64,000 nucleotides of DNA, from positions 1-64,000 of the forward strand of contig CAWAGQ010000011.1 in assembly GCA_963781585.1 (NCBI GenBank), written 5' to 3'. This DNA is from an uncultured Gemmatimonadaceae bacterium. GTDB lineage: Bacteria > Gemmatimonadota > Gemmatimonadetes > Gemmatimonadales > Gemmatimonadaceae. This document shows positions 1 through 64,000 of this stretch, in pieces. The first letter of the stretch is position 1. The number at the start of each line of letters is the position of its first letter. Below the pieces are notes generated by a model, which searched no databases, was not told where the DNA came from, and saw nothing but the letters and a program-made list of their open reading frames with translations. Both the position numbers and the translations under genes were made by a program.

Positions 1-66
1 GGGACTGCAGGAGTTGAAGCCCAGTACGGAGGAAGTGCCGCAGAAGAGGCCTAACGTTGCCATGTA

Positions 67-102
67 AGGCCAGAGGCCAAGAGGCCATGGGCCAAAGGCC
101 AT
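67..102. repeat. Degenerate heptamer tandem repeat (RGGCCAN)n
   Basis: AGGCCAG AGGCCAAG AGGCCAT GGGCCAA AGGCCAT; related arrays at 1913-1952 (inverted) and 31702-31750. Confidence 0.7.
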
Positions 103-157
103 AGGGACGGAGGCGAGCAACAACGGCTCGGCTGTTGGCGCCGCGGTCCGGGGGGCG

Positions 158-364
158 CTCGAGCGACTCGCGCGCGAGGCCGGCGCAACCGCGCGCGCGG
201 GGACACCCGCGGAAGCCGCGCGCGACGCGGACGCACTCCTGCTCGCCGTGCACTGGTCCCGCGTCGACGACGTGGTGAAGCAGGCTGGCGATCTCTCAGG
301 CCGGATCATCCTCACGTGTTCGCTGCCCATGAATGCGGACGACACCGCGCTCGTCGTCGGCCAC
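158..364 (+). pseudogene. Internal fragment of an NADPH-dependent F420 reductase / NADP oxidoreductase family gene
   Basis: Reads LERLAREAGATARAGTPAEAARDADALLLAVHWSRVDDVVKQAGDLSGRIILTCSLPMNADDTALVVGH; no N-terminal GxGxxG or start codon, and similarity is lost after ~364. Confidence 0.6.
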
Positions 365-446
365 GGCAAAGCAACCGCACGTCGCGTGCGCGACCTTCCT
401 GGGGGCGTGGTCTCGCCTGTCCCGGATGCGGCTTCGTGCGTTCCCA

Positions 447-1870
447 TCACCCTCGCCCGGAGTCTGCGCCGCCGGCGTCGGGGCGCCGCGCAACCGGGTC
501 CGTGGTTCGATCCACTGCCCGTGACAACCCCTCCGCCGCCACGTTCCGCACCCCCAACGACGTGGAGCCGAGGAACGATGGCCCCTCGCCCGTCGTGCCA
601 TCGCGCGGCCCCACCTTGCCGCCGCGCCGCAGCCACAGCTCGCGCGAATGCGTGAGGTCATCCAGAAACATCGCCTCCGCATCCGCGCCTAACGCGGCAT
701 CCTCGATCACCGCGTCCAGCTCGAAGTTGATCGTCATCCCCAGCGGGTTGAAGTCGGTCGACCCCACCCGCACCCAGCGGCCATCCACCACGCTGGTCTT
801 GGCGTGCATCATCTCCCCACGCCACTCCCAGATCCGCACGCCGTTCGCAGCAGCCGTGTGATACGAGCGCACCATGATGTTGCGCACCCAGAAGTGATCC
901 TACCGGCTCGGCACCAGCACCCGCACGTCCACGCCGTCGCGCGCCGCCCCCGCCAGCGCCTCGATCTCAGTACTCTGACGGCGCGAAGTAGGCGCTCGCG
1001 ATCCAGATCGACCGCTCGGCCGCCACCGCCTGCATCTGGAGCGCCCGCGACACCCGCAGCTTCCCCGGCTCGCCCTCGATGATCCCCACCAGCGACGGCG
1101 GATCGAACCGCGTGTTCAGGTACGAGGACTGCGGCGGCCGCACGAGCCGGCGATGGCCCCGCGGCGTCCGGCCCCACGCCCGCGCCCACATGTGCTCGAA
1201 CGCGTCGTGCATGTCCCGCACGGCGTCGCCCTCGATCAGCACACAGCGTGTCCCGCCACGGCGCGCGCCGTTTGCGCAGGATCGCCCTTCTTCCACTCCA
1301 CCCCGATCCCGATGCCGCCGGTCACGCCCCACTGCGCCCGTCCACTACCAGCATCTTCCGGTGATCGCGCGGCAGAAGGCCGAGCCAGCGCCGGAATCCG
1401 GGCGGGTTGAACATCCGGAACTCCACGCCCGCCTGCTGGATCCGGCGGAAGAACGAGCGCGGCGTGGCCAGCCGCCCGAACCAGTCGATCAGCATGCGCA
1501 CCCGCACGCCGCGCCGGGCCGCCTCGGTGAGCGCACTCCGCGAACGCTGGCCGACCTCGTCGTCGTGGTAGATGTAGCTGCTCGAAGTCCAGCGTGTCTG
1601 CGCCCCGTCGATGAGCGCCGAGCATCGCCTCGAACGTCGCCGTCCCGTTGCTCAGCAGCGTCACCCGGTTCCCGCCGAGACGTTCGCCGAGGCGATCCGC
1701 CACAGCGCCCGGGAGAACGAGGGCCGCGGCGTCTGCTGCTGAGCGGCGGCAAGCGGAGCGCCCGTGGCGGCGGGGCCGGTGCTGGCGCGGGCTGCTGCGG
1801 CGGCGGGATCGGTGCTGGCGCCTGCTGCGGCGGCGGGATCGGTGCTGGTGACGGCAGTGCGGTTGGACAC
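447..1870 (-). CDS. cls: Cardiolipin synthase-like phospholipase D family protein (ClsB-like), broken by several frameshifts
   Basis: Pieces in different frames: GNRVTLLSNG, RDHRKMLVVDG (HKD motif 1), IWIASAYFAP, MMHAKTSVVDG..VGS (HKD motif 2), NFELDAVIED; the N-terminus has STDPAAAA repeats. Confidence 0.8.
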
Positions 1871-1912
1871 GATGGAAGTCTAACTTGGGTGGACGCCGTG
1901 CTCTGGCGTCGC

Positions 1913-1952
1913 GGCCTCCTGGCCTCTCGCCTCTGGCCTCTGGCCTTTGGCC
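1913..1952. repeat. Degenerate heptamer tandem repeat (GGCCTCT)n between divergent cls and fabI
   Basis: GGCCTCCT GGCCTCT CGCCTCT GGCCTCT GGCCTTT GGCC; reverse complement of the 67-102 unit. Confidence 0.7.
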
Positions 1953-1975
1953 GCTTCACTCCGGACTTTTACTGC

Positions 1976-2882
1976 ATGCTCTCCATCGATCTCACCGGCA
2001 AACGCGCCCTCGTCGCCGGCGTCGCCGACGACGGCGGCTTCGGCTTCGCCATCGCCAAAGCGCTGGCCGAAGCCGGCGCCACCGTCTGCGTCGGCACCTG
2101 GCCGCCCGCCCTCAACATCTTCCTCAACCTCATCGAACGCGGCAAGCTGGACGAGTCGCGGCGGCTCTCCAGCGGCGACCTCCTCGCGTTCGAGCGGATC
2201 TACCCGCTCGACGCCGCCTTCGATACGTCTGGCCGACGCCCCCGACGACCTGCGCGCCAGCAAGCGGTACAGGGACGTCGGCGATTTCTCCATCGAGGGG
2301 CTCGCCGGCCGCCTAACGTCGGACTTCGGCACCCCGGCCCTCGACATCATCGTCCACTCGCTCGCCAACGCCCCCGAGGTGAAGAAACCGCTCCTCGAAA
2401 CCTCACGGGCGGGATACCTCGCCGCCGTGAGCGTGAGCGCATACTCCTTGACCGCCCTGCTGCAACGGCTGGGCCCGCTCATGCGCCCTGGCGGGTCTGT
2501 CGTCTCCCTCACCTACATGGCGAGCGAGCGCGCCATTCCCGGCTACGGCGGCGGGATGTCCTCCGCGAAAGCGGCGCTGGAGAGCGACACCCGGATGCTG
2601 GCCTTCGAAGCCGGACGCACCTGGGGAATCCGCGTGAACACGATCTCGGCCGGCCCGTATGCATCGCGCGCCGCCAGCGCCATCGGCATCATCGAGCGAA
2701 TGGTGGACTACTGCCGTGCGAACTCGCCCCTTCCGGAGGCGCTGACGACCGCCGAGGTGGGATATGCCGCGGCATTCCTCTGCAGCCCGCTGGGCTCGGG
2801 CATGACCGGCACAACACTCTACGTCGACAAGGGCTACCATGCGATGGGCATGGCGGTCGCCACGGGGACCTCCACCGCCTGA
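1976..2882 (+). CDS. fabI: Enoyl-ACP reductase, plant/chlamydial-type FabI; one frameshift near 2226
   Basis: [68 protein letters not shown]; halves lie in ORFs 1079..3010 and 1947..2882. Confidence 0.9.
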
Positions 2883-2916
2883 CGATTCGATCGGCGGGGT
2901 GGGGGTGTGGGGTCGG

Positions 2917-4077
2917 TCAGGGCTTCCGCTTCACCGTGTCCGGCACGAACCTGAACTCGTGCTGGACCACCTGCGCCACCGGATACCCCTGCTTGACGGC
3001 AGGGACGTAGGTCGCGTCGCGTAAGGCTGTCTGGACCGCGTCCGTGAACTCCGGATGCGTGGCGTAGACCACGCTGAAGGTGTCCATTCGGATCTGTCCG
3101 CTCACGTCGACCACGAACTCGGCCATCACGGCACCGCCAACCCCGGCGTCGTAGAGCGCGTCCGGATACTCGGGATGGATCACGCTGAGAGGGTCCTCGT
3201 GAGCGGGAGCGTCCACCTCGCTGGCGATGAAGACCCTCTTGGCATCGACGAGTCTGGCCACCTCAGCCGCGGCCGCCCCGGGATTCCGCTTCTTCAGCCG
3301 CGGGGGCGCTTCCCGGGACCAGATGACGATCACTCCGCACGACAGGATGCCGTTCGTGCTCATGAACTGCGCCGGCACGGTCGCCGGGCCCGAATAGACT
3401 TCCATGGCCTCGATGGAGCGCGGGCTCAGGTTATCGAGTTCGAACTCGCCTGCATTGAGCGGCGAGCCATCGAGCCAGGTGAGCGGCGCGCAGTTCGATC
3501 GGGCGTTTCGGAAGCGGATGACGTGCGACAGTCCTCCCATACCGAGACTCACCACCCGCGCTCCCGGAATCAAACGGAACATGTCGGTGAGAAAGGACGG
3601 GTTCCGCCTCTCGATATCGTCGCGCGTTATGAAATGTCCGTTGCCGTGTTCCTTCCGCTGATAGAAGCCGGCTCGCCAGCCCGTCAGCGCGGAGTGCCCG
3701 TAGACCATCACGGGCTGGAGCCTCAGCGCGAGGCGGTTCACCCGGACCTCGAGCGGGATTGTCTTGCCTGCCAGCACCATCAGATCGATGGTGTCGGGCT
3801 GGTATCCCAGGCGCCGGAAGCGAAGCGACATGGGCCCCGCGGGGATGCGCGCCAACAGGAATTCGCCGTGTTCATCGGTCTGGGCCCGAAGCGCGCTGCC
3901 GGGCAGGGTGATCTCCACACCAACGATGCCCTGGCCGGCCGAATCGTGCACCACGCCCCTGATACCGCCGGTTCCTACGGAGCCCTCCTGAGCGAGCCCG
4001 GCGCCGCCCGTCAGACACAGCGCCAAACCACTCCACGCCAGCGCGGCGCGAGCTCCACGGGTTCCTGTCTTGGTCAC
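2917..4077 (-). CDS. Exported carboxypeptidase-regulatory-like + TonB-dependent plug + TonB C-terminal domain protein
   Basis: Signal peptide; GIRGVVHDSAG..TDEHGEF..RRLGY; GHFITRDDIERRNP..IEAMEVYSG (plug-like); PEYPDALYDAGVGGAVMAEFVVD..VQHEFRF (TonB_C-like). Confidence 0.75.
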   Translation of the reverse strand: MTKTGTRGARAALAWSGLALCLTGGAGLAQEGSVGTGGIRGVVHDSAGQGIVGVEITLPGSALRAQTDEHGEFLLARIPAGPMSLRFRRLGYQPDTIDLMVLAGKTIPLEVRVNRLALRLQPVMVYGHSALTGWRAGFYQRKEHGNGHFITRDDIERRNPSFLTDMFRLIPGARVVSLGMGGLSHVIRFRNARSNCAPLTWLDGSPLNAGEFELDNLSPRSIEAMEVYSGPATVPAQFMSTNGILSCGVIVIWSREAPPRLKKRNPGAAAAEVARLVDAKRVFIASEVDAPAHEDPLSVIHPEYPDALYDAGVGGAVMAEFVVDVSGQIRMDTFSVVYATHPEFTDAVQTALRDATYVPAVKQGYPVAQVVQHEFRFVPDTVKRKP

Positions 4078-4521
4078 GGCTGCCTCCCGGCCAGCGCCCG
4101 CCTGTCCGCGGCGAGTCGATGGGAATCGCTGATGACGCTCTGTTCCAGCAGATACCTGCCCGTCCGTGGCAGTAGTCTGGGGGTACGGGGGGCTGGCCTA
4201 CCCCAACATTACGGTTAAAGGGGCCCCACGCGAAAGGGTCATGGTCGCCCTGACCGGGTTGCCTTCGGGGACGATGCGGGGCATTCAGCGCACCCCCAAG
4301 CTCGCCGGGACGGTTCGTTCGACTGCCGGGGCGCGTCGATGCTGCCGAGGGGTGGCGACTGCGCCAGGCGTGACTGGACGCCTCGCGCGACCCCGCCCAT
4401 TGTTCCGCCCAGGGGCGCCGCCGGGCACGATCGCCGAATCGGACGCATGGCGCAGGGGCGGGAGGGCCGGGACGCCGACACAGGTCAATCACCAAGTGCC
4501 ACGAGGGCCGCGGGGGCCGCG

Positions 4522-6954
4522 ATGAACACGTTTCTTGGCCGGATTCTCCTTTCCGTCGTGGCGATTCCGCTCGTTCCGACCGCCGCCACCCAGTCCGCCG
4601 CCCTGCGCGGTTTCACCGCCCAGTCGACCGCGGCCGAGCGCGACTGGGAGGGGAAGTTCCGCGCCATCCCTGACACCGCGCGCCTCCGGGCCGCTCTCCA
4701 GAAGCTCTCCTCGCACCCGCACCACCTGGGCTCGCCTAACGACAAGGCCAACGCCGAGTGGCTGCGCGACCAGTTCACGTCGTTTGGCTGGGACGCCCGC
4801 ATCGACGAGTACCGGGTGCTCTTCCCCACGCCGAAGGAGCGCGTTCTCGAGCTGGTCGCGCCCACGAAATTCGTCGCCCGCCTGGAGGAGCCGACGCTGA
4901 AGGAGGATCCGACCAGCGGTCAGAAGGCGGAGCAGCTTCCCACCTACAATGCCTACTCGGCGGACGGAGACGTCACGGCGCCGCTCGTGTACGTGAATTA
5001 TGGCGTACCCGCGGACTACGACGAGCTGGATCGCCTCGGCATCACGGTGCGTGGTGCGATCGTGATCGCGCGCTACGGCGGTTCGTGGCGCGGCATCAAG
5101 CCCAAGGTGGCGGCCGAACACGGCGCGGTGGGGTGCATCATCTACTCCGACCCGCGCGACGACGGATACTTCCAGGGAGAGACGTATCCGGCCGGACCAT
5201 GGCGGCCGAAGGACGGCGTGCAGCGCGGGAGCGTGCTCGACATGCCGGTGGCGCCGGGCGATCCCCTCACCGTGGGTGTGGGCGCCACGGCCGACGCGCC
5301 GCGGGTCGATCGCAGGGATGCGCCCACCATCATGAAGATCCCCGTCCTGCCGATCTCGTATGGTGACGCCCAGCCGCTGCTGGCCGCGATCGGCGGGCAG
5401 GTTGCCCCGGATTCATGGCGCGGGGCGCTGCCCATTACCTATCACCTGGGCCCGGGGCCGGCACGCGTGCACCTGAAGCTGGCCTTCAACTGGGACCTCG
5501 TGCCCCTGTACGACGTGATCGCGACGCTCCCGGGCAGCGACTTTCCCGACGAGTGGGTGATCCGCGGCAACCACCACGACGGCTGGGTGAATGGGGCGCA
5601 GGACCCGCTCTCGGGACTGACGGCCGAGCTCGAGGAAGCACGCGCATTCGGCGAGCTGGTGAAGCAGGGCTGGCATCCCCGCCGGACGATCGTCTACGCC
5701 GCGTGGGACGGCGAGGAGCCGGCGCTGCTGGGATCCACCGAATGGGTGGAGGCGCACGCCGAGGAGCTGAGCCAGAAGGCGGTGATGTACCTCAACAGCG
5801 ACACGAACGATCGAGGCTATCTGGGGGTTGGAGGATCGCACTCGCTCGAGCGGCTGGTGAACCAGGTGGCGCGGGACATCGTCGACCCGGAGACGAAGGC
5901 GTCGGTGTGGCGGCGGATGCAGGCGGCCCGGATCCGGACCGGCGATGCCGCGCAGCGCCGGGAGGTGCGGGACGGGGGCGATCTCTCCATCTCGGCGTTA
6001 GGGTCGGGGTCGGATTACACGCCGTTCCTGCAGCACCTGGGCATCGCCACGCTGAACATCGGATACGGCGGCGAGGACGGCGGCGGCATCTATCATTCGA
6101 TCTACGATTCGTTCAACTGGTACACCCGGTTCGGGGACACGGCGTTCGTCTACGGGCGGGCGCTGTCGCAGACCGCCGGGACGTTCGTGATGCGGATGGC
6201 CGACGCCGATCTGCTGCCGCACGACTTCAATTCGCTGGCCGGGACGGTGCACGACTACCTGGGGCAGCTGAAGGCGCTGCGCGACGACATGGCGGCGCGG
6301 GCGGCGGAGACGAACCGGGAGCTGGACAACGGCGTGTTCGCCGCAACCGCCGATCCGCGGTTCCCGGAGAAGCCGCCGGCGCACGAGGCCGTGCCGCCGT
6401 TCCTGAACTTCGCACCGATGGACAACGCGGTGGACTCCCTCACCCGCGCCGCCTCCCGGTTCGAACGGGCCTACACCGCCGCGTTAGGCAGCGGGCACCT
6501 GGACCGGCCGGGAGAGGCGGCGATCAATGCGCTGTTGCGTTCCACCGAGCGCACACTGACCTCGCCGCAGGGGCTTCCGTTGCGGCCGTGGTACGAGCAT
6601 CTCCTCTACGCGCCGGGCTACTACACCGGCTACGGCGTCAAGACGGTGCCGTCGGTTCGCGAGGCGATCGAGCAGAAGGAGTGGCCGGCTGCCGATCGCG
6701 AGATCGTCCGGGTCGCGGACGCGCTGAACCGGGCCGCGGAGCAGATCGCGCGAACGGCGGACCGGCTGGACGCCCTGGCGGAGTCTGGAGGTCATGGACT
6801 CGTCATGAGCTATCAGATGAGCCAACGGGTATCGGCCATGGACTCCCTAGAGAGAAGTAATGCGCTCGCTCCGCAGGTGCCGGCCCGCCCTTGGCGCCGG
6901 CGTGGTCGCGCTCGCGGTCGCGAGGTGTGGACCGTCACCCGCACCGGCCGGTGA
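4522..6954 (+). CDS. M28 family glutamate carboxypeptidase II-like peptidase (PA and transferrin-receptor-like dimer domains)
   Basis: Signal peptide, VYVNYG..IVIARYG (PA), GNHHDGW, WDGEE, GSGSDY, YHSIYD, HLLYAPGYYTGY; the ORF end overlaps the next gene by 95 bp, so the true end is uncertain. Confidence 0.9.
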   Translation: MNTFLGRILLSVVAIPLVPTAATQSAALRGFTAQSTAAERDWEGKFRAIPDTARLRAALQKLSSHPHHLGSPNDKANAEWLRDQFTSFGWDARIDEYRVLFPTPKERVLELVAPTKFVARLEEPTLKEDPTSGQKAEQLPTYNAYSADGDVTAPLVYVNYGVPADYDELDRLGITVRGAIVIARYGGSWRGIKPKVAAEHGAVGCIIYSDPRDDGYFQGETYPAGPWRPKDGVQRGSVLDMPVAPGDPLTVGVGATADAPRVDRRDAPTIMKIPVLPISYGDAQPLLAAIGGQVAPDSWRGALPITYHLGPGPARVHLKLAFNWDLVPLYDVIATLPGSDFPDEWVIRGNHHDGWVNGAQDPLSGLTAELEEARAFGELVKQGWHPRRTIVYAAWDGEEPALLGSTEWVEAHAEELSQKAVMYLNSDTNDRGYLGVGGSHSLERLVNQVARDIVDPETKASVWRRMQAARIRTGDAAQRREVRDGGDLSISALGSGSDYTPFLQHLGIATLNIGYGGEDGGGIYHSIYDSFNWYTRFGDTAFVYGRALSQTAGTFVMRMADADLLPHDFNSLAGTVHDYLGQLKALRDDMAARAAETNRELDNGVFAATADPRFPEKPPAHEAVPPFLNFAPMDNAVDSLTRAASRFERAYTAALGSGHLDRPGEAAINALLRSTERTLTSPQGLPLRPWYEHLLYAPGYYTGYGVKTVPSVREAIEQKEWPAADREIVRVADALNRAAEQIARTADRLDALAESGGHGLVMSYQMSQRVSAMDSLERSNALAPQVPARPWRRRGRARGREVWTVTRTGR

Positions 6955-8608
6955 CGGCTACGACCTCGTGATCACCAATGGCCGCATCGTCGACGGGACC
7001 GGGAACCCGTACTTCTATGGAGACGTGGGCGTGCGCGGCGACCACATCGTCGCGGTGACGGCGCGGGGAGCACTGGCGAGCACGAATGCAAAGGAACGGG
7101 TTGATGCCGCGGGTCTCGTGGTCGCACCCGGGTTCATCGACATCCAGGCGCAATCCTATCCGGAACTGCTGTTCGCCGACGGGCGGGAGATCAGCAAGGT
7201 CTCGCAAGGCGTGACCTCCGAGATCCTGGGCGAGGGAAACACGCCGGCGCCATCCAACGCCGGACTCGATTCGGTCTATATGAACGGCGATCAGGACGAT
7301 GCCCTGATGCTGCCGCACATGACGGCCTTCCGTGGCGAGCACGGTTTCGGCACCTGGCTGGACTCCATGGAGCGACACGGCAACTCGGTGAACGTGGGGA
7401 GCTACCTCGGCGCCGCCACGGTCCGGGCTTACGCCATGGGCCGCCGCGAAGGGCAGCCCGACGCGGCGCAGCTCGACACGATGCGCGCGGTGGTGAAGAA
7501 CGCCATGCGCGACGGCGCGTTCGGCGTCGCGAGCGCGCTCATCTACCCGCCGGGGAGCTACGCCGGCACGGCGGAGCTGACCGAGATGGCGAAGGCGATG
7601 GCTCCGCTGCATGGGTCGTACATCACCCACATCCGCTCGGAGGAAAGCGCGCTCCTCCCGGCGATGGATGAGGCGCTCCGGATCGGACGCGATGGAGGCG
7701 TCCCCGTCACCATCTACCACTTCAAGGCCTCCGGGCGCGTGAACTGGCCGCTGGCCGGGCCCGCCATCGCGAAAGTCGATTCGGCCCGGCGCGCCGGTCA
7801 GGATGTAACAGCCACGATGTACTCGTACCCGGCGTCGTCGAACAATCTGGCATCCTGCATCCCCGACTGGGTGCACGCCGATGGCAAGCTGCTGGAACGG
7901 CTCCAGGACCCGACCCTGCGCGCGCGCATCCGCCACGACATGACCGACCTGTCGCCTGACGCGGTCATCTGGTGCCAGCAGAATCCGCCCGATGCCTACA
8001 TGATCTTCGGCTTCAAGCGCGACGACTGGAAGCGCTTCCAGGGGAAACGGCTCAACGAGATCGCGGCCGCGCTGAAGGAGGACTGGGTCGACGCCATCAT
8101 CGACCTGACGGTGGGCGAGAAGAACGGGCTGAACAAGATCACGTTTGCCATGTCGGACGCGAACGTGGCGCGGATGCTGGCCCAGCCATGGGTGGTGATC
8201 GGCAGCGACGCCGGCGCATACGATCCCGACACCACCACCCAGATCACGCACCCGCGCGCCTACGGCACGTTCGCCCGCATCCTCGGCAAGTACGTGCGGC
8301 AGGACTCGGTGCTGCGGCTGGAGGACGCGATCCGCAAGATGACGTCGGCCACCGCGCAGATTCTGGGGCTGCGCGACCGTGGATTGATCCGGGAAGGGAT
8401 GTTCGCCGACATCGTGGTGTTCGACCCGGCGACGATCATCGACCGGGCGACGTTCGAGAAGCCGCACCAGCTGTCGCTGGGTGTGCGCGATGTGTACGTG
8501 AACGGCGTGGCGGTGTGGCGCGATGGCCGACACACCGGCGCCACGCCGGGACGCGCGCTGCGTGGCGGCGGTTGGACCGGATCGTCGGCGGGTCGGCGCG
8601 CGCCGTGA
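6860..8608 (+). CDS. N-acyl-D-amino-acid deacylase (D-aminoacylase), amidohydrolase superfamily
   Basis: YDLVITNGRIVDGTG, VVAPGFID, YITHIRSE, IYHFKASG, IGSDAG, HPRAYGTF, ADIVVFDP. Confidence 0.88.
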   Translation: MRSLRRCRPALGAGVVALAVARCGPSPAPAGDGYDLVITNGRIVDGTGNPYFYGDVGVRGDHIVAVTARGALASTNAKERVDAAGLVVAPGFIDIQAQSYPELLFADGREISKVSQGVTSEILGEGNTPAPSNAGLDSVYMNGDQDDALMLPHMTAFRGEHGFGTWLDSMERHGNSVNVGSYLGAATVRAYAMGRREGQPDAAQLDTMRAVVKNAMRDGAFGVASALIYPPGSYAGTAELTEMAKAMAPLHGSYITHIRSEESALLPAMDEALRIGRDGGVPVTIYHFKASGRVNWPLAGPAIAKVDSARRAGQDVTATMYSYPASSNNLASCIPDWVHADGKLLERLQDPTLRARIRHDMTDLSPDAVIWCQQNPPDAYMIFGFKRDDWKRFQGKRLNEIAAALKEDWVDAIIDLTVGEKNGLNKITFAMSDANVARMLAQPWVVIGSDAGAYDPDTTTQITHPRAYGTFARILGKYVRQDSVLRLEDAIRKMTSATAQILGLRDRGLIREGMFADIVVFDPATIIDRATFEKPHQLSLGVRDVYVNGVAVWRDGRHTGATPGRALRGGGWTGSSAGRRAP

Positions 8609-10059
8609 AGCGGATCGCGTCAGGCATTCTGGCGCTGTTGCTGGTGGTCGTGGCCATCTGCGGGGTGCGGATGGCGCGGCTGACCGCGTACGCCGTCGCC
8701 GCGCCCGCGGCCGATCCGGCGCTTGCCGGTACGTCGGCAGGCACGGACCATCTTGCCGGCGCGATTCGCTTTGCCACTGTTTCCACCCAGGATTCCGCCG
8801 GTTTCGACCCCCGGCCGTTCCTCGCGCTCCACGACTATCTCCGCACCGCGTTTCCACGGGTGCACGCCACGCTCACGCGCGAGGTGGTGAACGGCTACAG
8901 CCTGCTCTATACCTGGACGGGGAGTGACTCCTCGCTCGACCCGGTGCTGTTGATGGCCCACCTCGACGTGGTGCCGGTGGAGGACGGGACCGAATCGCTG
9001 TGGAAGCACCCGCCGTTCGGCGGCGAAGTGGCGGACGGTTTCGTCTGGGGCCGCGGGGCGATGGACGACAAGGGATCGGCGATCGCGATTCTCGAAGCCG
9101 TCGAGTCGCTGCTGGCGCGCGGCTTTCAGCCACGGCGCACGATCTACCTCGCCTTCGGCCACGATGAAGAGGTGGGCGGTGCGAACGGCGCCGCGCACCT
9201 GGCGCGGGTTCTGGAACAGCGAACGAGGCATCTGGCGTTTCTGCTGGACGAGGGCGGCGTGGTGAGCGACGGCGTCATCCCCGGAGTTTCACGCCAGGTG
9301 GCCCTGGTAGGGGTGGTCGAGAAGGCGAGCTTCAACGTGGAGCTCACCGTGCAGGCCGCGGGCGGGCATTCCTCCATTCCACCGCGGCACACCGCGGTGG
9401 GGACATTGAGCCACGCCATCGCCCGCCTCGAGGACCAGCAGATGCCGGCGCACCTAACGCCGGTGACCGAGCGGATGATGACGCTCCTGGCGCCGTACAT
9501 GGCCCCGGCGCGGCGGTTCTTCCTGGCCAATCTCTGGCTGTTTCGCCCCGTCATCGTGGCCGGCATGGTGGCTGATGAACGCTCGGCGGCGGTGGTCCGG
9601 ACCACGACCGCAGCGACCATGGTGAGCGGCAGCCCCAAGTCCAACGTCCTCCCCATCCGCGCCCGTGCCGTCGTTAATTTTCGCGTCCTCCCCGGCGAGA
9701 CAGGTGCTGACGTCCTGGCGCACGTTCGGCGCGTGGTGGACGACACCTCCGTCCGGATCGCCGCCGCCGGATCGGGAACCCCCTCACCCGTGGCGGATTA
9801 CCATTCGCCGGAATACGCGTTGATCGAGAAGACCATCGTCCAACTCTTCCCCAAAGCGGTTCCGGTACCATTCTTGATGGTTGGTGGCACGGACACCCGC
9901 CACTACGAGTCCCTGACCCGTAACGTCTTTCGTTTCAACCCCTTCGTGGCGACCCCGGATCTGATCGGGGGCGCGCACGGGACCAACGAACGGCTGCGAG
10001 CGGAAGACTTTGCCCGGGGGGCGCGCTTCTTCGCGCAACTCATCGAGAACGCGCAGTAA
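8605..10059 (+). CDS. M20/M25/M40 metallopeptidase (PM20D1/carboxypeptidase S-like)
   Basis: GTG overlaps the upstream TGA; LMAHLDVVP, WGRGAMDDKG, GHDEE, GGHSS, GGTD, HGTNE. Confidence 0.9.
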   Translation: MKRIASGILALLLVVVAICGVRMARLTAYAVAAPAADPALAGTSAGTDHLAGAIRFATVSTQDSAGFDPRPFLALHDYLRTAFPRVHATLTREVVNGYSLLYTWTGSDSSLDPVLLMAHLDVVPVEDGTESLWKHPPFGGEVADGFVWGRGAMDDKGSAIAILEAVESLLARGFQPRRTIYLAFGHDEEVGGANGAAHLARVLEQRTRHLAFLLDEGGVVSDGVIPGVSRQVALVGVVEKASFNVELTVQAAGGHSSIPPRHTAVGTLSHAIARLEDQQMPAHLTPVTERMMTLLAPYMAPARRFFLANLWLFRPVIVAGMVADERSAAVVRTTTAATMVSGSPKSNVLPIRARAVVNFRVLPGETGADVLAHVRRVVDDTSVRIAAAGSGTPSPVADYHSPEYALIEKTIVQLFPKAVPVPFLMVGGTDTRHYESLTRNVFRFNPFVATPDLIGGAHGTNERLRAEDFARGARFFAQLIENAQ

Positions 10060-10072
10060 CGCCGTAGTAGTC

Positions 10073-10100
10073 GGGGGGAGGGGGGAGGGGGGAGGAGGGA
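10073..10100. repeat. (GGGGGGA)n heptamer tandem repeat, G-quadruplex-capable
   Basis: GGGGGGA x3 then GGAGGGA, in the intergenic space before the kinase. Confidence 0.65.
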
Positions 10101-10163
10101 GGCGAAGAGGGGGATTGTCGAATTCCAGCCGGGGAGTGATCGCTTGCCGGAGACACGCCAGCC

Positions 10164-12968
<2,805 letters not shown>

Positions 12969-13116
12969 TCGAGACGTCCCGCTAATTGGGGTCAGAGTCG
13001 AATTTCGGAGGTTTTTCCGATCTTCCTATCTCTGGCCAGGTCCCCCACTTCGGATCGTGGCGAGGGCCGCCAGGCGGCGTCGTTCCGCCCACCAGGCGGC
13101 GTCATTCGCCCACCCG

Positions 13117-13419
13117 TCAGGCTTTGCCGCGGATCTTGGCCATCCACCAGCGTACGCCCACGAAAAGAAAGCGCCAGTCGTGGAAGAACTCGGGGGGCTT
13201 TCCCTCGAAGGCGTGCCCGACGAACTGAAACAGCCAGCCAACTACGAACAGACCGCCGGCGAGCCACCAGAGCCCGGACACGAACAGCGCGACGACGGCA
13301 ACGGCCACCGACAGCACGATCAGCGGGATCCCGACGGTGTGACAGAATCGGTTGATCGGATGCTGATGGCTCTGGGCGTATTGCACGATCAGCTCACTCG
13401 ACGATCGGCTGCCGGGCAT
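13117..13419 (-). CDS. DUF962 / Mpo1-like membrane protein
   Basis: YAQSHQHPINRFCHTVGIP, QFVGHAFEGKPPEF. Confidence 0.85.
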   Translation of the reverse strand: MPGSRSSSELIVQYAQSHQHPINRFCHTVGIPLIVLSVAVAVVALFVSGLWWLAGGLFVVGWLFQFVGHAFEGKPPEFFHDWRFLFVGVRWWMAKIRGKA

Positions 13420-13464
13420 GATGGGCCTCACGGGATTCAGGTAGTCAGCAATCAGCAGTGGGTG

Positions 13465-14754
13465 TTATCGGCGTTCGGCCGTGAGCTCATGGCCCGCCAC
13501 CCGCGCGCACTCGGACAACACGGCGGCTCCGACGAAGATGCTCTCCTCTGCGGCGACGAAGCGTGACGAATGGGCCGGTATGACCTCGCCACCCTCCTCG
13601 CGTGCGCCGATGCGCAGAAAACACCCGGGCATCCGCTCGAGGTACACGGCGAAGTCTTCACCCCCCATGTTGGTGAGGCCGAACGGCACCAGGGAACCCG
13701 GGCCCAGCACGCGCTCGGCGGCACGGCGGGCCCAAGCGGTTTCGCGGGGCGTGTTCACCACCGGCGGGGTACCGTCGCCGAACGCGATCTCCGCCGACAG
13801 GCCGTACGCGGCAGCGACGGTGGTAGCGAGATGGCCGACGTGCTCGCGCAACGCGGCACGCACGTCCGGAACCATCGCCCGTAGCGTTCCACCGAGCACC
13901 ACCTGCTGCGGTATCACGTTAGGCGCCGATCCGCCATGCATCATCCCGATGGTGACGACGGCCGTGACCCCCGGGTCGAGCCGCCGGGCGACGATCGTCT
14001 GCAGCGCGGTGACGATCGCGGCCGCGCCCACGATCGGATCTGCACCCTCGTGCGGGCGGGCTCCGTGCGCGCCGTGTCCGGTGATCGTGACGGTGAACGT
14101 GTCCGACGACGCGGCCACCGCGCCGGGATCGGCGACCACCTGGCCGAGCGGGAACCGGCGGTCCACGTGGCCGCCGAAGATGGCGACGGCGTCCTCGAGG
14201 GCTCGCGAGTCGAGGATGACCCTCGCTCCCGCACCCACCTCTTCGGCCGGCTGGAGGACGATGAGAACGTCACCCGGCGCCGGGTTTCGTTTCAGCAGCA
14301 ACGCGGCCCCGACCGCCCAGGTGGCGTGCACGTCGTGACCGCAGGCGTGCATCACGCCGGGTGATTCGGACGCGAAGGGGAGACCAGTCTCCTCCTGAAT
14401 GGGGAGTGCATCGATGTCGCCACGAATGGCGAGGGTGGGTGCGCCCCCATGGCCGGGAAGGCGTGCCACGACGCCGGTATCCGCTATCCGGCGCACATCG
14501 CTCACCCCGGCCTTGCGCAGAAAGGCCTCGAGGCGCCCCGCCGTCGCCTCTTCCTTCCACGAGAGTTCCGGGTGGCGGTGGAGGTTGCGGCGCAGGTCGC
14601 GGAGCGACTCGATCTCCTCCGGCGTGAACTGCGTCCCGGGACCCTCCGCGACGCCGCCGGCCGGCCGTCCCGTATTGCTGACCGGCGCGGCTCCGGCCGC
14701 GGGTGACCGAGGGGTGCCATCCCGCTGAGTCTTCACCGGCGGATCGTCGCGCAT
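13465..14754 (-). CDS. M20 amidohydrolase (probable N-succinyl/N-acyl-L-amino acid hydrolase)
   Basis: LHRHPELSWKE, RGDIDALP, MHACGHDVH, QPAEE, GGEDF. Confidence 0.88.
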   Translation of the reverse strand: MRDDPPVKTQRDGTPRSPAAGAAPVSNTGRPAGGVAEGPGTQFTPEEIESLRDLRRNLHRHPELSWKEEATAGRLEAFLRKAGVSDVRRIADTGVVARLPGHGGAPTLAIRGDIDALPIQEETGLPFASESPGVMHACGHDVHATWAVGAALLLKRNPAPGDVLIVLQPAEEVGAGARVILDSRALEDAVAIFGGHVDRRFPLGQVVADPGAVAASSDTFTVTITGHGAHGARPHEGADPIVGAAAIVTALQTIVARRLDPGVTAVVTIGMMHGGSAPNVIPQQVVLGGTLRAMVPDVRAALREHVGHLATTVAAAYGLSAEIAFGDGTPPVVNTPRETAWARRAAERVLGPGSLVPFGLTNMGGEDFAVYLERMPGCFLRIGAREEGGEVIPAHSSRFVAAEESIFVGAAVLSECARVAGHELTAERR

Positions 14755-14764
14755 CACGTAAGCG

Positions 14765-15892
14765 TCAGGGTTCGCCCACCGTCTCTTCGCGGACCGTGAG
14801 GTCCTCGATGCGGTCGCGGTCGATGCCGACACCAAGTCCCGGGCGATCGATGGGCACGTGGATGGTGCCGTGCTCGGTCATCATCCACTCGGGCGTGACG
14901 ATATCGCACGCCCAATAGCGCGCGCTGGGGGAGATGTCTCCCGGCTTGACGAAATTGGACAGCGAGGCGAGCGCCACGTTGTACGCGCGTCCGATGCCGG
15001 TCTCCAGCATCCCGCCACACCAGACCGGAATGCCGTTGGACTCGCAATAGTCGTGGATGGCGACCGACGCGGTGATGCCGCCCACCCGGCCCGGCTTGAT
15101 GTTGATGATGCGTCCGCTGCCCAGGCGGAGCATGTCCTGGGCGCGGTCGAGCGACGTGATCGACTCGTCGAGGCAGATGGGCGTCTGGAGACGCGCCTGG
15201 AGCTCGGCATGGCGGACCAGATCGTCGAAGGCGAGCGGCTGCTCGATCATCATCAGGCCCAGACGGTCGAGTTCCAGCAGCGGCTCGATGGTGTCGAGGG
15301 TGTAGGCGTTGTTGGCGTCGACCATCAGGGGGGCGTCGGGCCCGAGCGCGTCGCGGGCGGCACGCGCGTATTCCACGTCGGCCCCAGGTCTGATCTTGAT
15401 CTTGACCTTGCGGTAGCCCTCGTCGAGAGCGCGGCGCGCCGTCTCCACCAACGCTTCCGGGGTGGGCTGGATGCCTAACGAGATCCCGACTTCGATCTCG
15501 TCACGGGCACCGCCAATCAGTCGCGCCAGCGGCATGCCGAGGCGTTCGGCCTCCAGCCCCCAGATCCCCATCTCCACGGCCGCCTTCGCCATGTAATTGC
15601 CGCGGCAGTCCTGTTCCAGTATCGCGTGTACCTCGCCGGGGGCGGCGAGCGATCGAAACAGGACGCGTGGGGCCAAGTGGCGGATGATGGTGACCCACGC
15701 GCTGTCGATGGTCTCGGCCGAGTAGTTGGGATATTCCCCGGCGACACTTTCGCTCCAGGCGGTGGCGCCGCTGCCGTCGCGCAGCTCGAGCAGGGCAATG
15801 CGCCGCTCCGACACCACGCCCGAGGAGATCCGGAACGGTTCCCTGAGCGGCAGCCGGATTTCCCGCAGCGTGATGGCGACGACTTCGATCAT
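14765..15892 (-). CDS. menC: o-succinylbenzoate synthase / N-succinylamino acid racemase (NSAR/OSBS subfamily)
   Basis: Enolase superfamily: KVKIKIRPG, MVDANNAY, IEQP, ICLDESI, INIKPGRVGG, WCGGMLETGIGRA, PGDIS. Confidence 0.88.
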   Translation of the reverse strand: MIEVVAITLREIRLPLREPFRISSGVVSERRIALLELRDGSGATAWSESVAGEYPNYSAETIDSAWVTIIRHLAPRVLFRSLAAPGEVHAILEQDCRGNYMAKAAVEMGIWGLEAERLGMPLARLIGGARDEIEVGISLGIQPTPEALVETARRALDEGYRKVKIKIRPGADVEYARAARDALGPDAPLMVDANNAYTLDTIEPLLELDRLGLMMIEQPLAFDDLVRHAELQARLQTPICLDESITSLDRAQDMLRLGSGRIINIKPGRVGGITASVAIHDYCESNGIPVWCGGMLETGIGRAYNVALASLSNFVKPGDISPSARYWACDIVTPEWMMTEHGTIHVPIDRPGLGVGIDRDRIEDLTVREETVGEP

Positions 15893-15900
15893 GCGATGGA

Positions 15901-16743
15901 TTACTCGTCAGGCCGGGTGAGCACGTAATATGGAAGGGCGGTCGGGGTGCCGCGCACGAATCGCGTGACCCGAAGCCCACGCCGCAGTGCGGGAACGATG
16001 GCCGCGCGGACGGCCAGTCGCCAGCGCATCGCGCGCTCCCCGCCCGCCACCTGCTCCGCCTGGAGATCAACCGGGATCTGGACGCGTACCCCGGACGCGT
16101 CCGAGGGTCCGTCGCCGGGTACCTCCGGCAGGCCGGACGCGTCGACCGGGTTCAGCAGTGGCAGCCGACTGTCGTCAGGAACGGCGGTGGTCGTGCGGCC
16201 CCCAGCCGGTGTGCCGGAGTCGGGTTGGCGGGTCAGATCCCACGAGATGACGAATCTGTCGGTGGGCAGCGTGCCATGGAGCGCGCTCCCGGTGTCGGCG
16301 CCGTACAAGTCGACCACGTATTCAACGGGGAAGGCGCCAAGCCGGTCGATGTTGAGGTGCGCGTTGCGGGCGACGAGGGGGTCGTAGGTCCACAGCATCT
16401 CTTCGACGCCGAGCTGGCGGACCTTGTCACGCTGGTAGTGTTTGAGGCGTTCACCGAGGTGCCGGCCACGGTGCGATTCGCGGACGGCGAGCATGTCGGA
16501 CCAGTGTACGAGCCGTCCGCCGCGCACGCCGGTGAGTCCGAAGACGAATCCCACCATGCGGCCAGTTGGCTCGAAGGCGCCCGCGCTGACGCCGCTGATG
16601 CGCTGGCCCACCTTGAGGATTGCCGCGGGGACGCGTTCGGAGAATCCACGGCCCCAGGTCTCCTCCTGGAGATCGACGCAGGCGCGGAAGTCGTCGAGCG
16701 TGACGAGGTCGCGGATGACGATGTCCGGTGCGGAATGGCTCAT
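15901..16743 (-). CDS. GNAT acyltransferase (putative D-amino acid N-succinyltransferase)
   Basis: HWSDMLAV, WTYDPLVARNAHLN, LPTDRF; first gene of the operon with NSAR and M20. Confidence 0.75.
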   Translation of the reverse strand: MSHSAPDIVIRDLVTLDDFRACVDLQEETWGRGFSERVPAAILKVGQRISGVSAGAFEPTGRMVGFVFGLTGVRGGRLVHWSDMLAVRESHRGRHLGERLKHYQRDKVRQLGVEEMLWTYDPLVARNAHLNIDRLGAFPVEYVVDLYGADTGSALHGTLPTDRFVISWDLTRQPDSGTPAGGRTTTAVPDDSRLPLLNPVDASGLPEVPGDGPSDASGVRVQIPVDLQAEQVAGGERAMRWRLAVRAAIVPALRRGLRVTRFVRGTPTALPYYVLTRPDE

Positions 16744-16816
16744 ATGCACCCGAGATGGGATTCCTCAACGGATGAAAACATGTGTCCGGATCACCGGCGC
16801 GCTATCTTCCTCCCGG

Positions 16817-19789
16817 ATGAGCGCGGATCTCGAGGGGCTGCGTGACGCCCTGTCCGGAGTGTACGCGATCGACGACGAACTCGGTCGCGGTGGGATGGCA
16901 ACGGTGTATCGCGCCCGCGACCTCCGGCACGACCGCCTTGTCGCCCTCAAGGTACTGCACCGCGACACCGGCGTCGGATCCGAACGGTTTCTCCGGGAGA
17001 TCAGAACCGCCGCGGCGCTCTCTCATCCGAATATCCTGCCGGTATTCGACTCCGGGTCGGCATCCGGGTTCCTCTACTACACGATGCCGCTCCTGGAGGG
17101 CGAATCGCTCCGCAGTCGCCTCCAGCGCGAGACGCAGCTTCCGCTGGCAGACGCACTGCAGATCACCCGCGAGGTGGCCGACGCGCTGGGCTACGCGCAC
17201 GCCCATAACGTCATTCATCGCGACATCAAGCCGGAGAACATCCTCCTCCACGACGGGCACGCGAGCGTTGCCGATTTCGGCATTGCCGGGGCGATCGTAC
17301 CGGCCGAGGACGAGCGACTGACGTCCACCGGCATCGTGGTGGGGACACCGAACTACATGAGTCCGGAGCAGGCCAGCGGAGAGCGGCGCCTGGACGGACG
17401 CACAGACGTTTACTCGCTCGCGTGTGTCGTGTACGAGATGCTGAGCGGCGAGCCTCCACATAGCGGACCCACTCCGCAGGCGGTCCTGGCGCGACAGCTC
17501 AAGGGCGAGGTCCGGTCACTGACGCCGCTCCGTTCGAGTGTCAGCAGCGATCTGGACGCCGCGGTGCGGCGTGGTCTGGCGCCGGCGCCGGCGGATCGCT
17601 ACCGCTCCGCGCCCGAATTCGTGGCCGCGCTGGACGCTGCCACGCACGGTGACGCGGTGCCGTCAGGAGGCGCTCGCCTCGGCCGACATCGGGTGGTGCG
17701 CCTAACGGTACTGGGAGCGGCCGTGGCCCTGCTCGCCCTGGTCGGACGGCGCATGCTGCGCGGCGGCGGCCACAGTCGGAATGCTGCGGTCGCGATCTTT
17801 CCCTTCCGCACCAGCGGAGCCCAGGTGGACGAGTGGACGGAGTACCTTCCCGACCTGCTGGCGACGTCCCTCGACGGCACGCCGGGCCTCCCGGTGGCGG
17901 ACCCGTGGTCGCTGTGGCACGCGCTGCGGCCGGCTCGTGCGGAACGGGCTCGCAGTCCCGATCCGGATGAAGCGGCGCAACTGGCGAAGCGCGCCGGGGC
18001 CGCGACCTTCCTGCTCGGCGCCGTGGTCCAGACCGGCGAGCGGGTTGTCGTCACCGCCCGGCTCTACGCCACCGAGCGGGCCGATCTGTTGCACACGTTT
18101 TCCGACGCGACAGCCGCCGACAGCCTGCCCGCGCTGGTCGAGCGCCTGGCCGTCGGCATCGTTGGCCAGCTGACCGGGGAGCGCGGACCTCACGTGGAGA
18201 CATACGCCACGGACTCGCTCGACGCACTCAAGGCCTACCTTGCCGCGCGCGAAGCGATGCGACGCGGCCTGGTCGACTCGGCAGACATCGCGATTGACCG
18301 GGCGATTGCGCTGGACTCGAATTTCGCGCTCGCCCTGGTGACCGCGGTCAGCATCAAGTCCTGGAGGCAGTTCAATGCCGGGCAGCCCTACACCGGACTG
18401 CTACCGCTGGCCGAGCGCGCGGTACAGGCCAGTGATTCGTTAGGCGAGCGCGAACGCATGCGCGCCCGCGCCGTCCTGGCTTCGATCCGAACCGACGGCG
18501 CCGGGGTCGCCGAGGCCACCGCACGCATTCTCGAGCGAGACAGCACCGATCTCCAGGCACTCGATCTGCTGAGTTACAGCCACCTGAGCTACGGATGGCA
18601 GTACGGAGCGGGGGAACAGGACGCCCGCGCGGTGGCGGAACAGATGCTGCGTATCGACTCGCTCGACGTCCCGGCGCTGGTGCGCCGGGCCTTCCTGGCC
18701 GCGGCAACCGAAGATTCCGCCGACGTACACCACCAGATCGAGCGGCTGATGCGCGCGGACACCGCAAATGCGTTGATTCGCGGTGCCTTGCTGAGCCTGC
18801 GCGCGCTGCAGGCCGGTCCGGCGCAGTTCCGGTCTCTCGCCGAGTCGATCAGCACTGCCCCGGTGCCCGAGTGGCTGGCGGCGTTCCGGACCCTGCGCTC
18901 GTATGCGCCGGAGCGGGCCGATCGCCTGATAACACTAGTGCTCGCCGCCGTCGGCCCTGGAATTCCGATGCGAACCGCCTTCGGTGCGAGCCTGCAGCTG
19001 GCGGTTGCAGAGGGCCGATATCGGGAGGTCGACTCGATCGCGCGATCAGGCGCCGTGCGCGCATTCCCGGGCCTCGCTCCGCAGGTGAATCTGCTCCTCG
19101 TCGCATCAGCCATCGCCGGGGTTGGAGACAGTGCGATAACGCAACGCGCTCTACGCGAACTCACGGCGTTCGTCCCGATCGACTCGGCCAGCGCGTACTT
19201 CGAGACCAGACCGGTGTGGTGGACGGGGTGGGCGATAGCGGCGCACCATGCCATGTTCGGCGATTCCTCGGTGACGCGACGATGGCGTGCGGCGATCGGT
19301 TCACTTCCAGCCGGCGGGACCTCGGATGACTATCGCGGAGCGCTACAGAGCGACCTGGACTCACGCCTCGCAGCCAGACGGGGCGATCTCCAGACCGCGC
19401 TCGGATTGAGCGAGCGGGCATACGGCCTGTGGACGATTCACACCAGCAATACTCTGGAATCACAGCCCGAGCCGGCGATTCGGTTCCACATGGCAACGCT
19501 CCTGCGTGCGATCGGGCGGACTGACAGCGCGGCGGCCCTACTGCGCTCGCTTGTTCCTCCCACGACCTGGATGGGATTCTACTCGGCGCGAGCGTCGCTC
19601 GAGTTGGGAGAGATCGCTGAGGCTGCGGGTGATCGTGCAGCGGCGGCCCGCCACTACGGAATGGCTGCTTCCCTGTGGCGACGTGGTGGATCCGAGGTCG
19701 CGACATGGCGCGATCGCGCGGTGCAGGGCCTGCGACGAGCAACCAGTGAACCGTCGAGCCGGGCTCGCAGCACGCAGCCCCGGCCTTGA
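16817..19789 (+). CDS. Ser/Thr protein kinase with TolB-N-like and TPR-like C-terminal region
   Basis: LGRGGMATVY, HRDIKPEN, DFG, GTPNYMSPE; TM; VAIFPFRT; RAIALDSNFALA and helical repeats. Confidence 0.88.
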   Translation: MSADLEGLRDALSGVYAIDDELGRGGMATVYRARDLRHDRLVALKVLHRDTGVGSERFLREIRTAAALSHPNILPVFDSGSASGFLYYTMPLLEGESLRSRLQRETQLPLADALQITREVADALGYAHAHNVIHRDIKPENILLHDGHASVADFGIAGAIVPAEDERLTSTGIVVGTPNYMSPEQASGERRLDGRTDVYSLACVVYEMLSGEPPHSGPTPQAVLARQLKGEVRSLTPLRSSVSSDLDAAVRRGLAPAPADRYRSAPEFVAALDAATHGDAVPSGGARLGRHRVVRLTVLGAAVALLALVGRRMLRGGGHSRNAAVAIFPFRTSGAQVDEWTEYLPDLLATSLDGTPGLPVADPWSLWHALRPARAERARSPDPDEAAQLAKRAGAATFLLGAVVQTGERVVVTARLYATERADLLHTFSDATAADSLPALVERLAVGIVGQLTGERGPHVETYATDSLDALKAYLAAREAMRRGLVDSADIAIDRAIALDSNFALALVTAVSIKSWRQFNAGQPYTGLLPLAERAVQASDSLGERERMRARAVLASIRTDGAGVAEATARILERDSTDLQALDLLSYSHLSYGWQYGAGEQDARAVAEQMLRIDSLDVPALVRRAFLAAATEDSADVHHQIERLMRADTANALIRGALLSLRALQAGPAQFRSLAESISTAPVPEWLAAFRTLRSYAPERADRLITLVLAAVGPGIPMRTAFGASLQLAVAEGRYREVDSIARSGAVRAFPGLAPQVNLLLVASAIAGVGDSAITQRALRELTAFVPIDSASAYFETRPVWWTGWAIAAHHAMFGDSSVTRRWRAAIGSLPAGGTSDDYRGALQSDLDSRLAARRGDLQTALGLSERAYGLWTIHTSNTLESQPEPAIRFHMATLLRAIGRTDSAAALLRSLVPPTTWMGFYSARASLELGEIAEAAGDRAAAARHYGMAASLWRRGGSEVATWRDRAVQGLRRATSEPSSRARSTQPRP

Positions 19790-19879
19790 TACCGGACCTG
19801 GCGAGCTCCGGGTTCATGCGACGAGGGGCGGTCGAGGCGGCACCGCCACCTGTATCGCTGTACCACGGTGGCGGCCGGC

Positions 19880-22345
19880 CTACGCCTCCCGCAGTGCGCT
19901 GCCTGGGTGGACGCGTGTAGCCCGTCGCGCGGGTACGTAGGTCGCGACCACGGAGGTCACGAGGATGATGAGCGACACCAGCAGGTACGTCGGCAAATCC
20001 GTCGGCGTGACGCCGAACAGGAGGTCGCGCATGATGCGCGTCAGGGCGAGTGCACCGAGCAGGCCCGCCACGACACCCACGCCGACGATGGCAACGACCT
20101 CCCGGCCGAGCAGCCGCAGGATGCGGGCGTCGTCGGCGCCGAGCGCCATGCGGATGCCGATCTCCCGGCGGCGCTGATTCACCCAGTATGCGATGACACC
20201 GTACACGCCGACCGCCGAGAGAATCAGGGCGAAGGCGGCGAACGTCGCCAGCACGAGCATCGAGAGTCTGCGGCGCGCGAGGGAGTCCTGCAGCCGTTGC
20301 TCCATCGTACTCACGTCGTACGCCGGGAGATCGGGATCGAGCTGCGCCACCTGGCGCAGCACCGCGCTCAGCGCGGCGCGATGGTCGAGGCCAGGGCGTG
20401 TGCGAACCACAACGAACCGGCTGGCGATTCGATATTGCTCCACAGGGAAGTAGACCGTAATGGGTGGCTGGGCGCTGAGCTCATACTCGCGCGCATTGTC
20501 AACCACGCCGACCACCGTGCGCCACGGCCCGTCGCTCCCCTGACGCAGCCGCTTGCCGAGCGGACTGTCATGCGGCCAGAAACGGGCCGCGAGATGGTCG
20601 TCCACGATCGCGACCGGCGGCGCGCTCCGGTTGTCCGTGTCGGTGAATGCCCGGCCCTGCAGCAGCGGGATGCCCATCGTGCGCAGGTAGTCGGCACTGA
20701 TGTACGCGCTGCTGCTGATGATCCGCTCCTCACTCGGCGCGCGGGGCACGTACCCCTCGATGGAGATCGGCTCCCACGCCAGCGCGACGGAACTGAGCGG
20801 AAGCTGATAGTTGGTGCCGATGCTCACCACGCCGGGCAAGCCGCGCACGTCGTGCTCGAGGCGGTCGAAGAAGAGCGAAACCGATTCTGGAGTGTTGTAT
20901 CGCGCGGCCGGTAGCGTGAGGCGAAACGAGAGGACGTTCCCAGGATCGAATCCGGGGTTCGCCCGCGTGATACGCTGGTAGCTGCGAATCAACAGGCCGG
21001 CGCCGAGCAGCACGATCACGGATAACGCAACTTCGGTGACGATGAGGAGGCGCCGGCCATCGGTGTGACGGCCTCCGGGATGATCGGACGCTCCCCGTCC
21101 GCCCCCGCGGAGTACGGTGTTGGGGTCGGTACGCGCGCCGCGGAGGGCGGGTCCGAGTCCGAAGAGGAGCGGCGTCACCAGCGACACGACGCCCGTGAAC
21201 GCGAGCACGGGCCCGTCGAGGCGAATGTCGGCGGCGCGCGGGACGTCCGCCGGCTCGAAGAACCGAAGGGTCGCGATGCCCAGCAGGCCAATCGCGAGTC
21301 CTACCAGGGCGCCCGCCAGCGAGAGCACCAGCGACTCCGTAACCAGCTGCCGCACGAGGCGTCCGCGCCGCGCGCCGACCGCCGCGCGAATTGCCAGCTC
21401 CCGCTCTCGCACGGTCGCGCGGGCCAGGAGAAGGTTCGCCACGTTGCCGCACGCGATGAGCAGGACGAGAGCGACGGCGCCGAGGAGCACGTACAACGTC
21501 ATCCGCAGATCGCCAACCACCTGATCCAGCAGCGGCACGATGGAGATCGTGAGACCGCCGGTTTCAGGGTACATCGCCGGATACTGCAGCCGCATGCGTG
21601 CCGCAATGGCGTCCATTTCGGATTGCGCGTGCGCGACCGTTACGCCGGGCTTGAGCCTGGCGAACACGTTGAAGTCTTCGCCGTTGCGATTGGCGCGAGC
21701 CGATGCCGCGAGCGGCAAGGGGAGGATCAGATCGGTGCGCTGAATGCCGTTGACCGCCGGCATGACCTCCTTGCCGAAGATGAACGCGCGAGACGTAACG
21801 CCGACGATGGTAAAGGGAAGGTCGTTGAGGACGATCCGCCTGCCGATGATGGCGGGGTCGCTTCCGAAGCGACGCACCCAGAACCCGTGGGTGAGGACCA
21901 CGGCGCGCTCACCGCCCGGCGTGTCGTCGTCAGCCGAGAACACGCGTCCGAGCCCAGGCTGCGCGCCGAAGAGTGGAAAGAACGACGATGACACGCGGAC
22001 GCCGTCGACCCGTTCCGGGGGGCCGTCGCCGGTCATGTTGAAGCTGGCGCCGATCGCCGCGGCCGTGCGCTCGAAGACCGTGTTCTCGAGGGCGATGTCG
22101 AGATACTGCCCCGTGGAAAGCCAGTCCTGCTGCACGTTCAGGCCGGGAGACCGCTGCCAGAGAATGGCGAGACGATCGGGCTCGGGGTACGGCAGGGGCC
22201 GGAGGATGATCGCGTTGGCCACACTGAAGACGGCGGTGTTCGCGCCCAACGCGATGGCGAGCGACAGCACCGCCGCGGCGGTAAACGTCGGCGAACCCCC
22301 GAGCTGCCGGAGGGCCTGCCTCAGATCCTGGCGCCAGGCATCCAC
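19880..22345 (-). CDS. Duplicated MacB/FtsX-type ABC permease (ADOP-like orphan permease)
   Basis: WRQDLRQALRQL..ALGANTAVFS, LLIACGNVANLLLAR..RELAIRAAVGA, RREIGIRMALGA; no adjacent ATPase. Confidence 0.9.
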   Translation of the reverse strand: MDAWRQDLRQALRQLGGSPTFTAAAVLSLAIALGANTAVFSVANAIILRPLPYPEPDRLAILWQRSPGLNVQQDWLSTGQYLDIALENTVFERTAAAIGASFNMTGDGPPERVDGVRVSSSFFPLFGAQPGLGRVFSADDDTPGGERAVVLTHGFWVRRFGSDPAIIGRRIVLNDLPFTIVGVTSRAFIFGKEVMPAVNGIQRTDLILPLPLAASARANRNGEDFNVFARLKPGVTVAHAQSEMDAIAARMRLQYPAMYPETGGLTISIVPLLDQVVGDLRMTLYVLLGAVALVLLIACGNVANLLLARATVRERELAIRAAVGARRGRLVRQLVTESLVLSLAGALVGLAIGLLGIATLRFFEPADVPRAADIRLDGPVLAFTGVVSLVTPLLFGLGPALRGARTDPNTVLRGGGRGASDHPGGRHTDGRRLLIVTEVALSVIVLLGAGLLIRSYQRITRANPGFDPGNVLSFRLTLPAARYNTPESVSLFFDRLEHDVRGLPGVVSIGTNYQLPLSSVALAWEPISIEGYVPRAPSEERIISSSAYISADYLRTMGIPLLQGRAFTDTDNRSAPPVAIVDDHLAARFWPHDSPLGKRLRQGSDGPWRTVVGVVDNAREYELSAQPPITVYFPVEQYRIASRFVVVRTRPGLDHRAALSAVLRQVAQLDPDLPAYDVSTMEQRLQDSLARRRLSMLVLATFAAFALILSAVGVYGVIAYWVNQRRREIGIRMALGADDARILRLLGREVVAIVGVGVVAGLLGALALTRIMRDLLFGVTPTDLPTYLLVSLIILVTSVVATYVPARRATRVHPGSALREA

Positions 22346-22496
22346 GGTTGTTATCCGGGTTGAGCGCCGAGGCGGGTCCCCACGGTGGGACCGCGATTGT
22401 ACGGCATCCGGCTGAACAGGGTCGTCCGCGATGTCACTTGTAAGGCGGGCGGCGCGGCATCGGCCACCAGCGCGGCGCGGCGTCCGAACGGCGCGG

Positions 22497-25085
22497 TCAA
22501 CGCATGCCCCGGACGTCGAAGATGTGCGACACATACTCCGCCCCGAGATACGCGTACACACGCGGGTCATCCGCGATCGTGAGGCTCTGAATCTGGATCA
22601 ACCCGGACCGCGCGGCGGGCAGAATCGACAGCACCGCCGTCCGTTGACCGGTTGCCAGGTCCAGCCGGTCCACGCGCAAAGGAATGTCGTTCGAACCCGT
22701 GATCCAGAGCCCTCGTCCGTCCGGGGTCCAGCGGACGACCACGTCTGTGGACTTGAGCTGGGGCACCGGTTGTGGTGGGGAACCGCTCACCGGGTAGATG
22801 CTGAATCCGTCGGCCGAGCCCGAAAGAACCGATCGGCCATCCGGCGAGATGAAGCCGCGAGTGGTGCCTTCCGGCGTGAGCGCGCGGAGCGGTCCGTCGC
22901 CCAACGCTCGGACGTAGCAGCGCGTGGCGTGTCGGTTCTCGTTGCCGCAGACGAGCAGGGAATCGCCGTCGGGGAAGAATCTCGCATCGGTATAGGACTC
23001 AAGCTCGCCGTGATCGAGCCGGCGCGGCTGGCCCGGTCCGGTGGGATAGAGCATCAACTGCTGGGGGGTCGTCGGCACGCTGGCCAGGACCCAGCGCTTA
23101 TCCGCCGACAACGCCGCGACGGCTCCCTCGCCCAGGCGCACCGCAGGCGACCCGTCCGTCTTTCGGACCATCACGGCATAGTTCGCGCCGGCGTCGGCGG
23201 CTTCGTCTCCGAATGCCAGGAACTCGCCGTCGGGTGAGAGGTTCGGGCGCTGCGAATTGTCCAGCCAGGACAGATCGCGCTCGGCGTGTGCGCCTGGGGC
23301 CTTCACCATGAGCCGGAAGAACCCGTCGTCTCGTGTGAGCAGCCAGCGACCGGCGGCCGACACGTCCTGCACCGTCACCGTGCCCGCGCTTGGCAGCACG
23401 AGGTGGGCCCGCCCGTCCAGCGTCACCGCATGAACCTGATAGAACCCGCCCTCGAGCGCGGCACCGAAAATGATGCGCCGGTCGTCGGGCGTCCACGCCA
23501 GTCCTTCCAGACCCCAGTAGCCTTCGGTGAGAATCCGGTGGGCGCCGTGCAGATCGATCACCGCTACGCCGCCGCGATCGTCATACCGCAACGGGTGCTC
23601 GAGGAAAGCGATCTGGTCTCCCGCGCGTGAGAACCGCAGATCGGAGAGATACCCGGCCGATTCGTATTTCACCGTCCCGATCGGGTATTCGAGCCGATCC
23701 TTCCCGTTGACTTCGTGGATGATTGCCAGGTCGGATCCGTCGGGCGACCAGTCCGCCTCGCGAACATCGGCAAGGATTTCGCGCGGCGCGCCGCCGCCCA
23801 TCGGCATGCGTGCCAGGGTTCCAGTGAAGAGGCGGTGCCCCAGGTAGGCGGCGTGGACCAGCACGGCCATCTCATCGTGGGAAGACACGGACAAGAGATG
23901 CGTTGCGGAGTCGCCGACGGGCCGGGGCTCGGGATAGTCCGACCGGATGATGAAGAGTCTGGGAACGCTCCCTTCGGCCGCCGCGCTGTAGACGATCGTC
24001 TCTCCGTCGTGGGAGAACCGGGCCGTGAACACTGCCTCGGTACCGAAGGTCCGCTGGGTGAACGAGACCCGATCCAGCGTATTGTCGGCGTTGGAGCCAC
24101 CAATGAGAAATCCTGTGAGAAATCCTGGCAGCCCGGCGCGTGCGCCGACTGCGGCCAGGGCGACACCCGCTACCAGTCCCCCAACGAGGGCCCACTTCCA
24201 GCGCGACGGGCGCACGACGGCGGCCCGCCCCGGCATCGCCGCGGCGCCGAACGCCGGGTTGGCCAGCGCTTCGGCGAATGCCTTCGCGCTCTCGAACCGG
24301 TCAGCGGGGACCTTCTCCAGCGCCTTCGCGACCGCCGCCGCCACGTTAGGCGGCACCGCCTTCCGCAACACCGTCACCGGTTGCACCGGCTCGGCGATGA
24401 TCTTCATGATGATCTGCTGTGCCGAACCGCCGCTGTGCGGCGGCTCCCCCGCGAGCATCTCGTAGAGCACGCTCGCCAGCGAGTAGACGTCCGACCGTGC
24501 GGTGATCTCCTTCTCGGCCGTGGCCTGCTCGGGGCTCATGTAGTGCGGCGTCCCTAACGAGAGCCCGGTTTCCGTCATCCGGCCGCCCGCCGCCGCGCTC
24601 ACCGCGAGCGCGATCCCGAAATCGGCGACCATCGGCCGGCCGTCGTGCAACAGGATATTCTCCGGCTTGATGTCCCGGTGGATCACGCCGTGGCGGTGGG
24701 CGTAGTCCAGCGCGTCGGCCACCTCGGTGGTGATACTCACCGCCTGGTCGATGCCGAGTTGCGTTTCGCGCGTGAGCTTGCTCCGCAGTGTCTCGCCTTC
24801 GATGTACGGCATCACGTAGAACAGGAAGCCGTCGGCCGTGCCGGAATCGAACAGCGGCAGGATGTGCGGGTGCTGGAGCGACGCCGTCGTCCTGATCTCG
24901 GCCACGAACCGCTCGGCGCCCAGCACGGCGGCGAGTTCGGGCTTCAGGACCTTGAGGGCGACCTTGCGGTCGTGCTTGAGATCGTGGGCGAGATAGACCG
25001 TCGCCATGCCGCCGGCACCAAGCTCCCGCTCGATGCGGTAACGGTCAGCGAGCGCACCATTGAGTCGTTCTGTCGGGGAGGTCAC
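22497..25085 (-). CDS. Ser/Thr protein kinase with TolB/WD40-like beta-propeller sensor
   Basis: LGAGGMATVY, HRDIKPEN, GTPHYMSPE; repeats FSHDG, WSPDG, LSPDG, WTPDG. Confidence 0.9.
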   Translation of the reverse strand: MTSPTERLNGALADRYRIERELGAGGMATVYLAHDLKHDRKVALKVLKPELAAVLGAERFVAEIRTTASLQHPHILPLFDSGTADGFLFYVMPYIEGETLRSKLTRETQLGIDQAVSITTEVADALDYAHRHGVIHRDIKPENILLHDGRPMVADFGIALAVSAAAGGRMTETGLSLGTPHYMSPEQATAEKEITARSDVYSLASVLYEMLAGEPPHSGGSAQQIIMKIIAEPVQPVTVLRKAVPPNVAAAVAKALEKVPADRFESAKAFAEALANPAFGAAAMPGRAAVVRPSRWKWALVGGLVAGVALAAVGARAGLPGFLTGFLIGGSNADNTLDRVSFTQRTFGTEAVFTARFSHDGETIVYSAAAEGSVPRLFIIRSDYPEPRPVGDSATHLLSVSSHDEMAVLVHAAYLGHRLFTGTLARMPMGGGAPREILADVREADWSPDGSDLAIIHEVNGKDRLEYPIGTVKYESAGYLSDLRFSRAGDQIAFLEHPLRYDDRGGVAVIDLHGAHRILTEGYWGLEGLAWTPDDRRIIFGAALEGGFYQVHAVTLDGRAHLVLPSAGTVTVQDVSAAGRWLLTRDDGFFRLMVKAPGAHAERDLSWLDNSQRPNLSPDGEFLAFGDEAADAGANYAVMVRKTDGSPAVRLGEGAVAALSADKRWVLASVPTTPQQLMLYPTGPGQPRRLDHGELESYTDARFFPDGDSLLVCGNENRHATRCYVRALGDGPLRALTPEGTTRGFISPDGRSVLSGSADGFSIYPVSGSPPQPVPQLKSTDVVVRWTPDGRGLWITGSNDIPLRVDRLDLATGQRTAVLSILPAARSGLIQIQSLTIADDPRVYAYLGAEYVSHIFDVRGMR

Positions 25086-25172
25086 GGCATCCAAGATGCT
25101 GCCTGCCGGCCTCGTCCGCGAGGCCGCCCGCGACCCGCGTGCTACCTTGCGAGAGGTGAAGGCGGCACGCAT

Positions 25173-25217
25173 GTCTCCGACGCCGACACGGCAGGCAGGT
25201 CTCCGACGCCGACACGG
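25173..25217. repeat. Perfect 19-bp direct repeat GTCTCCGACGCCGACACGG x2
   Basis: Copies at 25173-25191 and 25199-25217 in the divergent kinase/S8 intergenic region. Confidence 0.8.
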
Positions 25218-25356
25218 TCGTTGTCGCTGACTCCACGGGGATCAGCCCGTGTCTGGCTGGTTCAGATCCGCGCCGTCAATGCACGCTGGTGGGCACTCCA
25301 CGGGTTCGGTTCCCCTGCCGGCCCTCAACCCGCGAGTCACAGGCGAGGAATTCATC

Positions 25357-27585
25357 ATGGCGATACGAAAGCAGGTCACGACCAGCATCACGGCCAACGA
25401 GGTGCTCTTTCCGGATTCGAAGATCGCGATCACGTCGCGCGCGTCGCTCGATCCACAGTCCGCGCAGAGTGGCATCGTTGTCCACGGCGTGAGGGGAGGG
25501 GTCAAGCTCTCCCGTGCCGGACGAGTCGCGAGATGGTCACCGGAAAAGTCCCTCCCCCCCGGCCATCACATCCTGCTGATCGGCGGGCTCCTGACGGCGA
25601 AGCACCGCGGCGTCCCCGACGAGCTGGCCATTCCGTTCTACGTCACCGACTCGGTGGCGCAGGTGCCGCGCAGCGTGCGCGTCGAGAGCATCACGCGCCT
25701 TCGCGTGAAGGAGCTGCAGACCGAGCGTGTCCATTCCGACCGGCGGCCGCCAGGGAAGTACATCGAACTCATGAAGGGGTCGAACAGGAAGACGGGCGAT
25801 CCCGTGGAGCTGGCGTTCGACCAAGCGGGACGTCCGATCGACGCGAACCGCGTCTTCCGGCGGATGCAGCGCGCGCGCCTGCGCAAGTTCGGGAAGCTGC
25901 ATGATGCGCTGCATGCCCGACTGCAGAAGGCCGGGCCCAGAACGCGCATCCCGGTGGCCCTGTGGCTGCGATCCGAAGAGGCCCTGATGCTGAGCGCGAA
26001 GAAGGACAATCGGGAAACAAGGCGTCCGAGCCCGGAAGTGCGTGCACGAGGCAAGGCGATCGCCGGCTTGGCGCGCGCGTTCGCGTCCCGACACGAGGAG
26101 CTCTATCCGGCGCGCCGGTTTCAGCCCGATCCACACGCGCCTGCGGTGTACGCCGAGCTCACGCCATCGGAGATCGAGGCGATCGTGAAGCGGCGCGAGG
26201 TGGTGGGGGCATTCCTGCACGAGCGAGAGGGCATCGAGGACCTCGTCAACTCCATCGGCATCGCGAATTCCGACGATGCGCATGCACTGGGTTTCGACGG
26301 GACGGGGGTGAAGGTTGCCGTCTGGGAAGATAGCCCCGACGACACCTCCAACCTCTCGATCGCGGCGAGGTACAAGGGCTCGGGATTCGCCACGTCGCAG
26401 CACGCGCGGCATACCCACGGCATCGTGAAGAACATCGAGAGCAGGAAGCCGCACGGCCACGCCCCGGCGTGCGCCCTGCATTCGGCCAACAGCAAGGATC
26501 TCGACGCGCTGCGTTGGGCCGCGCGGGACAAGGGGTGCACGGTCATCAGCCAGAGCTTTCACCGATCGAGCGAGCCGGGCTCGGCCACCATGTCCTTCGA
26601 CGACATCTATAAGGACTGGCTCGCGCTGCAGTGGCCCTATCCAACGATCTGCCAGGCGGCGGGGAACTACTGGCAGGGCGACGCCGACAACATTCAGCCG
26701 CCGAGCAGCGAGTACGTGAACCACAAGGGGTACAATGGACTCACGGTCGGCAACCACGACGATACCGCTGCGGCGATGTCGGGCGACTCGGTGTTCAGGA
26801 ATCCCTCGAGCACGCACGGCGATCGCGAACTGCCGGAAATCGCCGCGAACGGGACTTCGGTCACGACCGTCGGGTTGACGATGAGCGGAACGAGCATGGC
26901 CTCACCTGCGGCTGCCGGATGCGCCGCGGTGATTCAGGATGTCGCGTCGACGCTGAAGTCGTGGCCTGAAGGATGTCGCGCGATCCTGCTCGCCGGGGCG
27001 AAGCGCAACATTGCGGGAAGCACGTGGTGGCAGGATGTGACCGCCGGCGTCGATGCATCCGACGGAACGGGGGCGGTGGACGCGCTGGAAGGGGTCGAGA
27101 TCGCCAGGCAGCGCCGGTGGCGTAACGCCGCCGGCACCGCCCGAGGATGGGACGTCGGAACGCTTCGCTCGGCGAACATCGGCAGCAACAAACGAACGAC
27201 ATTCTCATACTTCGTGACGCTGGGGCGCAGCATCTTCGCCCCGCGTCACGTGAAGGTGGCGCTCGCGTGGGACAGCCGGGTTACGACGTGGTCGTTCCTC
27301 GGGATCGATCTGCCCCTGTCCTCGAGGCTGACGGTCGATCTCGACCTGCAGATCTTCGACAGTCGCGGGGTGCAGGTGGGATACAGCGGCTCCTGGGACA
27401 ACAGTTACGAGATCGCGGAGTTCACCGGCACGCCGGGGGAGACCTACACGATCAAGATCCGGCGCTGGTCGGGGAGCGACGACGTCTGGTATGGCGTAGC
27501 GTGGACGGTGACGGGCGGGCTGTTCTGGGTGGACGTCACGCGGGCAACCGCCGTCGAGCGGCTGCTGGCGAGTCGGCTGCGCTAG
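25357..27585 (+). CDS. S8 (subtilisin-like) serine peptidase
   Basis: GTGVKVAVWED, HARHTHG, QAAGN, PEIAANG, SGTSMASP; C-terminal P/PPC-like DLDL..DNSYE domain. Confidence 0.8.
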   Translation: MAIRKQVTTSITANEVLFPDSKIAITSRASLDPQSAQSGIVVHGVRGGVKLSRAGRVARWSPEKSLPPGHHILLIGGLLTAKHRGVPDELAIPFYVTDSVAQVPRSVRVESITRLRVKELQTERVHSDRRPPGKYIELMKGSNRKTGDPVELAFDQAGRPIDANRVFRRMQRARLRKFGKLHDALHARLQKAGPRTRIPVALWLRSEEALMLSAKKDNRETRRPSPEVRARGKAIAGLARAFASRHEELYPARRFQPDPHAPAVYAELTPSEIEAIVKRREVVGAFLHEREGIEDLVNSIGIANSDDAHALGFDGTGVKVAVWEDSPDDTSNLSIAARYKGSGFATSQHARHTHGIVKNIESRKPHGHAPACALHSANSKDLDALRWAARDKGCTVISQSFHRSSEPGSATMSFDDIYKDWLALQWPYPTICQAAGNYWQGDADNIQPPSSEYVNHKGYNGLTVGNHDDTAAAMSGDSVFRNPSSTHGDRELPEIAANGTSVTTVGLTMSGTSMASPAAAGCAAVIQDVASTLKSWPEGCRAILLAGAKRNIAGSTWWQDVTAGVDASDGTGAVDALEGVEIARQRRWRNAAGTARGWDVGTLRSANIGSNKRTTFSYFVTLGRSIFAPRHVKVALAWDSRVTTWSFLGIDLPLSSRLTVDLDLQIFDSRGVQVGYSGSWDNSYEIAEFTGTPGETYTIKIRRWSGSDDVWYGVAWTVTGGLFWVDVTRATAVERLLASRLR

Positions 27586-27616
27586 GAACTGCCAGGCGAT
27601 CCCTGTCCTGCACACC

Positions 27617-28720
27617 GTGAACTCCCGCGACCCGCTCCGTCCTGTGCGCCTGGTCGTGCTCGTCTGCGCAGCTGCCGTGGCCTGGCACGCCACGGCAGCT
27701 GCGCAACCAGCGCACTCGGGGAATCCGATCCTCCCGGGCTGGTACGCCGACCCCGAAGCCCACGTGTTCGACGGGCAGTACTGGATCTACCCCACCTACT
27801 CCGCACCGTACGAACAGCAGACGTTCATGGACGCGTTCTCGTCAAGGGATCTCATCATGTGGGCGAAGCACGCACACGTGCTCGACGTGAAGAACGTGTC
27901 GTGGGCCCGCCGCGCGATCTGGGCGCCGTCGATCGTGCAGAAAGACGGCTGGTACTATCTGTTCTTCGGCGCGAACGACATCCAGAACGATCAGCAGGCG
28001 GGCGGGATCGGCGTTGCGCGCGCGCGCGGGCCCGAGGGGCCTTTCATCGATTATCTCGGCAAACCACTGATCGACAAGTTCCACAACGGCGCCCAGCCGA
28101 TCGATCAGATGGTCTTCGAGGATCGTGACGGCACGTACTATATGGTCTATGGCGGGTGGCGTCACTGCAACATTGCGAAACTGAACCACGACTTCACAGG
28201 GTTCGTTCCGTTCCCGGACGGCACCACCTTCAGGGAGATCACGCCGACCGGATACGTGGAAGGCGCGTTCATGTTGCTCCGCGGCGACAAGTACTACTTC
28301 ATGTGGTCGGAGGGAGGCTGGACGGGTCCGAACTACGCGGTGGCGTACGCGATCGGGTCGTCACCCTCGGGACCGTTCGAGCGGATCGGCCGGATCCTCC
28401 AGCAGGATTCCACCGTGGCCACCGGAGCGGGGCATCACTCGGTGCTGCACTCACCGGCATCGGACAAGTGGTACATCGTCTACCATCGCCGGCCGCTCGG
28501 AGAAACCGATCGCAATCACCGCGCCGTGAGCATCGACGAGCTGCACTTCGACGATCGCGGGTTCATCCTGCCCGTGAAGATCACCAACGCGGGCGTGGCG
28601 GCGGATCCGCTCTCCAGGGGTGGGCCCCCCGGGTCGTCGCCAGCGCGCACGACCGCAATCCCGGATTCCGCTTCCAGTCCCTTCATGGGAAGGGCGGGTC
28701 CGGGTGGGCGGCGGCGGTGA
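27617..28720 (+). CDS. Glycoside hydrolase family 43 protein
   Basis: Signal peptide; NPILPGWYADP, IWAP, QPID, YVEG, GAGHHS. Confidence 0.9.
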   Translation: MNSRDPLRPVRLVVLVCAAAVAWHATAAAQPAHSGNPILPGWYADPEAHVFDGQYWIYPTYSAPYEQQTFMDAFSSRDLIMWAKHAHVLDVKNVSWARRAIWAPSIVQKDGWYYLFFGANDIQNDQQAGGIGVARARGPEGPFIDYLGKPLIDKFHNGAQPIDQMVFEDRDGTYYMVYGGWRHCNIAKLNHDFTGFVPFPDGTTFREITPTGYVEGAFMLLRGDKYYFMWSEGGWTGPNYAVAYAIGSSPSGPFERIGRILQQDSTVATGAGHHSVLHSPASDKWYIVYHRRPLGETDRNHRAVSIDELHFDDRGFILPVKITNAGVAADPLSRGGPPGSSPARTTAIPDSASSPFMGRAGPGGRRR

Positions 28721-28779
28721 CGGATTGCATGTGGCCGGCGACGCGCGTTCTTTAGAGCCTCACCCCAATCGGCCGGACC

Positions 28780-30312
28780 ATGGACTCGACGATTCTCGAC
28801 GCGGCGCGCGCCGCGTTTCCCCCCTCGGATGAGACCATCACGTTAGGCGCGGTCGTCCACGAGGGCGAATGCCACCCGGAACCGCTGGTACGGATCCCGC
28901 TGGCGATGATGAATCGCCACGGCGTGATTGCCGGGGCCACCGGGACCGGCAAGACCAAGTCGCTGCAACTGATCGCCGAGCAGCTCTCGGCGGCCGGCGT
29001 GCCGGTCTTTCTTGCGGACCTCAAGGGCGACCTGTCGGGAATCGGCGTGCCCGGCGACGCCAATGACAAGATCGCCGCCCGGGCCAGGGACACCGGCCAT
29101 GACTGGCGCCCCAATGCCTTTCCCGTGGAATTCCTCAGTCTCACCGGAGCCAAAGGCGCGCAACTGCGGGCGACCGTGTCATCGTTCGGGCCCCTCCTTC
29201 TGGCCAGAGTGCTCGATCTCAACGAGACGCAGGCCAGTGTGCTGAGTCTGGTCGTCAAGTACTGCGACGATCAGGGGCTCCTGCTGCTCGATCTGAGCGA
29301 CCTGCGCGCCGTGCTGCAGTACCTGTCGGGCGATGGCGCCGCCGAGCTCAAGGACTATGGCGGGATGTCCAGGGCGACCGTTGGCGTGCTGCTCCGCGAG
29401 ATGGTGGAGCTCGAACAACAGGGCGCCGGCGGGTTCTTCGGCGAGCCCGCATTCGACCTGAACGATCTGGTGCAGAGCGAGCGCGATGGGCGCGGGGTGG
29501 TGAGCGTGCTCGAGCTCACCGATGTCCAGGATCGCCCCGTGCTGTTCAGCACCTTCATGCTGTGGATGCTGGCGTCGCTGTACAACGAGCTCCCCGAGGT
29601 GGGCGATCTCCCCAAACCCAGGCTGGTCTTCTTCTTCGACGAGGCGCACCTGCTGTTCGAGCACGCCGGCAAGGCGCTGCTCGACGAGATCGAGCATGTG
29701 GTCCGGCTCATCCGGTCGAAGGGTGTCGGCGTCTTCTTCGTCACGCAGAGCCCCAGGGACATCCCCGAGACGGTGCTCGGTCAGCTCGGGAATCGCGTGC
29801 AGCACGCACTCCGCGCCTTCACTCCCGACGACGAGAAGAACCTGAACGCGGCGGCGCGTACCTTTCCTCGCACCGGGTTCTACGACATTCCGGCGACGCT
29901 GACGTCGTTAGGCATCGGCGAAGCGCTGGTGGTCACGCTCACCGAACGCGGTACCCCGACGCCGCCCTTCGCCACCCGCATGATACCGCCGCAGTCGCGG
30001 ATGGGCCCCCTCACCGACGCCGAGCTCGCGCAGCGACTGCAGACGCCGCAGGTGCACAAGTACGGGCAGGCGGTGGATCGCGAGAGTGCGCGGGAGATGC
30101 TGGCCGCTCGGCATGCCGCGGTCGCCGACGCCCTGCCGCCCGGGTCGGCCCCACGGACGGCGCGGAGCCAGTCATCGGCCGGTGCGCTCGATCAGATCCT
30201 GGGTTCCTCCATTACCCGGAGCGTCGTGCGCACCGCAGCGGTGGCGGTAACGGGTACGCTCGTTCGCGGAGTCCTTGGCGCGTTGCTGGGTGGGAGCCGG
30301 CGGCGGCGATAG
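28780..30312 (+). CDS. HerA-like P-loop ATPase (DUF853/YjgR family)
   Basis: NRHGVIAGATGTGKT, DLKGDLSG, FFFDEAH, IRSKGVGVFFVTQ, GNRVQHALRAFTP. Confidence 0.9.
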   Translation: MDSTILDAARAAFPPSDETITLGAVVHEGECHPEPLVRIPLAMMNRHGVIAGATGTGKTKSLQLIAEQLSAAGVPVFLADLKGDLSGIGVPGDANDKIAARARDTGHDWRPNAFPVEFLSLTGAKGAQLRATVSSFGPLLLARVLDLNETQASVLSLVVKYCDDQGLLLLDLSDLRAVLQYLSGDGAAELKDYGGMSRATVGVLLREMVELEQQGAGGFFGEPAFDLNDLVQSERDGRGVVSVLELTDVQDRPVLFSTFMLWMLASLYNELPEVGDLPKPRLVFFFDEAHLLFEHAGKALLDEIEHVVRLIRSKGVGVFFVTQSPRDIPETVLGQLGNRVQHALRAFTPDDEKNLNAAARTFPRTGFYDIPATLTSLGIGEALVVTLTERGTPTPPFATRMIPPQSRMGPLTDAELAQRLQTPQVHKYGQAVDRESAREMLAARHAAVADALPPGSAPRTARSQSSAGALDQILGSSITRSVVRTAAVAVTGTLVRGVLGALLGGSRRRR

Positions 30313-30329
30313 GACATCAGACCACTCGT

Positions 30330-30720
30330 ATGCCTCACCGCGAATGACACCGCACCGAACACGTTGGCGGGCACGCTCTCTATGGCTGGCGAGTATCTCT
30401 CGATGAGCTCACAGGCCGATAGCGAACAACCCGATCGCGCGCGCGAAAAACGCGAACTGGCGACCTCGCCGGACACAGAACGCACGGAGCTGGCTGGGAT
30501 CTATGTCGACCGCGGACTGACGCCGGAGCTGGCCAATCAGGTCGCGGACCAGCTGATGGCGTACGATGCGCTGGGCGCCCACCTGCGCGATGAACTGGGC
30601 ATGCAGGAGGCGACGCGCGCCCGGCCCGTCCAGGCAGCGCTCGCGTCGGCGTCGGCGTTTGCCCTGGGCGCCGGAGCGCCGCACTCTGGGGCGCGGTGGC
30701 GATGGCCTGTACGGCTGTGA
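30330..30720 (+). pseudogene. Degraded VIT1/CCC1 Fe/Mn transporter
   Basis: MPHRE*HRTEHVG, then AGTLSMAGEYLSMSSQAD..RELA..IYVDRGL..HLRDELG..PVQAALASA; in-frame stop, missing the LGANDG segment and C-terminal helices. Confidence 0.75.
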
Positions 30721-30759
30721 TCGGACGGCTGTTTGGTGCGGCCGTCTAGGGTGCTCCGG

Positions 30760-31710
30760 ATGGACCCAACGCTCGAGTGGCTCCTCGACGGGGACCCTGC
30801 CATTCGCTGGCAGACGCTGCGCGATCTGGTCGGAGCGCCTCGCGCTACCGTCGATCGCGAGCGCAGAAGGGTCGCTCGCGATGGCTGGGGAGCACGGCTG
30901 CTCGCCAGGCAGGATCCCGGAGGCACGTGGGCGGGCGGGCAATCAGCCGATGGCGGGCTGTATTCTCCCAAGTGGACGTCGACGACCTATACGATGCTCC
31001 TGCTCCGGGACTTCGGTCTGTCCACCAGCCTCCGGACGCGGAGGGCCTGCAAGGCGCTTCTCGAGCATGGGCTTCAGCGCGACGGCGGGATCAACTATGG
31101 CGTCCGGGCGAAGTGGACCGGCCGTGGCGAGACATGCATCACCGGAATGGTCCTCTCCATCCTCTCGCACTTCGAGCACGACGACCCCCGCCTCGAGACC
31201 GTCGCCGATCATCTGCTGGAGCAGCAGATGCCTGACGGGGGGTGGAATTGTCGGCGCCATCAGGGTGCCACACACTCTTCGGTCAACACGACCATCAGCG
31301 TGCTCGAAGGCCTGCGACTGTACGAGGTTCATCGTGGACGCCGCGTGCGCGCCGTGCGGGCCGCGCAGCGGCGAGGTCGCGAGTTCCTCCTGGTGCATCG
31401 GCTCTTTCGATCTCATCGAACGGGCACAATCATCAAGACCGAATTCACCCGTCTCGTGTACCCGCCTCGCTGGCACTATGACATCCTGCGTGCGCTGGAT
31501 CACTTCCAGGCGGTGGGCGCGCCGCGTGACCAGCGGCTCAGCGAGGCGGTCGGGATCGTGCGGAACGCGCAACGCGCGGACGGTCGCTGGCTGCTGGAAT
31601 ACGCATACAAGGGGAAGACGTATTTCACGCTCGAACGCCCGAGGGCGCCCAGCCGGTGGAACACGCTGCGCGCGCTGCGCGTGCTGAGATGGTGGGGGAG
31701 AAGGCCATAG
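30760..31710 (+). CDS. Conserved protein with prenyltransferase/squalene-cyclase-like repeats
   Basis: WLLDGDPAIRWQ, QDPGGTW, QRDGG, QMPDGGWNC, RWHYDILRAL, SRWNTLRAL. Confidence 0.7.
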   Translation: MDPTLEWLLDGDPAIRWQTLRDLVGAPRATVDRERRRVARDGWGARLLARQDPGGTWAGGQSADGGLYSPKWTSTTYTMLLLRDFGLSTSLRTRRACKALLEHGLQRDGGINYGVRAKWTGRGETCITGMVLSILSHFEHDDPRLETVADHLLEQQMPDGGWNCRRHQGATHSSVNTTISVLEGLRLYEVHRGRRVRAVRAAQRRGREFLLVHRLFRSHRTGTIIKTEFTRLVYPPRWHYDILRALDHFQAVGAPRDQRLSEAVGIVRNAQRADGRWLLEYAYKGKTYFTLERPRAPSRWNTLRALRVLRWWGRRP

Positions 31711-31750
31711 GTCAAAGGCCATGGGTCAAGGGCCACGGATCGAAGGCCAG
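31702..31750. repeat. Degenerate heptamer tandem repeat (RGGYCAN)7
   Basis: AGGCCAT AGGTCAA AGGCCAT GGGTCAA GGGCCAC GGATCGA AGGCCAG. Confidence 0.7.
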
Positions 31751-31782
31751 CTCTCTGAATCCCTGGGTCGGAGTTATCGCAC

Positions 31783-32688
31783 ATGATGCCGCATCGTAGG
31801 TTTCACCGCGCGGGCGTTGTCGCGCTCCTGGCCGCGGCACTCGTGGCAGCGGCACAGGCGCAGGCCCCAGAGAGCCACACCCGAGTCGTCATGCTCGGCA
31901 CCGGTAATCCGGCTCCTGATCCGGAACGATTCGGCCCGGCCACTGCGATACCCGTCGATAGCACGGCGTATCTCGTCGACGCCGGAGTCGGCGTGATGCG
32001 CCGGTGGAACGCCGCGAGGGCGCGGCAGCTCGTCGACGGCGCTTCGTGGAAACGCGTCGTTTTCGTCACGCACCTCCACTCCGACCACACACTCGGGTTG
32101 CCGGAGTTGATCTTCACGCTGTGGATGCAGCGACCGCGTGAGGAGATCAACCTGTATGGCCCAAGCGGCCTGCGGGCGATGACCACGCAAATCCTCGAGG
32201 CCTGGACCCAGGACGTCCGGATCCGGACCACCGCCCCCGGCGACATGGCGGGGCAACCGGCCCCGCACGTGACCGTGCATGAGATCGCACCGGGGGAGGT
32301 GTATCGCGACTCGCTGGTGACGGTCACCGCTTTCCTGGTGCACCATGGCTCATGGCGCCAGGCGTTCGGCTACCGCTTCAACACACCCGACAAGGTGGTG
32401 GTCCTCTCAGGAGATGCCGGGCCGCCGTCCGCCATCCCGGGCCAGTGTCGGAAGTGTGACATCCTGATCCACGAAGGCGGTCTGCCTGCGGCAGCCGCCA
32501 CGCCGTACTACATGGACTTCCACACGACCGCCGAAGAACTGGGTTCGATCGCCAACCAATCACGCCCGGTGTTGCTCGTGCTCACGCACCAGCGCGCGGG
32601 CATCAACGAACGCGGCCTCGCGATCATCCGTTCGCAGTACGACGGGAAGGTGGTGATCGCCAGCGATCTCGATGTCTACCCGCAATAG
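31783..32688 (+). CDS. Exported MBL-fold metallo-hydrolase (RNase Z/AtsA-like)
   Basis: Signal peptide, MLGTGNP, LVDAG, THLHSDH, SGD, LIHE, HTT, LTH. Confidence 0.85.
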   Translation: MMPHRRFHRAGVVALLAAALVAAAQAQAPESHTRVVMLGTGNPAPDPERFGPATAIPVDSTAYLVDAGVGVMRRWNAARARQLVDGASWKRVVFVTHLHSDHTLGLPELIFTLWMQRPREEINLYGPSGLRAMTTQILEAWTQDVRIRTTAPGDMAGQPAPHVTVHEIAPGEVYRDSLVTVTAFLVHHGSWRQAFGYRFNTPDKVVVLSGDAGPPSAIPGQCRKCDILIHEGGLPAAAATPYYMDFHTTAEELGSIANQSRPVLLVLTHQRAGINERGLAIIRSQYDGKVVIASDLDVYPQ

Positions 32689-32815
32689 TCATCCGAGTTG
32701 GTACGCGTGTGGCCGTGCCCGCCTGACTGCCAGCGGATCTTCTCATTGATGCGGCGTGCCGAAAGCTCGAGTGTGTGCCTGACTGCCGGTGCCGAGTATC
32801 TCAGTGTATTCCCCG

Positions 32816-34075
32816 CTACGCGCGGTCGCAGCCGCGCAGGCGCTTCTCCAGGAACCGGCGCTCCGTCGGATTCCGCGCGAGGACCAGGGCTGCCCGGAAA
32901 CGCTCGCGCGCGCCGTCGCGATCCCCGAGGAGAAGCTCCATCTCACCCATCGCGGCGGGATAGAATGGATAACGCGCCAGCAGATTCTCGTCGCGGATCG
33001 CGTGAAGCTCCTGCAGGCCCCGCTCGGCGCCCTCGCACTGGGCGATGGCAATCGCGCGATTGAGCGAGACGACCGGCGAAGGCGCCGCGGTCATCAACCG
33101 ATCGTACAACGAGACGATGAACGGCCAGTCCGTATCCTCGAGGCTCCGGGCTCCCGCGTGCGCGGCCGCGATCGCCGCCTCGATGTGATACGGCGTCACC
33201 TCCGAGCCGGTGGCCGAGTGCTCGAGCAGATCGAGCCCGTCGGCGATCAACTGCGCATCCCATGCCGATCGGTCCTGGTCCACGAGCGCGCTCAGATCGC
33301 CCGCCGCGTCGGTTCGCGCCCGCAGTCGCGCCGCGTGGAGACACATGAGCGCAGCGAGCGCGTTGGTGGCCGGTGTCGCCGCCGGAGTGTGCTCGCGCAG
33401 CAGAGCAGTGAGCCGCATGGCCTCGTCGCACAGCTCCACCCGCACCGCGCGCTCACCGGATGCGCCGTGATAACCCTCGTTGAACAGGAGGTACAGCGCG
33501 CGCCGCACAGCTGACAGGCGCGACGCGAAATCGTCATCGGTGAGATCGAACAGGCTGGGGGAGGTTGCCAGCACCTTCTTGCCGCGTGAAATCCGCTTCT
33601 CGACCGCGGCCCGGCCGGTCAGAAACGCGCTCGCAATCTCGCCCGCGCTGAAGCCGCACAGGATGTTCAGGATGAGCGCCACCTGCGCTTCCTCCGGCAG
33701 CCGTGGGTGACAGCAGGAAAACATCATCCGGAGTTGTTCGTCCCGGATCGTGTGTGCGGCGAACGCCTCGTCGACGAACGACGTCGTCGATTCGTCCTCC
33801 AGCAACCGCCCCACCTCGGGTGCGAAGGTCCGCGCGGTGCGTTCGCGTCGGAGGACGTCCAGCGCGCGGTTCTTCGCCGTCGCCATGAGCCACGCGGACG
33901 GATCCTCCGGTACGCCGCGCGTCTTCCATACCTCGAGCGCGCGGCAGAAGGCGTCCTGTACGACGTCTTCCGCGAGACTCAGGTTGCGCACGCCGAAGAG
34001 TCGCGTGAGGGCAGCGACCAGGCGCGCCGACTCACGCCGGAAGAGATGCTCGTTCAGGTCCGGAACCGTCGCCAC
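32816..34075 (-). CDS. ECF sigma-70 factor with C-terminal extension (ECF42-like)
   Basis: AEDVVQDAF, WLMATAKNRALD, LRMMFSCCHP, LYLLFNEGY, QDRSAWD, YHIEAAIAAAH; YciI gene upstream. Confidence 0.88.
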   Translation of the reverse strand: MATVPDLNEHLFRRESARLVAALTRLFGVRNLSLAEDVVQDAFCRALEVWKTRGVPEDPSAWLMATAKNRALDVLRRERTARTFAPEVGRLLEDESTTSFVDEAFAAHTIRDEQLRMMFSCCHPRLPEEAQVALILNILCGFSAGEIASAFLTGRAAVEKRISRGKKVLATSPSLFDLTDDDFASRLSAVRRALYLLFNEGYHGASGERAVRVELCDEAMRLTALLREHTPAATPATNALAALMCLHAARLRARTDAAGDLSALVDQDRSAWDAQLIADGLDLLEHSATGSEVTPYHIEAAIAAAHAGARSLEDTDWPFIVSLYDRLMTAAPSPVVSLNRAIAIAQCEGAERGLQELHAIRDENLLARYPFYPAAMGEMELLLGDRDGARERFRAALVLARNPTERRFLEKRLRGCDRA

Positions 34076-34082
34076 GATTCAG

Positions 34083-34120
34083 CTATCAGCGCTATCAGCC
34101 TATCAGCGCTATCAGCCTAT
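34083..34120. repeat. Tandem CTATCAGC(G) x4 between the reductase and sigma genes
   Basis: CTATCAGCG CTATCAGC CTATCAGCG CTATCAGC CTAT. Confidence 0.8.
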
Positions 34121-34719
34121 CCGCGGGCGGGCGCATAGCGGAGCATCACGTTGCCCGACTTGTACGGCCGGGCGTCGAGGAGCTCCAGTTTCACGCTCTT
34201 CGCGAGGTCCTGCAGCAGCAGCCGGCCCGCGCCAAGGAAGATGGGGCTCACGACGAACTGAAATTCATCGATGAGTCCATGCCGAGTCAGCGCGGAGACG
34301 ATCGTCCCGCTTCCGAAGATGATCATGCCCTTGCCAGGTTGCTGCTTCATCGCCGCGATCTCGCGTGGATCGAACTCGTGCACCAGGCGCGAATTCTTCC
34401 ACGTGACCTCCTTGAGCGTTCGGGAGAACACGACCTTGGTGGACTCGTTGAGCATGGTGGCCATGGCGCGCATCTCGGAAGATCGGCGTCCTGCGTGGTG
34501 GGGGTCAGGAGATGTGGGTGAATCGTCCAGTGCGTGCGGCCAGAATCCCGCGAACATCTCGTAGGTGCGCCGGCCGAACAGGATGGTATCGTTCCCCGGC
34601 ATGTTGGTCACGGCCTGCTTCTCCAGCTCCTCTTCCTGCACCGCCCAGTTCAGATTTCCGTCCGGCGCCGCGAAGTAACCGTCCGCTGTTATGCGGTTGA
34701 ACATCATGATTCGTCGCAT
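34117..34719 (-). CDS. Dihydrofolate reductase / RibD C-terminal family protein
   Basis: ITADGYFA, ILFGRRTYE, KVVFSRTL, IFGSG, LIDEFQFVVSPIFLGAG. Confidence 0.88.
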   Translation of the reverse strand: MRRIMMFNRITADGYFAAPDGNLNWAVQEEELEKQAVTNMPGNDTILFGRRTYEMFAGFWPHALDDSPTSPDPHHAGRRSSEMRAMATMLNESTKVVFSRTLKEVTWKNSRLVHEFDPREIAAMKQQPGKGMIIFGSGTIVSALTRHGLIDEFQFVVSPIFLGAGRLLLQDLAKSVKLELLDARPYKSGNVMLRYAPARG

Positions 34720-34783
34720 GTCGACTCCCGCAGAGATCAAGGGCCTGCGCGGCCCGGGTACGTCCCGGAACCGTCGTATAGCT

Positions 34784-35140
34784 TCAGAATGCCAGCGGTT
34801 CCACGGCGCGGACCTCGACGGATCCGTCGCCATCGAGCATCGGGCAGCCCGTCGAGAGCTCCACGGCCTGCGCCAGATCTCGCGCCTGGACGATGATGAA
34901 GCCCAGGACCATGTCCTTGGCTTCGACATACGGACCATCGGTCACGAGCTTGTTCTTTCCGCGGACGACCTTGCCCCCCGGCTCGAGCGGCTGGCCCCGG
35001 TTTTTCAAATGACCGCCTGCTTCGAGTTCGTGGATCCACGCCAGCCACGCCTGCAGGCTCCGCTGTGCGCGCTCGGGCGTGCCCATGGCCTCTCGCCGTC
35101 CCGCCTCGCTGGCCCGAAAGAGGAATACGAAATCGCTCAT
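34784..35140 (-). CDS. YciI/DGPF family protein
   Basis: VTDGPYVEAKDMVLGFIIVQA..CP..VEVR. Confidence 0.88.
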   Translation of the reverse strand: MSDFVFLFRASEAGRREAMGTPERAQRSLQAWLAWIHELEAGGHLKNRGQPLEPGGKVVRGKNKLVTDGPYVEAKDMVLGFIIVQARDLAQAVELSTGCPMLDGDGSVEVRAVEPLAF

Positions 35141-35199
35141 CGCTATGGTCCTCTTCTTGATGTTGTGTGCGGCGCCGACATCCGGCGCTTCAATCCCCT

Positions 35200-35226
35200 G
35201 ACGTTTGAGCGTGCCGTCGCCGGACA
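35200..35226 (-). promoter_or_regulatory. Candidate ECF42-type autoregulatory promoter
   Basis: Minus strand reads TGTCCG-N17-CGTC about 60 bp upstream of yciI; resembles the ECF42 consensus as I recall it (TGTCGA ... CG(A/T)C). Confidence 0.45.
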
Positions 35227-35387
35227 TCTTTCTCGCGCGGGACCGGTGACGCACCGCGTGCGGGCTCGATGACCGCCGCTCCTGGCCCTTCCGGAGTGAT
35301 GCCCGTTGGGAACGCTGGCGTCGGGACATCGTGGTGGGAGGAACCGGACCGTATCATACGTAGCAGCGCGATCGGTCGGGGGTGAGC

Positions 35388-36104
35388 ATGGCGGACGGAA
35401 CGTATGTGACGCTTGACGTCGCGGATGGAACGCAGATGCGTGCGTTCGTCGGGCGTGGCGAGGGAGCCGGGCGACTGCCCGGGATACTCGTGTTCCAGGA
35501 AGCGTTCGGGGTGGACGTACATATTCGGGATGTTGCCGGTCGATTCGCGGCGGCGGGCTTTGTCGCCATTGCTCCCGAGCTCTTCCATCGGACGGCGCCG
35601 CCGGGTTTCGAGGGTCGCTACGACGACTTTCCCGCCGCGATGACGCACATTCAGGCGCTCACGGTCGAGGGCATGACGGCGGACATCAGAGCGGCGTACG
35701 CCTTCCTCGCGGGCGACTCAGCTGTCGACGAGGGCCGGATCGCGGCCGTGGGCTATTGCATGGGAGGACGGGCCGCGTACCTGGCCAACGCCGCGGTTCC
35801 GCTGGCCGCATCCATCTCCTACTACGGCGGCGGGATTGCCGAGGGACTGCTCGACCGCGCACCGCATCTCAGCGGACCGCAACTCTTTTTCTGGGGCGGA
35901 CGGGACAAACGCATCACGCCGGATCACCACCGCGCGATCACCGACGCGCTGCGCGCTGCCGGAAAGACGTTCGTCAATGTCGAGTTCTCGGATGCGGAGC
36001 ACGGATTCTTCAACGACCGGCGTGCGCCACATCATCCAGCGGCGGCACGCGAGTCGTGGGCCCTCGTGCTGGCGTTCCTTCGGGAGTACCTGGCTATTGC
36101 GTGA
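35388..36104 (+). CDS. Dienelactone hydrolase family protein
   Basis: VFQEAFG, APELFHR, VGYCMGG, HGFFND. Confidence 0.9.
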   Translation: MADGTYVTLDVADGTQMRAFVGRGEGAGRLPGILVFQEAFGVDVHIRDVAGRFAAAGFVAIAPELFHRTAPPGFEGRYDDFPAAMTHIQALTVEGMTADIRAAYAFLAGDSAVDEGRIAAVGYCMGGRAAYLANAAVPLAASISYYGGGIAEGLLDRAPHLSGPQLFFWGGRDKRITPDHHRAITDALRAAGKTFVNVEFSDAEHGFFNDRRAPHHPAAARESWALVLAFLREYLAIA

Positions 36105-36184
36105 CGGCCAGCGAGCGTTCGAGCCGGACACGTATTCCTGCAGCGCGGTACCGGTACCGGGCGATCGTTTGAGGCCGGTCGAGT

Positions 36185-36445
36185 CTACGCGAGTCGCCGC
36201 TGGTGTCGTAATGCACCGAGGACGAACAGGAGTACGACCGCGCCGACGAACGCCACCAGGATGGTGCCCGGCAGTCCGTCGAGCGGTACCCGAATCCCCA
36301 GTGCGGCGAAGAGCCACCCGCCGAGAACGGCGCCGACCATGCCGACGACCATGTCGCCGAGCAGGCCGTAGCCGATACCCCCGACGACGGCGCTCGCGAG
36401 CAATCCGGCGACGAGACCAACCAAGAGCCACGTGATGAGAACCAT
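36185..36445 (-). CDS. GlsB/YeaQ/YmgE family membrane protein
   Basis: WLLVGLVAGLLA..GDMVVGMVGAVLGG..AFVGAVVLL. Confidence 0.85.
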   Translation of the reverse strand: MVLITWLLVGLVAGLLASAVVGGIGYGLLGDMVVGMVGAVLGGWLFAALGIRVPLDGLPGTILVAFVGAVVLLFVLGALRHQRRLA

Positions 36446-36516
36446 GACAACCCCCGCGAAGGACAACAGATGAAACCGACAGTACTGACGCTAACGTGCA
36501 GGTATTCGTCCCCGAC

Positions 36517-37215
36517 TCATTTCATCGACACCGTGAGGGGTCCAGTGAGCGTGATCACCACCGGTGTCCCCGAGCTCACCACCACATCACGGCTCGCGGT
36601 CTGGATTGCCACCGCCGCGCCACCCACCGCACCCACCGCGCCTCCGATGACCGTGCTCTTCGTATTCTTGCCGATCACCTGGCCAGCCGCCGCTCCGACC
36701 GCGGTGCCGACGCCCACCTTCACCGCTTCCGCGGTCCCGACGCCTCGTCCCTTCAGCGAATGCACGACCGAGGTGACGTCGCCAGCAAGCGTGTACACGT
36801 GGCCGCGGATCGTTGCCGAGGTCACGCTGAGCGCCAGCGTGCCATCCGCCTGATTCCGGTTGGTGGCCGGCGCGAGCTTCGCAATGAGCAGTTCGACTGT
36901 CGAGCCGGCAGGAATCACCACGCGGCCGTTGCTGTCCTTGACGTCCTCGCCAACGCTGATGGTCACTGCCTCCCCGGCCTTGTTGGAGCGCGAACTGATT
37001 GCCGAACCCCAGGTGGCGTCGATCCGGGAACCCGTTCCGAGTGTGCGTGTGGCGGGGCTCGTGCTCGGCGGCCGATCGTTGAGGCTGCCGCCGCCGCCGG
37101 CCGGCACGAGCGCGAGGTCGCGCGCAGCGCTGTCGCCTAACGCGACGTCCCGGTTTCCGCGCCCGCAGGCCGTCAATCCGGCCAGCGCGAGCGCTGCCAG
37201 CATGGTGCGTCTCAT
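36517..37215 (-). CDS. Lipoprotein with glycine-zipper C-terminus
   Basis: Lipobox LAGLTAC; GTAVGAAAGQVIG..VIGGAVGAVGGAAVA. Confidence 0.75.
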   Translation of the reverse strand: MRRTMLAALALAGLTACGRGNRDVALGDSAARDLALVPAGGGGSLNDRPPSTSPATRTLGTGSRIDATWGSAISSRSNKAGEAVTISVGEDVKDSNGRVVIPAGSTVELLIAKLAPATNRNQADGTLALSVTSATIRGHVYTLAGDVTSVVHSLKGRGVGTAEAVKVGVGTAVGAAAGQVIGKNTKSTVIGGAVGAVGGAAVAIQTASRDVVVSSGTPVVITLTGPLTVSMK

Positions 37216-37643
37216 GATGTGCTCCATTCGTTCGATGTCCGCCGGCGGAGCGGTGCCTCGCTCCGGCGCCACGACGAAACGTGAACCTGCATCTTCGGAT
37301 CGGTCGTCCTCATCCCGGACCAGCCAGCCGTCGCAGCGTCGTGAGGGGCTTGTGCTCGGGTAAAGAGCCTCGTCCAGAGGGCCGGCAACCAGGTGGGCTG
37401 GCTCCCCTCCGGCCATCAGGAGCCAATCTGAACGTTAGGCAACGTCGCAGGCAGGCACCATCGCTCGAACGAGTGAGCGAGGGACTACAGTCGGAACGAC
37501 TCCAAGGTCGCTCGACGACTGCAGCTTCGCGGCGCCGCGCGTCCGCACGCCTCCAGGCCAGTCTGCTGCGGCGCCCGCTGGACGACGTGAACGACATTCG
37601 GCTCTGTCCTCGGCGACGGAGCGGGGCGTCGCCGTCTGTGCAC

Positions 37644-38165
37644 CTATCCCATCCCACCCTCGCTCGCCAGCGTCGCTTCGAGGCTACGGCCACGGGCTGG
37701 TTCGTGATCGCCAGGCGCGGGTCCGCGACCGATGACGCGGTCCAGGAGGTCGCGCAGCAGGGTCCATCGGTTCTGTGGATCCCAGGAGCGCATCGTCATG
37801 CCGTTGCGGATGGCGAAGACATCCACATTCCGGCTCACGAACGGGCCCAGCCGGGCGCCCGGGGCAAACACCAGGAGCCGATCGGCATTCCCTGGAACCT
37901 CCGCAAACACGGGCTGCGAGCCGGTACGCCGAAGGACCGCCTGCTCCACCAGCTCCCGCTCGGCCGCCGGAATCTGTGCCCAAACCGGCGCCCGCCAGTC
38001 CCATGGATCACACACACGGTCGAAGTCATGCTGCAGCTCTTTCTGTGTGAATCGCATCCCTCGCGGCAGTGGAGTGAGCGACTGAGGCGCATAGCCCGCA
38101 AAACCGGAGGTCCGTTCGCCACCAGACATCTTTGCTGTGCCGTTGACTCTCGCCGGCTCGCTCAT
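37644..38165 (-). CDS. Hypothetical protein
   Basis: GGAGG RBS upstream; globular-looking core FDRVCDPWDWRAPVWAQIP..LVEQAVLRRTG. Confidence 0.5.
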   Translation of the reverse strand: MSEPARVNGTAKMSGGERTSGFAGYAPQSLTPLPRGMRFTQKELQHDFDRVCDPWDWRAPVWAQIPAAERELVEQAVLRRTGSQPVFAEVPGNADRLLVFAPGARLGPFVSRNVDVFAIRNGMTMRSWDPQNRWTLLRDLLDRVIGRGPAPGDHEPARGRSLEATLASEGGMG

Positions 38166-38366
38166 GTACCGCCTCCAGGCATGACGGTCCGTTGCGCCAC
38201 GGTGGACCACGCGTGCGGTTAAGGACCTGGGGATGGCGCCGCGGGTCGACCTGGTCCTGGCTGCCTTCAGGCTCCACCGGCTGGCGACTCAGCAGCGGGA
38301 TGTTAGGCGACTGGGGGAAGCAGGGCCATCGATACTTCGGATGGATCAGGCACTAGATCGGAAGGA

Positions 38367-39056
38367 CTACTCCCCGGTCTGCGCGCGTGCCTGGCGGTGA
38401 GTGCTCCGGCCCTCGGTCCGCGTAAAGGCGGCGACCTCGAGACGCGTATGCAGGGCAAGCTTCTCCAGCACGTTATGCACATGGCTCTTCACCGTGTGAA
38501 TCGCGATGTGCATCTGCGCGGCGATCTCCTTGTTGCTGCGCCCTTCGCTAATCAGATCAACCACTTGTCGCTCCCGCTGCGTCAATCGCACAGCCTCCAG
38601 CACCGGGCTCTTGCCGCCCGTCAAGGCGCGCTCGACGATCTGGCTGAACAACGAGCCGGTCAACTGGGTCGGGAGCACCCTCGTGCCGCTCGCCACCAGC
38701 CGGATGGTCTCCAGAAACTCGTCGAACGACGCGTCCTTCATGACGAAGCCCGCCGCGCCCGCCCGCACGAAGTCGGCGATGTCCTCGTGCAGGGGAAGCA
38801 GCCCCATGACGATGATTCTCGTCTCGGGCACCTCCCTGTGCAGTGTCGCGGTGAGGCGCAGGCTGTCATGAGTCTGCAACCCGAAGTCCACGAGGACCAC
38901 CCGGGGCCTGGCTTCCCGGATCTGTTTGAGCGCTTCGATTATGTTGGCTGACGCCGAGAGGACCTTGAAGCCCTGCTGCTCCCTGATCAGGTTGGCCAGA
39001 CCCTCACGCAGCATCCGATTGTCCTCGATGAGTACGAGGGAGATGGGATCGCTCAT
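38367..39056 (-). CDS. NarL/LuxR family response regulator
   Basis: LIEDN, VLVD, GFVMK receiver; LTQRERQV..SNKEIA..TVKSHVHNVLEKL HTH. Confidence 0.92.
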   Translation of the reverse strand: MSDPISLVLIEDNRMLREGLANLIREQQGFKVLSASANIIEALKQIREARPRVVLVDFGLQTHDSLRLTATLHREVPETRIIVMGLLPLHEDIADFVRAGAAGFVMKDASFDEFLETIRLVASGTRVLPTQLTGSLFSQIVERALTGGKSPVLEAVRLTQRERQVVDLISEGRSNKEIAAQMHIAIHTVKSHVHNVLEKLALHTRLEVAAFTRTEGRSTHRQARAQTGE

Positions 39057-39546
39057 GGCGTGAATCGTCGGGGTAGCGGACGCCGCCGCGGCGCGGCAGA
39101 CGAACGCGAACGGCCGTCCCATCGGTCATCGACGATGTGACGGCAATCGGGCCGCGGTGCGCGATGGCGATCTGCTGCGCGATAGGGCATCCCGCTCGTT
39201 CGTTCCAGGAGATCAACAATCTAGGGGTTCATGAGTGGCCGCGTGAGGGGCCCGCCCGACCCGGGAATCCGGTGGTTGCCCGTTGCGCGACAGTGAGCGC
39301 CCTGGCCGTGGTGAAGTCGACGAGCGCCTAACGCCCTGGTCACGCGAATCCGCGCTCTACCGAGGGAGCGGCGTACAGGCCCCGGCCTGCGACGCTGCCG
39401 TTGCCGAAGCGGAGTGCCGAGGGTGCCTGCCGCCTCGATGATCCCCGGTCAGAAGGTCGCGTGTGGAGGGGAGGCGATGGGTCGCCCCGCTCCAAGGATT
39501 GATAGCGCCGGCGCCGCGCGAGTCGTAGCCTTTCTGCAGAAGCGCG

Positions 39547-40413
39547 ATGCTGGAGACTCGTCACGGGGAGGTCTGTTCCTTGCGTTCGTTCATCTCGAAG
39601 GTCCGCGCGGTGCGCCAGGAGATCCCGGCGTGCCTGGCAGCATTCCTGCTCGCAGCCTGCGCCATTTCACAGCAGCAGGAAGTTCAGCTCGGCGCCCAGT
39701 CGGCCGCGCAGGTCGACACGGCGTTGCCCCTGCTCCGTGATGCCGCTGTCGTGAACTACATCAACACCCTCGGCAACCAGCTCGCGAAGGTGACCGATAC
39801 CCGCAATCTCGCGTGGCACTTTACCGTCGTCGACAGCAAGGAAGTCAATGCGTTCGCGTTGCCGGGCGGCTGGATCTACGTGAATCGCGGCCTGATCGAG
39901 CGCGCGACTGATATGAGCGAGCTGGCCGGCGTCATCGGCCATGAGATCGGCCACGTCACGCGGCGTCATTCCGTGCAGCAACTGCAGCAGGCGCAAGGTG
40001 CCGACGTCGGGGTGACGCTCCTGTGCACGCTCACGAAGGTGTGTGAAAGCGGTGCAAGCCAGGCAGCCATCAATATTGGCGGGAGCGCGCTGTTCGCGAA
40101 GTTCAGCCGCACCGATGAGGCCGAGGCGGACGCGGAAGCCGTGGCGACGACCATCAAGGCGGGCATCTCGCCGTACGGTATTCCAGCGATGTTCCGTATT
40201 CTCCTGAGCGAGCGCCAGTCGAACCCCGGCGCCTTGGATGCGTTCTTCGCGAGTCACCCGTTGGAGGAGAGTCGCATCACGGCGACCGAAGCGCAGATCG
40301 CCACGTATCCGGCAAGCCAGCTCCAGCGGTTGACGAAGGATACGCCGGCGTTTCAGACCTTTCGTCGCCGGCTGCTCGCCTTGCCGCCTTCACCGAAGCC
40401 AAAGCAGCCCTGA
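39547..40413 (+). CDS. M48 metalloprotease (BepA/YfgC-like), probable lipoprotein; start uncertain
   Basis: LLAAC, VNAFALPGG, GHEIGH, FSRTDEAEAD, SHP. Confidence 0.88.
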   Translation: MLETRHGEVCSLRSFISKVRAVRQEIPACLAAFLLAACAISQQQEVQLGAQSAAQVDTALPLLRDAAVVNYINTLGNQLAKVTDTRNLAWHFTVVDSKEVNAFALPGGWIYVNRGLIERATDMSELAGVIGHEIGHVTRRHSVQQLQQAQGADVGVTLLCTLTKVCESGASQAAINIGGSALFAKFSRTDEAEADAEAVATTIKAGISPYGIPAMFRILLSERQSNPGALDAFFASHPLEESRITATEAQIATYPASQLQRLTKDTPAFQTFRRRLLALPPSPKPKQP

Positions 40414-40460
40414 GGCGCAGAGCCGCTTCATCGGCAGGGACTATCTCGACAGACGCCGCA

Positions 40461-40491
40461 CACCAGCGCGCGGTTCACCGTCGCGCTGGTG
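40461..40491. terminator. Hairpin between convergent M48 and OmpA genes
   Basis: CACCAGCGCG CGGT-TC-ACCG T CGCGCTGGTG: 10-bp outer stem plus 4-bp inner stem; no U-tract. Confidence 0.5.
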
Positions 40492-40501
40492 CGACGCGCC
40501 G

Positions 40502-41170
40502 TCATGGATTGCGCGCACTCGCATTAGCGAAGATCGCGATTTCCACCCGCCGGTTCAACTGCCGGCCACCCTCGGTGTCATTGGTTGCGAGAGGCTCGGT
40601 CTCCCCCCGTCCTACCGCCTGCAGCCGCGCCGCATTCACGCCCTGCGCCGCGAGGTAATTCGCCGCCGCCGTGGCACGCCGCTGGGACAGCGCCTGATTG
40701 TAGTCGCTGGTCCCTACCGCGTCCGTGTGTCCAACGATGAGCAGATCTGTGTTCGGGTACTTGCCGAGACTCGCCGCGAGGCTCCGCAGGTTCTGCGCCG
40801 CCTCGGGGCGCACAACATCGGAATCGAAATCGTAGAGAAGCCCTGACGCGAACGTCACGGCGATCCCTTCGCCCACGCGAGCGACGGTGGCTCCGGGGAT
40901 GTTCTGTTGGAGTTCCTTGGCCTGCTGGTCCATCTGATGGCCAATGACGGCGCCAACCGTGCCGCCCACCACAGCGCCGATGATAGCGCCCCTGGTCGTC
41001 GAGCCGGTCTGATTGCCGATCACGCCTCCCGCGACGCCGCCTGCCGTCGCGCCGATGATCGCCCCTTTCTCCTTTCGATTGAGCGCGCATGCGGTGACGC
41101 CCAGGGCAAGCAGCACAGCGATCGCGATGCGTACGTCACGAAACCTGGTTGATCCATATGTTGCGTACAT
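40502..41170 (-). CDS. OmpA family lipoprotein (YiaD-like, glycine zipper + OmpA_C)
   Basis: VTAC lipobox, GAIIGA repeats, IVGHTD, LSQRRA, NRRVEI. Confidence 0.92.
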   Translation of the reverse strand: MYATYGSTRFRDVRIAIAVLLALGVTACALNRKEKGAIIGATAGGVAGGVIGNQTGSTTRGAIIGAVVGGTVGAVIGHQMDQQAKELQQNIPGATVARVGEGIAVTFASGLLYDFDSDVVRPEAAQNLRSLAASLGKYPNTDLLIVGHTDAVGTSDYNQALSQRRATAAANYLAAQGVNAARLQAVGRGETEPLATNDTEGGRQLNRRVEIAIFANASARNP

Positions 41171-41267
41171 GAATACCTCCTCAGGCCACCGTCGATCGGG
41201 CCTGTACGTTTAGCCGCAGATTATGACTTTCCGGACTACATCCGCAGGTGCGGGGTGCGCCGGGTTC

Positions 41268-41417
41268 CTAGACGACTTTTCGTCCCTGAATCACTCGCAC
41301 CAGAAAGATTATCACGGCGATGACGAGGAGGATGTGGAGGATCCCGCCCATGGTATACGAGGTGACCATACCGAGTAGCCAGAGCGCGACGAGGATGATT
41401 GCAAGGGTCATGAGCAT
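41268..41417 (-). CDS. lmo0937 family small membrane protein
   Basis: MLMTLAIILVALWLLGMVTSYTMGGILHILLVIAVIIFLVRVIQGR. Confidence 0.85.
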   Translation of the reverse strand: MLMTLAIILVALWLLGMVTSYTMGGILHILLVIAVIIFLVRVIQGRKVV

Positions 41418-42187
41418 GACTGTTTCTCCGTTGTCTGGCGGCGACTCTCGCGAGTCCCGCACTTCCCGGTGCACGCGCCGAAACCCGTGGTGTCGCCCAC
41501 GAGCGCGCGTTGGTGGTTTCCGAGCCTTGTATCGCACACCATGATGGCTGTCGGCCGGGCGGTACGGCGTCGGGAGGATTCCGTGTGTCCTGCCGCAAAA
41601 GCCCGCACAGCGGCCGTTTCCGCGAGCTGGTCTCCCTGACGCGACGCCCCCTCATCGCCTGATGAGCCGGCGTCAGCCCCGCGCCCGACGCCAGGAGACG
41701 ACCAGTGCCGACTTGGCTTCCCATGCGCCTCGAATGGGAACGCGGGGTGTTCTGTCTTCCGACAGGACACCCCGATCCGGGCGAGGCCCTTCCCTGACTC
41801 CTGTGCCGACAGCCCGGTGCCGATACACCTTATGACGTCAGCCAACAGCCTCGGCACTCAACATGACCGAGTGAGTCGAAGCGCATGGCGCGTAGCGTAT
41901 GTATCATGCCGATCGACCTGATCGGTCGATATCCCGCTTTGGAGCGCTCTTGGAACTAGTCCGCTCGATCGAGGTGCGCGGACGCGCCAGGACGGTATCA
42001 CCGGGCTGAGATCGCGGTTGCGAGCAAGTGTGTCATCGACGCTCGCCGATGGTCTGGTCAGCGTCATTCGAGCTGTGTCGCTTTCAGGGTCAGGTCGCCG
42101 GCAATGCGCTCACCCCCGCCCCTGATCGCCGGTCGCTCAGGACCGAGCAGCGGTGGGGACCAGATTCGCGGCGGCCACTCGTCCGCA

Positions 42188-44092
42188 CTACTGCCGGCGC
42201 CTCTTGGGGTTGAAGCGCTCGAAGCACGCCCGCTCGCGCGATTCGTCCTCGTTCACGCACCGCACATAGTCCCCGTAGTTGCTGTTGGGGAGCGGAAACG
42301 CGAGCTGGTCGAAGGTTTCGAGCCCGACGAAGCCGGCCGCGAGGTTTCCCGGACGGCGCAACCGCAACGACGGCGAGGGGTGCGGTGTGCACAGCAGGAT
42401 CCTGCGCCAGCACGCCTGATGGGCGACCGGCACTTGGAGCACCAGACCGCTCCGGGTCACGAAGGGCTGTGTCTCCGGGTCCGGGAGCGGCTGCAATCCA
42501 TGGTCTGGCCCGGGCTCGACGAGCAGCACCCGTTGGAGTCCCTGGTAGATCGCACTAACGCTGGGAACAGGCCTCGGCGGGTCGCTCCAGACCGCATGGA
42601 GGAGAACCGGAGCAAGGGCGCTGAAGCCCACCAGGAAAATCAACAGCGTGCGCGACAACGCGGGCCTCCACGCCCACACCATCCGCAGGAGTACCGCGCC
42701 GAGGACAGCGGCCAGCGACCACTCGAGCGCAAATCCGAAGCGGTAGGATGGGGCCGTGAAGAACCAGAAGAGGAGTCCCGTGGCGAGCGGGGCACCGAGC
42801 CACATCCACAAGGCGCCCCGGGCACCGCGCCGGACGCCCACCAGGATGATGAGCACCGCCAGCAGCAGGGACAGGACAAGAGGTTCCAGCGTGAGGCCCC
42901 ACAGATAGTAGCGCTCGGTCACCCGGTCCCAGAGGTACGGCAGCCACGACCAGCCAAGTCCGTACGCCGTGTCATCGGCGTATCGCGATCCCTGCGTGAT
43001 CCACCCGGCTTCGGCGACGGCCAGCAGGCGGGGCGCGGTCCAGGGCAGCGGCAGACCGGTCGCCGCGACGGGGTACACGAGATAGCCGCTCAACACCACG
43101 CCATGGAGCATCCATGCCGCAAGGAAGGCCGTCGGGAAAATCAGCGCGCCTGTCCACGAGCGCCATTCAGAGCGGGCTTTCACCCAGGCAAAGACCAGCA
43201 GCAGCACTCCGGCGCCGGCGACGAAACCGGCCGCGCTCGGTTTGCTTAGCAGCGTCAGGGCCAGGAGCAACGCCGTCAGCCGGAACTGCGTCGATCTCGA
43301 CCCGCTCCACTGCTGGCCGTCGTCGCGCAGAAAGTCCAGCAGGGCGACGATCGCCGCCATGAGAAAGATGGCCGTGGCGACGTCCGGCGCGGGGCTGGCG
43401 TTGTTCCTGTCGATCAACAGCTCCACGAAAGCCGGCAGCAGGAAGACGGCGAACAGTGACGATGCGCGTGGCAGCGCGCGCTCCCGGAGCACTCGACCGA
43501 CCGAGCTGAAAGCGGTGAGTGCCATGGTCACGATCAGGACGCTGTTGCAGAAATGACTCGCCCGTCCCTCCAGCCATCCCGAATCGAACAGTGCGCCCCA
43601 CAGCGACGCCACCGAATTGAACGCCATGCGCCCATGCAGGTTGGCGAGGCCCGGAACGGCGGGGTACTGCACGTACCATGCAATGACAGGAATGTGGTAC
43701 ACGGCGGAGTCGTAACGCGTGACCGGGGCCGTCGACCGGTGGGCCGCCCACAGGCAGAAGAGCGCGAACAACGCGCCAACAACTGGTCCCAGGGATCTCG
43801 TTTTCTGCTGGACAAGGTGCCACACGTCGACGCGATGCCTGACGAGACCGACCAGGCCGATGACGAGCACCGTTGCCTGTACGGCGGGACCAATGCGGAT
43901 CGCGAGGTGCGCGGCCAGGAGCACGAACAGGAGCAAGGCCAGCCCGGTCCAGAACAGCCGCGTCACCTCGCTGGGTCGCGTGGTCCGACTGATCACGAAC
44001 GGCCAGGCGAGGGCGCCCCATCCGATGACCGCGCCCACCGACACCAGCCAGACCGCAACGACGAAAGAGATCCCGGTGAGGAACTGGATCAT
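42188..44092 (-). CDS. Polytopic membrane protein (possible GT-C-like glycosyl/polymer transferase)
   Basis: Many TM helices; YDSAVYH..PGLANLHGRMAFNS, LSKPS, SGYLVYP, APSYRFG. Confidence 0.6.
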   Translation of the reverse strand: MIQFLTGISFVVAVWLVSVGAVIGWGALAWPFVISRTTRPSEVTRLFWTGLALLLFVLLAAHLAIRIGPAVQATVLVIGLVGLVRHRVDVWHLVQQKTRSLGPVVGALFALFCLWAAHRSTAPVTRYDSAVYHIPVIAWYVQYPAVPGLANLHGRMAFNSVASLWGALFDSGWLEGRASHFCNSVLIVTMALTAFSSVGRVLRERALPRASSLFAVFLLPAFVELLIDRNNASPAPDVATAIFLMAAIVALLDFLRDDGQQWSGSRSTQFRLTALLLALTLLSKPSAAGFVAGAGVLLLVFAWVKARSEWRSWTGALIFPTAFLAAWMLHGVVLSGYLVYPVAATGLPLPWTAPRLLAVAEAGWITQGSRYADDTAYGLGWSWLPYLWDRVTERYYLWGLTLEPLVLSLLLAVLIILVGVRRGARGALWMWLGAPLATGLLFWFFTAPSYRFGFALEWSLAAVLGAVLLRMVWAWRPALSRTLLIFLVGFSALAPVLLHAVWSDPPRPVPSVSAIYQGLQRVLLVEPGPDHGLQPLPDPETQPFVTRSGLVLQVPVAHQACWRRILLCTPHPSPSLRLRRPGNLAAGFVGLETFDQLAFPLPNSNYGDYVRCVNEDESRERACFERFNPKRRRQ

Positions 44093-46011
44093 GGCACGGC
44101 GGGCCAGGGCCACGCGCGTGCATCCCGACGGCCAACGGATCGCCACTGCAGTCCCTCCGCGCGTACCGCGGAGTCCAGCTCGTTTGCCCAGGCCACCGTG
44201 TCGGCCCCGGGGACGACCAGGTTCTGATCCTCGAACACGTCGGTGCGATACCGGAACACCGACAGCCGCCCGTCACCGTCCCGAATGATGTGCAGCGAGT
44301 CGGTCACGACGCTTTTCATCGGGCCGTGGCTGTGCAGCAATCCCGTCGTCACGCCGATCTCCTGATCGAGTTCTGCCAGTACCGTACCGCCTGCCCGCGC
44401 CGACGGGTTGCGCCAGAGGGGCACCAGCGACGCGCCGGGGAAGGAGTCGGCGCCGGAAACGTCGGCCAGGGTAAGCAACGTACGCGGCAGGCTCCGGAGG
44501 GATACCTGCCGCTGCACTCGAGCAGGCGGTTCATCAGGGACAAAGATGACCAGGGGGACGTGCAGCACCTGCTCGTACAGACTGTTCCCGTGGAACATGC
44601 GCTGATGTTCGCCGAATTGTTCGCCATGATCCGATGTGATGACGACGATCGTATGTGCCAGCGCTCCGGAGCGATCCAGTGCCTGAAACAGGCGTTCGAG
44701 CTCGGTGTCGAGTCGTCGAATCGCGCCCTCGTACTGCGACCGGGTATTCGGCCGAGCGTCGCTCAGCGCGCCCTTGCTTGCGGGGCCGAGATAGGGAGTG
44801 TGGGCATCGAACAGGTTGAGAAACGCGAACCAGGGCCGTCCGGCCTCGAGGCGACCCTGCCAGCGCAGGAACTCGTCGATCGTTGTGTGTGCGGTAACCC
44901 GATGGTGAGTGATCTCGTTGGCGACCGGCTGAAAGTCATTTGCCCAGAGGTGACGCGCGATCTGGCGAAGAGACCGCCGGCGGGCCATGTCCTGCGCGAT
45001 GCGGAGGACGAGGTCGGCCTGCGTAACGGTCGTGTGACGCACGATCTCGGCGAGCGAGCGGCGCATGGCGCGATAGGTGATGAATCCCTGTTCGAGGCCA
45101 CTGCCGGCGCCGGTGACGATCACGTTGCCGGTGAAACCGCCGGTGGCCCACCCGTGGGCCCGAAAGACTTCAGCGAGGGTCACCGCGTCAGGTGAGAGCG
45201 GCGTGAGGAAGTTGACCCCGGTTTCGGTGGCGTTCCGTCCGGTGAAGATCGACGCGTGCGACGGCATCGTCCACGGCGCTGTGGAGTAGGCCTGCTCGAA
45301 GACTACGGCACCGGTGGCGCGCCGGGCGATCGCCGGCATCGTCAGCGGAGCGCCGCCCCCAAGGCCGGTGCTCGACTCCCGGACCGTGTCGAGTATGATG
45401 AGCAACACATTGGACACGCCTGGAGGAGCGGCGGCGAGCGCCTGGAGCGCCGCCGCCTCGCGTTGAGGCGGCACGACCGTCCGCCAGAGCCACGCGGCGA
45501 GTGCAGCGGCGCCGAGCCCGACGACGGTTACCGTGGCCCCGCGCCGCAGCAGCGCGTCGCGTCGCGCCAGTCGCGGGGCGAGAAATGCTCCAACGCCGGC
45601 CGCCAGAACCATCGACGCGTAGCCGTGCATCTGCGTGACGAGCAGCAGAATCGCAAACGTGCCGACCGCGATCCAGACCCCGGTTACTGTTTGGAGGCGG
45701 ATGCCGTCGCGACGGACTGCGGCGATCAGCGCCATCAGTGCCGCGAGCGGAAGGAACACCAGCACATACCCGGCGGGAAGCATCCACAACTCGTCAGGCG
45801 ACGCCCACGGATAGCGGAAGACGCTGTACCCGATGGGACGCAGGTGGATGAGCGCGAGATGGATCGCAGCCGTCAGGAGCGCGGACGCCGCTCCGAGAAG
45901 CAGTTGCGTTCGAGCACGCCGAAGGCCGGTCGACGTCTGCCCGTCGATGACGATGTGCTCCGTGAGCGGCGCGGAACGCGCGATCGACCGCCGCGCGTTA
46001 TCGTTATGCAT
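44089..46011 (-). CDS. Membrane-anchored sulfatase-like hydrolase/transferase
   Basis: N-terminal TMs; NVLLIILDTVR, WTMPSHASIFTG, FDAH, TSDHGE, HGNSLYE..VPL. Confidence 0.85.
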   Translation of the reverse strand: MHNDNARRSIARSAPLTEHIVIDGQTSTGLRRARTQLLLGAASALLTAAIHLALIHLRPIGYSVFRYPWASPDELWMLPAGYVLVFLPLAALMALIAAVRRDGIRLQTVTGVWIAVGTFAILLLVTQMHGYASMVLAAGVGAFLAPRLARRDALLRRGATVTVVGLGAAALAAWLWRTVVPPQREAAALQALAAAPPGVSNVLLIILDTVRESSTGLGGGAPLTMPAIARRATGAVVFEQAYSTAPWTMPSHASIFTGRNATETGVNFLTPLSPDAVTLAEVFRAHGWATGGFTGNVIVTGAGSGLEQGFITYRAMRRSLAEIVRHTTVTQADLVLRIAQDMARRRSLRQIARHLWANDFQPVANEITHHRVTAHTTIDEFLRWQGRLEAGRPWFAFLNLFDAHTPYLGPASKGALSDARPNTRSQYEGAIRRLDTELERLFQALDRSGALAHTIVVITSDHGEQFGEHQRMFHGNSLYEQVLHVPLVIFVPDEPPARVQRQVSLRSLPRTLLTLADVSGADSFPGASLVPLWRNPSARAGGTVLAELDQEIGVTTGLLHSHGPMKSVVTDSLHIIRDGDGRLSVFRYRTDVFEDQNLVVPGADTVAWANELDSAVRAEGLQWRSVGRRDARAWPWPAVP

Positions 46012-46173
46012 GCCGAAAATGTACCGGGTGGCGGAGCGACGCCAGAGAACGCCCGAGCACGGGTGCCCGCTCTGGTCGAGCCCGCCACGACATGGTGCCG
46101 GCCATGCCGCGGCGGTGAAGGGATACGGTCCACCCGCCAGTCGTCTGCTCGACCTCCGGCGCGTGGGGCGCGC

Positions 46174-46608
46174 ATGACCGGCGGTGGGTGGCTCCTGGTC
46201 ACCGCTCTCGCCGCCGTCGCCCTCGCCTACGTCGTGTATCGCCTTCTCGAGACGCGCGCACGGCTACGGTTCGAGGAATGGAAGGCGGCCCACAGCCAGG
46301 CAATCAGTCGTGGCGCCATCAGGGGGAGTCAGGCCGCGGTTGCCGGGAGGGTCTTCGAGCGGGTCGCGCCCTACCTGCCGGACTTCGGCTACAATCCGCG
46401 AGACGTTCGCTTCATCGGGGACCCCGTTGATTTCGTGGTATTCGATGGACTGAGCGAAGGCAACGTGAGGAATGTGGTGTTCATCGAGGTGAAGACCGGT
46501 GCGGGTGATCTCAACGGCAACGAGCGCAGGGTGAAGCGCGCGATCCTCGAGCACCGGGTCGAGTGGTCGCTGTTTCGCATTCCGGACGGGCAACGCGGAG
46601 AGACATGA
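46174..46608 (+). CDS. Holliday junction resolvase-like PD-(D/E)xK protein with N-terminal membrane anchor
   Basis: ERVAPYLPDF.YNPRDVRFIGDPVDFVVFDG..FIEVKTG. Confidence 0.8.
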   Translation: MTGGGWLLVTALAAVALAYVVYRLLETRARLRFEEWKAAHSQAISRGAIRGSQAAVAGRVFERVAPYLPDFGYNPRDVRFIGDPVDFVVFDGLSEGNVRNVVFIEVKTGAGDLNGNERRVKRAILEHRVEWSLFRIPDGQRGET

Positions 46609-47144
46609 CTATGCTACGTCTCGCTGTTCAGATGTTCGCCGTCGCCATCCTTCTTTCGTGCGAGGCGACCGCGCAGGGGTCACCCCTCACGCTGCTGGAC
46701 TATCACACCAGCGCGCCCGCCAACTGGGTCGCTCGCCCGCCGGCGTCCTCGTCGCGCCTCGCCCAATTCGTCGTTCCGGGACCGACGCTGGCCGACAGTT
46801 CCGAGGTCGTCGTCTTCTATTTCGGAGCCGCGCAGGGCGGGAACATCGATGTGAATCTGGAACGCTGGAGGAGTCAGTTTTCGACACCGGACGGTTCACC
46901 GGTCCCGGAGCAGGTGACACGCGACTCGACCGGCGCGTTCCCGATCACGATCGCCGAGTTCCGCGGGTCGTATCGACGGGGGATCGGCGCGGGGTCCGCC
47001 GACTCGGTGCGCACGGGGCAGACGCTGGTGGCGACGATCGTGGAGACGCCACGCGGCACGCTCTTCATTCAACTCTTCGGGCCGTCGGACCCGGTGGCGC
47101 GTGAACGCGAGCCGTTCCTGCGATTTGTCAGGGAGTTGAAGTAG
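46605..47144 (+). CDS. Exported hypothetical protein
   Basis: ATG overlaps the upstream stop; signal peptide; VFYFGAAQGGNIDVNLERWRSQF. Confidence 0.65.
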   Translation: MTMLRLAVQMFAVAILLSCEATAQGSPLTLLDYHTSAPANWVARPPASSSRLAQFVVPGPTLADSSEVVVFYFGAAQGGNIDVNLERWRSQFSTPDGSPVPEQVTRDSTGAFPITIAEFRGSYRRGIGAGSADSVRTGQTLVATIVETPRGTLFIQLFGPSDPVAREREPFLRFVRELK

Positions 47145-47273
47145 CGTCGCGGCCGCGCCGACCATGGGCGGGCGCCACACTCGGGCTGCGGTGCGATATT
47201 CTTCCCGGGAGACATGGTGGCTCCGGCGTCGGCGCGCCCGCCGGCCGGGCCACTTAACCGAGAGGAACGTTCC

Positions 47274-47981
47274 ATGCACCGCGAGAATGATTCAGGCTCA
47301 CGGCGCGATTTCGTGACGGGCGTTGGACGGCTCGCATCGGTCATGGCGCTTGGTGGCTATGCGATGCCGGAGCCGGCTGCAGCGGGCGGTGAGCGCGCGA
47401 TTCCACGATGGGTGATGGCCGAGGATTGGGATCTGTCGTGGATCGATCGCCTCGCTACCGCGACCGACCGCGCCATCTTCGATTGGCCGAGCGTCGGCAA
47501 TCCGTCGGACCCCATCGTGCTGGAGATCGCCGCGCGCTATCTCGACAACTGCGCGGCCGCGTACGGCTCCCGCCGATACGAAGCGCGTGCGGTACTGAAC
47601 ATCCGTACGACGGCCATCCCGGCCGCGCTGAACGACGAGGCATGGCATCGTCACGCGCTGGGTGTCGAGTACAAGGTCTCCGATCCGTTCACGCAGCAGC
47701 CCGCCGTTCGGAATCCGTTCTGGCATCGCGCGCCCGCTCCCTCGCCCACGGTGACGCTCCCCAGCCTCGAGGATCTGATGCAGCGCGGGTCCATCGTGCT
47801 GGTCTGCGATTTCGCGCTGGGTCATCTTGCCGCGCGGCTGGCCGGCAAGACCGGCCAATCCGCCGATGAGGTGCATCAGGATCTGCGGGGCTCGTTCGTC
47901 CCCGGCGCGTTCGCGGTGCCATCCGGCATCTTCGGCCTCGCGCGGTCGCAGAACGCCGGCTGCGCGTTCGTGCGCATGTGA
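47274..47981 (+). CDS. Tat-exported protein, possibly DsrE/F-like
   Basis: SRRDFV twin-arginine signal; RNPFW, VLVCDFAL, VPSGIF..SQNAG. Confidence 0.6.
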   Translation: MHRENDSGSRRDFVTGVGRLASVMALGGYAMPEPAAAGGERAIPRWVMAEDWDLSWIDRLATATDRAIFDWPSVGNPSDPIVLEIAARYLDNCAAAYGSRRYEARAVLNIRTTAIPAALNDEAWHRHALGVEYKVSDPFTQQPAVRNPFWHRAPAPSPTVTLPSLEDLMQRGSIVLVCDFALGHLAARLAGKTGQSADEVHQDLRGSFVPGAFAVPSGIFGLARSQNAGCAFVRM

Positions 47982-48415
47982 CCGACTTCCACCCGAGCGA
48001 GACGATGAGCGGCTCAATAGGTCTTACGGTCGAACTTCCCGTTGGGTTTGCGGCGGCCGTCACCCGCACTCGTGAGGCGCTCAAGGCCGAGGGCTTTGGG
48101 ATACTCACCGAGATCGATCTGGCTGCGGCGTTCCGCGAGAAGCTGGGTCGCGAGTTTCGCCCGTATGTCATTCTCGGGGCGTGCAATCCGCCGCTCGCCT
48201 ATGCGGCCATCAACGCGGATCCTGCCGTGGGACTTCTGCTGCCGTGCAACGTCACGGTGGAGGCCAGCGGGGCGGATCGCGCCACGGTCCGACTGACCGA
48301 TCCCACGGCGTTGCTGGCTGGGATCACCGCAGGGCCGGAGCTGGAGCGGGTGGCGCAGGACGCGCGGACGCGGCTGCTCCGGGTGCGCGACGATCTGGTG
48401 CGGCACGCCGGCTGA
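47978..48415 (+). CDS. DUF302 domain protein
   Basis: [27 protein letters not shown]. Confidence 0.88.
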
Positions 48416-48482
48416 CTCCGCTACGAAAGCCGCGACGTCGGGGGTCACGCGGTTACCTTCGGAGAAACACTCCGCTCCGGCC

Positions 48483-50903
48483 ATGCCTCAGCCCCTCACG
48501 CGAAGCCTCCTCGATCGGATGAACGCCTACTGGCGTGCCGCGAACTATCTGTCGGTGGGCCAGATCTACCTGTTCGACAACCCGCTGCTCCGCACGCCGC
48601 TCAGGCCCGCGCACATCAAGCCGCGGCTGCTGGGCCACTGGGGCACCACGCCCGGGCTCAACTTCATCTACGTCCATCTCAACCGCGTCATCACTCGTCA
48701 CGACGCGGACATGCTGCTGGTGGTGGGCCCCGGTCATGGCGGTCCCGGCATCGTGGCCAATACCTACCTCGAGGGAACCTACAGCGAGCTCTATCCGAAC
48801 GTGTCGCCCGACGAGCACGGGATGAAACGGCTCTTCACCCAGTTCTCGTTTCCCGGTGGCATTCCCAGTCACTGCGCGCCGGAAACGCCGGGGTCGATCA
48901 ACGAAGGCGGGGAGCTGGGCTACAGCCTGGCACACGCGTACGGCGCGGCGTTCGACAATCCCAACCTCCTGGTCGCGTGCATCATCGGCGACGGCGAAGC
49001 GGAGACCGGCGCCCTCGCCACCTCGTGGCACTCCAACAAGTTCCTCAACCCCGAGCGCGACGGCGCGGTGTTACCGATCCTGCATCTCAACGGCTACAAG
49101 ATCGCGAATCCAACGGTGCTGGCCCGCATCGACCGGGAGGAGCTGGGGCGGCTGCTGCGCGGCTGCGGGTACGAGCCGATCTTCATTGAAGGGCACGAGC
49201 CGGCGAAGATGCACCAGTCGATGGCGGGGGCCCTCGACAGGGCAGTGAAGCGGATCAGGACGATTCAGTCGGACGCGCGGGCCACGGGATTCCGGCACCG
49301 TCCCGTCTGGCCGGTGATCGTCCTCGCGACGCCCAAGGGGTGGACCGGTCCAAGGGTCGTCGACGGCGTGCGCGTGGAAGGGACCTTTCGCGCGCATCAG
49401 GTGCCGCTGGCCGAAGTCCGAACCAACCCGCGTCACCTCCGACTGCTCGAGCGGTGGATGAAGAGCTACCGGCCGCGCGAATTGTTCGACACGAACGGAG
49501 CGTTCCGGTCGGAGCTGGCCGCGCTCGCGCCGAAAGGCGACCGCCGACTGGGCGCCAACCCGCACGCCAACGGCGGCCGGCTGCTCCGCGATCTGCGGAT
49601 GCCCGACTTTCGTGAGTACGCGGTCGCCGTCTCCGGACCTGGCGTGGTTCGCGCCGAAGCGACGCGCATCACCGGGGCGTTCCTGCGCGACGTAATGAAG
49701 GCGAACTGGGACGACCGCAACTTCCGTGTCTTCGGCGCCGACGAGACCGCGTCCAATCGCCTCACCCATCTGTTCGACATCACCGATCGCGAATCGACCG
49801 CCGAGATCCTGAAAAGCGACGACCACGTGTCACCGGATGGCCGCGTGATGGAAGTGCTGAGCGAGCATCTGTGCCAGGGTTGGCTCGAGGGATATCTCCT
49901 GACCGGACGCCACGGCTTCTTCTCGTGCTACGAGGCCTTCATCCACATCGTCGATTCGATGTTCAACCAGCACGCGAAGTGGCTCAAGGTCACGCGGACC
50001 ATTCCGTGGCGGCACCCCATCGCGTCGCTGAACTACCTGCTCACGTCGCACGTCTGGCGACAGGACCACAACGGCTTCAGCCATCAGGATCCCGGGTTCA
50101 TCGACCACGTGGTCAACAAGAAAGCCGATGTAATCCGGGTCTACCTGCCGCCCGACGCCAACAGTCTGCTCTCGGTGGTGGACCATTGCCTGCGCAGCCG
50201 GCACTACGTCAACGTGATCGTTGCCGGGAAACAACCGGAGCTGCAATGGCTCGACATGGACCAGGCGGTCCGGCACTGCACCGCCGGGATCGGCATCTTC
50301 GAGTGGGCAAGTACCGATCGGGATGGCGAACCCGACGTGGTGATGGCGTGCGCGGGCGATGTCCCCACCCTCGAGACGCTGGCGGCGGTGGAGCTCCTGC
50401 GACTCCACTTCCCGACGCTCAAGGTGCGGGTAGTGAATGTGGTGGATCTGATGACGCTCCAGCCGCAGAGCGAGCATCCGCACGGACTGAGCGACCGGGA
50501 TTTCGACACGCTCTTTACCAGCAGCAAGCCGATCATCTTTGCCTTTCACGGCTACCCGTGGCTCATCCATCGTCTGACCTATCGCCGAACGAATCACGCC
50601 AACCTGCACGTTCGCGGCTACAAGGAAGAGGGGACGACCACGACGCCGTTCGACATGGTGGTGATGAACGATCTGGACCGGTTTCACCTCGTGGGCGACG
50701 TAATCGACCGGGTCCCTCAACTGGGGCCGCGTGCCGCCTACGTGAAGCAGTTCATCCGCGACAAGCTGCTGGACCACAAGCGCTACGTGCGGACGTACGG
50801 TCAGGACATGCCGGAGATCCGCGACTGGCACTGGAATACCGGCGTCCGCGCCCCTGTGCCTCCAGCACGTCGCCGCCGGACCACCGCGAGCCGGGCGCGC
50901 TGA
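48483..50903 (+). CDS. xfp: Xylulose-5-P/fructose-6-P phosphoketolase
   Basis: [57 protein letters not shown]. Confidence 0.96.
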
Positions 50904-50904
50904 C

Positions 50905-51573
50905 GTGGATGGCGATCTGGTGTTCCTGCTCGACGTGGACAACACGCTGCTCGACAACGATGTCATCGAGCAGGACCTGCGGCGTCATCTCGATGCGGCG
51001 TTCGGCGCAGCCTGCGAAGCCGAGTACTGGCGGATCTTCGAGCAGCTGCGGACGGAACTCGGCTACGCGGACTACCTCGGCGCGCTGCAGCGGTACCGGC
51101 TGGAGCACGTCCAGGATCCGCAGATCCTGACCATCTCGCTGTTCCTGCTGGATTACCCGTTCGCGGACCGGCTGTACGCTGGAGCGATCGACGTGATCGA
51201 CCGCCTTCGCCAGCACGGCACGGTGGTCATCGTGTCCGACGGCGACGTCGTCTTCCAGCCGCGCAAGATCGAGCGATCGGGGCTCTGGAGCGCGGTGACG
51301 GGGAACGTCCTGATCTACATCCACAAGGAACAGAGGCTCGACGACATCGCGCAGCGATACCCGGCCCGCCACTACGTGATGGTCGATGACAAGCTGCGCA
51401 TCCACTCGGCGATCAAGCAGAGGTGGGGCGAGCGGGTGACGACCGTCTTTGTGCGGCAGGGTCACTACGCGCTGAATCCAGCGATCATGGCACAGTACCC
51501 GGCGGCGGACCGGACGGTGGAGCGGATCGCCGATCTGTCGTGGGACGCTACGTCGATCCCGGGTCGCCGCTGA
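50905..51573 (+). CDS. HAD family hydrolase
   Basis: LLDVDNTL, VSDGD, MVDDK. Confidence 0.85.
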   Translation: MDGDLVFLLDVDNTLLDNDVIEQDLRRHLDAAFGAACEAEYWRIFEQLRTELGYADYLGALQRYRLEHVQDPQILTISLFLLDYPFADRLYAGAIDVIDRLRQHGTVVIVSDGDVVFQPRKIERSGLWSAVTGNVLIYIHKEQRLDDIAQRYPARHYVMVDDKLRIHSAIKQRWGERVTTVFVRQGHYALNPAIMAQYPAADRTVERIADLSWDATSIPGRR

Positions 51574-52762
51574 ACACCAGCCGGCGGGTGTGCCTGGCGA
51601 GGACGAGATCCTCGTTCGTTTGCATCACCCTGACGGCGACCGGGCTCGTGTCGGACGAGATGACGGCGCCGTGTGTGGCGTTTCGACTGGCGTCGATGGA
51701 GATCCCGAATCCACCCAGACCGTCGGTGATCCGGTCGCGAATGACGGGGCGGTGTTCACCGATCCCTCCGGTGAACACCAGCGTGTCAAGACCGCCGAGC
51801 GTGACGAGCAGAGAACCAAGCGCCTTCTTCGCCAGATAGCAGAACAGGGCGACGGCCGCGGCGGCGCGCGGATCGGTCGCCTCGTGCGCCAGCAGGTCGT
51901 GCATGTCGGCGGTCGTGCCCGAGACGCCCAGCAAACCCGCTTCGGCGTTCACCAGGCGATTCAGTGCCGATGCGCTTATCCGCTTCCGGCGGAGCGCGTA
52001 GAGCAGGACACCAGGGTCCAGATCACCGGTGCGCGTTCCCATCATCAGCCCGCCGGCCGGGGAGAAGCCCATCGTTGTCTCCACGCTCCGGCCGCGATGC
52101 ACCGCCGTCATGCTGGCGCCGTTGCCGAGATGCGCGATGACCAGGCGGCTGTCGGCCGCGTGTGGATCGATCGCGCGCAGCGCCGACACGATGTACTCGC
52201 ACGACAGGCCATGGAATCCGTAGCGCCGCACGCCGGCCTCCTGGAAGCGCGACGGCAGGGGGTACATCCGCGCGACCGACGGCAGCGTGCGATGGAACGC
52301 CGTGTCGAAGCACGCCACCTGCGCGACCTGCCGATAACTGCGGCCGATGGTGCGGATGGCGAGGAGGGTCTGCGGCAGGTGGTCGGGATCGACCGCGACG
52401 AGCCGGCGCAGCTCGCGCACGACATCGGACGTGATGCGCTGTGGTTCGGTGTAGTCGCCACCGTGCACCACGCGATGGGCGACCGCGTGCACGGGGTGCA
52501 GATCGGGCTCCTGGCGCACCCAGTCGAGCACGGCCTGGAGGGCCGCGGCGTGATCGACGCTGGCGAGGTCGCGATCGTTGCCGAGGGCTCCGGATCCGTC
52601 TGTGGTGCGGAGCCGGGCATTCGGTGTGCCGATGCGATCGACCTGAGCGGCCGCGAGCGGTTCGTCCGCACCGCGGGCAGCGAAGACCGCCGCCTTGAGG
52701 CTGGAGGACCCCGCGTTGAGGGTAAGAATGCGCTGCGCGCGACTCGTCGCCGACGTGGCCAT
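51548..52762 (-). CDS. ackA: Acetate/propionate kinase
   Basis: LNAGSSSLK, HRVVHGG, FDTAFH, YGFHGLS, HLGNGAS, TGGIGE, TNED. Confidence 0.93.
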   Translation of the reverse strand: MATSATSRAQRILTLNAGSSSLKAAVFAARGADEPLAAAQVDRIGTPNARLRTTDGSGALGNDRDLASVDHAAALQAVLDWVRQEPDLHPVHAVAHRVVHGGDYTEPQRITSDVVRELRRLVAVDPDHLPQTLLAIRTIGRSYRQVAQVACFDTAFHRTLPSVARMYPLPSRFQEAGVRRYGFHGLSCEYIVSALRAIDPHAADSRLVIAHLGNGASMTAVHRGRSVETTMGFSPAGGLMMGTRTGDLDPGVLLYALRRKRISASALNRLVNAEAGLLGVSGTTADMHDLLAHEATDPRAAAAVALFCYLAKKALGSLLVTLGGLDTLVFTGGIGEHRPVIRDRITDGLGGFGISIDASRNATHGAVISSDTSPVAVRVMQTNEDLVLARHTRRLVFSGDPGST

Positions 52763-52882
52763 TCCCACACATAATCAGGACCGGAAGAGCTACGCCAGAG
52801 CCAACGGGCGCGGCGTATGCAGCGGCGGCGGCGGCCGCGCTACGTCCCGTGCAACAGGGCCTGCTGCTCGCGGAGGGTCAAC

Positions 52883-53482
52883 TCAGACAAACGAGGTCCC
52901 GGCCTCGAAGCTCGTGCGCACCGAGGCCAACGCGACACCGGTGGCCAGCTGATAGTGCGGCAGGTCGACGAACGACTTCCAATCACCGCCCCACTCGATG
53001 CCCGGCACCTTCCCGACGGCCGCTGCCTGTGCGTACAACGGAGAGTTGCCCAGGTATTTCCCGATGTCGAAGATGCCGATGTCCCAGGCGATGCCGAAGT
53101 TGTGGTTGCTGAACCCGCCGCGGGCGTTGGTCACGATGGGGGCGGTGTTGCCGAATCGCCCTTTCCGGTACAGGGCATTCTGCTCGGCGTAGGTCCGCGT
53201 TCCGGACAGAATGCGGGCGGGGATGCCCGCCGCCAGCACCCGCCTCATGAAGGCGCGTGCCTGGCGCTGCGCCGAAGGCTGAAGGGTGCGGAGATGTCGC
53301 TCTGTCGTGCTGTCGAATTCCCCGAGCTGCGCGGCGATGGCGGCCGACACCGCCTCGAACTGGTTGACAGCGGCATCGGTCTTGGCTTCCCAGATGCCGT
53401 CGATGCGTCCGTCGTAGAAGCCCGAGCACTTCAGGAAGCGCTGCAGGAAGGTCACGTCTTCCGCGAACAGCTGCACACTCAT
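52883..53482 (-). CDS. M15 family peptidoglycan peptidase (L-Ala-D-Glu peptidase-like) with N-terminal PG-binding domain
   Basis: LQRFLKCSGFYDGRIDGIWEAKT; SGTRTYAEQNALY, SNHNFGIAWD, WGGDW..DLPHYQ. Confidence 0.85.
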   Translation of the reverse strand: MSVQLFAEDVTFLQRFLKCSGFYDGRIDGIWEAKTDAAVNQFEAVSAAIAAQLGEFDSTTERHLRTLQPSAQRQARAFMRRVLAAGIPARILSGTRTYAEQNALYRKGRFGNTAPIVTNARGGFSNHNFGIAWDIGIFDIGKYLGNSPLYAQAAAVGKVPGIEWGGDWKSFVDLPHYQLATGVALASVRTSFEAGTSFV

Positions 53483-54585
53483 GAGCCACCTCCACTGCCT
53501 AACGGTTTGTCGAGCAGCTTTCCGACGATCGCGCGGGTCTGCCGGGCGGCTCCCACCACCTGATCGGCCTTCAGTACCCGCAGCAGGTCCACGGTGAGCA
53601 GGAGCGATTTCCGGCGCACGCCGGCGGCGTCGCGCCGCCAGAGCAGGCCGGCGGTCCCGAGCGTCGTGACCCGCACCAGCGGCCCGCGGCCGATGCGGCC
53701 ATCAGCGTCGTACGCCAGCACCCACGACGCACCGAGGTGGTGCTTCCAGCCGCTGAACCACACGGTGAAGCCGCCCGTCTCGATCGACAGCGACTGCTTC
53801 TCCCCGATCCGGTTGTCCCGGCGGGCCACCTCGACGCCGGCGAACGGATGCAGGACCACCAGATCGACTCGCGACGGATGGAATCGAGCCTCGCCCGTCC
53901 GCGCGGTCCAGCCGCGGAGGAGGCGGTTCAGGACCAGCTCGTGCATCAGCTGCCCGGGACCGTTTGCCCGATAGCGTTCCCATTCCCGCGCCAGCTCGCT
54001 GATCTCCGCCAGCGCCCCTGGCACCGTCTCGAAATTGACACCGCCTAACAAGCGACTCACCGAGCGGCCGGCCCAGCAGAGGCCTTCGGCCTCGTCCCGC
54101 TCGAGCGAGTCCGACACGACCAGCCCCAGCGGTCGGGTCGTCGCATCGACCTGGAGAATGCGCCAGGCGCCGTTCATGTCCTGAAAGGGCTCGAACTGCA
54201 GATACTCGTGCTGGTGCAGCGCCGTGGCGCGGGCCGCGAGACTCACCTGCAGCACGCCGGGCAACCGATCGAGCACCTGGCCGAGTGCATCCTGGAACGT
54301 GTGGTCGAGCGCCGTGAACTGCGGTGTCGGTCGGCGGCGTTCGAGACTGTCGAAGGTCGTGGCGATATCGCGCTGGAGCGAGCGGAGCACGTCCATCCAC
54401 TGCCTGGCCGCAATGGTCTCGCCATAGCGGGCCTCGACCCGTGCGGGATGCAGCAGGACCGCCGACGAGGCAGCGCGTGGCGGTCCGGTGTTGCACGCCA
54501 CATCCACCTGCGCAAATGCGCTGCTCGATGCGCCGAGGAACAGCAGGACACCCGCACCGGCACGTCGCGCCGCCCGGGCCATCAT
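53479..54585 (-). CDS. Exported hypothetical protein
   Basis: Signal peptide ending SAFA; ATGA overlaps with both neighbours; beta-strand-rich C-terminal third. Confidence 0.7.
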   Translation of the reverse strand: MMARAARRAGAGVLLFLGASSSAFAQVDVACNTGPPRAASSAVLLHPARVEARYGETIAARQWMDVLRSLQRDIATTFDSLERRRPTPQFTALDHTFQDALGQVLDRLPGVLQVSLAARATALHQHEYLQFEPFQDMNGAWRILQVDATTRPLGLVVSDSLERDEAEGLCWAGRSVSRLLGGVNFETVPGALAEISELAREWERYRANGPGQLMHELVLNRLLRGWTARTGEARFHPSRVDLVVLHPFAGVEVARRDNRIGEKQSLSIETGGFTVWFSGWKHHLGASWVLAYDADGRIGRGPLVRVTTLGTAGLLWRRDAAGVRRKSLLLTVDLLRVLKADQVVGAARQTRAIVGKLLDKPLGSGGGS

Positions 54586-55694
54586 CGGCCGAAGCACGCG
54601 GTGCGTGCCTTCTCGAACGCCTTGAACACGTCAACCATCGCCACCGCAAACTCCACCGGGCCGATGGCATCGCCGCGCCCGTCCCACGCGTCCCTCAGCC
54701 GGTCTGCGTCCTTGCGCAACGCCACCAGCGCCTCTGGACACGGGTCCCCCTTCGCCCTGGCGAAATCCCGCAACGCCTTCTTCTCCGTCGCCGTGTCGAT
54801 GGTGATCCCGCACGCGGCGCGCAGAATGGGAATGTGAACCTGCGGGTGCTTCAGATACGGAACCAGGCCGTGCACGTCGACGAACTTGAGCTGCTCGAGC
54901 TCGACGTCGCGGTAGAACGCCATCGCCGGGTCCCACGATGGACGGAACATGCCGATGTGCGCCACCGGGTCGGCCACGTGATGCGCGTTCAGGAACTGCC
55001 GCACGAACGCCGGTACGCGCGCGTCTCCGGGCGCGCCGATGGGACGCACCGCCGACCCATGCGGGTTCGCGACACTCTGCAGCACCTTGCTGACGTTCGA
55101 GATCGACGCGTACAGCTGAATGTCCATGTTCGCGAAGCCACCGAACTGCTCGGGAGCCGTGAGCAGCTCGGCAAGCGTGTCGTGCAGGACGGAGGTACCC
55201 AGCGAATGGCAGATGAAGCTGCATGGCGGCAACGAACCCGCGCCGTCCGACACCAGCGCCTGCGCAATCTGCTCGCGCAGGTGAGCGCGGATGTCCCGGT
55301 CGAAGAACAGGCGATAGAACAGCACATCCACCGGGCCGTTCCAGAAGAAGGGCGCATCGGTCTTCGAGATGCCGGCGAGCTGGCTGACCCGGCCCGGACC
55401 GAGCTGGGGGAATCGCTTGTCAAACGCTGCGGCCACATTCTTCGATCCGAACTCATCCCACGCGATGAGCTCACGGATGATGATCTCGCAGTAGGACAGG
55501 GGCACGATCCGAACGCCATCGGGCCCGGGTTTGAGCGAGACATCCGCATTCGGGTCGTACTGCCGAGCCAGCGTGCTCAGCAGATCGACCACCGCTTTGG
55601 ACCACGCGGCCGCCGCGGCGGCGGGCTTGTCCGTCGCGTCGTCCGGGGCCCGCTGTCCCACTCCGTGGAGCAGGAAGAGAATACGTCGCGCCAT
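54582..55694 (-). CDS. Alpha/beta-hydrolase-like (lipase-type) hypothetical protein
   Basis: FLLHGVG, nucleophile elbow ICHSLG, candidate Asp (ADPV) and His (DVHG); no signal peptide. Confidence 0.65.
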   Translation of the reverse strand: MARRILFLLHGVGQRAPDDATDKPAAAAAAWSKAVVDLLSTLARQYDPNADVSLKPGPDGVRIVPLSYCEIIIRELIAWDEFGSKNVAAAFDKRFPQLGPGRVSQLAGISKTDAPFFWNGPVDVLFYRLFFDRDIRAHLREQIAQALVSDGAGSLPPCSFICHSLGTSVLHDTLAELLTAPEQFGGFANMDIQLYASISNVSKVLQSVANPHGSAVRPIGAPGDARVPAFVRQFLNAHHVADPVAHIGMFRPSWDPAMAFYRDVELEQLKFVDVHGLVPYLKHPQVHIPILRAACGITIDTATEKKALRDFARAKGDPCPEALVALRKDADRLRDAWDGRGDAIGPVEFAVAMVDVFKAFEKARTACFGR

Positions 55695-55875
55695 GAATAC
55701 CGTCGTTCAGGTGGGCCGCATACGCTAGCGCGGCCGCGTCGGCGGCGCCAACATCGTATGAGAGTTTCCGATACATGCGGTAACCCGTCGGCTCTCGAAG
55801 TGGCCACTCGCGAGCCGGTGAAACCACGCTGACAACCAGGTCGTAGAGCGCTCAGGCACAACCCCGGGGCGCTCC

Positions 55876-58369
55876 ATGCAGGTGCTTCAGCCGCTTCGCC
55901 ACGCCTGGAGATCGCTCCAGCGCACGCCGGCATTCACGCTCACCGCCACCACCACGCTCCTGATCGGCATCGGGGCGGCCGTCGCGACGTTCGCCGTGGT
56001 GAACGGGGTGCTGCTTCGGCCGCTTCCGTACGGCCATCCGGATCGCCTGGTGGGTGCGTGGCACGATCTCGCGCCCCTTGGGCTGAAGCACGTCCAGCAG
56101 ACGTCCGCCACCTACTTCACTTACCAGAAGCTCGCCCGCACCATCGAGGGCATCGGCGTCTACCAGGAGGGCGCGGTGAACGTGGCGCCTCCCGGCGACG
56201 CGTCGCAGCCTCAACGGCTCAGAGCCTCCTGGGTCTCGGCGACGGTGATGTCGGTTCTCGAGGCGCCGCCTGCCAGGGGGCGCGGATTCACGGCGGCGGA
56301 GGACCTTCCGAACGGGCCCGACGTCGTGATCATCAGCGACGCGCTGTGGCACAACGCGTTCGGCGGCGCTCCGCACATTGTGGGCCGCACCATGGACGTG
56401 AACGGGACCACGCGGGAAATCGTGGGCGTGATGCCGCCGACGTTCCGTTTTCCTGCCGCCGAGACGCAGCTGTGGCTTCCGCTGGGTCTTGATCCGGCCA
56501 GTCCGTTCCCCGGCGGGTTCAACTACAACGGCATTGCGCGCCTGAAGCCCGGTGTCACGGTGGCCGCGGCGCAGCGTGATTTCACCGCCGTGCTCCCGCG
56601 GATCGTCGAGCTGTCGCCGAACCTGGCGCCCGGTGTCTCGACCCAGATGCTGCTCGATCAGGCCAAGCCGACTCCGCTGCTGGTGCCGTTTCGACAGGAC
56701 ATCGTGGGCGAGTTCTCGGGGACCCTCTGGACGGTGGCGGCGGCGGCCGGGCTGGTGCTCCTGGTCGCCTGCTTCAATGTCGCGAATCTCATTCTGGTTC
56801 GTGCCGACAGTCGCCAGCGCGAGCTCGCGGTTCGTGAGGCGTTAGGCGCCGGGCGGCTGCGCGTGCTGGCGCACTTCCTGGCCGAGTCGGTCGTGCTGGC
56901 GACGGTGGCCGGTGCTGACGGGCCTGGCGGTGGCCTGGGTGGCGGTGCGGCTGCTGGTAGCGCGCGGCGCGGACGCAGGGCAGGGGGTGTCGATCCCCCG
57001 ACTCGCGGAGCTGGGGATTGACGCCAGGGCGGTGCTGTTCACGCTGGCGCTGGTGGTGCTGGTGGCTGCGGTATGCAGCGTGATCCCGGCGCTCCGCATC
57101 GACCGGGGGCAGCTGGCGACCGCGTTGCGCGAGGGGGGACGCACCGGCACCGCGAGTCGTCTGCAGCACCGCATCCGCGGCGGGCTGGTGGCCGGACAGA
57201 TCGCGCTGGCCCTGGTGGTGCTGTCGGGATCGGGTCTTCTCCTGCGGACGTTCCAGCGCCTGCACGACGTGCATCTGGGGTTCGACCCGGAGCACGTTGC
57301 CACGTTCTGGCTGTCGCTGCCGCGGGCGCGCTACGCGTCCGACACGGCGATCGTCCATTTCTTCTCGGAACTCCGTGCGCGCGTCACGTCATTGCCGGGA
57401 GTCCGCGCAGCGGGACTGTCGTCGCGGCTTCCGCTGCAGGGAAACGGGATGAACCAGAATCCCTTCTACGCTGAGGGCGACGTCTCGGCGGCGTCGAAGA
57501 TTCCGCCGTTGCAGATCTACACCACGGTGGATGACGCGTACTTCCACGCGATGGGGATTCCCTTGCTGGCGGGCCGCGGGTTCGACCGCGCCGATCTCCA
57601 GCGCCCGGACGAAGCGATCGTCAGCCAGCGCACCGCCGAGCAGTTCTGGAAGGACCCCACCGGCCGCGCCGCGTTAGGCAGGCGGTTCCGCGAGCTGCCG
57701 GGCGGGCACTGGCATACGGTGATCGGCGTGGTCGCCAATGCGCGCGACACGGCCATCGCTGCGCTCCCGTCACAGGTCGTGTACTTTCCGGAAGTCATCG
57801 ATCCGGACACCACGTTCAGCCAGACGTACCGCGCGATGGCCCTGGTGGTGCGCACCACGGGCGATCCGATGGCGGTCACCGGGCCGGTACAGCGGCTGGT
57901 GCGGGAGCTCGATCCCACCCTGCCCACGTTCGACATCCGGCCCATGACCGCGGTGGTGAGTGCCTCGGTAGCCCGCCTGTCGTTCATCATGCTCATTCTG
58001 GGCGCCGCCGCGGGGGTGACCCTGCTGCTGGGCGCCGTGGGGCTGTATGGGGTGATGGCGTACCTGGTCACGCTCCGCACCCGCGAACTGGGCGTGCGGA
58101 TCGCGCTGGGTGCGCAGCCGGATGCGGTGGCGACGATGCTCACGCGACAGGGGATGTGGCTGTCGGCGATCGGCATCGGCGGCGGCCTGGCGCTGTTCGT
58201 GGGCGTCGCCCGATTCCTGCGGTCGTTCCTCTACGGGGTGACGCCAACGGACCCGGTCACGCTCGGCGCGGCGTCGCTGATGCTGATGGCGATCGCGGCC
58301 CTGGCCAGCTGGATTCCGGCGCGGCGCGCATCGCGGGTGGACCCCGCGCACACGCTTCGGACGGAGTAA
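55876..58369 (+). CDS. Duplicated MacB/FtsX-type ABC permease (ADOP-like); frameshift near 56910
   Basis: LRHAWRSLQRTPAF, LVACFNVANL..RELAVREALGA, RELGVRIALGA, PARRASRVDP; split between ORFs 55876..57021 and 56912..58369. Confidence 0.85.
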
Positions 58370-58531
58370 GGCTCGCAGTTCTGACGCGGACCCAGCCCGA
58401 CTTCACGCGTCGATTGTCCGCGGGCGCGGGGAGAGGCCCGGCGTGCAGCCAGCCCCGCGGCCGCCGCCGTCGTACGCGGAGCGGGCCTTCCGTCGCTGGA
58501 CAATCGTGACGCCCGCCGCGTGATTGCGCCC

Positions 58532-59473
58532 ATGACTTCCTCAGCCGCCGCTCGCCCCGTCATCGAGGTCAGCGGCTGCCGCAAGACCTACGGCACGCTG
58601 GTCGCGGTCGACGACGTGTCCTTCACGGTGCACGACGGGGAGATCTTCGGCCTGATCGGGCCGAACGGCGCCGGCAAGACGACGACCATGGAATGCGTCG
58701 AAGGGCTCCGCGCCCCCGACCGCGGCGCCATCTCGGTGCTGGGCCTCGATCCGTTCCGCGACGCCTAGCGCGCTGCAGGAGCGGATCGGCGTGCAACTCC
58801 AGCAGGCGCAGCTGCAGAAGCGCATCACGGTGCGCGAGGCCGTGCACCTCTGGGCCGCGCTCTACCGGCGCAAGCCGGCCGACGGCGAGCGGCTGCTCGA
58901 GCAGCTCGGCCTCGCGGAGAAGCGGCACGCCTGGTTCATGACGCTCTCCGGCGGCCAGAAGCAGCGGCTGTTCATCGCGCTCGCGCTGATCAACGACCCG
59001 GAGGTCGTGTTCCTCGACGAACTCACCACCGGGCTCGACCCGCAGGCGCGCCGCGCGATCTGGGAGCTGGTGCGCGGGATCCGCGCCCGCGGCAAGACGG
59101 TCTTCCTGACGACCCACCTGATGGAAGAGGCCGAGCGGCTGTGCGACCGGGTGGCCATCATCGAGCGCGGGCGCATCATCGACATCGACACGCCGGCGCG
59201 GCTGGTGCGCCGCCACTGCCCGGAGCGCAGCGTGGTGCTCGCGACCGGCGACGCCCGGGCCGCCGAGCGCTTCGCGCCGATCGCCGGCGTGACCGGGGTG
59301 GTGCGGCGACGGCGAGCCGCCATCACCATCCGCGGCCGCGGCGACGACCTGGTGACCGAGGTGATCCAGTGCCTCTCCGAGCACCGGATCCGCGTCACCG
59401 ACTTCCGCACCGTGCATCCCGACGCTCGAGGACGTCTTCCTCCGGCTGACCGGGCCACTCCATCCGCGACTAG
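58532..59473 (+). CDS. ABC-2 type transporter ATP-binding protein; frameshifted
   Basis: GPNGAGKTT, LSGGQKQR, FLDELTTGLDP, LTTH; frame breaks near 58765 and 59415; ends EDVFLRLTGHSIRD*. Confidence 0.85.
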
Positions 59474-59482
59474 GCCGGCCGC

Positions 59483-60241
59483 ATGCTGCGGGGACTCTGG
59501 CGACTCACCTGGCTCGAGATCCGGATCTTCGTCCGCGAGCCGCTGGGCGTCATCGGTACGGTGGGGGTGCCGGTCGTCGTCTTCCTGCTGCTGGGCCGGG
59601 TGGCCGGCCGCGACCTGACGCGAGCCGGCGAGCCGGACGTGCGCGGCTTCGTGCAGGTGGGACTCCCGGTCCTGGCGGCGGTGCTCATCACCATCAGCGC
59701 CGTACTGTCGCTGGTGACGATCATCTCGATCTACCGCGAGGGCGGGATCCTCAAGCGGCTGCGCGCCACGCCGCTGCCGCCCGCAGACGATCCTCACCGC
59801 CCACGTGCTGGTGAAGCTGCTGTTCACGGCGATCACCCTGGCCGTCATGGTGCTGGCCGGGAGACGCTACTATCCGGTGGGCGTCGCACGCGCCGCGTGC
59901 TCGCCTTCACCATGGCGCTGCTGATCAGCACGGTGAGCATCATGTCGCTCGGCTTCCTCATCGCCAGCGTGGTGCCCACCGCGCGATTCGCGCAGCCGAT
60001 CGGGGCGGCCATCCTCTATCCGATGGTCGGGCTGTCGGGCCTGTTCGTTCCTGTTGACGCAGCTGCCGCGGGCGCTGCAGGGCGTGGCGCGCGTCGCTGC
60101 CGCTCACCTACGCCGTGTCGCTGCTGGAGGGGATCTGGCGCGGGGGAACCTGGTCCGCGCATCTGGGCGACGTCGGCGGCGCTGGTGGCGACGTTCATCG
60201 TCTTCACCGCGATTTCGGCGCGGGTGTTCCGGTGGGAATGA
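59483..60241 (+). CDS. ABC-2 type permease; internal frameshifts
   Basis: IFVREP, YREGGILKRLRATPL, GLSGLFVP, ARVFRWE; hydrophobic segments switch frames. Confidence 0.8.
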   Translation: MLRGLWRLTWLEIRIFVREPLGVIGTVGVPVVVFLLLGRVAGRDLTRAGEPDVRGFVQVGLPVLAAVLITISAVLSLVTIISIYREGGILKRLRATPLPPADDPHRPRAGEAAVHGDHPGRHGAGRETLLSGGRRTRRVLAFTMALLISTVSIMSLGFLIASVVPTARFAQPIGAAILYPMVGLSGLFVPVDAAAAGAAGRGARRCRSPTPCRCWRGSGAGEPGPRIWATSAALVATFIVFTAISARVFRWE

Positions 60242-60253
60242 GCGTGCGTCCGG

Positions 60254-60949
60254 TCAATCTTCCTTCCATGGATTGGTGGCGAACACGGCGAGTTCCGGCC
60301 AGAGTGCCCGCCGGGGCATCTCGAGGGCCGCCATGATCGTCGCGGCGATATCGTCCGCGAACAGCTTGTTCGGATTGTTCCGGCCGGTGCGGCCGCCGAA
60401 CTCGGTCTGGACCTCGGACGGACAGACGCACACGACGCGAATGCTGTGCGGGCGCAGCTCTGCCTGCCAGCACTGACTGATCCCGCGCACCGCCCACTTG
60501 CTGCCACCGTACGCGGTCGCGCCGGGACCGCCCTTCATGCCGGACGTGGACGCGATGTTGATGATGTCGCCCTCCCCCTGCGCCTTCATCATCGGTACGA
60601 CGCGGTTGGTGATGTCGGTGAGGCCGAAGACATTGACGGCGAACATCGCGCGCATCGCGTCGAGGTCGAGCGCCCCGATCTCCCCGCGGTACGCGTACGC
60701 GGCGTTGTTCACGAGCACGTCGACGCCGCCCATGCGTTCGCGGCACGTGTCCACCGTTCGCGCGTTGTCCTCGCCGCTCGCGACGTCGGCCGTGAGGCCG
60801 TGTGCACCGGTCGCGGCCGCGACGCGCCCGATGCGCTGTACGTCGCGTCCGGTGAACACCACCTGGTGTCCGGCCGCGCGTGCGCGTTGAACCACGGCCG
60901 CGCCGATGCCCTGGCTGCCGCCGGTGACGAGAAAGCGACGGGTCTGCAT
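60254..60949 (-). CDS. SDR family oxidoreductase
   Basis: TGGSQGIG, LVNNAA, NIAS, YGGSK. Confidence 0.9.
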   Translation of the reverse strand: MQTRRFLVTGGSQGIGAAVVQRARAAGHQVVFTGRDVQRIGRVAAATGAHGLTADVASGEDNARTVDTCRERMGGVDVLVNNAAYAYRGEIGALDLDAMRAMFAVNVFGLTDITNRVVPMMKAQGEGDIINIASTSGMKGGPGATAYGGSKWAVRGISQCWQAELRPHSIRVVCVCPSEVQTEFGGRTGRNNPNKLFADDIAATIMAALEMPRRALWPELAVFATNPWKED

Positions 60950-61083
60950 GATCGAAGGGGTTGTGGTGTCGGTCGCGAGGAGGCGAGCGTGGAGACATAC
61001 CTTACTCCGCACGCCGCGCGGACGCGAGCGCGCGCATCCTGACGACCTCTGGACGCACGACTGACGGCGATTCACTCTCTCTC

Positions 61084-62788
61084 ATGCCCACGCGCCGCGA
61101 ATTCGTCGCACAGGCCGCGCTGTCGGCCGTCGGGTTGACGCTGCCGGCGCCCCTCGTGATGCAGCCGGTGGTCCGGCACACCAGGGTCGCGTCGCCGCCT
61201 GGCAGCTTTCTCAATCTGATCCGTTCCCCCGACGCGGTCATGGTACAGACCGGGACCGACTACCTGCCGCTGGCACGCGAAGGCGATGGCCAGTGGTCGA
61301 AGAGCGGGATCGGCGTGACGACGACCGGGCAAAGTGGCGCACTCCAGGTCGTGCTGCGCGCGCCTCACGAGTCGATCAAGCGACTGCATCTGCGGTGGCG
61401 CGGGGCGCTGGACGGGGTGCGTCTTCTGCTCGGCGACGCCTGGGAGCGAGGCTACGGTGATCTCGAATGGCGGGGCTGGGTGCCCGACCGTGTGATGCCG
61501 TGGTACGTGGCGACGTACGATGGATCGCTCACGCATGGGTACGGGGTTCGCACCGGCGCGCGGGCGTTGTGCTACTGGCAGGTCGACCAGCAGGGGATCA
61601 GCCTCTGGACGGACGTGCGGAGCGGCGGCGTCGGCGTCGATCTCGGCGAGCGCGGGCTCGCGGTCTGCGACGTGGTCTGCCGTGCGGGGCGCGAAGGAGA
61701 ATCCGCGTTCGCCGCCGTTCACGCATTCTGCGCTCAGATGTGCGCCAGTCCCCGGCTGCCGGCGCACCCTGTCTATGGAAGCAATGACTGGTACTGGGCC
61801 TACGGGAAGAACAGCGCCGAGTCGGTCATGACCGATGCGCGCCTTATCGTGGAACTGTCGCCGGCGGGCGAGAACCGGCCGTTCGTCGTGATCGACGATG
61901 GCTGGCAACCGGTACGCGGCGCGGACAAGGCGGATCAGGGACGGTGGGATCGCGGCAACGAGAAGTTCCCGGACATGCCCGGGCTGGCTGCCGGGATTCG
62001 TCGTGCCGGCGCGCGCCCCGGCATCTGGATCCGTCCGCTTCAGGCGGCCTCCGACGCGCCCGATTCGTGGCGTCTGCCGCGTGACCGTGGGGTCCTCGAT
62101 CCCACCGTGGCCGGGGTGCGGCAGAAGGTCGCCGATGACATCGCACGGCTCCGGGAGTGGGGGTTCGAGCTGATCAAGCACGACTACACGACGTTCGACA
62201 TCTTCGGCCGGTGGGGTTTTCAGATGGGCGCGGCGCTCACGCGCGACGGGTGGAGGGTTCGCGTCAGGCAGCGATCGCACCACCGCCGAGGTGATCGACG
62301 AGCTGTACGGCTCCATTCGCGGGTCGGCGGGGGAGAGTCTGGTCATCGGCTGCAACACGGTGAGTCATCTCTCGGCGGGGCATTTCGAGATCTGCCGCGT
62401 GGGCGACGACACCAGCGGCACCGATTGGGCGCGGACGCGCAAGATGGGGGTCAACTCGCTTGCGTTCCGCGGACCGCAGCACGGCGCCTTCTACGTGGCC
62501 GATGCCGACTGCGTGGGCGTCACCAGTGCACTGCCGTGGTCGCTCAATCGGCAGTGGCTCGATCTGCTGGCGCGGAGCGGGACCATGCTGTTCGTGTCGC
62601 TCGCTCCCGATGCGTTAGGCACGGAGCAGCGGCGTGACCTGAAGGACGCGCTGGCGCTGGCGGCGATGCCGCACCCGCTCGGCGAGCCGCTCGGCTGGCT
62701 GGGGTCGGTGTACCCGTCGCGGTGGCGGGTGGTGGGCGGCGAGCGGAGGTACGACTGGGTGGGGGCGGATGGGGCGGGGCCGCCGTGA
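61084..62788 (+). CDS. Tat-exported alpha-galactosidase-like glycoside hydrolase (GH27/36 clan); frameshift near 62258
   Basis: TRREFV Tat signal; YGSNDWY, VIDDGWQ, EKFPDM, PGIWIRP, LIKHDY, then IGCNT..RVGDDTSG in the next frame. Confidence 0.75.
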
Positions 62789-63135
62789 GCGAGTGGATAT
62801 GTCCGTCCACGCACTGACGCCGGCGCAAGCCCCTCATCGGCTCTGGAGAACCGGCTAGCAGTTGCCGCGGTTCCTGGCTGGCGATGCGATGAGACTGCGT
62901 GCCGGCACGGTTGAGGTGAGTTTCCTGCGCTGCTGTGGCGGCGCGCCGCCGAATTTGATGCGTTGGAGTAGAGGCCCGCGCGTGATATGTTGGAGCGGGC
63001 AAACTCTGTACGCCGTGCCCGCAACTCGCCAGGGACAGGCGACATGACGTGCTCGTGACGCGCGAGACGTAGTTACCATCGTTTCAACGATTCTCGCTCT
63101 CCGGCGTACGCACGTCCGATCCCACAGTAACTCCC

Positions 63136-63915
63136 ATGGGCCAGCAGTCACGCATCGAGTGGACCAACGCAACGTGGAATCCCGTCACTGGGTGCACGCA
63201 GGTAAGCGCCGGATGCGACCACTGCTACGCCTTGTCGCTCGCACATCGGCGGCTCCGCAGCCTCTACCTTCGACGTAGACCGGTCCACGCTTCGCCCGAA
63301 GCAATTGAGGACCCGTTCGCGGTGCGCCTGTGGCCGGAACGAACTGATGAACCCACGCACTGGCGAACACCGCGAATGGTCTTCGTCAACTCCATGAGCG
63401 ACTTCTTCCACGTCGACATCCCTGAGGGATTTACCCGACGCCTCTTCGAGGTGATGCTGCTCGCCGACCAGCACATCTATCAGATCCTGACCAAGCGACC
63501 CGCGCGCGCCGCACGGTTCTTCCGTCGTAACTCTGACCTGTTCGGTCGCGGTGTGGTGCCGGACCACATCTGGATCGGCACGTCTGTCGAGCTGCAGAGT
63601 GTCTCCCACCGTGTCGAGCAGCTGCGTCTGGTTCCGTGCGAGATTCGCTTCCTCTCCTGTGAGCCGCTTCTCGGTCCGCTCAGTCTCGATCTGAGCGACA
63701 TTCACTGGGTGATCGCGGGGGGCGAAAGCGGCCGAGATTATCGGCGTCTGGAGCTCGACTGGGCGAGATCGATTCGGGATCAGTGCCTCCGTGGGAAGGT
63801 TCCGTTCTTCTTCAAGCAGGTAGGGGGATACACCCCTAAGGCGGGAGGCCGACACTTTGACGGTGTCCAGTGGAACCAGTTTCCGGCCATCGCCCGCCGC
63901 ATGTGGCTCGCGTGA
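63136..63915 (+). CDS. DUF5131 / phage Gp37-Gp68 family protein (three-Cys, radical-SAM-like)
   Basis: SRIEWTNATWNPVTGCTQVSAGCDHCYA (Cx6Cx2C), FVNSMSD, QILTKR, FLSCEPLLG, WVIAGGESG, PFFFKQ. Confidence 0.92.
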   Translation: MGQQSRIEWTNATWNPVTGCTQVSAGCDHCYALSLAHRRLRSLYLRRRPVHASPEAIEDPFAVRLWPERTDEPTHWRTPRMVFVNSMSDFFHVDIPEGFTRRLFEVMLLADQHIYQILTKRPARAARFFRRNSDLFGRGVVPDHIWIGTSVELQSVSHRVEQLRLVPCEIRFLSCEPLLGPLSLDLSDIHWVIAGGESGRDYRRLELDWARSIRDQCLRGKVPFFFKQVGGYTPKAGGRHFDGVQWNQFPAIARRMWLA

Positions 63916-64000
63916 CGAAACCGCGAAGAGAATATCTCATCGAGGCTCCGGACGATGGGTTGCCGGTGCCCGAGGTGGGCCGCTGGGCCGAAGAGAAATA
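63912..64000 (+). CDS. tcmP: Probable three-Cys-motif partner protein TcmP, N-terminus only (runs off window)
   Basis: GTG overlaps the upstream TGA; MTKPRREYLIEAPDDGLPVPEVGRWAEEK, with the DGL..VG.W...K start typical of DUF5131 partners. Confidence 0.65.
   Translation, partial: MTKPRREYLIEAPDDGLPVPEVGRWAEEK

Follow-up and report, generated by a model that had tools for sequence, protein, structure and literature searches.

To our knowledge, very few lineage-wide DNA words of the strength reported here are known, and those that we can name are the uptake sequences USS and DUS and the cyanobacterial HIP1, each of which opened work on the recognition of self-DNA in bacteria. The USS of Pasteurellaceae and the DUS of Neisseriaceae are short non-palindromic words that occur at hundreds of copies per Mb in equal orientations, confined to one lineage and common to its members. 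They reside in coding DNA in preferred reading registers with effects on the proteome, their outer positions are looser than the core, and they are spaced slightly more evenly than at random. For uptake sequences, a graded over-representation of mismatched forms is described in part of PMC1939737. The HIP1 element (GCGATCGC) is an octamer found within and between genes, for which passages of PMC5861425 give a 15-300 fold over-representation and a conservation between genomes beyond background that the authors attribute to selection, not to neutral replenishment. In excerpts of the literature on HIP1 its function is presented as still debated, with proposed links to transformation and type IV secretion.

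In this study, the octamer GCCTAACG was analyzed in the window, i.e. the whole stretch of 64,000 nucleotides from an uncultured bacterium that is Gemmatimonadaceae-like, as well as in related genomes. The octamer differs from its own reverse complement CGTTAGGC and shares with USS and DUS the copy number, the equal orientations, the confinement to one lineage, the placement in coding DNA with effects on the proteome, the looser outer positions and the slightly even spacing. It resembles HIP1 in length, in a similar fold over-representation, in its occurrence within and between genes and in its conservation between genomes beyond background (PMC5861425), whereas HIP1 is a palindrome containing methyltransferase sites and GCCTAACG is asymmetric. 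It looks like a new signal of self-DNA, in the manner of the uptake sequences known from Neisseria and Haemophilus or of HIP1, and its host phylum, the Gemmatimonadota, is a major but poorly studied phylum of soil bacteria. A preceding sequence-only reading of this DNA knew of no description of the word, and none was found by our literature search either.

Abundance and sites of the octamer in the window

The window contains exactly 21 exact copies of the octamer, 10 on the plus strand and 11 on the minus strand, along with five near copies in which the CCTAAC core is intact, and CCTAAC occurs 26 times in total (Table 1). Every coordinate given for these 21 exact and five near copies by the sequence-only reading was confirmed. 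In 100 dinucleotide-preserving shuffles of the window the mean number of copies was 1.07 with a maximum of 5, and none reached 21. The octamer also ranked by far first among the over-represented 8-mers of the window in a Markov comparison, with 0.57 copies expected by a Markov-2 and 0.72 by a Markov-3 model. Synonymous codon shuffling within genes (500 rounds) yielded 0.69 +/- 0.81 copies with a maximum of 4, as opposed to the 19 copies observed in 49 called ORFs, the gene calls being derived from a GC3 heuristic and Pfam matches and not from a gene finder. The enrichment survived this codon-aware null, which the sequence-only reading had proposed. The GC content of the window ranges from 0.654 to 0.705 in 4-kb bins. 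Some genes of the window are split by frameshifts located beside 5-base homopolymers, and the base-level quality of the window may therefore be imperfect.

The exact copies comprise 11 in the register NCG-TTA-GGC, four in CCT-AAC and one in CTA-ACG, in addition to two intergenic copies and three with an ambiguous reading frame. The sequence-only reading had listed 15 TTA, three CTA and four CCT-AAC cases with near copies included; the ranking of the registers stood, and the counts were borne out only partly (11, 1 and 4 exact copies). No conservation was visible in the flanks of the 21 exact copies, and in the pooled motif-rich sequence only a weak preference was detected at position -1 (G 7%).

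Table 1. Exact and near copies of the octamer in the window, with strand and coding context
Copy	Position	Strand	Context
exact GCCTAACG	49..56	+	reading frame ambiguous
exact	687..694	+	PLD-like fragment (447-899, -), sense strand GCG-TTA-GGC (A-L-G)
exact	2311..2318	+	reading frame ambiguous
exact	4734..4741	+	M28 peptidase-like gene, TCG-CCT-AAC-GAC (S-P-N-D)
near CCCTAACG, position 1 differs	5996..6003	-	
exact	6482..6489	-	M28 peptidase-like gene (shared with 4734 copy), GCG-TTA-GGC
near ACCTAACG	9452..9459	+	
exact	10651..10658	-	Ser/Thr kinase gene, TCG-TTA-GGC (S-L-G)
exact	12338..12345	+	Ser/Thr kinase gene (shared with 10651 copy), GTG-CCT-AAC-GCA
exact	13917..13924	-	M20 peptidase gene (-), GCG-CCT-AAC-GTG
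exact	15473..15480	+	enolase-superfamily gene (-), TCG-TTA-GGC
exact	17700..17707	+	kinase gene, CGC-CTA-ACG (R-L-T)
exact	18438..18445	-	kinase gene (shared with 17700 copy), TCG-TTA-GGC
exact	24344..24351	-	kinase gene (-), CCG-CCT-AAC-GTG
near CCCTAACG	24552..24559	+	
exact	28841..28848	-	HerA-like gene, ACG-TTA-GGC; motif at orthologous site in L001 and L014
exact	29906..29913	-	HerA-like gene, TCG-TTA-GGC; exact motif at orthologous site in 9 genomes of three clades
exact	37135..37142	+	ORF 36517-37434 (-), GCG-TTA-GGC
exact	37433..37440	-	intergenic or at ORF edge
near GCCTAACA, position 8 differs	38301..38308	-	
exact	39326..39333	+	intergenic
exact	53497..53504	+	ORF 53479-54630 (-), CCG-TTA-GGC
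near GCCTAACA	54043..54050	+	
exact	56840..56847	-	MacB-like permease ORF, GCG-TTA-GGC; TAG of the motif closes neighbouring frame
exact	57672..57679	-	MacB-like permease ORF, GCG-TTA-GGC
exact	62613..62620	-	frame ambiguous: TTA-GGC in ORF 62174-62788, GTT-AGG in ORF 60952-62637

Distribution among relatives and placement at the DNA level

In many relatives with independent assemblies the octamer ranks first among the 8-mers, as it does on the 1.1-Mb plasmid 1 of the cultured strain Gemmatirosa kalamazoonensis KBS708, where 777 copies were counted versus about 16 expected; the enrichment over expectation amounts to 20- to 50-fold in the window and in Gemmatirosa. A platform artefact is ruled out by its occurrence in relatives that were sequenced independently, as the sequence-only reading had required of a genuine signal. 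The motif is confined to some lineages of the Gemmatimonadaceae, a restriction that the sequence-only reading had missed; in these its density varies from 0.1 to 1.6 copies per kb. In total, 194 copies were counted in the motif-rich sequence (389,879 bp) versus a single copy in the motif-poor relatives (724,534 bp). The nearest relative of the window in the set, L001, carries one copy in 21.5 kb, and the enrichment was here either lost or never present. A comparison of orthologous positions revealed that 11 of 11 sites were kept in the three closest genome pairs, versus 38-54% of all 8-mers, and that nine of 16 sites were kept in pairs of intermediate distance, versus about three expected, i.e. 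beyond background in both cases. The octamer is actively maintained in several Gemmatimonadaceae lineages, including G. kalamazoonensis. With the motif present in a cultured strain, uptake, methylation and binding are directly testable, and the motif-rich and motif-free sister lineages provide a natural comparison for finding the reader gene. The octamer might moreover serve as a binning marker, for spotting foreign DNA in motif-bearing genomes and as a candidate aid for genetic tools in Gemmatimonadota.

The 203 copies detected in the window and 80 loci of related genomes are distributed over four open registers with 86, 38, 26 and 22 copies and over intergenic DNA with 31 copies, and inside genes none of the 203 uses either of the two frames that contain a stop. 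In motif-rich sequence, the motif accounts for 23.5% of the [SPTA]LG, 37% of the xPN[VADEG], 12% of the [CRSG]LT and 8% of the xVR[LPHQR] peptide contexts, versus 0-0.3% of these four contexts in motif-poor relatives; the respective shares on Gemmatirosa plasmid 1 are 24%, 55%, 6.9% and 5%. The share of TTA codons inside the motif, a measure suggested by the sequence-only reading, reaches 270 of 374 (72%) on this plasmid, and the motif holds 37 of its 79 TAA stops (47%) and 29 of its 175 TAG stops. On one replicon, the signal is accordingly strong enough to determine the majority of TTA codons and almost half of all TAA stops. Motif occupancy is independent of the transcribed strand. Per base, motif-rich loci contain the xPN[VADEG] context 2.4 times as often, and columns 93 and 391 of the HerA alignment are changed to Pro-Asn in the motif-bearing clades. 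No indels were observed at the motif sites of the codon-aligned HerA genes. The earlier statement that protein sequence cannot explain the motif is upheld by the four coding registers, the intergenic copies, the stop codons and the codon-aware null: the octamer is a signal at the DNA level, written in wherever the coding sequence permits, even if this requires rare codons and, at some sites, a change of amino acid.

With respect to orientation, the summed majority-strand count of 110 of 186 revealed no skew when compared with a null of 115 +/- 4, whereas 141 +/- 5.5 would be expected under a 75% skew. On the whole Gemmatirosa replicon 374 plus-strand and 403 minus-strand copies were counted, with a weak bias of about 55:45 by replichore that follows GC skew (calculated from the counts) and is no meaningful bias in orientation. 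The view of the sequence-only reading that the word is non-palindromic and lacks a strand skew of the Chi or KOPS kind is supported. Counts per 10 kb on Gemmatirosa plasmid 1 are Poisson-like (variance/mean 1.03), no 5'-3' bias of motif position was found within the genes of this plasmid, and the copies are spaced slightly more evenly than an exponential distribution of gaps predicts (CV 0.86-0.88). Close inverted pairs are not in excess, gaps of 50 bp or less accounting for 2.7% observed versus 3.5% expected. One-mismatch variants in motif-rich sequence are enriched 6-26 fold at the outer positions and 0-4.7 fold at the core positions; in Gemmatirosa, position 8 is the only relaxed position among the one-mismatch forms. 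The CCTAAC core is strict, with G strongly preferred at either end. Overall, the octamer is a lineage-specific, genome-wide signal that is read as double-stranded DNA.

Identity with the integron attC core

The consensus of the integron attC/attI core is given as RYYYAAC / GTTRRRY in passages of two publications (PMC5027507, PMC12901181). Within the octamer, GCCTAAC matches RYYYAAC, and the complement GTTAGGC matches GTTRRRY. Judged by its letters, the octamer is equal to the canonical integron attC core, a new observation of this analysis that the sequence-only reading had missed. The chance of finding RYYYAAC on one or the other strand of an arbitrary octamer was calculated to be about 0.004, before allowing for after-the-fact noticing. 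Gemmatirosa plasmid 1 encodes an integron integrase (TIGR02249, 423 bits versus a cut-off of 265) that adjoins 57 attC hairpins with covarying stems, i.e. a 57-cassette integron. The R'' ends of 21 of these 57 attC sites are exactly GCCTAACG, which is the commonest attC end, extra eighth base included, and 14 among the 50 located R' ends are exactly CGTTAGGC. This identity adds a testable link to cassette biology.

The dispersed copies were nevertheless rejected as attC sites, as they have no hairpin with L boxes and no adjacent integrase in the window and differ in their tolerance profile. A covariance model (R1) derived from 34 attC sites of Gemmatirosa detected no attC in the window or in the 80 loci of metagenome-assembled genomes, its sole match up to E = 1 being a borderline one in a chunk of plasmid 2 (L082; 16.9 bits, E = 0.93). 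In a Pfam scan of 67 window ORFs, none matched an integrase family. Throughout the 57 Gemmatirosa attC sites TAACG is invariant and position 2 varies (C in 32, T in 13 and G in 12 sites), whereas outside the array the variants GTCTAACG and GGCTAACG occur only seven and six times, respectively, versus 721 exact copies; only 57 of the 777 copies on the plasmid lie inside the array.

Candidate explanations

The reading that we prefer, tentatively, is that the octamer might reflect an uptake-like bias in DNA exchange among relatives that acts as a molecular drive, by analogy with the known uptake sequences. The reader would be a sequence-specific step in this exchange, with biased DNA uptake in natural transformation as the archetype and a biased packaging or export step having an equivalent effect; word-bearing alleles would be over-transmitted and then fixed by homologous recombination, and the filling of each reading register would be set by codon cost. 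The abundance, the DNA-level placement and the effects on proteins count for such a drive, as do the missing strand skew, the even spread, the pattern of maintenance and turnover and the outer-position variants. The graded mismatch forms of USS and DUS are matched in part, as the enriched variants of the octamer are those of the outer positions; the core one-mismatch forms are barely enriched, however, and a graded uptake drive might predict more. Further points against it are the missing excess of close inverted pairs, which in Neisseria form DUS terminators, and the conservation beyond background, which the authors of the HIP1 study used as an argument for selection. Unlike USS and DUS, the octamer has no extended flanking consensus and belongs to a different phylum, the Gemmatimonadota. 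The literature search yielded neither a report of natural transformation for the Gemmatimonadota nor a paper linking the phylum to uptake sequences, and none of the 67 window ORFs scanned matched competence-related Pfam families. The match to the integron core is not explained by an uptake-like drive and counts against it; it would be due to chance, or the drive would act on attC ends as well.

It is unlikely, though not strikingly so, that a chromosomal protein, such as a nucleoid protein or an orphan methyltransferase whose site is asymmetric, instead binds or modifies the word, which would be kept for chromosome structure, repair or replication and not for DNA transfer. The even spread across coding and non-coding DNA is consistent with such a role, and many asymmetric type IIL/BREX methylation sites have adenine at position 5 of 6, like CCTAAC. 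However, the octamer is not palindromic, its counts per 10 kb are Poisson-like, and modification systems normally have recognition sites that are neutral or avoided, in contrast to an enrichment of 20-50 fold. A repair bias of the very-short-patch type was discarded as a source, since one neighbour word alone cannot yield the enrichment; the C-to-T neighbours were too rare for comparison. Over-representation within the range of HIP1 and conservation between genomes are the two properties reported for HIP1 in passages of PMC5861425. Less probable still is a word read by a nuclease of the RecBCD, AddAB or AdnAB type that switches from degradation to recombination, whereby self DNA would be protected and repaired; this would presuppose, at the same low probability, that breaks are mostly two-ended in the lineage and hence need no replication-linked orientation. 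Like Chi and KOPS/AIMS, the octamer is a short asymmetric word that is the most over-represented octamer of its genome, its density of 0.3-1.6 per kb falls within the range of known Chi sites, and the weak bias on the Gemmatirosa replicon follows GC skew. Known Chi and KOPS words, in contrast, are strongly co-oriented with replication, the enrichment of the octamer far exceeds that of known Chi words, and E. coli Chi consists of common codons whereas the octamer imposes costly rare ones.

A direct relation to integrons appears similarly doubtful. In this case an integron integrase or a related tyrosine recombinase would use the dispersed words as R-box docking or crossover sites (G|TTAGGC) of the attG or attI kind, spread over the genome; in an alternative version, the words would have been spread through conversion by the integrase, with attC sites as the template. 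The consensus fit, the integrase beside the hairpins of Gemmatirosa and the exact R'' and R' ends are in favour of it, as is the ability of integrases to place cassettes at non-classical genomic attG sites, stated in part of PMC12901181 (citing Loot et al. 2024). On the other side, the dispersed copies lack attC structure, the strict positions differ, and a conversion of this kind would have spread both GTCTAACG and GGCTAACG, which are rare outside the array. Moreover, thousands of good crossover sites in essential genes should be harmful, and we know of no large-integron host that carries such a motif. It is equally improbable that the saturation of these genomes, in all frames, with the integron crossover core is other than coincidence; two routes could be considered if it were. 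In a docking route, the reader would be an integrase-derived or integrase-partnered protein and the dispersed words would be genome-wide sites for cassette entry or for the capture of host genes as new cassettes, which would be relevant to the unsolved question of where gene cassettes come from. In a self-recognition route, a new self-DNA system would have adopted the integron core, and cassettes circulating among relatives would count as self. An origin of the word without any biological signal, from codon or dinucleotide usage, a recurring protein motif, a mobile element or errors in sequencing and assembly, can be practically dismissed, given that all nulls expect about one copy or fewer, that the flanks are not conserved and the HerA sites are free of indels, and that the motif occurs in assemblies of varied origin (according to contig names and record titles) as well as on one finished isolate replicon, whereas motif-poor relatives are of similar GC content.

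The octamer in the window and in related loci

An exact search of the window detected 21 copies of GCCTAACG (reverse complement CGTTAGGC), 10 on the forward and 11 on the reverse strand, and every position at which the sequence-only reading had placed an exact copy was matched, as was that of each of its five one-mismatch copies retaining the core CCTAAC. By comparison, 100 dinucleotide-preserving shuffles of the window contained a mean of 1.07 and a maximum of 5 octamers, Markov-2 and Markov-3 models predicted 0.57 and 0.72 copies, and the octamer ranked first by a wide margin among the over-represented 8-mers. Both flanking G residues are present on 21 of the 26 CCTAAC hexamers of the window, and no conservation was detected in the window copies beyond the eight bases. 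The enrichment also persisted against a codon-aware null, as the sequence-only reading had required of a genuine signal, with 19 octamers observed in the 49 called ORFs of the window and 0.69 +/- 0.81 (maximum 4) in 500 synonymous-codon shuffles within genes. The genes were called by a GC3 heuristic along with a Pfam scan of 67 ORFs, so that the figures on register and occupancy are approximations; among the 21 exact copies, 11 lie in the register NCG-TTA-GGC, 4 in CCT-AAC, 1 in CTA-ACG, 3 in ORFs of ambiguous frame and 2 in intergenic DNA. The gene content reflects ordinary housekeeping and envelope functions, including three Ser/Thr kinases, peptidases, MacB-like permeases, a HerA-like ATPase, a phosphoketolase and an acetate kinase. 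The 14-kb octamer-free stretch listed in the feature table is not significant, as such a gap among 21 gaps at 0.33 copies per kb has a probability of about 0.2.

The HerA-like protein of the window served as query to collect 80 loci of 2-21.5 kb each (1,152,956 bp in total; best match 80% identity), mostly from MAGs labelled Gemmatimonadaceae, Gemmatimonadales or Gemmatimonadota, with many from Candidatus Eisenbacteria. At least two octamers were found in 22 loci, one in 5 and none in 53, and the octamer was the top 8-mer in many of them, for instance in L067 (23 copies in 16.5 kb) and L020 (21 in 21.5 kb). The pooled motif-rich sequence (21 loci and the window; 389,879 bp) contains 194 copies, whereas the motif-poor pool (724,534 bp) contains one; L001, L007, L008, L039, L070, L071 and L077 belong to neither pool, and L070 and L071 each carry five CCTAAC hexamers with mixed ends. 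The assemblies differ in origin, as judged from the names of their contigs and the titles of their records, and this excludes the platform artefact that the sequence-only reading had considered. In a tree of the single HerA gene the motif-bearing loci group into three clades (17, 4 and 4 rows), each well supported but connected by poorly supported deep branches, and the octamer consensus is identical in all three.

The cultured species Gemmatirosa kalamazoonensis KBS708 was reached by a protein search of a plasmid collection, and two 50-kb samples of its megaplasmids contained 29 and 30 octamers versus about 0.5 expected. Plasmid 1 (NZ_CP007129.1; 1,106,233 bp) is the sole Gemmatirosa replicon covered in full, plasmid 2 being covered by 50 kb. 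Plasmid 1 contains 777 octamers (374 on the forward and 403 on the reverse strand), corresponding to 0.70 per kb, where a Markov-1 model predicts about 16, and no other 8-mer of this replicon ranks higher. The copies are evenly distributed along genes, and their counts per 10 kb show a variance/mean ratio of 1.03 and are independent of GC content, while the gaps have a CV of 0.88 with very short gaps mildly under-represented. Since plasmid 1 lacks a HerA-like gene, Gemmatirosa could not be placed on the HerA tree.

Maintenance of the octamer and its effect on coding sequence

In the codon-aligned HerA genes every octamer occupies one of six alignment sites, each common to several genomes and most to more than one clade. 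At the Ser-Leu-Gly site corresponding to window position 29906 the leucine is encoded by TTA in 15 motif-bearing genomes, nine with the exact octamer and six differing in the last base alone, and the commonest codon combinations of the other genomes contain CTC, CTG, CTT or TTG, but never TTA. Octamer sites were kept beyond the 8-mer background at orthologous positions, the conservation that the sequence-only reading had proposed to look for: the three genome pairs of highest similarity (87-91% identical in DNA) have preserved 11 of 11 motif sites in either partner, compared with only 38-54% of all 8-mers, and three independent mid-distance pairs have kept 9 of 16 sites versus about 3 expected. 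As many other sites are lineage-specific, the word is both maintained and turning over. Where maintenance has ceased it decays to background, as in L001 (CAVXFN010000004.1), the nearest relative of the window in the set (80% HerA identity) and a member of the same clade, which contains a single octamer in 21.5 kb, located at HerA codon positions equal to window position 28841. Comparing L001 with the window therefore offers a helpful natural contrast in tracing the gene of a putative sequence-specific reader of the word.

The octamer is a DNA-level signal overriding codon preference, as the sequence-only reading had claimed. Intergenic DNA accounts for 31 of the 203 copies in the window and the 80 loci, a share similar to the 14% of sequence left uncalled, and each of the four open registers is used as well, with 86, 38, 26 and 22 copies. 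Occupancy, defined as the proportion of instances of each amino-acid context that the octamer encodes, is independent of the transcribed strand and peaks where the required codons are least rare.

Occupancy of amino-acid contexts by the octamer
Context	Motif-rich loci	Motif-poor loci	Plasmid 1
[SPTA]LG	23.5%	0.2%	24%
xPN[VADEG]	37%	0%	55%
[CRSG]LT	12%	0.3%	6.9%
xVR[LPHQR]	8%	0%	5%

The genes of plasmid 1 contain 510 copies compared with 18.9 +/- 3.9 under synonymous shuffles. With respect to the fraction of TTA codons residing in the motif, a measurement suggested by the sequence-only reading, 270 of the 374 TTA codons of plasmid 1 are part of an octamer. Even stop codons are supplied by the word, in 66 called genes of plasmid 1 (37 of 79 TAA and 29 of 175 TAG codons). 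Moreover, the octamer also reshapes proteins: the context xPN[VADEG] is 2.4 times more frequent per base in motif-rich loci, and two of the six HerA sites specify Pro-Asn in motif-bearing clades, with Ala/Ser-Asn/Ser elsewhere.

The CCTAAC core is strict in the MAG clades, in which the end variants ACCTAACG, CCCTAACG and GCCTAACA are enriched 25-, 16- and 26-fold relative to motif-poor relatives, versus 0-4.7 fold for core variants. In Gemmatirosa the first G is near-obligatory and relaxation concerns the last position only, plasmid 1 containing 77 copies of GCCTAACA outside its integron compared with 721 exact octamers; this is a mild lineage difference and not another word. An origin by very short patch repair was rejected, as the window shows no depletion of one-mismatch neighbours (48 copies versus 42 expected); counts of C-to-T neighbours are too low for a test of repair bias.

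The Gemmatirosa integron and candidate explanations

Following the over-represented words of plasmid 1 led to an array of 57 repeats at 810-856 kb, all on a single strand and spaced 0.35-3.3 kb apart. Roughly 95 nt in length, each repeat forms a hairpin that combines strongly covarying stems with unpaired spacers and bulged bases. The array is adjoined by an integron integrase gene (TIGR02249; 423 bits, cut-off 265), which shares its strand with the cassettes, and GTTAGCC near position 856,555 likely represents the attI crossover. The IntegronFinder 2.0 paper (PMC9024848) had previously referred to this large integron. A search of the integron region in L098, a piece of plasmid 1, yielded no Rfam match at gathering score.

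The octamer is a lineage-restricted, actively maintained, strand-symmetric and evenly spread word with a strict core that is costly to coding sequence, and such a word would imply a sequence-specific reader of double-stranded DNA that acts regardless of transcription and replication. Uptake sequences, which act through a molecular drive of biased uptake and recombination (as described in PMC1939737), share this footprint, and an uptake-like bias in DNA exchange ranks highest as a tentative explanation. The footprint is also shared by HIP1, whose function is described as still debated (PMC5861425); a HIP1-like chromosomal signal under selection ranks next and appears rather unlikely. An unskewed Chi-like signal is improbable. 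In agreement with the lack of strand skew noted by the sequence-only reading, no locus has an orientation bias, the summed majority-strand count being 110 of 186 compared with 115 +/- 4 under the null and 141 +/- 5.5 for a 75% skew. The whole of plasmid 1 shows a weak strand bias, about 55:45, which changes sign together with the GC skew. Gene orientation and the excess of G on one strand of the word would be expected to produce a bias of this magnitude, and Chi- or KOPS-type signals are therefore not supported.

Equally improbable is a tie of the dispersed octamers to an integron or recombinase. The general core consensus of attC and attI sites, RYYYAAC/GTTRRRY (as given in PMC5027507 and PMC12901181), is matched by the part GCCTAAC/GTTAGGC of the word, a match with a chance of about 0.004 in an arbitrary octamer on either strand, uncorrected for post hoc noticing, and in the Gemmatirosa array 21 of 57 attC left ends are exactly GCCTAACG and 14 of 50 locatable right ends exactly CGTTAGGC. 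However, the array holds only 57 of the 777 plasmid-1 copies, of which 38 lie in attC ends and 19 in the bodies of cassettes; the density in these bodies is 0.47 copies per kb versus 0.68 elsewhere, and the Pfam scan of 67 window ORFs gave no integrase-family match. Moreover, attC ends tolerate changes at position 2 (C 32, T 13 and G 12 among the 57 of the array) that are rare in the dispersed word. The common attC variants GTCTAACG and GGCTAACG number only 7 and 6 elsewhere on plasmid 1 and are thus not dispersed over the genome, by which spread through attC-templated conversion was rejected. The dispersed copies were also rejected as attC sites, as the attC covariance model detected none in either the window or any of the 80 MAG loci, its sole match up to E = 1 being a borderline one in L082, the chunk of plasmid 2. 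The probability left by these four explanations, led by the uptake-like bias, falls to something hitherto undescribed. In line with the sequence-only reading, which knew of no description of the word, a search of a paper library yielded no paper pairing the octamer with a term beginning with Gemmatimon; Gemmatimonadetes was nowhere in it paired with 'uptake sequence', and broader searches returned nothing relevant.

Additional repeats and gene features

Strong 8-mers of eight loci, considered as other 'dialect' words in motif-poor relatives, were found to belong to short tandem arrays or to a 171-bp tandem repeat and were discarded, the remaining 8-mers being GC-rich and modestly enriched only. 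The 7-9-base arrays are unrelated to the octamer, and those of L071, L072 and L029 form inverted pairs. With respect to the apparently split genes of the window, 5-base homopolymers are present in three of the four overlap zones read, and the genes might be either pseudogenes or the result of assembly indel errors; the octamer was rejected as their cause, as the frame changes lie elsewhere, beside homopolymers.

Coordinates of features in the window, the related loci and plasmid 1
Feature	Sequence	Coordinates	Strand	Remarks
PLD-like gene	Window	447-1651	-	Apparently split over three frames
HerA-like protein (query)	Window	28780-30309
Octamer-free stretch	Window	39334-53496		14 kb; phosphoketolase and acetate kinase genes inside; GC slightly lower
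MacB-like permease gene	Window	55822-58369	+	Apparently frame-split
ABC ATPase gene	Window	58385-59618	+	Apparently frame-split
DUF5131 (PF07505) gene	Window	63073-63915	+	Right edge; E = 9e-86; neighbours beyond window end
Tandem array, 7-9-base units	L071	6633-6716
Tandem array, 7-9-base units	L072	7644-7742
Tandem array, 7-9-base units	L077	14862-14911
Tandem array, 7-9-base units	L029	16130-16299
Tandem array, 7-9-base units	L031	9262-9298
Tandem array, 7-9-base units	L054	12591-12695
171-bp tandem repeat, seven units	L060 (Candidatus Eisenbacteria)	6268-7296		Palindrome CAGCACGTGCTG in each unit
Complete integron, 57 attC sites	NZ_CP007129.1	810,292-857,786		L098 ~20,200-50,000 and L099 1-17,800 (plasmid-1 pieces)

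Further strongly over-represented words of Gemmatirosa are GGACTGAA/TTCAGTCC (120 copies) and CTTCAGTC (124 copies) in plasmid 1, as well as AGTCCCGAG with 15 copies in L082, the sample of plasmid 2, which suggests a possible second repeat family.
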